From Nonlabens ponticola (GTDB lineage: Bacteria > Bacteroidota > Bacteroidia > Flavobacteriales > Flavobacteriaceae): a DNA stretch of 32,000 bases. Of the stretch, positions 1 through 32,000 are shown in pieces. How positions within the stretch are numbered: position 1 is the first letter of the stretch; each line of letters opens with the position of its first letter. Where the stretch lies: contig NZ_CP034549.1 of assembly GCF_003966335.1 (NCBI RefSeq), forward strand, positions 1,950,001 to 1,982,000. The letters are read 5' to 3'. The translations under genes were made by a program, and so were the position numbers. The notes beneath the pieces are model-generated. The model saw only the letters and a list, made by a program, of their open reading frames with translations, had not been told where the DNA came from and ran no database searches.

Positions 1-1182
1 GATTTTCTCACCTGCTTTGATTTCAAAGTTCACACCTTCTAGCACTGGTGTATCACTACCTGGGTAATTAAATCGAACGTCCTTGAGTTCAAAACCGGAT
101 TTGATGACCTCAGGAATGGCAACAGGATTTTGAGTTTCTTGAGATAAAGGAATATCTAAGAAGTCAAAATAATCTCTCAAATACAGGGCGCTTTCTGAAA
201 TGCGCGTAAAACGAGAGAAGAATTGCTGTAAGTTGTTGCGCAGTCTATTGAATGAACCTGATAAGAATGTCAATTCACCAATGGTGAGCACACCAGCGAT
301 CACCTTAATTATGATAAAAATGTAAGCCCCATAATAAGACAGTGTCCCTAGAATATTGAAAAGAGAACCGTACAAGCTTTGTTTTAGTGATAGATTTTTA
401 TTAATCAAATAATATTTATGGGACAGCTTACTGAAGCGTTGCGCGATATAATCAGTCAGGCCGAATAGTTTCACCTCTTTGGCAGTGGTATTATTTGCTC
501 CTACATATCTCAAATAATCCAGCTCGCGACGCTCGGCAGTCCAGCTGCGTGCTAGGGAATATCGATGGCCGCTATATTTTGCCTCATTGATAAATGACGG
601 TATGATACTGAGAACCAATAAAACTATAAGCCATGGTTCAAAATAGATGAGCGCGGCAATTAAGGAGACGATAGAAATGATAGCTTGCACTTGGCTCAGC
701 GCATCACTCATCAGGTTTACACGACCATTGGTTTGCTGTCGCGCACGCTCAAGCTTATCATAGAACTCAGGATCTTCTAGTTGCTCAAGCGTTAACTCAT
801 TTGTCTTGCGTATTATTTTTTCCGACGAGGCATTTGAGTATAGATCTCCTATCAATCCATCTGTTAGCGTGATGCCGCGATTAAGAATTTCTGTGAACAC
901 AACAACACCTAATTCTATACCAACGAAAGTCCAAAGTCTGGTTAAATCCTGATTTTCTAGGCTTATTTGTAGGATAATCTCGTCAATGATGATCTTACCT
1001 ATCCACAAGGTAACCACCGGTGACAGCGCAGTGAGTAATCGTGCAAATGTGTTGAGCGTAAATAACTTCGGACTTACTCTCCAGATCTCCTTAAAAAATC
1101 GTGGTATCGCAGATAATGAGTCCAGTGAAAAGACTGATGTTTTTTTCTTATCTGTAATCGATTGTAATCGCGGTCTTGCCAT
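1..1182 (-). CDS. ABC transporter, fused permease/ATP-binding protein (N-terminal ~394 aa; 3' end outside the window)
   Basis: Absent from the ORF track because its stop is off-window. Hand translation of the reverse strand from the ATG at 1182..1180 stays open to position 1: MARPRLQSITDKKKTSVFSLDSLSAIPRFFKEIW...LEDPEFYDKLERARQQTNGR...FELKDVRFNYPGSDTPVLEGVNFEIKAGEKI. This is a typical ABC exporter TM domain running into the nucleotide-binding domain just before Walker A. Confidence 0.85.
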   Translation of the reverse strand, partial: MARPRLQSITDKKKTSVFSLDSLSAIPRFFKEIWRVSPKLFTLNTFARLLTALSPVVTLWIGKIIIDEIILQISLENQDLTRLWTFVGIELGVVVFTEILNRGITLTDGLIGDLYSNASSEKIIRKTNELTLEQLEDPEFYDKLERARQQTNGRVNLMSDALSQVQAIISIVSLIAALIYFEPWLIVLLVLSIIPSFINEAKYSGHRYSLARSWTAERRELDYLRYVGANNTTAKEVKLFGLTDYIAQRFSKLSHKYYLINKNLSLKQSLYGSLFNILGTLSYYGAYIFIIIKVIAGVLTIGELTFLSGSFNRLRNNLQQFFSRFTRISESALYLRDYFDFLDIPLSQETQNPVAIPEVIKSGFELKDVRFNYPGSDTPVLEGVNFEIKAGEKI

Positions 1183-1186
1183 CTAG

Positions 1187-1194
1187 CAAAGATA
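1187..1194 (-). promoter_or_regulatory. candidate Bacteroidota -7 promoter box TATCTTTG (consensus TAnnTTTG)
   Basis: Exact TAnnTTTG match on the minus strand, 4 nt upstream of the ABC transporter ATG (TATCTTTG-CTAG-ATG). Confidence 0.4.
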
Positions 1195-1283
1195 CTGGAG
1201 CATCTCGTTTAATTCTAGATAATGCTGAATGGGTAGGTATATTATCAACCTTCAAAAATAAAAAATGATAGCAATAGTATCAT

Positions 1284-1327
1284 AACTAATAGTAATGCTA
1301 TTAATTAAAAGTTAATTACTATTAGTT
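1284..1327. repeat. perfect 13-bp inverted repeat AACTAATAGTAAT (1284..1296) / ATTACTATTAGTT (1315..1327), 18-nt spacer containing TTAATTAA
   Basis: Read directly from the sequence. It lies in the divergent region between the ABC transporter (-) and a lipoprotein gene (+). Confidence 0.6.
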
Positions 1328-1343
1328 GGTAGAATTCTACTCG

Positions 1344-1351
1344 TATGTTTG
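1344..1351 (+). promoter_or_regulatory. candidate -7 promoter box TATGTTTG
   Basis: Exact TAnnTTTG match 31 nt upstream of the ATG at 1382. It overlaps the TTG at 1349 used by the ORF track, which argues for the 1382 start. Confidence 0.4.
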
Positions 1352-1381
1352 TCTCAACAAAAACAAAAAAGATTAAACATT

Positions 1382-2017
1382 ATGAAAAACCTATTTAAAC
1401 TCAATTTTATCGCTTTATTAGCTATCAGTAGCTTAATGGTCTCTTGTGATCAGAATAAAGCGGCTCAAAATTCATCAATTAACAAGGCAGCCGAGCAAAG
1501 CGAGAGCGAGGACACAAGTCAAGATCCTCTTCTTTACTCAGATGAGTGCATTTCTGAACGTGAAGTAGTAGAAGCACAAAAACTATGGGGTGCCGGTATT
1601 GTGCGCATCGGTAAAGTTTATACAGATGATGGTGATTACAGTAATGAGGCAGCAGACTTTATTCAAGACATGTATGCATATGATCTGAGTAGTGTTTTAT
1701 TTAAACCTACATTGGCTTCTGATGATCAATTTAGATCAAGCTTTGATGCAGCACTTTCATATTTTGTTGCAGGTAATGAAGCTTATCCAGAAGATAAGGG
1801 GTTTGCAATTAAACCTTATAATAAAGTTACCTTTGATAATACTGGTATCATAAATAATAGTTGTCGTATGGCGGTGGCAATGGGTAATTATTACTTTACA
1901 GCCCTTGACGGTAGTGAGACAAAAGTTGAATACACTTTTGCCTATGTCAAAGACAAAACTGGAAAACTAAGAATAGTAGCACACCAGTCTTCACTGCCCT
2001 ATGCACCAGTAAAATAA
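1382..2017 (+). CDS. hypothetical lipoprotein (function unknown)
   Basis: ORF track 1349..2017. The internal ATG at 1382 gives MKNLFKLNFIALLAISSLMVSCDQ, a lipoprotein signal peptide with a lipobox-like Cys. I recognise no family with certainty. Confidence 0.7.
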   Translation: MKNLFKLNFIALLAISSLMVSCDQNKAAQNSSINKAAEQSESEDTSQDPLLYSDECISEREVVEAQKLWGAGIVRIGKVYTDDGDYSNEAADFIQDMYAYDLSSVLFKPTLASDDQFRSSFDAALSYFVAGNEAYPEDKGFAIKPYNKVTFDNTGIINNSCRMAVAMGNYYFTALDGSETKVEYTFAYVKDKTGKLRIVAHQSSLPYAPVK

Positions 2018-2082
2018 CATCATTAAATCTTGTCATGCCCAACTTCATAATTAAAGTTGGGTATGATTTTTAAATCAAACTC

Positions 2083-2781
2083 ATGAGAAACTATTTTTTA
2101 CTACTCCTAATTTCCGTAGGATTTACCACATCCATCAATGCTCAAGGTCCAGATGAAGATCAATTAGGAGCATGGTACATGTATTTTTGGAATACAACTT
2201 TTAACGAGTCAAATTGGGGTGTGCAAGGAGACTATCAATATCGTGATTGGAGAGGTTTGGGTGACCGAGAGCAGCTGCTATTGCGCACAGGTGTGACGTA
2301 CACACCAACAGACTCTGGCGTAAAGTTTACCCTAGGTTATGCAAATATTACATCCGGACAATACGGTACGGACATAGATGCACCGTCAACTGAAAATAGA
2401 ATTTATCAAGAAACTCTTTTTGGTCAGACTATTCTAAAGAAAATGTTATTGACTCATAGAATCAGGTATGAACAACGATTTGTTGAAGATCAGGATTTTA
2501 GAACCCGATATCGATATAATCTCTTTGTAAATGTTCCATTCACGGGCACTACACTGGATAAGAACACTATGTATTTTGCATTCTATAATGAGATATTCAT
2601 AAATGGTGAACGCAATATAGGTGAAGGTCGTAACGTCCAATTTTTTGATCGCAATCGAACTTATTTAGGATTAGGTTATGCTGTGAACGATAACGTACGG
2701 TTTCAGTTAGGATGGATGGAACAAACGACCGCTAGCTTTCAAAAAGGACAATTACAATTCAGTATGCATCATACATTTTAA
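2083..2781 (+). CDS. DUF2490-like outer-membrane protein (hypothetical)
   Basis: 232-aa ORF with signal peptide MRNYFLLLLISVGFTTSINAQ. Aromatic-rich alternating pattern and C-terminal F (..FSMHHTF) typical of a beta-barrel. The N-terminal LGAWYMYF..W..QGDYQYR pattern resembles DUF2490 from memory. Confidence 0.7.
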   Translation: MRNYFLLLLISVGFTTSINAQGPDEDQLGAWYMYFWNTTFNESNWGVQGDYQYRDWRGLGDREQLLLRTGVTYTPTDSGVKFTLGYANITSGQYGTDIDAPSTENRIYQETLFGQTILKKMLLTHRIRYEQRFVEDQDFRTRYRYNLFVNVPFTGTTLDKNTMYFAFYNEIFINGERNIGEGRNVQFFDRNRTYLGLGYAVNDNVRFQLGWMEQTTASFQKGQLQFSMHHTF

Positions 2782-2907
2782 TATACTCAATTTTTTATCA
2801 TTACTAAAAATCTCATGATTTTGCGATTTCATTCAAGCGAATTTACAGACTGATTTACAGGATGCGAGGCTTAATTATTAGATTACCTGTATGTTATATG
2901 CAAGTTG

Positions 2908-2915
2908 TATCTTTG
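2908..2915 (+). promoter_or_regulatory. candidate -7 promoter box TATCTTTG
   Basis: Exact TAnnTTTG match 16 nt upstream of the ATG at 2931. Confidence 0.4.
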
Positions 2916-2930
2916 AATAACAATGTGATT

Positions 2931-3671
2931 ATGAAAAAGACTTTTTACATTATAGTTCTTCTCCTTACTGTCAATACAATAAATGCCCAGGTAGGTATAG
3001 GGACACCTATGCCAGATCCATCTACTATTCTTGATATTGTTGATACAGAGCGTGGTGTGTTACTACCTAGAATGACTAATGCACAACGAGATGCCATTGT
3101 CGATCCAGCGCCAGGATTGCTATTTTATAATGTGGATGCAGATCAAATCCAGATCAATGCCAATAGTGCAGCGGCGCCTGTTTGGGAAGAATTTAGCCTC
3201 GTACCTGCAACAGCAAGTGCGCCTGGAGATTCTATAAAGTATGAAAATACAGATGTGACTACGGATATTAATGCCAACACGGCTTATAGCAACTTACCTA
3301 TTTTTGGCACAGAATTGTGGAATGACAATACATCACTATATAGTGTAACTGGTGAAGAATTGACAATAGCGATCGCTGGTCGATACAATTTAAGAACTAA
3401 CGTTTCCATAATCAATCCAGGAACTAATGGTGCTAGGCAATCACCGGAACTGCGATACTTTGTCAATGGAGTTGCTGTTGGTTCTTACGCTTCAACTGGA
3501 TATATAAGACGTACTGGTGGACACCAAGAAAGTAGCTTACATCTCGATGAAACTTTTGATATCCCAGCCGATGCTGTAGTTACCGTTAGAGTTCGCAGGA
3601 TTGGTAGCACTGGACCAGTAAATCTAAGAGAAGTAGGTGCATCCAATATCCTTATTACTAAGATTAGATAG
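2931..3671 (+). CDS. hypothetical secreted protein
   Basis: ORF track 2862..3671. The internal ATG at 2931 gives signal peptide MKKTFYIIVLLLTVNTINAQ, followed by VGIGTPMPDPSTILDIVDTERGVLLPRMTNAQRDAI..PAPGLLFYNVD. I recall this N-terminal motif as recurrent in Flavobacteriia secreted proteins. Confidence 0.75.
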   Translation: MKKTFYIIVLLLTVNTINAQVGIGTPMPDPSTILDIVDTERGVLLPRMTNAQRDAIVDPAPGLLFYNVDADQIQINANSAAAPVWEEFSLVPATASAPGDSIKYENTDVTTDINANTAYSNLPIFGTELWNDNTSLYSVTGEELTIAIAGRYNLRTNVSIINPGTNGARQSPELRYFVNGVAVGSYASTGYIRRTGGHQESSLHLDETFDIPADAVVTVRVRRIGSTGPVNLREVGASNILITKIR

Positions 3672-3682
3672 AATTCCGTTTT

Positions 3683-3702
3683 CCTGCCTGCCCGCAGACA
3701 GG
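3683..3702. terminator. GC-rich hairpin CCTGCCTG-cccg-CAGACAGG (7 of 8 bp) between convergent genes
   Basis: Seen in the sequence between the stop at 3671 (+) and the stop at 3720 (-). One mismatch, and no strong T-run downstream. Confidence 0.3.
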
Positions 3703-3719
3703 TACGAAGGCAACAATGG

Positions 3720-4811
3720 TCACTTATCTGAACTTATCCTGCTGAAAATCGTAGCTGCCACCAAACCAATTAAAGAAAATACGGCCAGCATCATAAACAC
3801 ATATTGATGTCCTCGCTCACCAGGCCAGCCATCAAGAAAATAACCAATCGCTGGTCCCATGAATATATCGGGAGTATAACCAACAAGCGAAATCAACCCA
3901 ATCGCAGTACCGGTCACCGCAACGGGAATCTGTCCTTCTTGCAAGGCGGCAAAATATAATGTTCTAAAAGCATAAACGCCTGTAGCGACTATAAGGATTG
4001 ATCCTAAGAATAGAGTAGTGGTAGATGGTTCTATCCAGCCGGCGGCAAATAATATGGATCCTACAAGCATTATACAAAAACCTAACATCATCATAAGTGA
4101 TGTTTTGGTTTTATCAGCTAGCAATCCTATCGTGACTCCTATGATGGGTCTTATGTATAATAAATAAGTTCCCACTTGGGCTGATTCTACATCATTCATT
4201 CCCATGACATCACTGGCGTATAATGAGAAAACATCAGTTATTTTGTAACCCGTGTAGGCACATAAAATAATGATCATAAGCAGGTAAACCGCTGGTATTT
4301 TGATGACAGTTGCAAAATTGTCGAATAAATCTCGCCAATTAATTGCAACTGAATTTGTTTCTTCCACAGGTTTAAGAAAAAACAGTATCAATAAACCAAC
4401 CAGCCCAATGATTGCACTGCTCACAAGTATCACTTGGCTAAAGGCTTCTTGTCGATCTTCTAGCGATAAATTTATCTCTTGCTCTGGTAGAAACAGCGAG
4501 AATACCAATATTCCTAAGGATCCAAAACCTGCTGCTACCAAACCACGACCACCATCCAATAATCCAAAAGCCAAGCCTTGATTATCACTGCCACCCCAAA
4601 TTCTAGTAGCCTTTAACATCGCCGCCCAAAAAAGAAATATGGTAGTGAAACCCCAGTAACCGTACAGAATCTGCAAGGTCCAGAATTCAGGAAAGCCAGA
4701 ATATACAAGGCCGCCTGCCGCTGTACTGAACAAGGCGATAGCAATCAAATATCTGGGAGCAAACTTATCTGCTATGGAGCCACCAAATAAATAGGAAACA
4801 AAAGCGACCAC
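3720..4811 (-). CDS. MFS transporter (the annotated GTG start is probably too short; the frame stays open to 4982)
   Basis: 363-aa multi-TM ORF. The same frame continues upstream as KVDLKPIKKWLNIALLILAGEAVFILPFVLARVFRPTVLEVFQINNVELGACFSTYG, which looks like the conserved first TM helix of an MFS protein but contains no ATG, GTG or TTG. Confidence 0.8.
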   Translation of the reverse strand: MVAFVSYLFGGSIADKFAPRYLIAIALFSTAAGGLVYSGFPEFWTLQILYGYWGFTTIFLFWAAMLKATRIWGGSDNQGLAFGLLDGGRGLVAAGFGSLGILVFSLFLPEQEINLSLEDRQEAFSQVILVSSAIIGLVGLLILFFLKPVEETNSVAINWRDLFDNFATVIKIPAVYLLMIIILCAYTGYKITDVFSLYASDVMGMNDVESAQVGTYLLYIRPIIGVTIGLLADKTKTSLMMMLGFCIMLVGSILFAAGWIEPSTTTLFLGSILIVATGVYAFRTLYFAALQEGQIPVAVTGTAIGLISLVGYTPDIFMGPAIGYFLDGWPGERGHQYVFMMLAVFSLIGLVAATIFSRISSDK

Positions 4812-4969
4812 ACCATAGGTAGAAAAACAGGCACCTAGTTCAACATTGTTGATTTGAAAAACCTCAAGAACTGTTGGCCTAAAAACTCTAGCTAGTACAA
4901 ACGGCAGTATAAAAACTGCCTCACCAGCTAGAATTAATAACGCTATGTTGAGCCATTTTTTGATAGGCT

Positions 4970-6079
4970 TTAAATCAACTTTTTACTAGGCTTATCAAAA
5001 TAGGAGAAACTCTGATCTGCCTTGAGTTCGAGTAAAGTTTCATAAATCATCTTGATCACATTCTCAACGTCGTCACGATGAACCATTTCTACCGTTGTAT
5101 GCATGTATCTTAACGGTAACGAGATCAACGCGCTAGGCACGCCACCATTACTGTATGCAAAAGCATCGGTGTCTGTTCCTGTAGATCTACTGGTAGCACG
5201 ACGCTGGAAAGGTATTTTCTTAGCCGTGGCCGTATCTAGAATCAAGTTGCGCAATCTGTTTTGCACAGCTGGCGCATAGGCTACTACTGGACCTTTACCA
5301 ATGGCCGCATCACCATTTGATTTTTTATCAATCATAGGCGTGGTTGTGTCGTGTGTTACATCAGTAACAATCGCGACGTTGGGTTTGATGGTTTGTGTGA
5401 TCATCTCAGCACCACGCAGGCCTATTTCTTCTTGAACACTGTTCGTTACGTATAGCCCAAAATCCAGTTCTTTCTTATTTTCCTTGAGTAGTCTGGCAAC
5501 TTCGGCAATCATGAAACCGCCCATGCGATTATCCAGCGCGCGACAAACAAACTTGTTTTTATTGAGCACGATAAATTCATCTGGATAGGTAATCACACAA
5601 CCTACATCAACACCTAGTTTTAAAACTTCTTCTTTGTTTTCTGCACCTACATCAATAAAGATATTGTCCTGCTTTGGTGCTTCTTCCTTGCTTTTATTGC
5701 GCGTGTGGATCGCTGGCCAACCAAAGACTCCAGTAACAATTCCTTTATCAGTATGGATATTCACGCGTTTTGAAGGTGCGATTTGATGATCGCTACCACC
5801 GTTGCGCACGACATAAATAAGACCATCATCAGTGATATAATTCACATACCAGGCAATTTCATCTGCGTGACCTTCAATGACCACCTTATATTTTGCCTCT
5901 GGATTGATGACACCAACGGCGCTACCATAGTTATCGGTGATAAACTCATCAACATACGGTTTCAAGTAGTCCATCCATACTTGTTGACCGTTCCATTCAT
6001 AGCCTGTAGGCGATGCGGTATTAAGGTATTCCTCGAGAAATTTGAGTGATTTATCAGTTAGGATGCTATTTTTTGCCAT
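4970..6079 (-). CDS. M42 family metallopeptidase (glutamyl aminopeptidase / FrvX-CelM-like)
   Basis: ORF track 4970..6112. The ATG at 6079 gives MAKNSILTDKSLKFLEEYLNTASPTGYE... The body (VIEGHADEI..., ALDNRMGG..., VQEEIGLRGA...) matches the M42 family from memory. Confidence 0.85.
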   Translation of the reverse strand: MAKNSILTDKSLKFLEEYLNTASPTGYEWNGQQVWMDYLKPYVDEFITDNYGSAVGVINPEAKYKVVIEGHADEIAWYVNYITDDGLIYVVRNGGSDHQIAPSKRVNIHTDKGIVTGVFGWPAIHTRNKSKEEAPKQDNIFIDVGAENKEEVLKLGVDVGCVITYPDEFIVLNKNKFVCRALDNRMGGFMIAEVARLLKENKKELDFGLYVTNSVQEEIGLRGAEMITQTIKPNVAIVTDVTHDTTTPMIDKKSNGDAAIGKGPVVAYAPAVQNRLRNLILDTATAKKIPFQRRATSRSTGTDTDAFAYSNGGVPSALISLPLRYMHTTVEMVHRDDVENVIKMIYETLLELKADQSFSYFDKPSKKLI

Positions 6080-6145
6080 GGATATTGATTTTTGCGTGAA
6101 GATAAGAACCACCTACATATTAGGTAGGTTAAAGCTGGTTATTCT

Positions 6146-6153
6146 TATTTTTG
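6146..6153 (+). promoter_or_regulatory. candidate -7 promoter box TATTTTTG
   Basis: Exact TAnnTTTG match 26 nt upstream of the ATG at 6179. Confidence 0.4.
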
Positions 6154-6178
6154 GAACGCTTTTTGGCAGCTATTTATC

Positions 6179-6982
6179 ATGTGTATGACCAGATTACTTG
6201 TTGTGATGTTGTTGTTGGGTTCTGCTTTCGCGAAAGCGCAATCCACACCAGCCGACTCTACAAAAACACCAGACCTAGAATACTACTATGTAGATGGTGA
6301 CAGTGTGAGTTCTATCGAGCTTGAAGAAGTCCTGTTAATACCAGAGCTCAAATTTACCAGTCGATATGAACGAGTACGCTATGCCATCCTACAGCGAAAG
6401 ACCAAAAAAGTATGGCCATACGCAAAGCTTGCCGCAGAACGTCTAACAGAACTTGACCGCCGACTCGCAACGATAGAAAACAAGCGCGATCAAAGGCGAT
6501 ATGCCAAAATGGTAGAGAATTATATAGAAGATGAATTCACAGCAGAGCTTAAAAAACTAACTACTACCGAAGGTCAAATACTCATCAAACTAATTCACAG
6601 GCAAACTGGTGATAACGCCTTTGAGCTTATCAAAAGACTGCGCAGTGGCTGGAGTGCTTTTTGGTTTCATAATACCGCAAAGGTTTTTGATATCTCGCTC
6701 AAAGAGGAATTCAAACCCACTACGATTGTAGAAGATTTTTACATCGAAGATATTTTACAGCAGCAATTTAAACGCGAGACCTTAGAAAGTCAGTCGCCAG
6801 CCATTCCCATAGATTACTATACTGGTCGCAGCCTATGGAAAGAATATGAACGCAACCTACCGGCAGATTATGACTCCATCAATCTTGCCAAACGATCTGC
6901 ACGCATCGCAGAATATCGCGCCAAGAAACGAAAGGAAGCGCAAAAAGCTAGCCGTCGTAAAAAACGTAGGAATAAGAATTAA
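6179..6982 (+). CDS. DUF4294 domain-containing secreted protein
   Basis: 267-aa ORF with a signal peptide ending SAFAKAQ and a basic C-terminal tail. The core ...RVRYAILQRKTKKVWPYAKLAAERL...TTTEGQILIKLIHRQTG... resembles Bacteroidota DUF4294 from memory. Confidence 0.8.
   Translation: MCMTRLLVVMLLLGSAFAKAQSTPADSTKTPDLEYYYVDGDSVSSIELEEVLLIPELKFTSRYERVRYAILQRKTKKVWPYAKLAAERLTELDRRLATIENKRDQRRYAKMVENYIEDEFTAELKKLTTTEGQILIKLIHRQTGDNAFELIKRLRSGWSAFWFHNTAKVFDISLKEEFKPTTIVEDFYIEDILQQQFKRETLESQSPAIPIDYYTGRSLWKEYERNLPADYDSINLAKRSARIAEYRAKKRKEAQKASRRKKRRNKN
6224..6237. repeat. iterated palindrome GCTTTCGCGAAAGC, copy 1 (inside a CDS, reads AFAKA)
   Basis: Exact 14-mer, codon-aligned in the DUF4294 gene, encoding the signal-peptide end SAFAKAQ. 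Confidence 0.95.
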
Positions 6983-8217
6983 TCCAATTCATTCATCGCC
7001 TCGATGCGCTGTTGCAAACTAGGATGTGAGTAGTGCAGGAAAACGTAGGCTGGATGTGGCGTGAGATTACTCAAGCTGGTTTTTGACAATGTTTTTAATG
7101 CATTGATAAGCGGTTGTGATTTATACGTACGACTTGCATACTCATCGGCCTGGTATTCAAATTTTCTGGATAACCAGCTCATCACGATTCCTGTGATGGT
7201 AGAAATAGGCGAGTAGAGCAGTCCAAAGGCCACCAAACCTACATGAAAAGATGGTGTAGCCACTCCTAATGCTTGGGATAACGTCTCGCTATCAACGACT
7301 AATGAGAAAATCCAAAGGGTAAATCCAGTAGTTAGCGTGCTAGCAATCAAATTATAGATGATATGTTTTTTCTTGTAATGACCTACTTCATGAGCAAGCA
7401 CTGCCACGATCTCATCATGGGATAGTTTGTCAATTAATGTATCATATAAAGTCACGCGTTTCTCACTGCCGAATCCGCTGAAATAAGCATTGGCCTTTGT
7501 CGATCGTTTGCTGCCATCTATCACAAAAATTTTATCCAGTTGAAAACCAACGCTACTCGCATAAGTATTGATAGAGCTTTTTAGATCTCCTTCGCTCAAC
7601 GGCACTTGTTTATTAAATAGCGGTACAATCAATCGTGCATAAAACATATTCATGATCATGGTAATCATGAAGGCTAATATCCAAACATACCACCAGAAGT
7701 TATCGCCAGCCCATCGATAGCATAGTATTACCAGCGCAAGAAAGCCACCGCCTAAAATTGCCGTGAGCAACCAACCCTTGATTTTGTCTATAATAAATAG
7801 TTTTTTGGTTGTCTTATTAAAACCAAATCGTTCCTCTATAACAAAAGTGCCGACATAGGAGAATGGCAAAGAAATGAGTTCACCAGCAGCCGCGATAATT
7901 CCAAAAAAAATGATCGCTACTAAAATATCGTTATCAGTATAAGTTCTTGCCCATGAATCTACAATCGCAAAGCCATCAACCATGAGGAAAATCAAAATTG
8001 CCAGAAAGGAAAACGAACTTGAAATGGTACCAAATCTAAAATTGACCCTTTTGTAATCTTGCGATTTACGGTATTCCTCTTCATCATAGACATCACTTAG
8101 AGAGTCTGGAACAGGTTTAGAATACCACGTATAATTAAGATAGCTCAATGTACGTTCCAGAGCAAAGTCAAAGACCAGAATCCCAATGATGATGTAGAAC
8201 AAAGTTTGTGCTTCCAT
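6979..8217 (-). CDS. M48 family metallopeptidase (Ste24/HtpX-like)
   Basis: 412-aa multi-TM ORF with the zinc motif LAHEVGHYKKKH (HExxH). Confidence 0.9.
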   Translation of the reverse strand: MEAQTLFYIIIGILVFDFALERTLSYLNYTWYSKPVPDSLSDVYDEEEYRKSQDYKRVNFRFGTISSSFSFLAILIFLMVDGFAIVDSWARTYTDNDILVAIIFFGIIAAAGELISLPFSYVGTFVIEERFGFNKTTKKLFIIDKIKGWLLTAILGGGFLALVILCYRWAGDNFWWYVWILAFMITMIMNMFYARLIVPLFNKQVPLSEGDLKSSINTYASSVGFQLDKIFVIDGSKRSTKANAYFSGFGSEKRVTLYDTLIDKLSHDEIVAVLAHEVGHYKKKHIIYNLIASTLTTGFTLWIFSLVVDSETLSQALGVATPSFHVGLVAFGLLYSPISTITGIVMSWLSRKFEYQADEYASRTYKSQPLINALKTLSKTSLSNLTPHPAYVFLHYSHPSLQQRIEAMNELD

Positions 8218-8291
8218 GGGGCTAAAGTACTATTATCTAATAGTGTACTTGAAACAATTGCTTTGAACTTATTAACGCCACTCAGGATGTT

Positions 8292-9110
8292 TCAGAAACC
8301 TCGCTGGCGTGCTGCTTCAAATAACAAAATTGCCGCACTTACTGATACGTTCATGCTATCAATGGCACCGCGCATAGGTATGATCACATTTTGCACCGCA
8401 GCATCTCGCATCTCTTGTGATAGTCCTGTAGCTTCTGTTCCTACCGCAATGGCAGTGCTGCTGGTATAATTGATCAAATCATAGCGTTCACTAGCCTGCA
8501 ACGTGGCAGCATATAAATTGATGTTTTGCTCCTTCAAAAACAAGATGGTTTCTGTGGTCGATGATGTGATTACAGGAACGGTGAATACACAACCTACACT
8601 TGACCTGATGACATTAGGATTATAAAGATCTGTAATGGAATTTGTAATGATCACGGCATCTACTTTTGCAGCGTCTGCAGTACGCAATAGCGCTCCTAAG
8701 TTGCCTGGTTTCTCTGGCGATTCTGCAATAAGTATGAGTGGATTGGTATCTAATTGTAATGAGGATAATTGTTGGGATTTTGCTTTCGCGAAAGCAATAC
8801 AACCTTCAGTACCGCTGCGATAGGCGAGCTTCTCATAGACCTCACTGCTCACCGCGATAACCTCGGTAGATTCCTTAATATTGATGTGCTTTTCAATTTG
8901 ATCTCTGGTAAATTCACTACTTTCTAGGAATACCTCACCACAAATTAGTAACTGCGTCAACTCAAAGCCACCATCTAGCGCTAATTGTATTTCCCTTTTT
9001 CCTTCAACGAGAAACAAGCCCTCTTTTTTGCGAGCTTTACTCTTGCGCTGCAGCTGTTCCGCAAGACGTATGGTGGCATTATGTGGGCTCGAGATGAATT
9101 TCAAAAGCAA
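8292..9110 (-). CDS. TrmH/SpoU family RNA 2'-O-methyltransferase
   Basis: 272-aa ORF with a TTG start in the track. Contains ...LFLVEGKREI..., PEKPGNLGALLRTADAAKVDAVI and NVSVSAAILLFE, typical of the SpoU methylase family. Confidence 0.85.
   Translation of the reverse strand: MLLKFISSPHNATIRLAEQLQRKSKARKKEGLFLVEGKREIQLALDGGFELTQLLICGEVFLESSEFTRDQIEKHINIKESTEVIAVSSEVYEKLAYRSGTEGCIAFAKAKSQQLSSLQLDTNPLILIAESPEKPGNLGALLRTADAAKVDAVIITNSITDLYNPNVIRSSVGCVFTVPVITSSTTETILFLKEQNINLYAATLQASERYDLINYTSSTAIAVGTEATGLSQEMRDAAVQNVIIPMRGAIDSMNVSVSAAILLFEAARQRGF
8780..8797. repeat. iterated palindrome copy 2 (core 8782..8795; perfect palindrome extends to 18 bp TTGCTTTCGCGAAAGCAA; inside a CDS, reads AFAKA)
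   Basis: Exact core, codon-aligned on the minus strand in the TrmH-family gene (CIAFAKAKS). Confidence 0.95.
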
Positions 9111-9125
9111 GATATTGCTGTGTGA

Positions 9126-9419
9126 TTAAGCCGTTTGAACATCGTTAAGATACCTTTCCTTAACCCAAAAGGTTCCAAAAGGCACTACGCTCATCAATAC
9201 GACGATGATGGTAGTCTTGAAATTCCACTTGAGCAATTGACTTACTACAATCGCCAGTGCTACATAAGCCAAGAACAAAAATCCATGAGCCATACCTACC
9301 ACAGTATTAGGCAAACCTATGCCGCCTAAATATTTTAAGGGCATGGTGACGAATAGCAATAGCAAAAAGGAGTAACCTTCTGCAATGGATAAATATTTAA
9401 AAATCTTAACTACTTGCAT
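9126..9419 (-). CDS. DUF3817 domain-containing membrane protein
   Basis: 97-aa ORF with 3 TM helices. ...AEGYSFLLLLFVTMPLKYL...GMAHGFLFLAYV... matches DUF3817 from memory. Overlaps the upstream MscS gene by 14 nt. Confidence 0.75.
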   Translation of the reverse strand: MQVVKIFKYLSIAEGYSFLLLLFVTMPLKYLGGIGLPNTVVGMAHGFLFLAYVALAIVVSQLLKWNFKTTIIVVLMSVVPFGTFWVKERYLNDVQTA

Positions 9420-10329
9420 CTTTCTTCAGGTCTTTCATAGACAAAGGTATGTCAGATTCACGACCATAGAGCTTGATTTCCTGAATATCTGCAGGTAGAT
9501 AGAAGCCTTCCTTCATAAGCTCCATCTTGACGTGTCCTATCACGCGTCCACGAGTCTCAGTCGCGATGCGGCCAAAATCCTTGGTATCTACCCAAAAATA
9601 GACCTTGAGGTTTACAGTACTAGTGGCAAGTTCATCTTCAGCTACAAAATTGACATGTTCATCATCACTTATGACCTTACTATCGTTTTTTAAGGCGCGC
9701 ATAATGCATTCCTTGGCTAGATTTATATCGTCTTCATAATCAACACCTACTAGGAAGTCCCAACGATAGAAACCATCCTCGGTAAAATTGGTCACTGGCT
9801 GTGTAATCACATCACTATTAGGTATATAAACATCCTTGCCATCAAATGTCTTGAGTTTAGTATATCTAAATTCCAAGGTTTTTACCTTACCAAAGTTATC
9901 GCCTATCTCAACGGTGTCGTTCACATTGAAGGGTCTATTGAAACTTAAAATGATACCTGCGATAAAATTTTGCCCAACGTCTTTAAAAGCAAAACCCAAT
10001 ACCACGGCACTCGCACCAGCTGCGGCCAGTATTCCTGCACTAACGTCACCCAATCCTGCAGCACGCAATGAGAGCATGATAAAGACAATAATGATAGAGA
10101 AACGTATGGCCTTACCCAAAAACCTACTCATTAATGGATCGTTGGTTGTACTGCGTACGCGTTTACGAACAAATGAACCTATAAGGCCAGCGATGAGAAC
10201 ACCTATAACTATGATAGCGATACCAAAACCCAACCGCGGTAGGAACTCGACAAAACTCTCATAAAATGTTTGCGCGCTCGTGGTAATTTCTTCAGTAAAT
10301 TCAGTAGTTGTGCTAGCTTGATCCTGCAT
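9406..10329 (-). CDS. mechanosensitive ion channel family protein (MscS-like)
   Basis: 307-aa ORF with N-terminal TM helices, then ...NFIAGIILSFNRPFNVNDTVEIGDNFGKVKTLEFRYTKLKTFDGKDVYIPNSDV..., the MscS beta-domain signature. Confidence 0.85.
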   Translation of the reverse strand: MQDQASTTTEFTEEITTSAQTFYESFVEFLPRLGFGIAIIVIGVLIAGLIGSFVRKRVRSTTNDPLMSRFLGKAIRFSIIIVFIMLSLRAAGLGDVSAGILAAAGASAVVLGFAFKDVGQNFIAGIILSFNRPFNVNDTVEIGDNFGKVKTLEFRYTKLKTFDGKDVYIPNSDVITQPVTNFTEDGFYRWDFLVGVDYEDDINLAKECIMRALKNDSKVISDDEHVNFVAEDELATSTVNLKVYFWVDTKDFGRIATETRGRVIGHVKMELMKEGFYLPADIQEIKLYGRESDIPLSMKDLKKDASS

Positions 10330-10417
10330 TTGTATTGATTTGAGGTAAATATAAATTGCTGCTTTGCATACTTATGTTAAGCTTACATAAAAAAGTCAGG
10401 GCTTATTGTTCAGCACT

Positions 10418-10425
10418 TATTTTTG
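10418..10425 (+). promoter_or_regulatory. candidate -7 promoter box TATTTTTG abutting the start codon
   Basis: Exact TAnnTTTG match 4 nt upstream of the ATG at 10430 (TATTTTTG-TGAC-ATG). Confidence 0.4.
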
Positions 10426-10429
10426 TGAC

Positions 10430-11680
10430 ATGCAAAACAATTTATCTACAATTACAATCATAGGTGCTGGCGTGAGCGGCCTGGCAGCTGCGATGACGCT
10501 GCATAAAGCTGGTTATAGCTCGACAATATTAGAAGCCGGTAGTCAGGTAGGCGGCCGCGTGCAAACCGATTATGATAATTCCATGATACTGGATCACGGT
10601 TTTCAGGTATTGCTGGATGCTTATCCAGCATCTATGGAGTTTTTAGATTATGATAAACTACAACTCATCAATTTTAAGCCTGGTGCGGTCCTATTTAATA
10701 ACGGTAAGAAAGAAAAGGTTGGCGACCCGACTAGAGATGCGAGTTTTCTAATTTATACTGCTATTGCTAGTATAGGAAGTGTGCAGGATAAATGGTTGAT
10801 GTTTCAGCTTTCGCGAAAGCTGAAAAAGAAATCTCTTCAAAACATATTTGCATCACCCGAACTAACCACACAGCAGTATCTAGAGGATTATGGGTTCTCT
10901 CAAAAGATTATTGACAAGTTCTTTAGACCTTTCTATGCTGGAATTTTTCTCGAGGACAAACTATCTACAAGCAGCCGCATGTTTGAGTTTGTTTTCAAGA
11001 TGTTTGCGATAGGAAATGCCACGTTACCAGCAAAAGGAATACAGGCTATTCCTGAACAGATGGCTAGCGCACTGCCAGACAGTTCTATAAAATTGAGTAC
11101 CACTGTAGAACGTGTTGTGGGCAGTCAAATAACGCTCGCTGGTGGTGAGCAATTGGAGTCAGATTACACCATTATTGCCTCACAGGCAGATCAACTTGTA
11201 CCTAATTTACCCATATCAAATCTGCCATGGCATCAGGTAAGTGTACTGTATTTTGAGACCACATATGAAGGTTTGGGCAATCCAATGATAGGTCTAATTG
11301 CAGATGAAGATGCACTATGTAATAATTTTCATTTTTTGCAAGATGTATTCCCAAATCATAACAGTGTGCTGAGTGTTAGCGTGGTGAAAAAACATGATTT
11401 AAGCGATACTGAGCTAGAAAGGAAGGCAAGAGAAGAAATGAAGCGGCATGCACAAATTGACTGCGGCAAGTTGATTAAATGCCAGCATATAAAAAAGGCG
11501 TTACCCAAATTGGGAAGCATTAATTACAGCATGGAACCTACAGAGACGCAACTAACTGAACATGTTTATCTTGCAGGCGACCATTTAAGTAATGGTTCAC
11601 TCAACGCTGCAATGCTTAATGGTAAAGCCGCAGCGCAAGCCATCATTGAGAAAATTGAAAATAGAGTAGTGGTTGGCTAG
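10430..11680 (+). CDS. NAD(P)/FAD-dependent oxidoreductase (amine oxidase / protoporphyrinogen oxidase-like fold)
   Basis: ORF track 10406..11680 (TTG). The ATG at 10430 gives MQNNLSTITIIGAGVSGLAAAMTLHKAGYSSTILEAGSQVGGR (GxGxxG dinucleotide-binding fold). Confidence 0.85.
   Translation: MQNNLSTITIIGAGVSGLAAAMTLHKAGYSSTILEAGSQVGGRVQTDYDNSMILDHGFQVLLDAYPASMEFLDYDKLQLINFKPGAVLFNNGKKEKVGDPTRDASFLIYTAIASIGSVQDKWLMFQLSRKLKKKSLQNIFASPELTTQQYLEDYGFSQKIIDKFFRPFYAGIFLEDKLSTSSRMFEFVFKMFAIGNATLPAKGIQAIPEQMASALPDSSIKLSTTVERVVGSQITLAGGEQLESDYTIIASQADQLVPNLPISNLPWHQVSVLYFETTYEGLGNPMIGLIADEDALCNNFHFLQDVFPNHNSVLSVSVVKKHDLSDTELERKAREEMKRHAQIDCGKLIKCQHIKKALPKLGSINYSMEPTETQLTEHVYLAGDHLSNGSLNAAMLNGKAAAQAIIEKIENRVVVG
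10802..10825. repeat. iterated palindrome copy 3 (core 10807..10820; perfect palindrome extends to 24 bp TTTCAGCTTTCGCGAAAGCTGAAA; inside a CDS, reads LSRK)
   Basis: Read directly. It lies in the oxidoreductase CDS and encodes FQLSRKLK. Confidence 0.95.
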
Positions 11681-12939
11681 GCTGCTGGTCGCTTGATATT
11701 CTTGGGAAATTTCATCAGGATACTGGTGCCAACACCATATTCTGACTCGATGCTTATGGTACCCTCAAGATGTTCCAATAATCTTTTAGTCGTTGCGAGA
11801 CCTATTCCTGTTCCTTTATTTCCATTGCGATCCTGCTCAGAAGCTGTGTAGAACAGTTTAAACACGCTATCTAATTTGTCACTCTCGATACCGCGCCCGT
11901 TATCCTCTACCTGGATAGTATAGTGGTCGTCAAATTCTTTCATTTGAACATGGATGATCGTTTGAGCCTTATCACCGTACTTAACGCTGTTGGTGACTAG
12001 ATTGAGTAGAATTTGCTGCAATGCCGCCTTGCTGGTATGCATGGATACATCCATCTCTGGAGCATAAGTGACAAGAACATCTTCCTTAGTTACTGCCATG
12101 GTGATAACATCTTCAATCATATCGACATAGCTCACATCCTCATGTTGCTGATTTACTAACTCATCACTCTTGTAAAACATTAGCATACCATCTATGTAAC
12201 GGCTCAAGCTAATTCCTGCTTCATTGAGATAGGACAAATAATTAATAGACTTCTCGCTTAAAATATCTTGATTCTCTTTCTTGAGCAATCCAGCAATCAT
12301 CATGATATTTGAAAGTGGCGCCTTAAGGTCATGAGATACAATACCCGCAAAATCTTTTAACTCCTCATTGCGCTCCTTAAGTTCGTTCTGTGTTTTAAGT
12401 AATTGTTTGACGCTATAGCGTTCTTCAAATAATAACATGACATGATTTGCCATGGATTTAAGAGCACTTAATTGAGAGTCATTAAGTTCTCGAGGTTTAG
12501 AATCAAAAACACATAAGCTACCTAACTTATAACCATTCTTATCTATGAGTGGAACTCCAGCATAAAAAATTGCTGTACCACTAGTAACAAAAGGATTGTC
12601 CCTAAACCGCTCATCTTCTCTAGCATCAGTAACAATCATCACATCATCTTCTTGAACAATAGTATGTGCACAAAACGAAATATCTCGTGGTGCAGAACCC
12701 AAGTCAACACCATATTGGGATTTGAAGAAGGTTTTGTCCTTATGGACTAGATTAATTAATGCTATAGGAGCTTGACATATACTTGCAGTTACCGCTGTAA
12801 TATCGTCATAAGCCTGCTCTGGCATCGTATCGATCAAATCATATTTATCCAGCGCTTGTAAACGTCGTTTATCATCGGCAAGTATAGGTGCTGGTATCAT
12901 AAAAATATAAGGTTGCTGCAAAATAGTATTATCTACCAC
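11677..12939 (-). CDS. GAF domain-containing sensor histidine kinase
   Basis: 420-aa ORF with an N-terminal GAF-like region (DDKRRLQALDKYDLIDT...). HisKA H-box FAGIVSHDLKAPL. HATPase motifs LLNLVTNSVKY, DNGRGI, GTGIGL. The start could instead be the ATG at 12900 (MIPAPILADD...). Confidence 0.85.
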   Translation of the reverse strand: MVDNTILQQPYIFMIPAPILADDKRRLQALDKYDLIDTMPEQAYDDITAVTASICQAPIALINLVHKDKTFFKSQYGVDLGSAPRDISFCAHTIVQEDDVMIVTDAREDERFRDNPFVTSGTAIFYAGVPLIDKNGYKLGSLCVFDSKPRELNDSQLSALKSMANHVMLLFEERYSVKQLLKTQNELKERNEELKDFAGIVSHDLKAPLSNIMMIAGLLKKENQDILSEKSINYLSYLNEAGISLSRYIDGMLMFYKSDELVNQQHEDVSYVDMIEDVITMAVTKEDVLVTYAPEMDVSMHTSKAALQQILLNLVTNSVKYGDKAQTIIHVQMKEFDDHYTIQVEDNGRGIESDKLDSVFKLFYTASEQDRNGNKGTGIGLATTKRLLEHLEGTISIESEYGVGTSILMKFPKNIKRPAA

Positions 12940-13211
12940 GACCCATGCAGGACACAGGTATTAATTATATGCTAAAAAAAGATGCCATTAATACTGATCG
13001 GCCGATGCGGGAATCAAATTCAGAAAATACCAGTCTCTATGATGCATGCTGGTTTACAAGACATTCTTTCTATAAATAAAATTTAAAATAGGTCTATAGA
13101 CGCCTAATAACCTATGAATCATGATTATGTAATTTTTTGTAATAAAAGTCCCTTTGTGGTAAGCTTAAGCCAAAAAGCTTGTGTTCATCGGCTCGTACCA
13201 CAGTATCTACA

Positions 13212-13219
13212 TAACTTTG
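13212..13219 (+). promoter_or_regulatory. candidate -7 promoter box TAACTTTG
   Basis: Exact TAnnTTTG match 19 nt upstream of the ATG at 13238. Confidence 0.4.
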
Positions 13220-13237
13220 AATTTTTCCCCATTGTTT

Positions 13238-13675
13238 ATGAAAAACATTACGATTCTACTCGCATTATTATTTATTGCCACTTCTGCATCATGTCAAAAA
13301 TCTAAGAAGAGCGAAGTTCCTCAAGCCGTACAAGCAAATTTCATGTCAAAGTATCCAGGAGAAAATGATCCGGACTGGAAACTAGATGATCACGGATATT
13401 GGGAATCGCACTTTAAAATTGAGGGCATTAAATACCGTGCAGACTTTGAAGCAAATGGTGCTTGGGTCGAGACGGAAACTAGTATTTCTAAAAAGGATTT
13501 ACCAGAAGCCATTAAAAGCGTCATCAAAGACAAGTACGCAGACCGCAAAATTACAGAAGTTGAGTTGGTTCAACACTTCAGTAAAGGGCAGTTTTACGAT
13601 GTGGAGTTCAAACAAAAAGGTAAAAATATGGATGTCGAGTTTAGGAGTGATGGCTCCATTATTGAGGTCAACTAA
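13238..13675 (+). CDS. PepSY-like (DUF2874-type) periplasmic protein
   Basis: ORF track 13181..13675. The ATG at 13238 gives signal peptide MKNITILLALLFIATSASCQ. There are two repeats of the P..V...F...YP / LP..I...I...Y pattern typical of PepSY-like proteins. Confidence 0.75.
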   Translation: MKNITILLALLFIATSASCQKSKKSEVPQAVQANFMSKYPGENDPDWKLDDHGYWESHFKIEGIKYRADFEANGAWVETETSISKKDLPEAIKSVIKDKYADRKITEVELVQHFSKGQFYDVEFKQKGKNMDVEFRSDGSIIEVN

Positions 13676-13688
13676 TTTGATGACTTAA

Positions 13689-14870
13689 TTATTTTTCACC
13701 TTTAGAAACAATTTTAATAGGTAGGCGCACGGTTATCGTCGTACCCTTTTTATTTCCAGTTATAAAAGTGATGTCACCTTCATGAAGCTCTGCAATCATT
13801 TTTGCGATATAAGTACCTAAACCAGTACCACGCTCCTTACCCGAAGTCACGTATTTACTAAAAAAGTTCTCGCGCACATCTTTAGGAATATTCCCTTTAT
13901 TAGTGATGTGGACTAAAAGCACATCATCAGTATTCAACTTGATTTTAATACGCTCCTTTTTAGGCGATGCCTCGATAGCATTGCTTAATAAGTTTTGAAA
14001 CAGGTGATCTAGATAAAATTTATCTGCTTTGATTCTCAGCGATGTTTCACCAGGGATCACTTCTTCGCCATCAAGCTTCATGGTAAGCTTAAGCTTCTTG
14101 CGATTGATAAGATCTTTATAATCCTTAGTCATCGTTTCTAAGGATTGGATAAGATCAAATTCTTCAATTTTTGGTTCATAATCACCACGCTCCATATCGG
14201 CATAATCCTTGGCACTGGTGAGCAATTGTAGCGTATCGATCCCTATGTGTTTGATGGTCTCGATCCATTTCATTTGCTTCTCATCCACATCAGTCTTTGC
14301 AAGAATATCAGCTACTGACACAATAGTTGCTAGACGATTGCGCATGTCATGTTCAGCAAGTCTATGTGCAAGATCTTGAGTTTCTAATTTGCGTTCTAGA
14401 ATTTCTATTGACGTCTCAAGTCGAGCAATGGTCCTGTGCAGCTCATCAGCCCTTACTACAAGAGTCATCTTTCTTATATCTTCCTCATCATTTTCTGTAT
14501 CGTATTCCTTGAGAAAGGCAGCGTTTGTGATGATCTCAAATTTCTCTTTGGACTTACCGTAAACAGTCCATCGACCAGTCAATTCATATTCATCCTTAAG
14601 AAATCTCTCATGCAGATTTACCAGTTGATCCTGGGATTCATCAGGCACCACCATGGTAAACGGGTTCCCTATAAGTTCCTCACGAGTATAACCATAGATA
14701 TCACAGTAGGTAGCATTAACATCAGTAAAATGACCGTTAGCATTAGTAACACAAATACCTATGGGCATGTGTTGAAAAACCTTGAAGGACAATTCATGAT
14801 CGTGTTCAAATAGACCCTTAATAGTATTGAGTCCTTGCTGGGCATTATCTTTCTGCTGAGAAACAGACAT
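13689..14870 (-). CDS. PAS domain-containing sensor histidine kinase
   Basis: 393-aa ORF. PAS-like N-terminus (...GICVTNANGHFTDVNATYCDIYGYTREELIGNPF...), H-box LAEHDMRNRLATI, HATPase motifs LLSNAIEAS and GTGLGTYIAK. No TM segment is evident. Confidence 0.85.
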   Translation of the reverse strand: MSVSQQKDNAQQGLNTIKGLFEHDHELSFKVFQHMPIGICVTNANGHFTDVNATYCDIYGYTREELIGNPFTMVVPDESQDQLVNLHERFLKDEYELTGRWTVYGKSKEKFEIITNAAFLKEYDTENDEEDIRKMTLVVRADELHRTIARLETSIEILERKLETQDLAHRLAEHDMRNRLATIVSVADILAKTDVDEKQMKWIETIKHIGIDTLQLLTSAKDYADMERGDYEPKIEEFDLIQSLETMTKDYKDLINRKKLKLTMKLDGEEVIPGETSLRIKADKFYLDHLFQNLLSNAIEASPKKERIKIKLNTDDVLLVHITNKGNIPKDVRENFFSKYVTSGKERGTGLGTYIAKMIAELHEGDITFITGNKKGTTITVRLPIKIVSKGEK

Positions 14871-14903
14871 AACCTTGTTTAAGTTTTGAGGTTAAAGTAT
14901 AAA

Positions 14904-14911
14904 CAAATTTA
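14904..14911 (-). promoter_or_regulatory. candidate -7 promoter box TAAATTTG
   Basis: Exact TAnnTTTG match on the minus strand, about 33 nt upstream of the PAS kinase ATG at 14870. Confidence 0.35.
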
Positions 14912-14969
14912 AAATATTTTTAATAATAAAAAGTTGTTTCCTACATTTTGAGGCGCATTCTTACAATTG

Positions 14970-14991
14970 TTACGCTTTCGCGAAAGCGTAA
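14970..14991. repeat. iterated palindrome copy 4 (core 14974..14987; perfect 22-bp palindrome TTACGCTTTCGCGAAAGCGTAA; intergenic)
   Basis: Read directly. It lies in the divergent region between the PAS kinase and the arg operon. Confidence 0.95.
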
Positions 14992-15037
14992 TCTCCACTA
15001 AAACCTAGCATTTAAAATTATCCTAAGTTTTTTTTCT

Positions 15038-15045
15038 TACATTTG
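15038..15045 (+). promoter_or_regulatory. candidate arg-operon -7 promoter box TACATTTG
   Basis: This is the only exact plus-strand TAnnTTTG match in the 430-nt region upstream of the arg cluster. It sits 3 nt before the ATG of mini-ORF 1. Confidence 0.35.
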
Positions 15046-15048
15046 ACT

Positions 15049-15102
15049 ATGCTTACAGTAGAATTATACACCAGAATTGAAAACCGCCGTCGCTGTCGCT
15101 AG
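15049..15102 (+). CDS. candidate arginine-rich leader peptide 1 (17 aa: MLTVELYTRIENRRRCR)
   Basis: Hand-translated mini-ORF ATG..TAG. The last five codons are CGC CGT CGC TGT CGC. It lies about 250 nt upstream of the first arg-cluster gene. Confidence 0.4.
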   Translation: MLTVELYTRIENRRRCR

Positions 15103-15146
15103 ACCTCGAGTGCATTGCCGTTTAATCAATTGTAAAATTTCTACCT

Positions 15147-15218
15147 ATGTTTTTCCTTCCATATTTATCGAGCAATAGTAATCCAAGAATGGTTATGTTG
15201 TTGCGCCGCCGCCGTTAA
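15147..15218 (+). CDS. candidate arginine-rich leader peptide 2 (23 aa: MFFLPYLSSNSNPRMVMLLRRRR; shorter forms from the ATG at 15189 or 15195)
   Basis: Hand-translated mini-ORF ending CGC CGC CGC CGT TAA, 83 nt upstream of the GNAT/arg operon ATG at 15302. Confidence 0.4.
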   Translation: MFFLPYLSSNSNPRMVMLLRRRR

Positions 15219-15301
15219 AGGCTGTTAATTTTTTACAGAACTTTAGGTGTGTCCAGTTCTCTTTTCGTTAAACATTTTACTCACTTATTAATTCTCTTAC
15301 A

Positions 15302-15925
15302 ATGAATATTGTAATTGCAAATGAATCGCATTTCAAATATGCTTATATTATATGCGAGACCATCAACAAATCAGCGGTCGAGCGTGACACTGGTATCGCA
15401 AAGCGTACCCCAGAATATATTACTACCAAGATGCAAAACGGGAATGCCGTCATCGCTCTTGATAATCAAAAGTTCACGGGTTTTTGCTACATAGAGCGAT
15501 GGGATCATGGCAAGTATGTAGCCAATTCTGGATTGATCGTACATCACGATTATCGTGGTAAAGGATATGCAAAACTGATCAAGAAAAAAATCTTTGAACT
15601 ATCACGCGAGAAATTCCCTGATGCCAAAATCTTTGGGATTACCACGGGCTTACCGGTCATGAAAATCAATTATGAGCTAGGATATCAACCCACTACATTT
15701 TCTGAGTTGACTACAGACGATGCATTTTGGAAAGGCTGTCAAACGTGCAAAAACTTTGATGTACTTACACGTACCAATAGAAAGATGTGCTTGTGCACTG
15801 GTATGATATACGATCCAGCTAGAAGCATTCCCAAACCAGAAAAAAAGGTCGTGACAAAATCCCTGCATGACCGTTTACAAAACATAAAGAAATCCATTCT
15901 CTTTAAAAAAGATCCTACCAAATGA
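15302..15925 (+). CDS. GNAT family N-acyltransferase, first gene of the arg cluster (candidate glutamate N-acyltransferase)
   Basis: 207-aa ORF with a GNAT core (...LIVHHDYRGKGYAKLIKKKIFELS...). Its stop overlaps the argG start (ATGA at 15922..15925). Confidence 0.8.
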   Translation: MNIVIANESHFKYAYIICETINKSAVERDTGIAKRTPEYITTKMQNGNAVIALDNQKFTGFCYIERWDHGKYVANSGLIVHHDYRGKGYAKLIKKKIFELSREKFPDAKIFGITTGLPVMKINYELGYQPTTFSELTTDDAFWKGCQTCKNFDVLTRTNRKMCLCTGMIYDPARSIPKPEKKVVTKSLHDRLQNIKKSILFKKDPTK

Positions 15926-17109
15926 AAAAATTAGTTCTCGCATATAGCGGTGGTCTTGACACATCCTATTGTGCTGTTCACCTATCAAAAGATCTGGGCT
16001 ATGAAGTCCATGCCGTTAGTGTCAATACAGGTGGTTTTACAATCGATGAAATCGCGCACATAGAATCCAATGCGTATAAAATGGGAGTAAAGACCTATGA
16101 AAATATTGACGCCGTTGAGACTTTCTATGATAAAATCGTTAAGTATTTGATTTTTGGCAATGTGCTTAAAAACAATACGTATCCATTATCAGTAAGTTCT
16201 GAGCGTATCATTCAAGCCATTGAAATCATTAATTATGCTAATGAAATTGGGGCCACGGCGATTGCCCACGGTTCTACCGGTGCAGGAAATGACCAGGTGC
16301 GATTTGATATGATCTTTCAAACTTTTGCACCAGATATGGAGATCATCACTCCAATACGTGATCAAAAGTTATCGCGACAGCAAGAAATTGAATACCTCAA
16401 GTTAAATGGTGTCGACATGAATTGGGAAAAGTCTCAGTATAGTGTCAACAAAGGTTTGTGGGGAACCAGCGTCGGCGGTGCTGAGACGCTCACTTCAAAC
16501 AAGTCATTACCAGAATCTGCTTATCCATCGCAACTGCAGGAAAAGGAACCCAAACAAATAGCATTGAGTTTCACTAATGGCGAACTCACAGCTATTGATG
16601 ACCACGTTGGCGAATCTCATCATCTCATTGAGCAGCTCAACGATGTCGCATCAGCTTATGCAATAGGACGTGATATTCATGTGGGCGATACCATTGTCGG
16701 TATTAAAGGTAGAGTAGGCTTTGAGGCTGCTGCTTCACTGATTCTGGTAAAAGCCCATCATTTGCTGGAAAAGCATACCTTGAGTAAATGGCAACTGCAA
16801 CACAAGGAATACTTATCCAGTTTCTATGGGATGCATTTGCATGAAGGTCTTTATCTTGATCCGGTCATGCGCAACATTGAGGCGTTTTTACAAAGCAGCC
16901 AGAAAAGTGTCACAGGAAAAGTATTTGTTACCTTAAAACCTTATCAGTTTTTATTGGATGGCATTGAATCAGACTTTGATTTGATGAACGCTGGATATGG
17001 AACCTACGGTGAGGAAAATAAGGCATGGAGCGCTGATGATGCCAAGGGTTTTATAAAGATCTACAGCAATGCGCAAAAGATCTATCAACAAGTAAATAAG
17101 GGCTCATGA
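15922..17109 (+). CDS. argG: argininosuccinate synthase
   Basis: 395-aa ORF. MKKLVLAYSGGLDTS (N-type ATP pyrophosphatase P-loop), ...AHGSTGAGNDQVRF... Confidence 0.95.
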   Translation: MKKLVLAYSGGLDTSYCAVHLSKDLGYEVHAVSVNTGGFTIDEIAHIESNAYKMGVKTYENIDAVETFYDKIVKYLIFGNVLKNNTYPLSVSSERIIQAIEIINYANEIGATAIAHGSTGAGNDQVRFDMIFQTFAPDMEIITPIRDQKLSRQQEIEYLKLNGVDMNWEKSQYSVNKGLWGTSVGGAETLTSNKSLPESAYPSQLQEKEPKQIALSFTNGELTAIDDHVGESHHLIEQLNDVASAYAIGRDIHVGDTIVGIKGRVGFEAAASLILVKAHHLLEKHTLSKWQLQHKEYLSSFYGMHLHEGLYLDPVMRNIEAFLQSSQKSVTGKVFVTLKPYQFLLDGIESDFDLMNAGYGTYGEENKAWSADDAKGFIKIYSNAQKIYQQVNKGS

Positions 17110-18083
17110 TTAAGGCAGGAATTATAGGTGGTAGCGGTTTTACTGCTGGTGAACTCATAAGGTTGTTGACCCATCATCCAGCAGTAACGATTGATTTTGT
17201 CTTCACAACTTCAAAATCAGGACAATCTATAAGTGATGTCCATCAAGATCTTTATGGTATAATCGACTTAGCGTTTACCGATCAAGTGAACCTTAACGTA
17301 GATGTGGTTTTTCTATGTCTGGGCCATGGTAATAGTTCTAAATTTTTGGAGACACATCATTTCTCAAACCAGACTATTATAATTGATTTGAGCAACGATT
17401 TCAGGTTAGCGGCAGACTCAGTTTTTCAAGACAGAAAATTTGTTTATGGACTACCTGAATTAAATAGTGAAGAAATTGAGAATTCAAAGAATATTGCAAA
17501 TCCAGGTTGTTTTGCCACGGCAATACAGCAAGCGATATTACCACTGGCCGTAAATGAAATAATCAAAACAGATGTACATGTCAACGCTGTAACAGGTGCC
17601 ACCGGTGCTGGAGCGAGCTTGTCTGATACCACAAGTTTCGTTTGGCGCGACAATAACTTCAGTAACTATAAGGCTTTTAATCATCAGCATCTAGATGAAA
17701 TCTATCAATCTATAACTCAACTGCAATCTGCTTTTGAGCAGAAGGTTCATTTTATTCCTAATCGTGGTAATTTCTCCCGAGGGATTTTTGCCACGGTCTA
17801 TACTCAATATGATGGTACGTTAGAAGATGCGCAAGGGGTTTATAAGAAATATTATAAGCATGCAGTTTTCACGCATGTGAGCAACAAGCCTATACATTTA
17901 AAACAAGTTGTGAATACAAATAATTGCATTCTTCATTTAGAAAAACACGGCGACCAATTGCTGATTACCAGCGCGATCGATAATTTATTAAAAGGTGCGT
18001 CAGGTCAAGCTGTTCATAATATGAATCTCGTTTTTGGACTTGAGGAGAAACTAGGTCTTGACCTTAAAGCAAGCTATTTCTAA
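17106..18083 (+). CDS. argC: N-acyl-gamma-glutamyl-phosphate reductase
   Basis: 325-aa ORF. MIKAGIIGGSGFTAGELIRLL, active-site region NPGCFATA, C-terminal DNLLKGASGQAVHNMN. The start overlaps the argG stop (ATGA). Confidence 0.95.
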   Translation: MIKAGIIGGSGFTAGELIRLLTHHPAVTIDFVFTTSKSGQSISDVHQDLYGIIDLAFTDQVNLNVDVVFLCLGHGNSSKFLETHHFSNQTIIIDLSNDFRLAADSVFQDRKFVYGLPELNSEEIENSKNIANPGCFATAIQQAILPLAVNEIIKTDVHVNAVTGATGAGASLSDTTSFVWRDNNFSNYKAFNHQHLDEIYQSITQLQSAFEQKVHFIPNRGNFSRGIFATVYTQYDGTLEDAQGVYKKYYKHAVFTHVSNKPIHLKQVVNTNNCILHLEKHGDQLLITSAIDNLLKGASGQAVHNMNLVFGLEEKLGLDLKASYF

Positions 18084-19222
18084 TGGGACTTTTCAATGTA
18101 TATCCGTTATTTGACATCACGCCAGTTCGTGCGCAAGATGTCTATATCTATGATAAAGACGATAACGAGTACCTAGATCTTTATGGCGGTCATGCTGTAA
18201 TTTCCATAGGTCACTCGCATCCTACGTATGTAAAAAGACTTTCTGATCAACTCGACAAGATTGCTTTTTACAGTAATTCAATTCAAAATCCATTGCAGCA
18301 GCAAATGGCTGATAAGTTGGCACGCCTTTCTGGTTGCCATGATTATGATTTATTCTTATGTAATTCTGGAGCTGAGGCTAATGAAAATGCGCTTAAGGTC
18401 GCATCCTTTGCAACAGGCAAAAAGAAAGTGATTGCTTTTAACAACAGTTTTCATGGCCGGACCAGTGCGGCAGTTGCAGTTACTGATAACCCCAAAATTG
18501 TAGCGCCTATCAATGCACAGCAGGAAGTCATATTTTGTGAATTGGGTGATGTTAATGCCGTAGAAAAAGCGCTAGAAACAGGTGATGTTTGTTGCATTAT
18601 CATCGAGACGATTCAAGGCGTTGGTGGACTCGATGAGGCTACTACTAGCTTTTTTGATTTGATAGTTACGCTTTCGCGAAAGCATAATTGTCTCATCATC
18701 GCAGACGAGGTACAGTCTGGATTTGGTAGGACAGGAGATTTCTTTGCCTTTCAAAAACACAAATGGACACCTGACTTAATACCAATTGCCAAAGGAATGG
18801 GCAACGGATTTCCCGTTGGTGGTGTGTTGATTCATCATGATATCAAAGCAAGTTTTGGGATGCTGGGAACGACTTTTGGCGGCAATCATCTGGCTTGTAC
18901 TGCGGTAAACGCAGTGCTAGATGTGATAGAAAGCGAAAACCTAATGCAAAAAGCAAACGATACTTCTACTTACTTTCTTGACCAAATCAAAGAGATTAAA
19001 GAAATCAAACGAGTGAAGGGTCGTGGCTTGATGTTGGGATTAGAATTTGATTTCCCAATCGCAGAGCTACGTAAAGATTTGATTCTTAATCATAGGATTT
19101 TTACAGGGAATTCCAAAAACCCTAATCTAATACGCATATTACCGTCATTGACGGTACAACAACATCATTTAGATCATTTTGTAACAGCCTTGAAGAAAGC
19201 CTTAAAAACTAGAACCTCATGA
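18083..19222 (+). CDS. argD: acyl-ornithine aminotransferase (class III PLP aminotransferase)
   Basis: 379-aa ORF. ...LCNSGAEANENALK..., ...IADEVQSGFGRTG..., ...AKGMGNGFPVGG.... The TAATG overlap with argC suggests translational coupling. Confidence 0.9.
   Translation: MGLFNVYPLFDITPVRAQDVYIYDKDDNEYLDLYGGHAVISIGHSHPTYVKRLSDQLDKIAFYSNSIQNPLQQQMADKLARLSGCHDYDLFLCNSGAEANENALKVASFATGKKKVIAFNNSFHGRTSAAVAVTDNPKIVAPINAQQEVIFCELGDVNAVEKALETGDVCCIIIETIQGVGGLDEATTSFFDLIVTLSRKHNCLIIADEVQSGFGRTGDFFAFQKHKWTPDLIPIAKGMGNGFPVGGVLIHHDIKASFGMLGTTFGGNHLACTAVNAVLDVIESENLMQKANDTSTYFLDQIKEIKEIKRVKGRGLMLGLEFDFPIAELRKDLILNHRIFTGNSKNPNLIRILPSLTVQQHHLDHFVTALKKALKTRTS
18670..18683. repeat. iterated palindrome copy 5 (inside argD, reads LSRK; extended flanks GTTAC...ATAAT match the intergenic subfamily with one mismatch)
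   Basis: Exact 14-mer. The context GTTACGCTTTCGCGAAAGCATAATT encodes VTLSRKHN. Confidence 0.95.
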
Positions 19223-20157
19223 ATCATTATAGCGACTTAAAAGATCTTAAGGATTTTCAAGCGACCGTTGATCTGGCCTTAGAACTTAAAAACGATCCGT
19301 ATGCTTATGAAGACCTAGGCAAGCGCAAAACTATTGCGATGGTTTTCTTCAATAACAGTTTGCGCACAAGATTAAGTACAGAAAAAGCCGCACGCAACCT
19401 AGGAATGGATGTGATGGTACTTAATGTATCAAACTCATGGAATCTAGAATTTGAAGATGGCACCATCATGAATCTTGACACGGCAGAGCATATCAAAGAA
19501 GCCACACAGGTCATCGCTCAATATGCGGATATTATTGCGGTACGTGCCTTTGCTAATTTGAAAGACAAAATTGAAGACCAACAGGAAAAGATATTGAACG
19601 CCTTCATCAAGAACGCTGGTGTGCCGATAGTCAATATGGAAAGTGCGTTATCACATCCTTTGCAAGGATTGACCGATGCGATTACCATTAAAGAGCAAGA
19701 ATTGAAGAAAAGACCAAAGGTAGTCTTATCGTGGGCTCCGCATCCACGATCGTTGCCGCATGCGGTAGCAAATAGTTTTATCACCGCAATGAAAATGAGT
19801 GATGTCGATTTAGTAATAACAAATCCGCGCGGATATGACCTCGATCCAGAAATCACGGCCGGTACTGAAATCAACAATGACCAGATAGAAGCCTGTAAAA
19901 ATGCCGATATTATATATGTCAAGAATTGGAGCAGTTTTGACAGCTATGGTAAAGTCATACAGCAAGATATCGATTGGATGATGACTCAAGAAAAATTAGG
20001 CCATGCGAAATTCATGCATTGTCTACCGGTGAGGCGCAACGTGGTGGTAGAAGATGCTGTCATTGACAGTGATCAATCAGTAGTGATTGAGCAAGCTGGA
20101 AATAGGACGTTTGCGGCGCAGGCTGTTTTGAAGTTGCTGCTTAAAGACTTAAACTAA
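19219..20157 (+). CDS. argF: N-acyl-L-ornithine carbamoyltransferase (Bacteroides argF'-type; probably N-succinylornithine-specific)
   Basis: 312-aa ORF. FFNNSLRTRLSTEKAA (carbamoyl-phosphate motif variant of the AOTCase/SOTCase clade) and HCLPVRRN. Colinear with the Bacteroides fragilis ArgF' sequence as I remember it. Confidence 0.9.
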   Translation: MNHYSDLKDLKDFQATVDLALELKNDPYAYEDLGKRKTIAMVFFNNSLRTRLSTEKAARNLGMDVMVLNVSNSWNLEFEDGTIMNLDTAEHIKEATQVIAQYADIIAVRAFANLKDKIEDQQEKILNAFIKNAGVPIVNMESALSHPLQGLTDAITIKEQELKKRPKVVLSWAPHPRSLPHAVANSFITAMKMSDVDLVITNPRGYDLDPEITAGTEINNDQIEACKNADIIYVKNWSSFDSYGKVIQQDIDWMMTQEKLGHAKFMHCLPVRRNVVVEDAVIDSDQSVVIEQAGNRTFAAQAVLKLLLKDLN

Positions 20158-20212
20158 TACAACAGGTGCTATAATTTAAAATACTTAAAATTAAATAGTT
20201 AATTAAAAGAGA

Positions 20213-20731
20213 TTGAAGATATTTGAAACAGATCGATTGGAAGTGAGAAGGCTTAAACAATCTGATGAATTGTATTTCACAGAATTGTTGACGAGTGCCG
20301 TTATCTTGGAAAAAATTCCTGTAAAACCAGCTACAGCAGAAATCGTAAAGGATCGATTTGAAACCTTCCAAAAAATGGAATTATCAGATTTAGGTTCAAC
20401 AAAATGTTTTTGTGCGATTGTGGAGAAAGGAAAGGATGAAGCGATAGGACTTGCATTATTTCTTATTGAGAATAATGAACAGGAACTGGGTTATCGATTT
20501 AGACCAGATTATTGGAGAAAAGGATATGGCACCGAGGTCGCAAAAGGTATGCTGGACTACTATTTTAATGTGTTAAGAGTGTCTAAGGTTATTGCAAATG
20601 CAAACGTTGAAAATCCGGGTTCCATAAGGATCTTGAGCAAATTGATGAATTTTGAAAAGGAGTTTTTCAATGTTGAATTGAATTGCACAGATCGCAGTTA
20701 CTCAATAACAAAAACCGAATGGAGTGATTAA
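20213..20731 (+). CDS. GNAT family N-acetyltransferase (RimJ/RimL-like)
   Basis: 172-aa ORF with a TTG start. (M)KIFETDRLEVRRL... and ...ELGYRFRPDYWRKGYGTEVAKGMLDYYF... are typical of Acetyltransf_3-type GNATs. It sits between argF' and argB. Confidence 0.8.
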   Translation: MKIFETDRLEVRRLKQSDELYFTELLTSAVILEKIPVKPATAEIVKDRFETFQKMELSDLGSTKCFCAIVEKGKDEAIGLALFLIENNEQELGYRFRPDYWRKGYGTEVAKGMLDYYFNVLRVSKVIANANVENPGSIRILSKLMNFEKEFFNVELNCTDRSYSITKTEWSD

Positions 20732-20769
20732 TTCTAATTATCACGTCTCACGACTGACAAAATATCAAA

Positions 20770-21615
20770 ATGAACGATCTTAAAATTATAAAAATAGGAG
20801 GTAAGCTCATCGATGATGAGGCTATGTTGAATGCTTTTTTAAAAGACTTTGCAGAGATAAAAGAACCAAAAGTACTGATTCATGGCGGTGGTACTATTGC
20901 GTCTCAAATTTCCAACGAGCTAGGAATAACAGTAAAGCAGATTGATGGTCGCCGCATTACCGACGATGCGACGCTAGACATCATCACGATGGCCTATGCA
21001 GGCAAGATCAACAAGAATATTGTTGCCAGATTGCAAGCTTTGGATTGCAATGCGTTAGGACTTACAGGCGCCGATGGTAACAGCATAACCTCTAAAATAA
21101 GAGACAAAAGTCCTATTGATTTTGGCCATGTGGGTGATCCAGTAAAGGTCAATACGACTTTTATTCAAAGTCTGCTGGATCAAGAAATCACCTCAGTTTT
21201 TTGCGCTATTACACACGATGGTGCTGGTCAATTACTCAATACTAATGCAGATACCGTTGCGGCAGTTTTAAGTTCCGCTTTCGCGCTCCGCAATGAGCCT
21301 GCCGGAGAGCGTCGTCCTGAGTTTGTCGAAGGGCGCCGTCCTAAGCCTGTTGAAGAAAAAGCATACAGAACAAAGCTCTATTACTGCTTTGAAAAAGCTG
21401 GAGTATTGAGAAATATAAACGATGAATCAAGTTTGATTGAGCACATAAACTTCAAACAATACCAGCAATTAAAAAATGATGGAGTAATTGCAGATGGAAT
21501 GTTACCCAAATTGCAAAACAGTTTTGAAGCCCTTGAAAATGGTGTATCAAGCGTGCACATAGGGTTGCCATCTATGATAAACAGCAATATTAATCATACA
21601 ACCTTGAGTTTATGA
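20770..21615 (+). CDS. argB: acyl-glutamate kinase carrying an in-frame repeat insertion
   Basis: 281-aa ORF. IIKIGGKLIDDE, VLIHGGG, LNTNADT, GMLPKL. It is roughly 20-25 aa longer than the Bacteroidota ArgB proteins I remember. Confidence 0.9.
   Translation: MNDLKIIKIGGKLIDDEAMLNAFLKDFAEIKEPKVLIHGGGTIASQISNELGITVKQIDGRRITDDATLDIITMAYAGKINKNIVARLQALDCNALGLTGADGNSITSKIRDKSPIDFGHVGDPVKVNTTFIQSLLDQEITSVFCAITHDGAGQLLNTNADTVAAVLSSAFALRNEPAGERRPEFVEGRRPKPVEEKAYRTKLYYCFEKAGVLRNINDESSLIEHINFKQYQQLKNDGVIADGMLPKLQNSFEALENGVSSVHIGLPSMINSNINHTTLSL
21310..21357 (+). repeat. tandem 24-nt direct repeat inside argB (CGTCGTCCTGAGTTTGTCGAAGGG / CGCCGTCCTAAGCCTGTTGAAGAA, 17 of 24 identical)
   Basis: Aligned by hand. 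The units encode RRPEFVEG / RRPKPVEE in frame. Confidence 0.8.
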
Positions 21616-22670
21616 ATTTACTGACACAAGAAGCGATTGAATTGCTCAAGAGTTTGATACAGACACCATCATTTTCAGAGGAAGAAGATAAAACCGCAGA
21701 TTTAATTGCTGATTGGTTGATAAACCATCAGGTAGAAGTGAAGCGAGACAGAAACAACATATGGGCTACCAATAAGCATTTTGAAGAAGGTAAACCTACG
21801 CTATTGCTCAATTCGCACCACGATACCGTAAAACCCAACAAGGCCTACACTCGTGACCCATTTACAGCGACTGTAGAAAATGATAGGTTGTATGGCCTAG
21901 GAAGCAATGATGCAGGCGGTTGTCTAGTGAGCTTGCTGGCGACTTTTGTTCATTTTTATGACCACCAACATTTGAATTACAATCTCGTCATCGTCGCCAG
22001 CGCCGAAGAGGAAAATAGCGGCACCAATGGCTTATGCAGCATGTTGGATATCATTCCGCATATTGATGTGGCAGTCGTTGGAGAACCTACACAGATGCAT
22101 CTTGCGGTAGCAGAAAAAGGGTTGGTGGTCTTTGATGCCGTCGTTACAGGAACAGCAAGTCATGCGGCACATCCTAATGATGATAATGCGATTTACAATA
22201 CCATTCCTGTGTTAGAATGGTTTAAGAATTTCGCTTTCGCGAAAGCGTCACTTGTATTAGGTCCAGTAAAAATGACGGTCACACAAATCAATGCAGGCGT
22301 CCAGCACAACGCCATACCATCACAGGTAGAATTAGTGATCGATGTGCGCGTTAACGATGCTTACTCAAATCAGGAAATAGCCGATATCTTAACAGCAGAA
22401 TCACCGTGCGATAGCATCATACCACGTAGTCTGCGGTTAAATTCATCGAGCATTCCCTTGGATCATGATATTGTCAAGGCAGGCATTGCTTTAGGCAGAG
22501 AAACATACGGCTCACCAACGCTATCTGACCAGGCCGTGCTAACCTGTCCATCGGTAAAATTGGGACCAGGTTTAAGCCAGCGATCACACACTGCAGATGA
22601 GTTCATTTATGTAAGCGAGATCGTGGAAGGAATAGAGATTTATAGGGAGATATTAGAAAACATCTTGTAA
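21612..22670 (+). CDS. argE: M20 family metallohydrolase (ArgE-like acyl-ornithine/acyl-citrulline deacylase)
   Basis: 352-aa ORF. ...LLLNSHHDTVKP..., ...GSNDAGG..., ...SAEEENSG.... The start overlaps the argB stop (ATGA). Confidence 0.85.
   Translation: MNLLTQEAIELLKSLIQTPSFSEEEDKTADLIADWLINHQVEVKRDRNNIWATNKHFEEGKPTLLLNSHHDTVKPNKAYTRDPFTATVENDRLYGLGSNDAGGCLVSLLATFVHFYDHQHLNYNLVIVASAEEENSGTNGLCSMLDIIPHIDVAVVGEPTQMHLAVAEKGLVVFDAVVTGTASHAAHPNDDNAIYNTIPVLEWFKNFAFAKASLVLGPVKMTVTQINAGVQHNAIPSQVELVIDVRVNDAYSNQEIADILTAESPCDSIIPRSLRLNSSSIPLDHDIVKAGIALGRETYGSPTLSDQAVLTCPSVKLGPGLSQRSHTADEFIYVSEIVEGIEIYREILENIL
22232..22247. repeat. iterated palindrome copy 6 (core 22233..22246; 16-bp palindrome; inside argE, reads AFAKA)
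   Basis: Exact core, codon-aligned, encoding NFAFAKAS. Confidence 0.95.
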
Positions 22671-22944
22671 GTATTAAAGAAGAAAGATTAAAGACTTGAA
22701 GAATAGAGGATTAGAGGATTTGATGGAAAATAAGAGGGCTTTTTGAAATTGGCATTGGCAAGTCTGTCGTAAAAAATGAAGCTATCGTAGCGTTTAAAAG
22801 AAAATTTGTCGGTATGCAGTTAAGTGGTGATCAGTTTAAAACATATGATAGGAACGAAATGAATGTTCCAACGAAAGCGGTTTAATTTTCTTTAGCGCAG
22901 GAAGCGAAATTTTTAGACAGGTGTGCCACAGCCTAGACTTTTTG

Positions 22945-22973
22945 GTTACTTTTTCGGTAATGGAAAAAGTAAC
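22945..22973. other. perfect 10-bp stem hairpin GTTACTTTTT-cggtaatgg-AAAAAGTAAC in the argE-argH spacer
   Basis: Read directly. There is no T-run after it on the plus strand, so it is not a canonical terminator for argE. Confidence 0.5.
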
Positions 22974-23076
22974 AAACGAATAAATTGAATTAAATGCTTC
23001 GTCAAATAATTAATATGAAACGACAGAGCATTTCATCATATAACTCGAATTAAGGCAGTAAAGAATAAAAAACAAT

Positions 23077-24348
23077 ATGAAACTTTGGGATAAAGGACTT
23101 AAAATAGATGATCGCATAGAGCAATTCACGGTTGGGAACGATCGTGAAATTGATTTACATATTGCGGCTTATGATGTTCAAGCATCTGCTGCACATGCTA
23201 AAATGCTTAATAAAATCGGTATTCTGGATGCGACAGAGTTGGATCAATTGCTGCAAGGTCTTGAAAAGCTCAAAACACAAATCACCAATGGTGAGTTTGT
23301 TATTGAGGACACGTTTGAAGATGTACATTCTAAAATTGAGCACGAGCTTACCGTAATGTACGGCGACGTTGGTAAAAAAATCCACACGGCAAGATCACGT
23401 AACGATCAGGTGATTACTGCCTTGCAATTATTTTACAAGGAACAATTGCAAGACATTCAGTCCAAAACTCACGAACTTTTTGAAACACTACTGAACCTAT
23501 CCGATAAACACAAAGACCAATTATTACCAGGCTACACCCATCTACAAGTTGCAATGCCATCATCGTTCGGTTTATGGTTTTCTGCGTATGCAGAGTTATT
23601 GGTGGACGACAATTATTTGTTAGATGCAGCTTTAAAAACTGTGGATCAAAATCCACTAGGAAGTGCGGCTGGTTATGGTAGTTCATTCCCGATCGATAGA
23701 AGCGTGACGACCCAAGAAATGGGATTCGCCACCATGAAATACAACGTGGTTGCAGCACAAATGGCTCGCGGTAAAAGCGAGCGTACCATTAGTTATGCTT
23801 TGGGTAGTCTTGCCAACACACTTTCACGATTCTCGATGGACATATGCTTGTACTTGAGCCAAAATTTTGGTTTTGTGAGTTTTCCTGATGAATTGACGAC
23901 TGGCAGCAGCATCATGCCACACAAAAAGAATCCAGATGTCTTTGAATTAATTAGAGGTAAGTGTAATCGCATTCAGGCACTGCAAAGCGAGATGGTGTTG
24001 ATTACTAATAACTTGCCCAGCGGTTATCATCGCGATTACCAGCTACTCAAAGAGTCCATGATTAGAGCAATCATCGATATGCAGGATTGCCTCGCAATCA
24101 TGAACTACTCTATAAAACAAGTAATTGTAAAAGATATAGATCTCAACGATCCCAAATATCAATACCTGTTTACAGTAGATAGCATCAACAACCTAGTCGT
24201 TGATGGCGCTGCCTTTAGAGATGCATATAAAACCATTGGCGGTCAAGTCGAGGCAGGAACCTATCAACCAGATTATTCTAAAAAGCATAGCCATGAAGGC
24301 AGTATTCATAATCTCAATCTAGCAGAGATTAGAAATAAGTGGCAATAG
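23077..24348 (+). CDS. argH: argininosuccinate lyase
   Basis: 423-aa ORF. ...HTARSRNDQV..., ...GYTHLQVAMP..., ...GSSIMPHKKNPD... (fumarate-lyase signature). Confidence 0.95.
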   Translation: MKLWDKGLKIDDRIEQFTVGNDREIDLHIAAYDVQASAAHAKMLNKIGILDATELDQLLQGLEKLKTQITNGEFVIEDTFEDVHSKIEHELTVMYGDVGKKIHTARSRNDQVITALQLFYKEQLQDIQSKTHELFETLLNLSDKHKDQLLPGYTHLQVAMPSSFGLWFSAYAELLVDDNYLLDAALKTVDQNPLGSAAGYGSSFPIDRSVTTQEMGFATMKYNVVAAQMARGKSERTISYALGSLANTLSRFSMDICLYLSQNFGFVSFPDELTTGSSIMPHKKNPDVFELIRGKCNRIQALQSEMVLITNNLPSGYHRDYQLLKESMIRAIIDMQDCLAIMNYSIKQVIVKDIDLNDPKYQYLFTVDSINNLVVDGAAFRDAYKTIGGQVEAGTYQPDYSKKHSHEGSIHNLNLAEIRNKWQ

Positions 24349-24447
24349 ATTTTCAATCCAATACCATTGGGTACAACAATAATTCTGTGCTTTAATCTAT
24401 TGGCAAAATCGATTCTTGCAATAGTACATTACGGTCATAGAATGTTC

Positions 24448-24455
24448 TAGCTTTG
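24448..24455 (+). promoter_or_regulatory. candidate -7 promoter box TAGCTTTG
   Basis: Exact TAnnTTTG match 31 nt upstream of the ATG at 24486. Confidence 0.35.
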
Positions 24456-24485
24456 CCCGCTTAATTGGAATAAGTCCAGCCTACA

Positions 24486-25409
24486 ATGAGTATTTCTAAA
24501 AAAACATGGTTACTTATTATTGCATTTTTTTGCGTGTATGTTTTTTGGGGTAGTACGTTCCTATGGAACAAGATGGCCGTCAAGGAATTACCACCATTTT
24601 TCCTAGCTTCAATTCGTTTTACAAGCGCTGGTCTGTTGGTTTTTGCCATCTCTATTGCTACTAGAAAAAGCCTTGCCATTACACGTAAGCAGCTTCTCAA
24701 TTGTACGCTCGCTGGATTTCTATTTCTCGCCTACGGCAATGGTGTATTTGTCTGGGCGCTCAAATGGGTAGATACAGGCTTTGCTTCCTTGTTAGCTTCC
24801 TTACAACCGCTCATAATTTTACTCATGATGCGCGTGATACAACGCAAGAAACTACAATGGAAATCCATGGTAGGCGTGACGCTGGGTATTATTGGTATGT
24901 ACCTGCTGGTAAGCCAGAAAGATATAATCTCAAAGGAAGGAATGGTCATTGGGATCCTGATGATCCTAAGTTGCCTGATTGCCTGGTGTAGCGGTAGCCT
25001 GTTTGTTGCCAAAGCTGATTTACCAAAGAACTTTTTTGTCGCCACCGCTTACCAGATGATCGCAGCTGGAGTGATACTAGTCATTGCCAGCCTATGTTTT
25101 CAAGAACCGTGGAAATCACCGCTAGTCTGGCAGGACAACACACAAATCGCTATTATTTGTTTGATTTTATTTGGTAGCATTGCGGCCTTCACGTCATTCA
25201 ATTATTTGTTGAAACATGTCTCGCCAGAGAAGGTCACCACTTCCAGCTTTGTGAATCCTGTAATAGCTATTTTATTAGGTTGGTATTTCCTAGAGGAATC
25301 AATCAGTTTACAGACAGGTATTGCGGCTTTGTTATTGCTCACTGGTGTATATTTTATCAATAGCAGGAAGCGAGATAAGCCAGTGGTAGTGGCTAAGACA
25401 AAAGTTTGA
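24486..25409 (+). CDS. EamA family (DMT superfamily) transporter
   Basis: 307-aa ORF with about 10 TM helices. ...VYVFWGSTFLWNKMAV..., a duplicated EamA-like architecture. Confidence 0.85.
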   Translation: MSISKKTWLLIIAFFCVYVFWGSTFLWNKMAVKELPPFFLASIRFTSAGLLVFAISIATRKSLAITRKQLLNCTLAGFLFLAYGNGVFVWALKWVDTGFASLLASLQPLIILLMMRVIQRKKLQWKSMVGVTLGIIGMYLLVSQKDIISKEGMVIGILMILSCLIAWCSGSLFVAKADLPKNFFVATAYQMIAAGVILVIASLCFQEPWKSPLVWQDNTQIAIICLILFGSIAAFTSFNYLLKHVSPEKVTTSSFVNPVIAILLGWYFLEESISLQTGIAALLLLTGVYFINSRKRDKPVVVAKTKV

Positions 25410-25436
25410 CTCGTGCGATATGATTGTACTAAGTTA

Positions 25437-25450
25437 GCTTTCGCGAAAGC
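25437..25450. repeat. iterated palindrome copy 7 (intergenic, 28 nt after the EamA stop; context GTTA-GCTTTCGCGAAAGCGTAATT)
   Basis: Exact 14-mer. The flanks match copies 4 and 5 apart from a 1-nt deletion in the left arm. Confidence 0.95.
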
Positions 25451-25551
25451 GTAATTCTAACCATCATCCTGACTTTTCCAATTACAAATGTGCGACATCA
25501 TGTAATTATGACAATCTCATCTCATGGATGTATTCCCTAAGGATCATCACT

Positions 25552-25559
25552 TATTTTTG
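25552..25559 (+). promoter_or_regulatory. candidate -7 promoter box TATTTTTG
   Basis: Exact TAnnTTTG match 20 nt upstream of the ATG at 25579. Confidence 0.35.
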
Positions 25560-25578
25560 CAGCTTTTAAAATCTTGAA

Positions 25579-26088
25579 ATGGGCAGGAAGACATCTAACA
25601 AAATGCGATTGTATCACAGGAATCTAGGGTTCTTTCTGGCTGGTATCATGGCGGTCTATGCAATAAGTGGTATTGCCTTGATATTTAGAGATACCGATTA
25701 CTTGAAAAAAGAGGTAATTCATGAAAAGCGTATCGCCACAAATCTAGACCAAGCCGCGCTGCGCACCGAGCTGCGGATCAAGAAATTAGAAGTCATTAAA
25801 ACCTCTAACGATACACTTTACTTTAAAGAAGGAACTTATAATACGGCGACTGGCGATGCCGTGTTTACTAAAATGCAAACACCTTATTTGCTTGATAAAC
25901 TCCAGCATTTTCATAAAGCCAAAACTGGCGATCCACTTTACTATCTCAATATCTTTTTTGGCGTTGGGCTGCTGTTCTTTGTAGTATCCGCTTTTTGGAT
26001 GTTCATGCCATCAACACCTATCTTTAAAAAAGGTGTTTTGTTTGCCGCGGCTGGACTGGTGTTGACTTTACTACTATTGTTCATTTAA
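25579..26088 (+). CDS. hypothetical membrane protein (PepSY-associated TM-helix-like)
   Basis: 169-aa ORF. An N-terminal ..LYHRNLGFFLAGIMAVYAISGIALIF TM helix and a C-terminal pair of TM helices. The start may instead be the ATG at 25603. Confidence 0.65.
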   Translation: MGRKTSNKMRLYHRNLGFFLAGIMAVYAISGIALIFRDTDYLKKEVIHEKRIATNLDQAALRTELRIKKLEVIKTSNDTLYFKEGTYNTATGDAVFTKMQTPYLLDKLQHFHKAKTGDPLYYLNIFFGVGLLFFVVSAFWMFMPSTPIFKKGVLFAAAGLVLTLLLLFI

Positions 26089-26122
26089 GGCTCAACGGTT
26101 GGTCTTGAATCATATGAATACA

Positions 26123-26156
26123 AAAAGCGAGTGAATCTGTGGATTTACTCGCTTTT
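26123..26156. terminator. bidirectional rho-independent-type terminator hairpin (AAAAGCGAGTGAATC-tgtg-GATTTACTCGCTTTT)
   Basis: 15-bp stem with one G-T position, flanked by an A-run and a T-run, between convergent genes ending at 26088 (+) and 26197 (-). Confidence 0.6.
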
Positions 26157-26196
26157 GTATTTATTTGAGATTCATAAGTTTATGTAGCAATGATTT

Positions 26197-26937
26197 TTAT
26201 TGCTCCTTTACCACAATGTATTTTTTGTCTGCTTCACTATACGTAAGAAACTCACTGAAACTGCTTGTCCTATCAATTATTTCTTTATCGCAATTTTCAT
26301 CATAGCGATAATTGGTAGTTATCGAATTAAGAGATATTGGTTTAAAGCGATTTCCTGTATGTAGCTGCGTGAAAAAAATAATTTTTGATTTTTCGAAAGA
26401 TACATTCTCACACGATCCATCAGTATGGCCATGTGATTCCTCAATTTTAAAACTGTTTAAGATTTCAACGATCTTCTTATTTTCAACATAATATAAATTT
26501 AAATATACAGCATGGTAGGGATCTATTCTTGAGCTACCACCATAATTATAGGTAAGTCCAAAAGCTGTTTTATAATTATTTATATTTTGAAATGAAAGGT
26601 CAATTTCTATCGAACTTAAATACAAAGCATCTGATGTCCACGCGTTTTGTTTGACGTAGTGTGTGTAAAATTCTTTTGTTTGACTATTCCAAATGACAGT
26701 ATGATTATCAATGTCATAGCAATAATCACAATCCTCATATCTACCAGAAATTACTGGTAGTACAGCGATTATCCTGTCACTGCTATATTCATCAAAGGCA
26801 ACTTTGTCTCTCAACAAATCATTTTCATCTATATCGAGAAATTGAATAGCAGCTTTTACCAGTTCATCTTCTATTGCTTCTTGAGCACTACTTAAAGTGG
26901 CAACTAATAAAGCTGCTAAGCACAACATCTTACGCAT
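26197..26937 (-). CDS. hypothetical secreted protein (low-GC gene)
   Basis: 246-aa ORF with signal peptide MRKMLCLAALLVATLSSAQ. I recognise no family. Confidence 0.7.
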   Translation of the reverse strand: MRKMLCLAALLVATLSSAQEAIEDELVKAAIQFLDIDENDLLRDKVAFDEYSSDRIIAVLPVISGRYEDCDYCYDIDNHTVIWNSQTKEFYTHYVKQNAWTSDALYLSSIEIDLSFQNINNYKTAFGLTYNYGGSSRIDPYHAVYLNLYYVENKKIVEILNSFKIEESHGHTDGSCENVSFEKSKIIFFTQLHTGNRFKPISLNSITTNYRYDENCDKEIIDRTSSFSEFLTYSEADKKYIVVKEQ

Positions 26938-26955
26938 AATTCAAATATTACGGTA

Positions 26956-28503
26956 TCATTCATCTATCGTCCTGATAGGCGATCGTGGTGTAGGCCATTC
27001 TCGGCGTTCGCCAGTACGGCTATCAATAGGCAATACAGCTTGTTCACGACTGGTTTTATCTGGATCTTCGCTGGCTTTATAGGCCAATATTGCTGTCAAA
27101 ATAGCGTTGTTGCGCACATCATCAAAAACGATCTTGTCATACGTATCGCGATTAGTGTGCCAGGTGTAATTCCAGTAATCCCAACTCAATGAACTCAAAC
27201 TAAACGCCGGCGCGCCAGCTGCCTGAAAGCTCGCATAATCAGAACCGCCACGAGCTGGTGATCCAGGAAAACTTGTCTCAATCTTATCAGTTATGTCGTT
27301 AGGAACAGCGTTGAGCCAACTGCTCAAATAATCATAGGATTGCAAGAAACCACCGCCAGAAAGTCTTACCACGCGACCAGTACCATTGTCTTGATTGAAT
27401 ACGGCTTGTACGCCAGCTACAATTTCTGGATGATCTTCAACGTAGGCTCTTGAACCGTTGAGACCTTGTTCCTCGCTACCCCATAAACCAACAATGATGG
27501 TGCGTTTAGGGTTAGGGTAGTGCTTCTTTAAAATACGTGCTGCTTCCATCATCGTGATAGATCCAGTACCGTTATCTGTAGCACCGGTACCGCCATCCCA
27601 TGAATCATAGTGAGCACTCAGGATCACATATTCTTCGGGTTTTTCAGTTCCTTTAATGGTTGCGATAGTGTTGAATGTAGGTTGTTTACCTAGATCTTTT
27701 GATTGGGCGTTGATGTGCAGTTTTGGCGTGTGGCCTGATGCTGCCAGGCGATAGAGTAGTCCATAATCTTCTAGTTCTAGGTCGATGGTAGGAATCTCTT
27801 TAGTGCGAGCACTGAAGATTTTATTGACGCCAAATCCTCTTGACCAATTGGAACCTATTATAGCAACCGCTCCAGCTTTTTCAAGTGCCTCGTCTATAGA
27901 TCTAGAGTTGTGACCCATATTGCGCAAGTTGTCTCTATAGGAGTCACGCATGCTGTCTCGATCCTTTTTCATTTTTTCAAAAGAAGCATCAGTCGCATAT
28001 TCTTCCCAGTTTTCATCGGGTCGTCCAGTAGGCTGTGGCATGGACGTGAGAACGATCTTTCCCTTGATGGTCTTGAGCCAGTTGTTGAATTGATCTTCAT
28101 TTTCTATCGTTGGTAAGATTACAACCTGTGCTTCAAGGCCTTTTTTGCTGGTGCTAGGACTCCATGCGAGTTGGGTTCCTTGTAGGCTCTCGACTCTAGG
28201 TTCTAGCATATCGACGTGCGTGATACCACGCTGCCAGCCTTGCCAGTCACCATAATTTTCTAGTTGTGCATCGATGCCCCAGGAATTAAACTTTTGTACG
28301 GCCCATTTGCCAGCCTGCTTCATCTGTGGCGATCCTACCAGTCGCGGCCCGATAACATCCATCATCTCGTGTGCTAGGGATTCTAATTGAGAGTTTTCGG
28401 TAGCTTCCTTTATAATGGCGTCGACTACTGGATCATTTTCTTGTGCGATCAAGGTTCCTGTGCATAAAATTACGGATAGGAGTGTGGTGGCTAACTTGTT
28501 CAT
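26956..28503 (-). CDS. M28 family metallopeptidase (aminopeptidase)
   Basis: ORF track 26956..28596. The ATG at 28503 gives signal peptide MNKLATTLLSVILCTGTLIAQ. ...LSAHYDSWDGGTGATDNGTGS... and ...GLWGSEEQGLNGS... are M28 zinc-ligand motifs. Confidence 0.85.
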   Translation of the reverse strand: MNKLATTLLSVILCTGTLIAQENDPVVDAIIKEATENSQLESLAHEMMDVIGPRLVGSPQMKQAGKWAVQKFNSWGIDAQLENYGDWQGWQRGITHVDMLEPRVESLQGTQLAWSPSTSKKGLEAQVVILPTIENEDQFNNWLKTIKGKIVLTSMPQPTGRPDENWEEYATDASFEKMKKDRDSMRDSYRDNLRNMGHNSRSIDEALEKAGAVAIIGSNWSRGFGVNKIFSARTKEIPTIDLELEDYGLLYRLAASGHTPKLHINAQSKDLGKQPTFNTIATIKGTEKPEEYVILSAHYDSWDGGTGATDNGTGSITMMEAARILKKHYPNPKRTIIVGLWGSEEQGLNGSRAYVEDHPEIVAGVQAVFNQDNGTGRVVRLSGGGFLQSYDYLSSWLNAVPNDITDKIETSFPGSPARGGSDYASFQAAGAPAFSLSSLSWDYWNYTWHTNRDTYDKIVFDDVRNNAILTAILAYKASEDPDKTSREQAVLPIDSRTGERREWPTPRSPIRTIDE

Positions 28504-28558
28504 ATTTCTATTGTTTGTCTTTATATCTGTGGTTAGTGATGTGGTTTTTGATGATTTT

Positions 28559-28572
28559 GCTTTCGCGAAAGC
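28559..28572. repeat. iterated palindrome copy 8 (between the dienelactone hydrolase stop and the M28 peptidase start)
   Basis: Exact 14-mer. It falls in the probably untranslated N-terminal extension of ORF 26956..28596. Confidence 0.95.
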
Positions 28573-28611
28573 TGACACGGTAAATGCATCATGCAAATTA
28601 TTATATATCGA

Positions 28612-29496
28612 TCAAGAAAGATGCTTTTCAAAAAAGTCGATAGTTCTAGACCAGGCCAGTTGCGCTGCCTCTTTATCATATCGAGGCGTCGAGTAATTGT
28701 GAAAACCATGATTGGCGCCATCGTAAAAATGAGCAGTGTGTTCAATGTTGTTGCGTTCAAGAACTTCTTTATAATCAGGCCAGCCGGCATTTACTCTATC
28801 ATCAAGCCCAGCATATTGCAATAGTAGCGGAGCACTGATTTCCGCAGCTTGAGAAGCATCAGGTTGCCTGCCATAGAATGGTACGGCGGCACCTAGATCA
28901 GGTAGTTGTACGGCCATCATGTTTGCGATCCAGCCGCCAAAACAGAAACCAACCACACCAACATTGCCGGTGCAATCTGGAAGGTTTTTCAAATAATGGT
29001 ACGCGGCAATAAAATCTTCTAGCATCTCTAATCGATCACGAGTGCGCTGCATCGCACGACCTTCATCATCATTACTAGGATAACCACCTAGTGGGCTAAG
29101 TGCATCTGGTGCCAGTGTGATGAAACCATCGATGGCGCCTTGACGACCTACATCTTCTACATAAGGATTGAGGCCTCGATTTTCATGAACCACGATAATG
29201 CCGTGTACTTTTTTATCAAGCTGTGACGGTCTTGAAAGTAGTCCTGTAATATCGCCGCCACCTTTAGGTGAACTATATGTTATGTACTCACTTTTAAATC
29301 GATCGTCATCGATTGCCACTGTTGGATTATCATAGTCAGGTTGTACAAAACTGAGCAGGCTAGGTAGCGTGAGAGCGCCTACGGCAAAGACCGATAATCG
29401 CTCTACAAAGGCGCGACGATCAATTTTATTATGTGCATAATCGTCATAAAGATCCAGTACTTCTTGAGAAATATCCTCGCGTTTGAGCTGCGCCAT
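28612..29496 (-). CDS. dienelactone hydrolase family protein with a Tat-type signal
   Basis: 294-aa ORF. The twin-arginine motif DRRAFVERLSVFAVGALTL, then ...VVGFCFGG... (nucleophile elbow) and ...GANHGFHN... Confidence 0.85.
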   Translation of the reverse strand: MAQLKREDISQEVLDLYDDYAHNKIDRRAFVERLSVFAVGALTLPSLLSFVQPDYDNPTVAIDDDRFKSEYITYSSPKGGGDITGLLSRPSQLDKKVHGIIVVHENRGLNPYVEDVGRQGAIDGFITLAPDALSPLGGYPSNDDEGRAMQRTRDRLEMLEDFIAAYHYLKNLPDCTGNVGVVGFCFGGWIANMMAVQLPDLGAAVPFYGRQPDASQAAEISAPLLLQYAGLDDRVNAGWPDYKEVLERNNIEHTAHFYDGANHGFHNYSTPRYDKEAAQLAWSRTIDFFEKHLS

Positions 29497-29736
29497 GATG
29501 TAGGTGGTTTAAGATTCTTAAAGCTATTACTTTTTTGACTAATGCATAGGCAGTAGAGTAGTGCAAGTGCCACTGATAAAGGATCATGATAATTACCATT
29601 ACTTGTGCACCCGAAGTTTGTAATAAGACAACATGCTAACCATCAACGAAGTAACTTATTGAATGTTAGGGAAATAATTATGATTATTGTGGTTTAAATA
29701 GTCCATCTTTGTACTTTAATAATTTATAACAATAAC

Positions 29737-29928
29737 ATGAGTACAGGAACAGTAAAATTTTTTAACGAGACAAAAGGATTTGGATTTATCACTGAAGAAG
29801 GTGTAGAGAAAGATCACTTTGTACACGTGACAGGCTTGATCGATGAAATACGTGAAGGCGACGAGGTTTCTTTTGACCTTAAAGAAGGTAACAAGGGACT
29901 TAACGCAGTAAACGTAAAAGTACTATAA
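29737..29928 (+). CDS. cold-shock protein (CspA family)
   Basis: 63-aa ORF. GTVKFFNETKGFGFI (RNP-1) and HFVHV (RNP-2). Confidence 0.95.
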   Translation: MSTGTVKFFNETKGFGFITEEGVEKDHFVHVTGLIDEIREGDEVSFDLKEGNKGLNAVNVKVL

Positions 29929-29982
29929 TATATACTTGACACTATTGCATTCTGTGATGCTAACCCATCCAGAATTACACTT

Positions 29983-30010
29983 AAAACCCATCATTTTGAT
30001 GGGTTTTTTT
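29983..30010 (+). terminator. rho-independent terminator AAAACCCATCA-ttt-TGATGGGTTTTTTT
   Basis: 7-bp GC-containing stem plus a 7-nt T-run, 55 nt after the csp stop. Confidence 0.75.
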
Positions 30011-30350
30011 GTGGCTTGAATTAAATTTATTTTCTGTGGAACGATTCGCCTTCAGAGTTTTAAATAACAGCGATGAATTTTCCCATATACGGAACAGCCT
30101 AATTAATGACTTAATTGAATTTGAGCGTATCATGGCGAAGACGATTCCTGTTGTGGATTTGCATATAAGTGACGACAGTTTGTTAGTGGCTCGCTGTGAC
30201 GATTAGGGTGTTGGTACTTATAAGATTTGTAATGTTTAGGAATTTAACATTGCAAGAAAAGATAAATATGACTTATGTTCTATAATATATATTATGTCAA
30301 ATAAATGAGCATCACTGACTAAGGTGACACTCCAACAATATCCTATTTAA

Positions 30351-30965
30351 TTAGCGTGATGCAACAGCATCTACTTGCATCGACTTCGCTCTAATAATAT
30401 ATCCATTAAACGATTGTCTAAGCGCAAAGGTCCTGTTCTTGAATTTTCCAATGCCAGGCGAATACTCTAACAATACTTTATTAGGTTCATTTGGCTGTGC
30501 TGCATAAATATATTGAATGACTGAAGCAAGAAATCTATTGTCACCTTCATAGATATCAAATTCTACTTTGTATCTATTTTTATTAAGTTCTGGTGTGACT
30601 TTTAGATTTCTTTTCAAACCTTGAATCTTGTGACGTTCGTTAGATTTCAAGGTTTGTTGTGGCCTATCATTATTTAAGAATTGACCCGCTGAACTATTGA
30701 ACTCAAGCAACAATCCTATTGAATCATTATTCACGTTGACATATTGTTGAACAAACTGTGGAATTTTTTTCTCACCTAAATCATCTACATTAACTAAATC
30801 TGCATCAAACTCAAAACCAATAAGATATTCTTGGTTTTGTACTATCGATGCTAATTCATCTAATTCCAATTGCGATGCGGATTCATCTTCAATTTTAGCA
30901 CTATTACAACTGGTAATAGCAAAGACAAAAAAGATGAAACCGAAAAATTTATAAAACTGATTCAT
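30351..30965 (-). CDS. hypothetical lipoprotein (possible DUF4251-like paralog of the upstream gene)
   Basis: ORF track 30351..31004. The ATG at 30965 gives MNQFYKFFGFIFFVFAITSCNS (lipobox). The C-terminal part (NKNRYKVEFDIYEGDN...) loosely parallels the neighbouring gene. Confidence 0.65.
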   Translation of the reverse strand: MNQFYKFFGFIFFVFAITSCNSAKIEDESASQLELDELASIVQNQEYLIGFEFDADLVNVDDLGEKKIPQFVQQYVNVNNDSIGLLLEFNSSAGQFLNNDRPQQTLKSNERHKIQGLKRNLKVTPELNKNRYKVEFDIYEGDNRFLASVIQYIYAAQPNEPNKVLLEYSPGIGKFKNRTFALRQSFNGYIIRAKSMQVDAVASR

Positions 30966-31042
30966 AATAAAATTTATATTGATTCCTAAAATAAAATGCC
31001 ACAAGTATCATTCCAAGCAAACTGATAGTAAAAGATTGATCT

Positions 31043-31612
31043 TTAATCTTGGCTTACAGAATTGATGGTACCTCTATACTCCATCCTAGTACGCTGATTA
31101 CTATTTACATAGATTACGGCATTCTTGTTGGCAAACAGAATGAGATCCACATTATAGTTCTCAGTTCCTTGATTTACCTCAAAGCTTATATCGTAACGGC
31201 GTTTATTATCATCAGCACTGATTTCATAATCATCTGGTGAATCTTCAAAAACAATTCCTGTGTCTCCATCAGTACCTGCATAACTACCTGCCTGACGGCG
31301 CTCACCATAAAAAGGCAAATTAGCCATCACTTGATCGTTGCCTATTTGCATGAAATGTCCATCGCCACTTATATCTATACGTGCTGCGCTATCGCCGGTA
31401 TTAGTCAATACCTGATTGATGACTTGCTGGCTTGCATAAGTATTGCTGGGATAAGCGGCCTGTGCTTCAATACGCAATTCACCGCTGTTGATCATAGCTT
31501 GTAATTCTTGCCATTCTTCTGTAGTTCCAGTTTTCTGTACACTGCACGAGCTTATTACAGCCAAAATCATTGATAAACCAATCCATTGTAAACTCTTTGA
31601 CATCTTTCTCAT
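31043..31612 (-). CDS. DUF4251 domain-containing lipoprotein
   Basis: 189-aa ORF with lipoprotein signal ...LAVISSCS. ...ANLPFYGERRQAGSY... and ...YDISFEVNQGTENYNVDL... resemble Bacteroidota DUF4251 from memory. Confidence 0.7.
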   Translation of the reverse strand: MRKMSKSLQWIGLSMILAVISSCSVQKTGTTEEWQELQAMINSGELRIEAQAAYPSNTYASQQVINQVLTNTGDSAARIDISGDGHFMQIGNDQVMANLPFYGERRQAGSYAGTDGDTGIVFEDSPDDYEISADDNKRRYDISFEVNQGTENYNVDLILFANKNAVIYVNSNQRTRMEYRGTINSVSQD

Positions 31613-31696
31613 CTTCTCTTTTTACCCAAAAGATAGCGAGTTAGCGTATATCTCTATGAGAATAACATCTTAAAATTCAAGAGGATGTGATCCAGC

Positions 31697-32000
31697 TTAT
31701 CTCTTAAGCGTAAAATTTCCTGAAATTTCCTGGTTGACATAATAAATACGATACCAATAATCTGCACTGGGTAATGGCTCATTATTGATGGTACCATCCC
31801 AAAAATTATTATCAGCATCAATCAAGGCAACTAGCTTACCATAGCGATCAAAGATTTCCACTCGAGCATCGGGAAAGGATTCAATATTTCCCAGAGTCCA
31901 TGTGTCGTTGAATCCATCTCCATTAGGCGTGAAAAATTGGTCGATTCCCAATTTATTGAAAACATCGCGCACAATGACACATCCATTAGAATCTGTCACC
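31697..32000 (-). CDS. T9SS type-B sorting domain (gliding-motility C-terminal domain) protein, C-terminal end only
   Basis: The frame is open to the window edge. ...FFTPNGDGFNDTWTLGNIESFPDARVEIFDRYGKLV...DGT.NNEPLPSADYWYRI is the classic CHU_C / T9SS type-B sorting domain. Confidence 0.85.
   Translation of the reverse strand, partial: VTDSNGCVIVRDVFNKLGIDQFFTPNGDGFNDTWTLGNIESFPDARVEIFDRYGKLVALIDADNNFWDGTINNEPLPSADYWYRIYYVNQEISGNFTLKR

Follow-up and report, generated by a model that had tools for sequence, protein, structure and literature searches.

A highly iterated, evenly spaced palindromic word in Nonlabens-type flavobacteria

Iterated words and scattered palindromes in other bacteria

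HIP1 of the cyanobacteria (GCGATCGC) is a perfect palindrome which is vastly over-represented in coding as well as non-coding DNA, spreads by substitution without indels in alignments, is conserved at orthologous sites and occurs quasi-periodically. Its function was a puzzle for a long time and was lately linked to transformation (bioRxiv 10.64898/2026.06.24.733823). The word analysed here, GCTTTCGCGAAAGC, resembles HIP1 in these sequence properties, but it has a core of 14 nt (16-22 nt with flanks) instead of 8 nt and a different sequence, belongs to Bacteroidota, is about 3-10 times sparser and is found in one genus, whereas HIP1 covers a phylum. The short methylase sites nested in it show, unlike in HIP1, no sign of mattering.

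The uptake sequences of Neisseria (DUS, GCCGTCTGAA) and Pasteurellaceae (USS, AAGTGCGGT) share with the Nonlabens word its exactness, its restriction to a lineage and the scarcity of degenerate copies. Both also have their coding copies in biased frames where the protein tolerates them, leave an imprint on the proteome, are enriched in intergenic DNA, are evenly spaced on the scale of recombination tracts and are absent from foreign and virulent-phage DNA. In contrast to the word, DUS and USS are asymmetric, 9-12 nt long and three times denser (about one per kb), and Neisseria DUS often form inverted pairs acting as terminators, whereas none of the copies of the word coincides with a terminator-like site. 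The hosts of DUS and USS are proven to be competent and the Neisseria receptor is known.

Palindromes of 12-16 bp scattered over the chromosome are also the sites of ParB/Noc, SlmA and MatP (parS, NBS, SBS, matS). These are read as duplex DNA by dimeric proteins, and the same mode of reading may apply to the word. They differ from it by occurring in tens of copies with regional bias instead of hundreds evenly spread, by another arm spacing, and because a genome-wide reshaping of coding sequences is not known for them. REP/BIME and Rickettsia palindromic elements (RPE) are likewise short palindromic repeats scattered over genomes, and RPEs are located in-frame within genes. REPs, however, sit in clusters between genes, are imperfect and fold into stable hairpins, and RPEs are insertions of 100-150 nt which lengthen the protein, whereas the coding copies of the word replace codons at unchanged length. 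The word is HIP1/DUS-like and of the same kind as the known highly iterated palindromes. It resembles DNA-uptake recognition words, but had so far not been described in this bacterial group.

The palindrome in the window and across the genus

The window, i.e. the whole 32-kb stretch of DNA that was analysed, contains eight exact copies of GCTTTCGCGAAAGC where 0.07 are expected, and none of 100 shuffles reached eight. A scan of the window at one to two mismatches revealed no copy. In 220 kb from ten genomes 55 exact copies were found together with eight at one and two at two mismatches; beyond that only background was seen. GCTTTCGCGAAAGC is the invariant palindromic core of 14 nt within a palindrome of 16-22 bp, consensus TTTC-GCTTTCGCGAAAGC-GAAA. 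The outer positions are weaker than the core, the flanks beyond it are T-rich/A-rich, and intergenic copies are longer palindromes. Our confidence in this description is high, and equally so for the iteration along the chromosomes, the origin of genic copies by substitution, their exactness at synonymous positions, the intergenic enrichment and the even spacing given below.

From each relative pieces of about 20 kb were sampled. The density is about one copy per 3.3 kb in every sampled Nonlabens-type genome, with three to seven copies per 21 kb in N. marinus, N. sp. Hel1_33_55, N. spongiae, N. agnitus, N. xiamenensis and four MAGs, which implies about 800-1000 copies per genome. No copy was found in the scanned DNA of a Psychroserpens-labelled MAG (ArgE 79% identical) or of Robiginitalea. 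The range of the motif is one genus, the Nonlabens-type flavobacteria. Every one of the 25 AFAKA pentapeptides that occur in the sampled ORFs is encoded by the motif, which is an imprint on the proteome.

Among the intergenic copies of the window, the one at 14970..14991 (core 14974-14987), in the spacer that separates the arg operon from a divergent histidine kinase gene, is a perfect 22-bp palindrome (TTACGCTTTCGCGAAAGCGTAA). Its hairpin is clearly stable (-7.8 kcal/mol), which holds for no other copy of the window. L001, one of the relatives, has an orthologous copy. The copy at 25437..25450 is located 28 nt past the stop codon of an EamA transporter gene, and the corresponding spacer in L001 contains a one-mismatch copy (GCTTTCGCGTAAGC). 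The copy at 28559..28572 lies between the genes of a dienelactone hydrolase (stop near 28612) and an M28 peptidase, both on the minus strand. A coding position of this copy was rejected, as it would need an upstream TTG start; most plausibly the peptidase starts with MNKLATT.. near 28503, which leaves the copy intergenic.

Genic copies, host proteins and reading frames

Five exact copies lie within genes, and their positions, frames and peptides as given by the sequence-only reading of this DNA were all reproduced. That reading also held that the host proteins contain no extra segment, which is borne out by gapless alignments for four of them. In the SpoU/TrmH-family methylase (8782..8795, minus-strand ORF 8292-9110, frame 0) the copy encodes IAFAKAKS in the linker of the two domains. 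The 120 orthologs are gapless at this site, and Flavobacterium reads A[VI]AK[AST]K, the peptide having changed from A[VI]AKA to AFAKA. The copy is exact in all seven genomes compared at the DNA level, where the flanking synonymous sites vary, and the deeper lineage L131 has GCC ATC GTC ACA AGC at unchanged length. The copy in the flavin amine oxidase (10807..10820, plus-strand ORF 10406-11680, frame 2, FQLSRKLK) is common to five species, none of 80 homologs has a gap there, and LSR.LK or LNRALK is already native in homologs. The residue before the motif varies (Q, S, T), with a codon that always ends in the G of the motif. The ArgD-type class III aminotransferase (18670..18683, plus-strand ORF 18083-19222, frame 2, VTLSRKHN) is gapless against PDB 2eh6 and 2e54 as well as against outgroup DNA. 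Here L001 is also exact and the outgroups have LCKQY, LCDAH or LCRQY of equal length, a change of LCKQ to LSRK. At the site of the ArgE-type M20 hydrolase (22233..22246, plus-strand ORF 21612-22670, frame 0, NFAFAKAS) none of 120 orthologs has a gap and none has AFAKA. This copy is a gain specific to the lineage of the window; other Nonlabens read YKFEKGS, which amounts to eight nucleotide changes within 15 nt.

In the fifth host, a DUF4294 protein (6224..6237, plus-strand ORF 6179-6982, frame 0), the signal peptide ends with the copy, which encodes SAFAKAQ. This region varies in length and is shorter by two to three residues in other genera, so that the copy may be either a substitution or a small indel. 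Of the 120 listed proteins about 60 have AFAKAQ at this site, most of them labelled Nonlabens or without a label, while other genera read ..FAQ, and N. marinus has AFAEA with a one-mismatch motif.

A ninth copy of the window, the sixth coding one, had been overlooked. It is located in ArgB (acetylglutamate kinase, 21277..21362) and is split into GCTTTCGCG (21277-21285) and AAAGC (21358-21362) by a GC-rich, in-frame insertion of 72 nt (21286-21357), and the Pfam AA_kinase match falls into two stretches. No other match to the inserted segment was found in all the DNA analysed. In L001 the copy is uninterrupted (AAFAKAY), and L134, an outgroup, reads GGT TTT GCC AAA CAT, the peptide having changed from GFAKH to AFAKA.

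At synonymous positions the codon columns of the motif are invariant across species in 22 of 25 cases compared with 194 of 1400 (13.9%) elsewhere (P = 5.5e-16), so the motif is frozen relative to codons elsewhere. Gapless alignments, peptide matches and frozen synonymous sites support the earlier proposal that a process acting on DNA wrote the motif over compatible native codons. Genic copies very probably arose by nucleotide substitution and not by insertion, at places whose residues already read AFAKA, FRES or LSRK or can be turned into one of these; an insertion origin of the coding copies is contradicted by the gapless ortholog alignments.

The apparent restriction to two of the three frames is a small-sample effect (P = 0.38 for five copies), and the FRES frame is used in relatives. 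The wider tally of 169 metagenomic sites, of which 39% are intergenic (a three-fold enrichment), is nevertheless non-uniform with 59 AFAKA, 25 FRES and 19 LSRK (P = 1.3e-6), in line with the suggestion that selection at the protein level filters where copies persist. Codon preference does not explain this 59:25:19 ratio. A quarter of the AFAKA copies lie within the first 35 residues, where an early AFAKA-Q can serve as a signal-peptidase site.

Spacing, turnover and possible functions

The copies are far more evenly spaced than chance allows, with a CV of 0.21 in the window (P = 0.0004) and of 0.11 in L126 (P = 6e-5), and all 42 gaps measure at least 1.78 kb. In an independent replication with 42 metagenomic loci, 13% of the gaps were shorter than 1.5 kb versus 40% expected (P < 0.0002). 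The destroyed ArgB copy and the new ArgE copy are 956 bp apart, a turnover by loss and gain which is consistent with one copy per interval. As a control, an M48 peptidase has a native LSRK at 7161..7174 on the minus strand which is not a copy (GTTATCCAGAAAAT, six mismatches, ordinary codons). The codons are TTA TCC AGA AAA in the window and CTT TCG CGA AAG, the exact motif, in L131, and elsewhere these residue positions match at 13/14 in three species and at 12/14 in one. The site therefore looks like a natural experiment of codon tuning at a conserved native peptide. In the window it lies 0.9 and 1.6 kb away from its two neighbouring copies, and a compatible yet untuned site near existing copies is again consistent with one copy per interval.

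Among the functions inferred, uptake or recombination is most likely, with a chromosome-organising binding site as the main rival. We tentatively propose that a system of DNA uptake or recombination with a sequence bias recognizes the word, and the best explanation as a whole, an evenly iterated word with such a drive behind it, falls a little short of an even chance. By itself the 14-mer has no folding advantage over shuffled versions and is therefore taken to be recognized as duplex DNA. A dimeric protein belonging to an uptake or recombination pathway (natural transformation) would read it on double-stranded DNA, and copy-bearing fragments would be preferentially inherited. Mutations which create or restore copies would thereby spread (molecular drive), while those harming the host protein would be removed. 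As one copy per imported fragment would suffice, a second copy nearby would gain nothing, leaving about one copy per 2-4 kb. Within the Flavobacteriaceae, Riemerella is naturally competent and prefers self DNA (PMC7965970). Uptake sequences show a comparable frame bias and intergenic enrichment (Findlay and Redfield, PMC2817400), and the spacing of DUS corresponds to the length of conversion tracts (PMC2397512). A virulent Nonlabens phage scanned over 35.7 kb contains no copy. Some genuine phage contigs (portal, capsid and tape-measure genes) contain three to seven, which argues against a pure chromosomal-uptake drive unless these contigs are prophages of long residence.

Even spacing is also expected of a structural, chromosome-organising site, which counts against uptake as the sole reading. 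The copies could be selected binding sites of a dimeric helix-turn-helix protein (ParB/Noc, SlmA or MatP kind) or of a nucleoid-associated protein, one every few kb, the even spacing being what is selected. We regard this as doubtful, though well worth considering. A perfect palindrome of 14-16 bp with weaker outer positions is typical of dimeric operators, and parS (TGTTTCACGTGAAACA) and the Noc site (ATTTCCCGGGAAAT) have TTTC...GAAA arms as in the motif, but its half-site spacing is off by one base per arm. Quasi-regular spacing in two independent samples, long-term conservation at orthologous positions and a turnover that looks compensatory (ArgB/ArgE, M48) would fit as well, and the quasi-periodicity of HIP1 brought other authors to a structural explanation of this kind. 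However, the known sites number tens per genome with a regional bias, against the roughly 800-1000 implied here, a candidate protein was not identified, and the presence of the word in phage contigs is left unexplained by such a site. The phage pattern and the even spacing would suit a self-marker similar to Chi (RecBCD/AddAB), by which a nuclease or defence system spares or repairs DNA with regular copies and degrades other DNA, but residence time in the chromosome explains the presence in some phage contigs and the absence from the virulent phage equally well. Chi in E. coli has a density similar to the one per 3-4 kb of the motif. As Chi is 5-8 nt long, asymmetric and strand-biased versus a palindrome of 14-22 bp here, and no associated nuclease is known, a self-marker seems quite unlikely. 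CGCG and TCGCGA, both within the core, are classical methylase or restriction sites, around which a methyltransferase and mismatch-repair ratchet, as proposed by Elhai for HIP1, could rebuild the palindrome once they are methylated. Cyanobacterial HIPs indeed co-occur with orphan methyltransferases (PMC4390886). Outside the full motif, however, CGCG (311 vs 308 expected) and TCGCGA (30 vs 28) are neither enriched nor avoided, enrichment is confined to the whole 14-16-mer, which is far longer than any methylase site, and copies are absent from the virulent phage, which replicates in this host genus, all of which makes the ratchet very improbable.

Two further explanations concern how copies come into being. 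Insertion in frame of a repeat or a miniature mobile element (REP/MITE/RPE-like) might account for the longer intergenic palindromes and for the one copy associated with a 72-nt in-frame insertion. It is extremely improbable, since length is unchanged at four of the five coding copies and at ArgB in L001, target duplications are absent, 60% of the copies lie in coding sequence, the hairpin has little stability, and the 72-nt segment is unique and lies inside a copy. The conversion-like option of the sequence-only reading, in contrast to stepwise substitutions, would write a whole copy at once through short-patch templated conversion, for example by a near-cognate cut and repair from another copy. 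Being a matter of origin, it fits any function. Over 15 nucleotides, the ArgE copy has 8 differences to both relatives, compared with 3 between these two, sites with two to four mismatches, which could be intermediates, are not in excess, the flanks beyond the core share their T-rich/A-rich bias, and a similar case was argued for recently gained DUS (PMC2397512). Templated conversion is nevertheless unlikely. The compared species are saturated at synonymous sites, so that the eight ArgE changes can accumulate stepwise, and a strong drive would make intermediates short-lived and rarely visible anyway. Moreover, an identity of 14-22 bp is less than RecA-mediated conversion usually needs, and the 13/14 copy in the M48 peptidase of three species is the exact limit that the Phe codon allows and looks optimised base by base.

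Copies of the palindrome in the window and in relatives

The 14-letter palindrome GCTTTCGCGAAAGC is a lineage-specific and highly iterated word, which is kept up exactly, has spread by substitution, is filtered by the tolerance of the proteins it enters and is evenly spaced. Eight exact copies are found in the window (starts at 6224, 8782, 10807, 14974, 18670, 22233, 25437 and 28559), compared to a mean of 0.07 expected from dinucleotide-preserving shuffles. No site was added when one or two mismatches were allowed, and the two extra matches obtained with three mismatches are both at background level. The inner 8-, 10- and 12-mers are found in the window only as parts of full copies. According to Pfam the host genes encode a DUF4294 protein, a SpoU/TrmH-family methylase, a flavin amine oxidase, a class III aminotransferase (ArgD type) and an M20 hydrolase (ArgE type), of which the last two are part of an arginine-biosynthesis cluster. 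The peptides named in the sequence-only reading, AFAKA at 6224, 8782 and 22233 and LSRK at 10807 and 18670, were matched by ORF frame arithmetic and by a scripted check. The copy at 28559 is inside an ORF only with an upstream TTG as start; since the normal start and signal peptide (MNKLATT..) of the M28 peptidase fall downstream of it, this copy is intergenic.

Both ends of the window are free of copies, namely the first 6.2 kb (1-6223) and the last 3.4 kb (28573-32000). The first of these gaps is about twice the usual spacing, despite MFS and M42 genes which are syntenic with copy-bearing loci. In N. marinus and in Nonlabens sp. Hel1_33_55 the syntenic loci have a copy just past the MFS gene (L125 16595 and L126 16516, respectively).

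The genome from which the window was taken consists of one 2.87-Mb contig. Its window proteins are nearest to Nonlabens (Flavobacteriaceae), with 70-73% identity for TrmH, up to 77% for DUF4294 and 80% for ArgE, and no relative above about 80% protein identity was found in the databases. All Nonlabens-type loci that were fetched carry GCTTTCGCGAAAGC at a comparable density. Four exact copies are present in 21 kb of an uncultured Nonlabens sp. (L001), seven each in N. marinus (L125) and Nonlabens sp. Hel1_33_55 (L126), five in N. spongiae (L127), six each in N. agnitus (L128) and N. xiamenensis (L129), and 5, 3 and 4 in three more MAG lineages (L130, L131 and L136, respectively). In 10 genomes with 220 kb, 55 exact copies are observed where 0 are expected. 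The mismatch spectrum of these 220 kb is bimodal, as the 55 exact copies are accompanied by 8 sites at one and 2 at two mismatches, and everything beyond is background (three mismatches, 7 vs 7 expected; four mismatches, 52 vs 61 expected). No GCTTTCGCGAAAGC was found in four Robiginitalea loci, nor in a Psychroserpens-labelled MAG locus (L134) that has a syntenic arg operon and an ArgE with 79% identity. Metagenome contigs were scanned with the 16-mer, the same palindrome extended outward, which yielded 104 low-GC loci (674 kb) with 171 copies of the 14-mer. The 16 matches of the 16-mer in high-GC metagenome sequences have one copy apiece, as expected of chance matches. Chance or base composition as source of the copies was ruled out by shuffles and a Markov background.

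One of the MAG loci (L136) contains at about 13500-19200 small ORFs, N runs and another 14-mer, AGTGGAAGCGGAGT, which occurs seven times; this stretch probably consists of tandem or dispersed repeats. The same locus lacks the palindrome in its final 8.5 kb.

Among the 55 copies of the genome loci the base preceding the core is C in 85% of the half-sites and the next three bases outward are T in 53-76%, which results in the consensus TTTC-GCTTTCGCGAAAGC-GAAA. The full 16-mer is present in 41 of these 55 copies. Intergenic copies are extended further outward than coding copies, and at 14974 the palindrome is perfect over 22 bp. As single-stranded DNA the 14-mer alone folds with about -3 kcal/mol, which is not better than shuffles. 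Intrinsic terminators consist of a GC-rich hairpin and a T run; none of the 16 terminator-like sites at 13000-30000 coincides with a copy, and the flanks are T-rich 5' and A-rich 3' on both strands, the reverse of a terminator. The search of the window for Rfam families and tRNAs revealed none. The weak hairpin, the missing overlap with terminator-like sites and the missing Rfam match exclude an intrinsic terminator or a structured RNA, and because of them the word looks like a site which a symmetric dimer would recognise on duplex DNA.

Substitution, codon tuning and reading frame of the coding copies

The sequence-only reading had suggested that the in-frame copies arose by substitution. At the TrmH site none of 120 orthologs has a gap; Flavobacterium and Salegentibacter have A[VI]AK[AST]K where Nonlabens has AFAKAK, and a deep lineage has GCC ATC GTC ACA AGC, which is equal in length. 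None of 80 homologs is gapped at the amine oxidase site, and many of them are natively LSRxLK or LNRALK. ArgD, which had been described as free of an obvious extra segment, indeed aligns without a gap to two solved structures, and on the DNA level AAA CTC TGT AAA CAA TAC of the outgroup corresponds to xxG CTT TCG CGA AAG CAT in Nonlabens. The ArgE site is ungapped in all 120 orthologs. Since AFAKA is present in the window genome alone and the other Nonlabens have YKFEKGS, the ArgE copy is a lineage-specific gain, and it comprises 8 changes in 15 nucleotides with three amino-acid replacements. The DUF4294 copy may be a substitution or a small indel: of the 120 orthologs listed, about 60, most of them labelled Nonlabens or without a label, close the signal peptide with xAFAKAQ, and in other genera the signal peptide ends with ..FAQ or ..SAQ and is 2-3 residues shorter, in a region that is length-variable anyway. 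Inserted mini-elements of the MITE or RPE type are characterized by length polymorphism against empty sites, whereas the empty orthologous sites of the Nonlabens word are equal in length, and such elements were therefore rejected for the coding copies.

The M48 peptidase gene is the cleanest demonstration of substitution and a natural control for codon tuning. Here LSRK is a conserved native peptide, which is encoded in the window (7161-7174, minus strand) by TTA TCC AGA AAA with 6 mismatches to the motif, and in two other species by CTG TCC AGA AGG or CTT TCC CGA CGG. One lineage has CTT TCG CGA AAG C and thus an exact copy, while three species match at 13 of 14 positions, the sole mismatch being the base that is set by the following Phe codon. 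The word was thus written over compatible codons, which is what the sequence-only reading had proposed.

A ninth copy of the window, located in ArgB, had been overlooked in the earlier tally of five coding copies. The site is intact in the uncultured Nonlabens sp. (GCC GCT TTC GCG AAA GCG TAC, AAFAKAY), and the outgroup has ATA GGT TTT GCC AAA CAT TTA, which is of the same length. In the window GCT TTC GCG is followed by a 72-nt in-frame insertion (21286-21357) and then by AAA GCA TAC. The insertion has about 60% GC and 24 codons (LRNEPAGERRPEFVEGRRPKPVEE), is placed exactly between GCTTTCGCG and AAAGC of the motif copy, and was not found again elsewhere in the window or in the fetched loci. 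The Pfam kinase domain of the window ArgB is found in two pieces. One real insertion is therefore present, but it lies inside a copy and is not the copy itself. It holds an imperfect 12-nt direct repeat (CGTCGTCCTGAG / CGCCGTCCTAAG).

Constraint on the DNA level was assessed in alignments of seven genes from three to seven species, using columns with a conserved, degenerate amino acid. The codon is identical in all species in 22 of the 25 motif columns, compared to 194 of 1400 (13.9%) outside of the motif (Fisher P = 5.5e-16), and the three non-identical motif columns are the last codon, of which the third base lies beyond the 14-mer. In the amine oxidase, LSRK is preceded by Q, S, T, T or S in the different species; the codon of this residue ends in G every time, which is the first base of the word. 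The synonymous codons and this variable residue with a fixed third base exclude protein-level conservation as cause of the persistence of the copies. The word encodes every one of the 25 AFAKA pentapeptides in ORFs of the genome loci, compared to about 0.1 predicted by composition.

The copies had been described as being read in only two of the three frames. However, five copies skip one frame by chance 38% of the time, and five species use the third frame, with R-FRES-D in the gene of a class I methyltransferase. By naive ORF calling, 66 of 169 distinct metagenomic sites are intergenic, and 59, 25 and 19 are coding in the AFAKA, FRES and LSRK frame, respectively. Frame usage is therefore skewed (P = 1.3e-6), in line with the earlier suggestion that proteins filter the copies, where the ratios may be distorted somewhat by the 16-mer seeding and some of the short ORFs are probably spurious. 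Intergenic sequence is enriched three-fold (39% of the sites vs 13% of the sequence, P = 2e-17). The codon preferences of the window would favour the FRES frame, and the least used frames do not have worse codons, which excludes codon preference as cause of the frame bias. The excess of AFAKA is therefore better explained by peptide tolerance. A quarter of the AFAKA copies is located in the first 35 residues, where AFAKA followed by Q is a plausible signal-peptidase site, given the AxA sites and the Q rule of Bacteroidetes. In terms of variability, the three motif sites with large alignments rank at percentiles 61, 69 and 91.

The extended form GTTAC-core-GTAAC is recurrent in the metagenomic loci. 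It has a TAA stop straight after AFAKA in frame 0 and reads LRFRESVT in frame 1 and VTLSRKRN in frame 2. Among the short ORFs, some 'coding' calls may therefore represent long palindromes between genes.

Spacing, turnover and phages

The most striking property of the word is its even spacing. The gaps between copies are 2.0-4.2 kb in the window (CV 0.21; P = 0.0004 vs uniform placement) and 2.7-3.7 kb in Nonlabens sp. Hel1_33_55 (CV 0.11; P = 6e-5). For all genome loci the minimum of 42 gaps is 1777 bp with a pooled CV of 0.35; these gaps are not independent, because the loci partly share orthologous sites. In the independent metagenomic sample 13% of the gaps are below 1.5 kb vs 40% expected and the CV is 0.55 vs 0.86, and both values are outside all 5000 simulations. 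The density of the word is about one per 3.3 kb. The untuned LSRK of the M48 peptidase in the window is 0.9 and 1.6 kb away from the neighbouring copies, which fits a situation in which a copy close to another one is neither made nor kept. The destroyed ArgB copy is followed 956 bp downstream by the window-specific ArgE copy, which looks like a replacement for it. The TrmH and M48 copies could exclude each other and so be another instance of compensation, but this was weakened by three species that have the 13/14 M48 site beside an exact TrmH copy.

The virulent Nonlabens phage P12024S (35.7 kb) contains no copy, even at two mismatches, where about ten would be expected at host density, which disfavours a general mutational bias of the host cell. 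Genuine phage contigs from IMG/VR, which encode portal, major head, protease, tape-measure and HNH genes, have 3-7 copies each (L095, L120, L123, L059, L139, L156 and other loci, 35-42% GC). The spacing on phage contigs is less regular. The copy-bearing phages may be temperate ones that have long been resident in such hosts. Some of the phage copies are inside of structural genes; AFAKA is encoded in the region of the head protease or capsid, and LSRK in an HNH gene.

Possible identity of the word and known iterated sequences

Most likely the palindrome is a recognition word for DNA uptake or recombination; the published properties of such words agree point for point. Its reader would be a dimeric DNA-binding protein that forms part of a sequence-biased pathway for uptake or recombination, and copies of the word would accumulate by molecular drive. 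HIP1-type palindromes are far above compositional expectation, are found in coding and non-coding sequence, spread by substitution and have orthologous copies conserved beyond the need of the protein, and all this is also true for the Nonlabens word (22/25 vs 13.9% for the conservation, and apart from the DUF4294 site for the substitution). HIP1 is without indels, under purifying selection and, like the Nonlabens word, quasi-periodic, and it was recently shown to enhance transformation (bioRxiv 10.64898/2026.06.24.733823). The uptake sequences DUS and USS share with the Nonlabens word the frame bias, the preference for tolerant residues and an excess of the encoded peptides, which are doubled in their case (PMC2817400). 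However, DUS and USS are asymmetric, 9-12 nt long and present about once per kb, whereas the Nonlabens word is a perfect palindrome of 14-22 bp present about once per 3.3 kb. They are also under-represented in foreign or recently acquired DNA, compared to no copy in P12024S and 3-7 in several phage contigs. The spacing of DUS corresponds to the length of conversion tracts, and some new DUS are too diverged for point mutation (PMC2397512); for the Nonlabens word, one-step templated conversion as generator of the copies is possible, although weaker as an explanation. Riemerella, which belongs to the Flavobacteriaceae, has a competence that prefers self DNA (PMC7965970).

The main rival is a chromosome-organising binding site, which accounts for the even spacing equally well but leaves the phage copies and the very high copy number unexplained. 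Sites of ParB, Noc, SlmA or MatP are present in tens and with a regional bias, and the implied number of the Nonlabens word (hundreds) is far higher. A ratchet of methylase and repair is disfavoured, as the internal CGCG and TCGCGA of the Nonlabens word are at expected frequency outside of it. HIP1-type palindromes hold sites of cognate orphan DNA methyltransferases. A Chi-like self-marker is possible as well, but weaker than uptake or recombination. RAYT-associated REP/BIME elements are intergenic, imperfect, often clustered and form stable hairpins, whereas about 60% of the Nonlabens copies are coding, the fold has -3 kcal/mol and the copies avoid each other.

Literature searches for the exact 14-mer revealed no paper, and nothing relevant came from those that combined palindromes or iterated words with Nonlabens, Flavobacteria or Bacteroidetes. 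To our knowledge no uptake word is known from Flavobacteriaceae. The phenomenon as such is already established for HIP1 and the uptake sequences; new is the element itself, which is from a different phylum, is much longer (14-22 bp), is spaced with pronounced regularity and exhibits clear codon tuning and turnover. It is possible, if on balance somewhat doubtful, that Bacteroidota have in it their first known sequence-specific 'self-DNA word', a 16-22 bp palindrome which is maintained at one copy in roughly 3 kb, undergoes compensatory turnover and has a putative dimeric reader in an uptake/recombination or chromosome-organising system. As no report of the 14-mer or of such a word from Bacteroidota was found, the 22-mer would be a direct bait with which to look for a new system of DNA recognition in marine bacteria that are abundant.

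Machinery that reads whole chromosomes can rarely be glimpsed, and iterated words of the genome, among them uptake sequences, Chi and HIP1, offer such a view. The Nonlabens word is unusually long, exact and very evenly spaced, and its cost and benefit are both measurable, as hundreds of proteins are made to carry particular peptides and synonymous sites are frozen. It offers a test for self-biased DNA uptake in these marine bacteria, and an independent case to compare with HIP1, the function of which is still unsettled.

The Psychroserpens-labelled locus carries over-represented oligomers of its own. TTTCAGAATT occurs five times on a single strand only (2971, 3454, 7945, 8661 and 16199), where 0.25 are expected, and the near-palindrome (T/A)CTTCGGAAGA also five times (3808, 10067, 11347, 18781 and 18885). 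TTTCAGAATT and TCTTCGGAAGA are candidate words of this genome. Iterated words may therefore exist in other Flavobacteriaceae as well, each with a sequence of its own. If other genera indeed have different ones, as this locus hints, lineage-specific iterated words, which would shape gene flow as well as protein sequences, would be a general, overlooked trait of marine Flavobacteriaceae.

Follow-up and report, generated by a model that had tools for sequence, protein, structure and literature searches.

A conserved leader with an arginine-codon-ended ORF and two hairpins upstream of the arg operon in Nonlabens ponticola and other Flavobacteriaceae

The arg operon and its leader in N. ponticola

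The window, by which we mean the whole 32-kb stretch of Nonlabens ponticola DNA that was analyzed, carries an arg gene cluster that reads, from position 15302 onward, GNAT, argG, argC, argD, an acetylornithine-carbamoyltransferase-like gene, argB, an argE-like gene, and argH. The protein encoded at 15302 matches one from Nonlabens ponticola at 100% identity. The original prediction held that the window lacks argR, and indeed no ArgR-type domain was detected in the annotated ORFs of the window or in 10 further ORFs that were scanned, the remaining ORFs being mostly longer than 300 amino acids or short and nested. Moreover, no mini-ORF with an Arg run was found in the region upstream of argH (22671 to 23076).

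The spacer upstream of the first gene is proposed to be a transcribed leader, the features of which are collected in Table 1. A promoter box, two mini-ORFs with their Arg runs, and a hairpin had been called there earlier, and their coordinates and sequences proved exact. The box, which had been claimed as the sole exact copy on the plus strand, is the only TAnnTTTG on that strand within 400 nt upstream of 15302, and a box occupies the equivalent place in the comparison loci L081 to L083. The −7 box of Flavobacterium psychrophilum spans positions −12 to −5 relative to the transcription start (PMC9723704), and the N. ponticola start is predicted at about 15049 to 15050. The ORF1 AUG thus falls on the predicted start, such that ORF1 would be leaderless, or would go untranslated if transcription began 1 nt later, and the AUG may or may not be present on the mRNA.

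The comparison drew on 83 loci from genomes and 120 from metagenomes, the genome scan being limited to the 80 closest GNAT loci, within Flavobacteriaceae. Equivalents of ORF1 begin 4 nt downstream of the box in three other Nonlabens loci (with peptides ending …PRMRRSC, …NFRRRCF, and …PRLRRRR) and 2 to 5 nt downstream of it in Salinimicrobium, Autumnicola, and metagenome lineages. ORF1 and its Arg run are present in 4/4 Nonlabens loci and in other two-ORF lineages, the two-ORF layout having been seen in at least four lineages, and the ORF1 peptides are alike only in their Arg codons. The hairpin P0 is predicted to fold at −13.5 kcal/mol (z = −1.4), which is weak on its own. When other two-ORF loci were folded, the ORF1 Arg codons again lay in the 5′ arm of a hairpin, the sequences being too few for P0 covariation, and a U run follows the ORF1 hairpin in L081 and L082. 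ORF1 is an extra, predicted leaderless Arg-run ORF, and ORF2, not ORF1, is the family-wide unit.

Table 1. Features of the arg leader and the first operon gene in the window
Feature	Position	Strand	Details
arg operon leader (transcribed, as proposed)	15038-15301	+	spacer 5′ of the first arg-cluster gene
SigmaA-type −7 promoter box	15038..15045	+	TACATTTG; sole exact TAnnTTTG in the 400 nt 5′ of 15302
ORF1	15049..15102	+	17 codons, MLTVELYTRIENRRRCR-stop; predicted leaderless
P0, imperfect hairpin	15075..15131	+	predicted; ORF1 Arg codons in 5′ arm, ORF1 stop near loop
ORF1 Arg run	15085-15099	+	CGC CGT CGC TGT CGC, then TAG stop; residues RRRCR
ORF2	15147..15218	+	23 codons, MFFLPYLSSNSNPRMVMLLRRRR-stop; family-wide leader ORF
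Match to model R1	15198..15262	+	ORF2 end, P1, linker, and P2; 32.6 bits, E = 5.6e-7
ORF2 Arg run	15204-15215	+	CGC CGC CGC CGT, then TAA stop; residues RRRR
P1, degenerate hairpin	15211..15222	+	GCC / GUUAAA / GGC; ORF2 stop in loop; 3 bp in the window
P1-P2 linker	15223..15236	+	U rich and G poor; family pattern
P2 hairpin	15237..15260	+	AGAACU(UUA)GG-UGUGU-CCAGUUCU; loop motif AGGUGNGUCC; covariation
Spacer from P2 to first gene	15261..15301	+	opens with CUUUUCGUU; about 45 nt, G depleted in the family
GNAT acetyltransferase, operon gene 1	15302..15925	+	3′ end overlaps the argG start (15922)

ORF2 and its arginine codons across Flavobacteriaceae

Conservation across Flavobacteriaceae had been proposed as a check on the original prediction, and it was found in both collections. 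An ATG-initiated ORF with an Arg run occupies the ORF2 position in about 65/80 genome loci, most of the others being two-Arg or non-ATG variants, and at least two Arg are present among the last six ORF residues in 107/120 metagenome loci. The typical leader ORF of the genome loci is 25 to 30 amino acids long, starts with ATG, and ends …RRR(R)P-stop. The consensus order in the family is a −7 box, an ATG 7 to 8 nt farther on, and an ORF that runs for about 27 codons and closes with R-R-R-P-stop, and that box-to-ATG distance is found in 59/72 single-ORF loci. Because the ATG lies so close behind the box, the family leader ORF would be almost leaderless. The ORF2 ATG of the window aligns, within a base, to an in-frame TTG of L081 to L083, and an in-frame TTG with similar surroundings occurs in Salinimicrobium. 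From the ORF2 stop to the GNAT ATG there are 83 nt in the window, compared with 85 to 93 nt in most of the 80 relatives.

The leader ORFs carry a coding signature. The first ATG past the −7 box is in frame with, and open to, the conserved stop in 121/129 units, the chance level being roughly estimated at about 7%, and the first, second, and third codon positions carry on average 0.79, 0.94, and 0.61 bits of information, respectively, which makes the third the least conserved. Leaders of the single-ORF form have a modal length of 27 amino acids and an invariant CGC-CCG-UAA(G) C terminus, and they keep Phe −8, Pro −6, and His/Tyr6-Ile7 as amino acids while the Phe and Pro codons vary synonymously. 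Such amino acid conservation is a hint that the nascent chain may play a part. The two-ORF lineages, the window included, have no conserved peptide and end in RRRR-, RRRL-, RRPLGVL-, or RRTFVRA-stop, and leader length across loci ranges from 17 to about 40 amino acids. A few lineages (L098, L099, and L106) keep both P1 and P2, yet retain one Arg or none at the ORF2 position. Comparison across the family supports the leader ORFs as real, conserved, and putatively translated coding units of Flavobacteriaceae.

The arginine codons themselves are distinctive in number and in kind. Three to four successive Arg codons precede the Pro-stop in 122/147 units, and CGC or CGT accounts for 553 of the 580 leader Arg codons (95%), whereas the CGY share is 29% in the GNAT genes that follow at these loci; in the vicinity of the leader ORFs, Arg is most often encoded by AGA. 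A six-frame search of the 32 kb for ATG-initiated ORFs of 10 to 60 amino acids with at least four Arg in the last five residues returned only ORF1 and ORF2, and block shuffles averaged 0.045 such Arg-ended ORFs and never contained more than 1.

Hairpins, linker, and covariance model

The original prediction also described a weak hairpin with AGAACT/AGTTCT arms at 15237 to 15260, followed by CTTTTCGTT. The hairpin is real and conserved, and we refer to it as P2, but it does not appear to be a terminator. Compensatory changes occur in 5/8 P2 pairs and 97% of cells are paired, the observed covariation score being reached by 0/500 shuffles; for P1 and P2 together, compensatory changes occur at 6 pairs. 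Moreover, the near-invariant P2 loop motif was found at the expected place in 83/84 loci. P2 of the window folds at −5.3 kcal/mol by itself, and for the window leader as a whole the predicted fold does not surpass those of shuffled sequences (z = +0.58). The P1 consensus in the family is CGCCC-GUAA-GGGUG (5 bp), with the variants CGCAC/GUGCG and CGCC-UUUA-GGCG, and the outer pairs of the window P1 are mismatched in the covariance-model alignment.

Between and beyond the hairpins the RNA is biased in composition. Over 152 units the P1-P2 linker is 11 to 13 nt long with 52% U and 5% G, and its U content is highest at the 3′ end beside P2 (64% in the last 6 nt), not right after the P1 stem. The 40 nt downstream of P2 in relatives contain 4% G, versus 12.7% G in control 5′ regions, with a C content of 17% that equals that of the controls and hence no C enrichment. 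Within the 9 nt that follow P2, the window has 6 U, the most among 180 units, and at least 5 U are found in only 4% of units.

Consensus folding, applied to the full leader and to a version extended by about 90 nt into GNAT, gave P1 and P2 as the only conserved structures, with neither an antiterminator nor any third pairing conserved. A scan of 14600 to 15600 detected no intrinsic terminator. The earlier statement that no convincing terminator/antiterminator pair could be found is thus borne out, and with it the caution expressed about mechanism. No conserved pairing reaches the start region of GNAT in the manner of erm- or cat-type start sequestration, P2 ending about 45 nt upstream.

Several other candidate functions for these segments were considered and rejected. 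A third ORF starting from an AUG or UUG at the base of P2 (MEIGESISA…) had a frame that looked open, but stop density in the spacer is equal among the three frames (0.049, 0.053, and 0.058). P2 was rejected as a DNA operator, as its stem covaries and contains G-U pairs and its central conserved part is not palindromic, and GNRA tetraloop-receptor docking by the P1 loop was set aside because the loop varies (GUAA, GUAG, GUUU, UUU, and GUUAAA). We note that the Arg run could pair with the P2 loop (UCGCC with GGUGA) and that this pairing is part of the minimum-energy fold of the window. Both partners are invariant, and on visual inspection the loop base that varies shows no correspondence with the wobble base of the codon.

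A covariance model, R1, was built from 74 loci with the window and Nonlabens excluded. When R1 was run against the 32 kb, one match was significant (Table 1) and the next best had an E value of 1.9; L081 to L083 scored 44 to 55 bits. The combination of ORF2 and P2 in N. ponticola is a diverged copy of an arg-leader element of Flavobacteriaceae. A metagenome scan with the P2 pattern returned 120 matches, all in arg-leader context where flanking sequence suffices and 108 with a downstream GNAT homolog. That P2 might be a general-purpose module was rejected, as the P2-only scan of metagenomes gave arg-leader contexts alone and no second copy was present in the window or the loci. The element exists in about 190 distinct versions, in more than 20 marine Flavobacteriaceae genera and on well over 100 metagenome contigs; Zobellia galactanivorans, Cellulophaga, and Maribacter are among its carriers. 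None of the Rfam 15 families, among them Bacteroid-trp, T-box, his/leu/thr leaders, and riboswitches, matched the window at gathering thresholds, and relaxing the cutoff to an E value of 10 for the window leader and the L018 leader gave chance-level matches only (E > 1). The element was not described in the literature searched, nor was leader-peptide control of any arg operon found there, and we know of no arg operon that is controlled by a leader peptide.

Proposed sensing of arginine through translation and competing explanations

We propose, with a probability of about 0.6, that the arg leader senses charged tRNA-Arg through translation and that its output is nonclassical. The original prediction had read the mini-ORFs as arginine-sensing leader peptides, and the reading gains support from relatives, which conserve the position of ORF2, its Arg run, and the hairpin, and from the ORF1 run of all Nonlabens loci. 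The comparisons show conservation, a coding signature, codon bias, covarying hairpins, and exclusive association with the arg operon, whereas the response to arginine, its direction, and the nature of the effector are inferred.

The short ORF would begin at, or no more than about 4 nt from, the 5′ end of the mRNA, and its terminal CGU/CGC run would fall within or immediately ahead of the 5′ arm of P1, which would enclose or just precede the stop codon. CGU and CGC codons are all decoded by a single tRNA, tRNA-Arg(ICG). When arginine is scarce, the ribosome would stall on the CGY run, hold P1 open, and occupy the leader; when arginine is ample, the ribosome would terminate and be released, and the RNA would fold into P1, the U-rich linker, and P2. 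A free, folded leader would then allow a repressive event that an occupied leader prevents, and arginine shortage would therefore induce the operon. N. ponticola and several other lineages would have a doubled sensor, with a leaderless ORF1, equipped with an Arg run and a hairpin of its own, ahead of ORF2.

Because no conserved alternative pairing, canonical terminator, or start sequestration was found, the output is probably occupancy rather than refolding. As a tentative first choice, Rho might terminate transcription prematurely within the G-poor spacer, with P2 as a pause or anchor, in an arrangement like that of the tna and speF leaders. A more doubtful second choice is endonucleolytic decay from the U-rich linker, by analogy with the action of RNase G on the Salmonella speF leader. 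The signature of any one effector is weak: the spacer, though poor in G, is not enriched in C, and P1 would partly mask the C-rich Arg run from Rho. Occupancy as such leaves the near-invariant P2 loop unexplained. The 3-bp P1, the P2 energy, and the whole-leader fold of the window also count against the proposal, as do the ORF1 AUG at the predicted start, the amino acid conservation of single-ORF leaders, and the lineages that keep the hairpins with at most one Arg.

Competing explanations make different demands on the same features. That both ORFs arose by chance in a GC-rich patch of nonregulatory spacer is scarcely credible: the fold of the window is no better than that of shuffles, but conservation, covariation, the R1 match, the open frames, the uniqueness within the window, and the codon bias refute it. 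A nascent …F-x-P-x-R-R-R-P chain could instead cooperate with L-arginine bound in the ribosome tunnel to block release at Pro-UAA, such that a stall at high arginine lowers expression. The residues, C terminus, and modal length shared by single-ORF leaders speak for such a peptide sensor; TnaC likewise ends in Arg-Pro-stop, and Pro-stop is a poor context for release. However, a conserved peptide is missing from the two-ORF lineages, including the window, the ORF1 peptides have only Arg codons in common, and across loci the Pro and the stop position vary, as does leader length, while the hairpin and the Arg run stay. A peptide sensor would also have no need for 95% CGY where AGA is the commonest Arg codon nearby, and we regard it as unlikely.

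Two further explanations are, in our view, improbable. Classical attenuation would require an intrinsic terminator, formed either by P1 together with its U-rich linker or by P2 with CUUUUCGUU in N. ponticola, that a stall at the Arg codons relieves. The Arg codons do form the 5′ arm of P1, U residues are frequent in the linker, after the window P2, and behind the ORF1 hairpin of L081 and L082, and other flavobacterial leader peptides are reported as transcription attenuators, the hisG leader ending in a strong hairpin (PMC9723704). The terminator scan was nevertheless negative, P1 has just 5 bp, the linker is richest in U beside P2 and away from the P1 stem, U runs after P2 are confined to few units, and no antiterminator or third pairing is conserved. 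A terminating ribosome would, moreover, cover P1 as a stalled one does, which would make for poor discrimination by two elements. Alternatively, P1-P2 might mainly be bound in trans, whether by an RNA-binding regulator, by a small RNA, by the 3′ end of 16S rRNA, or by arginine itself, with the ORF secondary. The near-invariant loop on a covarying stem and the retention of P2 where the ORF2 Arg run is reduced to one residue or lost would suit such a site, as would the putative complementarity of AGGUGA to the 16S 3′ end, UCACCU. Against a pure RNA site, the ORF and Arg run are equally conserved and its coding signature and codon bias would be needless, P2 was never found without the leader and arg context, the element is small with a linker of variable sequence, and no Rfam family matched. 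Binding of a factor is compatible with translational sensing of charged tRNA-Arg, in that the effector might dock on P2.

Comparison with known leaders and significance

The arg leader resembles hisL, trpL, leuL, thrL, and pheL, as well as Bacteroid-trp and the F. psychrophilum his and ilv leaders, in having, ahead of a biosynthetic operon, a short ORF in which codons for the operon's own amino acid follow one another, and it resembles classical attenuators in placing the regulatory codons in the 5′ arm of a hairpin. It differs from classical attenuators in that it has no conserved U-tract terminator or antiterminator, its Arg run lies at the very end of an almost leaderless ORF, and a second hairpin with a near-invariant loop follows. 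We know of no classical attenuator for arginine. Leader peptides precede the ilv, his, and trp operons of flavobacteria (PMC9723704).

For an output of the occupancy type, the speF leader (orf34/SpeFL) is the best functional analogy. In Salmonella, a pause at two consecutive Arg codons of orf34 controls decay by RNase G, and orf34 translation blocks Rho (PMC6386406). The two leaders thus share an upstream ORF with consecutive Arg codons at which pausing under low arginine alters the fate of the mRNA. The speF leader differs in its polyamine gene target, in its main signal, which is ornithine acting via the nascent chain, and in being proteobacterial and Shine-Dalgarno dependent, and no resemblance in sequence or structure was apparent in an informal comparison. 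The tnaC leader encodes a peptide of about 24 amino acids that ends in Arg-Pro-stop ahead of a long untranslated spacer, and a ribosome held at the ORF end decides Rho action. Free tryptophan is sensed there and a catabolic operon is induced, whereas the arg leader contains codons of its own pathway and its logic must be induction by shortage.

Other arginine-related systems share individual features only. The fungal arginine attenuator peptide (arg-2/CPA1 uORF) also regulates arginine biosynthesis by stalling at the end of an upstream ORF, but it is eukaryotic, blocks scanning ribosomes, and senses free arginine through a conserved peptide that has no run of Arg codons. The Staphylococcus aureus rbfL leader senses arginine through its Arg codons and, as proposed for the arg leader, signals arginine limitation by their slow decoding (PMC13009471). 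In contrast to the arg leader, rbfL uses rare AGA/AGG codons, occludes a downstream ribosome-binding site, and represses a biofilm-regulator target under starvation. T-box riboswitches with an Arg specifier sense uncharged tRNA-Arg and control arg-related genes. T-boxes differ in that they bind tRNA directly, without translation, and the Rfam search found none in the window.

Textbook control of arginine biosynthesis is exerted by the ArgR repressor. The element described here would be a major, so far unnoticed control point for the synthesis of a nitrogen-rich amino acid in abundant heterotrophs of the ocean, and model R1 can annotate it in genomes at once. Bacteroidota do not rely on Shine-Dalgarno-led initiation, and a sensor ORF at the predicted 5′ end of an mRNA that has no classical terminator bears on the question of how regulation works in the phylum; the leader offers a compact and testable system for translation-coupled regulation there. 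More speculatively, the leader could be a distinct kind of regulator for bacteria without Shine-Dalgarno initiation, in which the occupancy of a near-leaderless ORF with a terminal CGY run is read via P2 by Rho, an RNase, or an RNA-binding protein, or in which R-R-R-P-stop senses free arginine. If the readout is based on P2, it would involve a factor not yet tied to leader peptides in the phylum and would be more than his/trp attenuation adapted to arginine; if free arginine is sensed directly, the fungal arginine attenuator peptide would gain a first counterpart in bacteria.

Arginine-ended ORFs in the arg leader and its relatives

The −7 box (a sigma-A-type promoter box, TAnnTTTG), the two Arg-run mini-ORFs (ORF1 and ORF2), and the hairpin of the original prediction were all found exactly as described within the 431-nt arg spacer, upstream of which lies a divergent histidine kinase gene. 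The operon begins with a GNAT acetyltransferase gene followed by argG, argC, argD, an acetylornithine-carbamoyltransferase-like gene, a second GNAT gene, argB, an argE-like gene, and argH; as predicted, an ArgR domain was not found among the ORFs scanned. The window comes from Nonlabens ponticola, and the first GNAT protein (15302-15925) shares 100% identity with a known protein of this species. A six-frame search of the 32 kb for ORFs of 10 to 60 amino acids with at least four Arg in the final five residues recovered only ORF1 and ORF2, compared with 0.045 per window in shuffled sequence. The second GNAT gene (Acetyltransf_3, 20213-20731) is unrelated to the first and sits between the carbamoyltransferase gene and argB. 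Arg-run ORFs were not found in the 400-nt gap upstream of argH (22671-23076), where 22945-22955 and 22963-22973 form an 11-bp hairpin.

Features of the arg leader region and copies of the palindrome in the window
Feature	Position	Strand	Sequence or remark
Palindrome copies	6224, 8782, 10807, 14974, 18670, 22233, 25437, 28559		GCTTTCGCGAAAGC
Intergenic palindrome copy	14971-14992		TTACGCTTTCGCGAAAGCGTAA; ~45 nt 5′ of the −7 box
−7 box	15038-15045	+	TACATTTG
ORF1	15049-15102	+	peptide MLTVELYTRIENRRRCR
ORF2	15147-15218	+	peptide MFFLPYLSSNSNPRMVMLLRRRR
P2 hairpin	15237-15260	+	AGAACU/AGUUCU
GNAT acetyltransferase gene	15302-15925	+	first operon gene

Conservation was assessed within Flavobacteriaceae, at 80 loci retrieved by GNAT homolog alignment (genera including Maribacter, Pricia, Arenibacter, Zobellia, Cellulophaga, Flagellimonas, Robiginitalea, and Salinimicrobium) and at three loci of Nonlabens relatives. 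An Arg-run mini-ORF proved to be conserved. One architecture, here called class A, was present in approximately 65 of the 80 loci and consisted of a TAnnTTTG box, an ATG, and an ORF ending in R-R-R-P-stop. Class A ORFs were 25 to 30 codons long (exactly 27 in 41 of 72 loci), began 7 to 8 nt after the box in 59 of 72 loci, and stopped 85 to 93 nt before the GNAT ATG. Because the −7 box of Flavobacterium psychrophilum extends from −12 to −5 (PMC9723704), the class A AUG is expected at about +4, making the ORF nearly leaderless. In 121 of 129 units (distinct leader versions), the first ATG 3′ of the promoter began a frame that runs uninterrupted to the conserved stop; information was lowest at the third codon position (0.79, 0.94, and 0.61 bits at positions 1, 2, and 3), and the conserved Phe −8 and Pro −6 were encoded by synonymous codons. 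We conclude from these sequence comparisons that the class A leader ORF is a real coding frame. Three to four consecutive Arg codons followed by Pro-stop were found in 122 of 147 distinct 3′ ends. Moreover, 553 of 580 leader Arg codons were CGC or CGT (CGY), whereas CGY accounted for just 29% of Arg codons in the GNAT genes at these loci, where AGA was commonest.

Two conserved hairpins downstream of the arginine codons

Consensus folding across loci indicated that two hairpins, P1 and P2, are the only conserved structures in the leader. P1 (consensus CGCCC-GUAA-GGGUG) has the last Arg codon and the Pro codon in its 5′ arm and the stop codon in its loop, and variants retained the hairpin (CGCAC/GUGCG, CGCC-UUUA-GGCG, and, in the window, GCC-GUUAAA-GGC). 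A linker of 11 to 13 nt (52% U, 5% G) leads to P2, which has the consensus GGAAAU(A)GG-UGAGU-CCAUUUCC and a loop motif, AGGUGNGUCC, that was practically invariant. Compensatory changes occurred in five of the eight P2 pairs, 96% of all cells were paired, and the observed covariation was reached by 0 of 500 shuffles. G made up 4% of the approximately 45 nt separating P2 from the GNAT start, versus 12.7% in control 5′ regions, and C was not enriched over those controls. A metagenome scan with the P2 pattern alone returned at least 120 matches, and every match with enough flanking sequence had an Arg-ended ORF on its 5′ side and a GNAT homolog on its 3′ side; P2 is thus specific to the arg leader.

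R1, a covariance model of the leader family built from 74 loci excluding the window and Nonlabens, had one significant match in the window, at 15198-15262 (score, 32.6 bits; E = 5.6e-7), indicating that ORF2 and the hairpin after it are a diverged family member. That hairpin had been called weak, and the window's own leader structures do fold weakly, but it is the conserved P2 of the family. The P2 loop UAGGUGAGUCC (window 15245-15254) carries UAG and UGA in the two non-leader frames at all loci, such that any ribosome that slipped out of frame on the CGY run would meet a stop codon within P2. AGGUGA in the loop would also be complementary to the sequence UCACCU at the 16S rRNA 3′ end.

Tandem ORFs, leader variants, and upstream DNA elements

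An additional upstream ORF, the class B arrangement, was found in all four Nonlabens loci, Salinimicrobium, Autumnicola, and several metagenome lineages. It begins 2 to 5 nt 3′ of the −7 box and is thus predicted to be leaderless. Arg codons lie close to its end (RRRCR, MRRSC, RRRCF, RRRR, LRRRFYNRRR, LRCRKTNR, RLRFRSLLR), and folding weakly suggests that they again occupy the 5′ arm of a stop-codon hairpin. Class B ORF2 starts with an in-frame TTG, with which the window ATG at 15147 aligns within a base. The 3-nt spacing between box and ORF1 ATG in Nonlabens ponticola predicts a transcription start at 15049/15050, and the ORF1 AUG, which would fall at that start, may or may not be part of the mRNA.

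Other leaders departed from these forms. Cys codons (UGY) occurred in or beside Arg runs (window 15094-15096, and ORF1 and leader ends of L024, L069, L081, L082, L092, and L182; RRRCR, RRSC, RRRCF, LRCRK, PRCRRP, and VCRRRP) and may be decayed Arg codons, as UGY is one C-to-U transition from CGY. A shorter form of 17 to 19 amino acids, probably from another family-level lineage, was found in metagenome loci L138, L145, L151, L189, L170, and L195, on seemingly GC-richer contigs; it has two Arg clusters (…ITPIRRIRRRRP, …LPIRRFRRRP) before a normal P1 and P2, and some copies start at a GTG that lies 4 nt 3′ of the box. Loci L098, L099, and L106 retain P1 and P2 with zero or one Arg at the P1-proximal ORF2 end (SRPMRA…, …FFQRP), L184 still has two Arg there (…YRRPMRA), and ORF1 of L098 and L099 still has Arg codons (…YRMRRFVR).

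The 14-nt palindrome GCTTTCGCGAAAGC has eight exact copies in 32 kb, the expectation being 0.02 for the 16-mer with up to two mismatches allowed. Two copies are intergenic. The other six lie within genes, argD and the argE-like gene among them, and are read in two different frames, as AFAKA in four cases and as LSRK in two. The position of the copy upstream of the arg promoter is conserved in the other three Nonlabens loci, and none of the 80 remaining loci has this copy; the palindrome looks like a genus-specific element over-represented at the DNA level, of the highly-iterated-palindrome or uptake-sequence kind. Close to the arg promoter, 35 to 90 nt 5′ of the −7 box, the class A loci among L001-L080 share TTATGATTTAYGAAAT and an (A)AAAA-N6-TTTTT inverted repeat with GTAAAAATT after it. 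This stretch could belong to the neighboring gene, as its terminator or end, or could be an operator through which a transcription factor acts on the arg promoter.

Proposed readout and relation to known leaders

What stays constant among the variants is the placement of a CGY run, which lies within or immediately 5′ of the first arm of a small hairpin where a short ORF ends. The peptide sequence, the Pro-stop, the position of the stop, and the length of the ORF (17 to ~40 amino acids) are all variable. This pattern and the extreme CGY bias favor ribosome stalling that senses charged tRNA-Arg(ICG), the function we infer for the leader, over a peptide sensor of free arginine. The original prediction reported no convincing terminator/antiterminator pair, and likewise, consensus folding of the relatives' leaders found no conserved antiterminator, a U-tract after P2 was absent as a rule (five or more U in only 4% of units), and no conserved pairing reached the GNAT start region. 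What is read is thus probably whether a ribosome occupies the P1 region: a stalled ribosome would keep the region covered, and a released ribosome would leave it folded and free. We rank Rho-dependent termination in the G-poor spacer as the likeliest candidate readout, ahead of endonucleolytic decay starting from the U-rich linker and, lastly, a weak intrinsic terminator. The tna and speF leaders have a layout like that proposed here for Rho-dependent termination, and RNase G degrades the speF leader of Salmonella, another leader with consecutive Arg codons (PMC6386406), by the type of decay that is a candidate output here. Stalling does not explain the invariant P2 loop or the amino acid conservation of class A, both of which would be compatible with a dedicated binding factor or with a contribution of the nascent chain.

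Rfam 15 had no family matching the leader. In F. psychrophilum, the ilv, his, aromatic, and trp operons are known to have leader peptides (PMC9723704), and arginine-codon leaders are known in Staphylococcus aureus (rbfL; PMC13009471) and Salmonella (orf34; PMC6386406); an arginine leader of an arg operon was not described in the literature searched, in Bacteroidota or elsewhere. We regard the leader as a probable case of a known principle, amino acid sensing by a leader peptide, applied here to arginine with a near-leaderless ORF and a probably nonclassical output.
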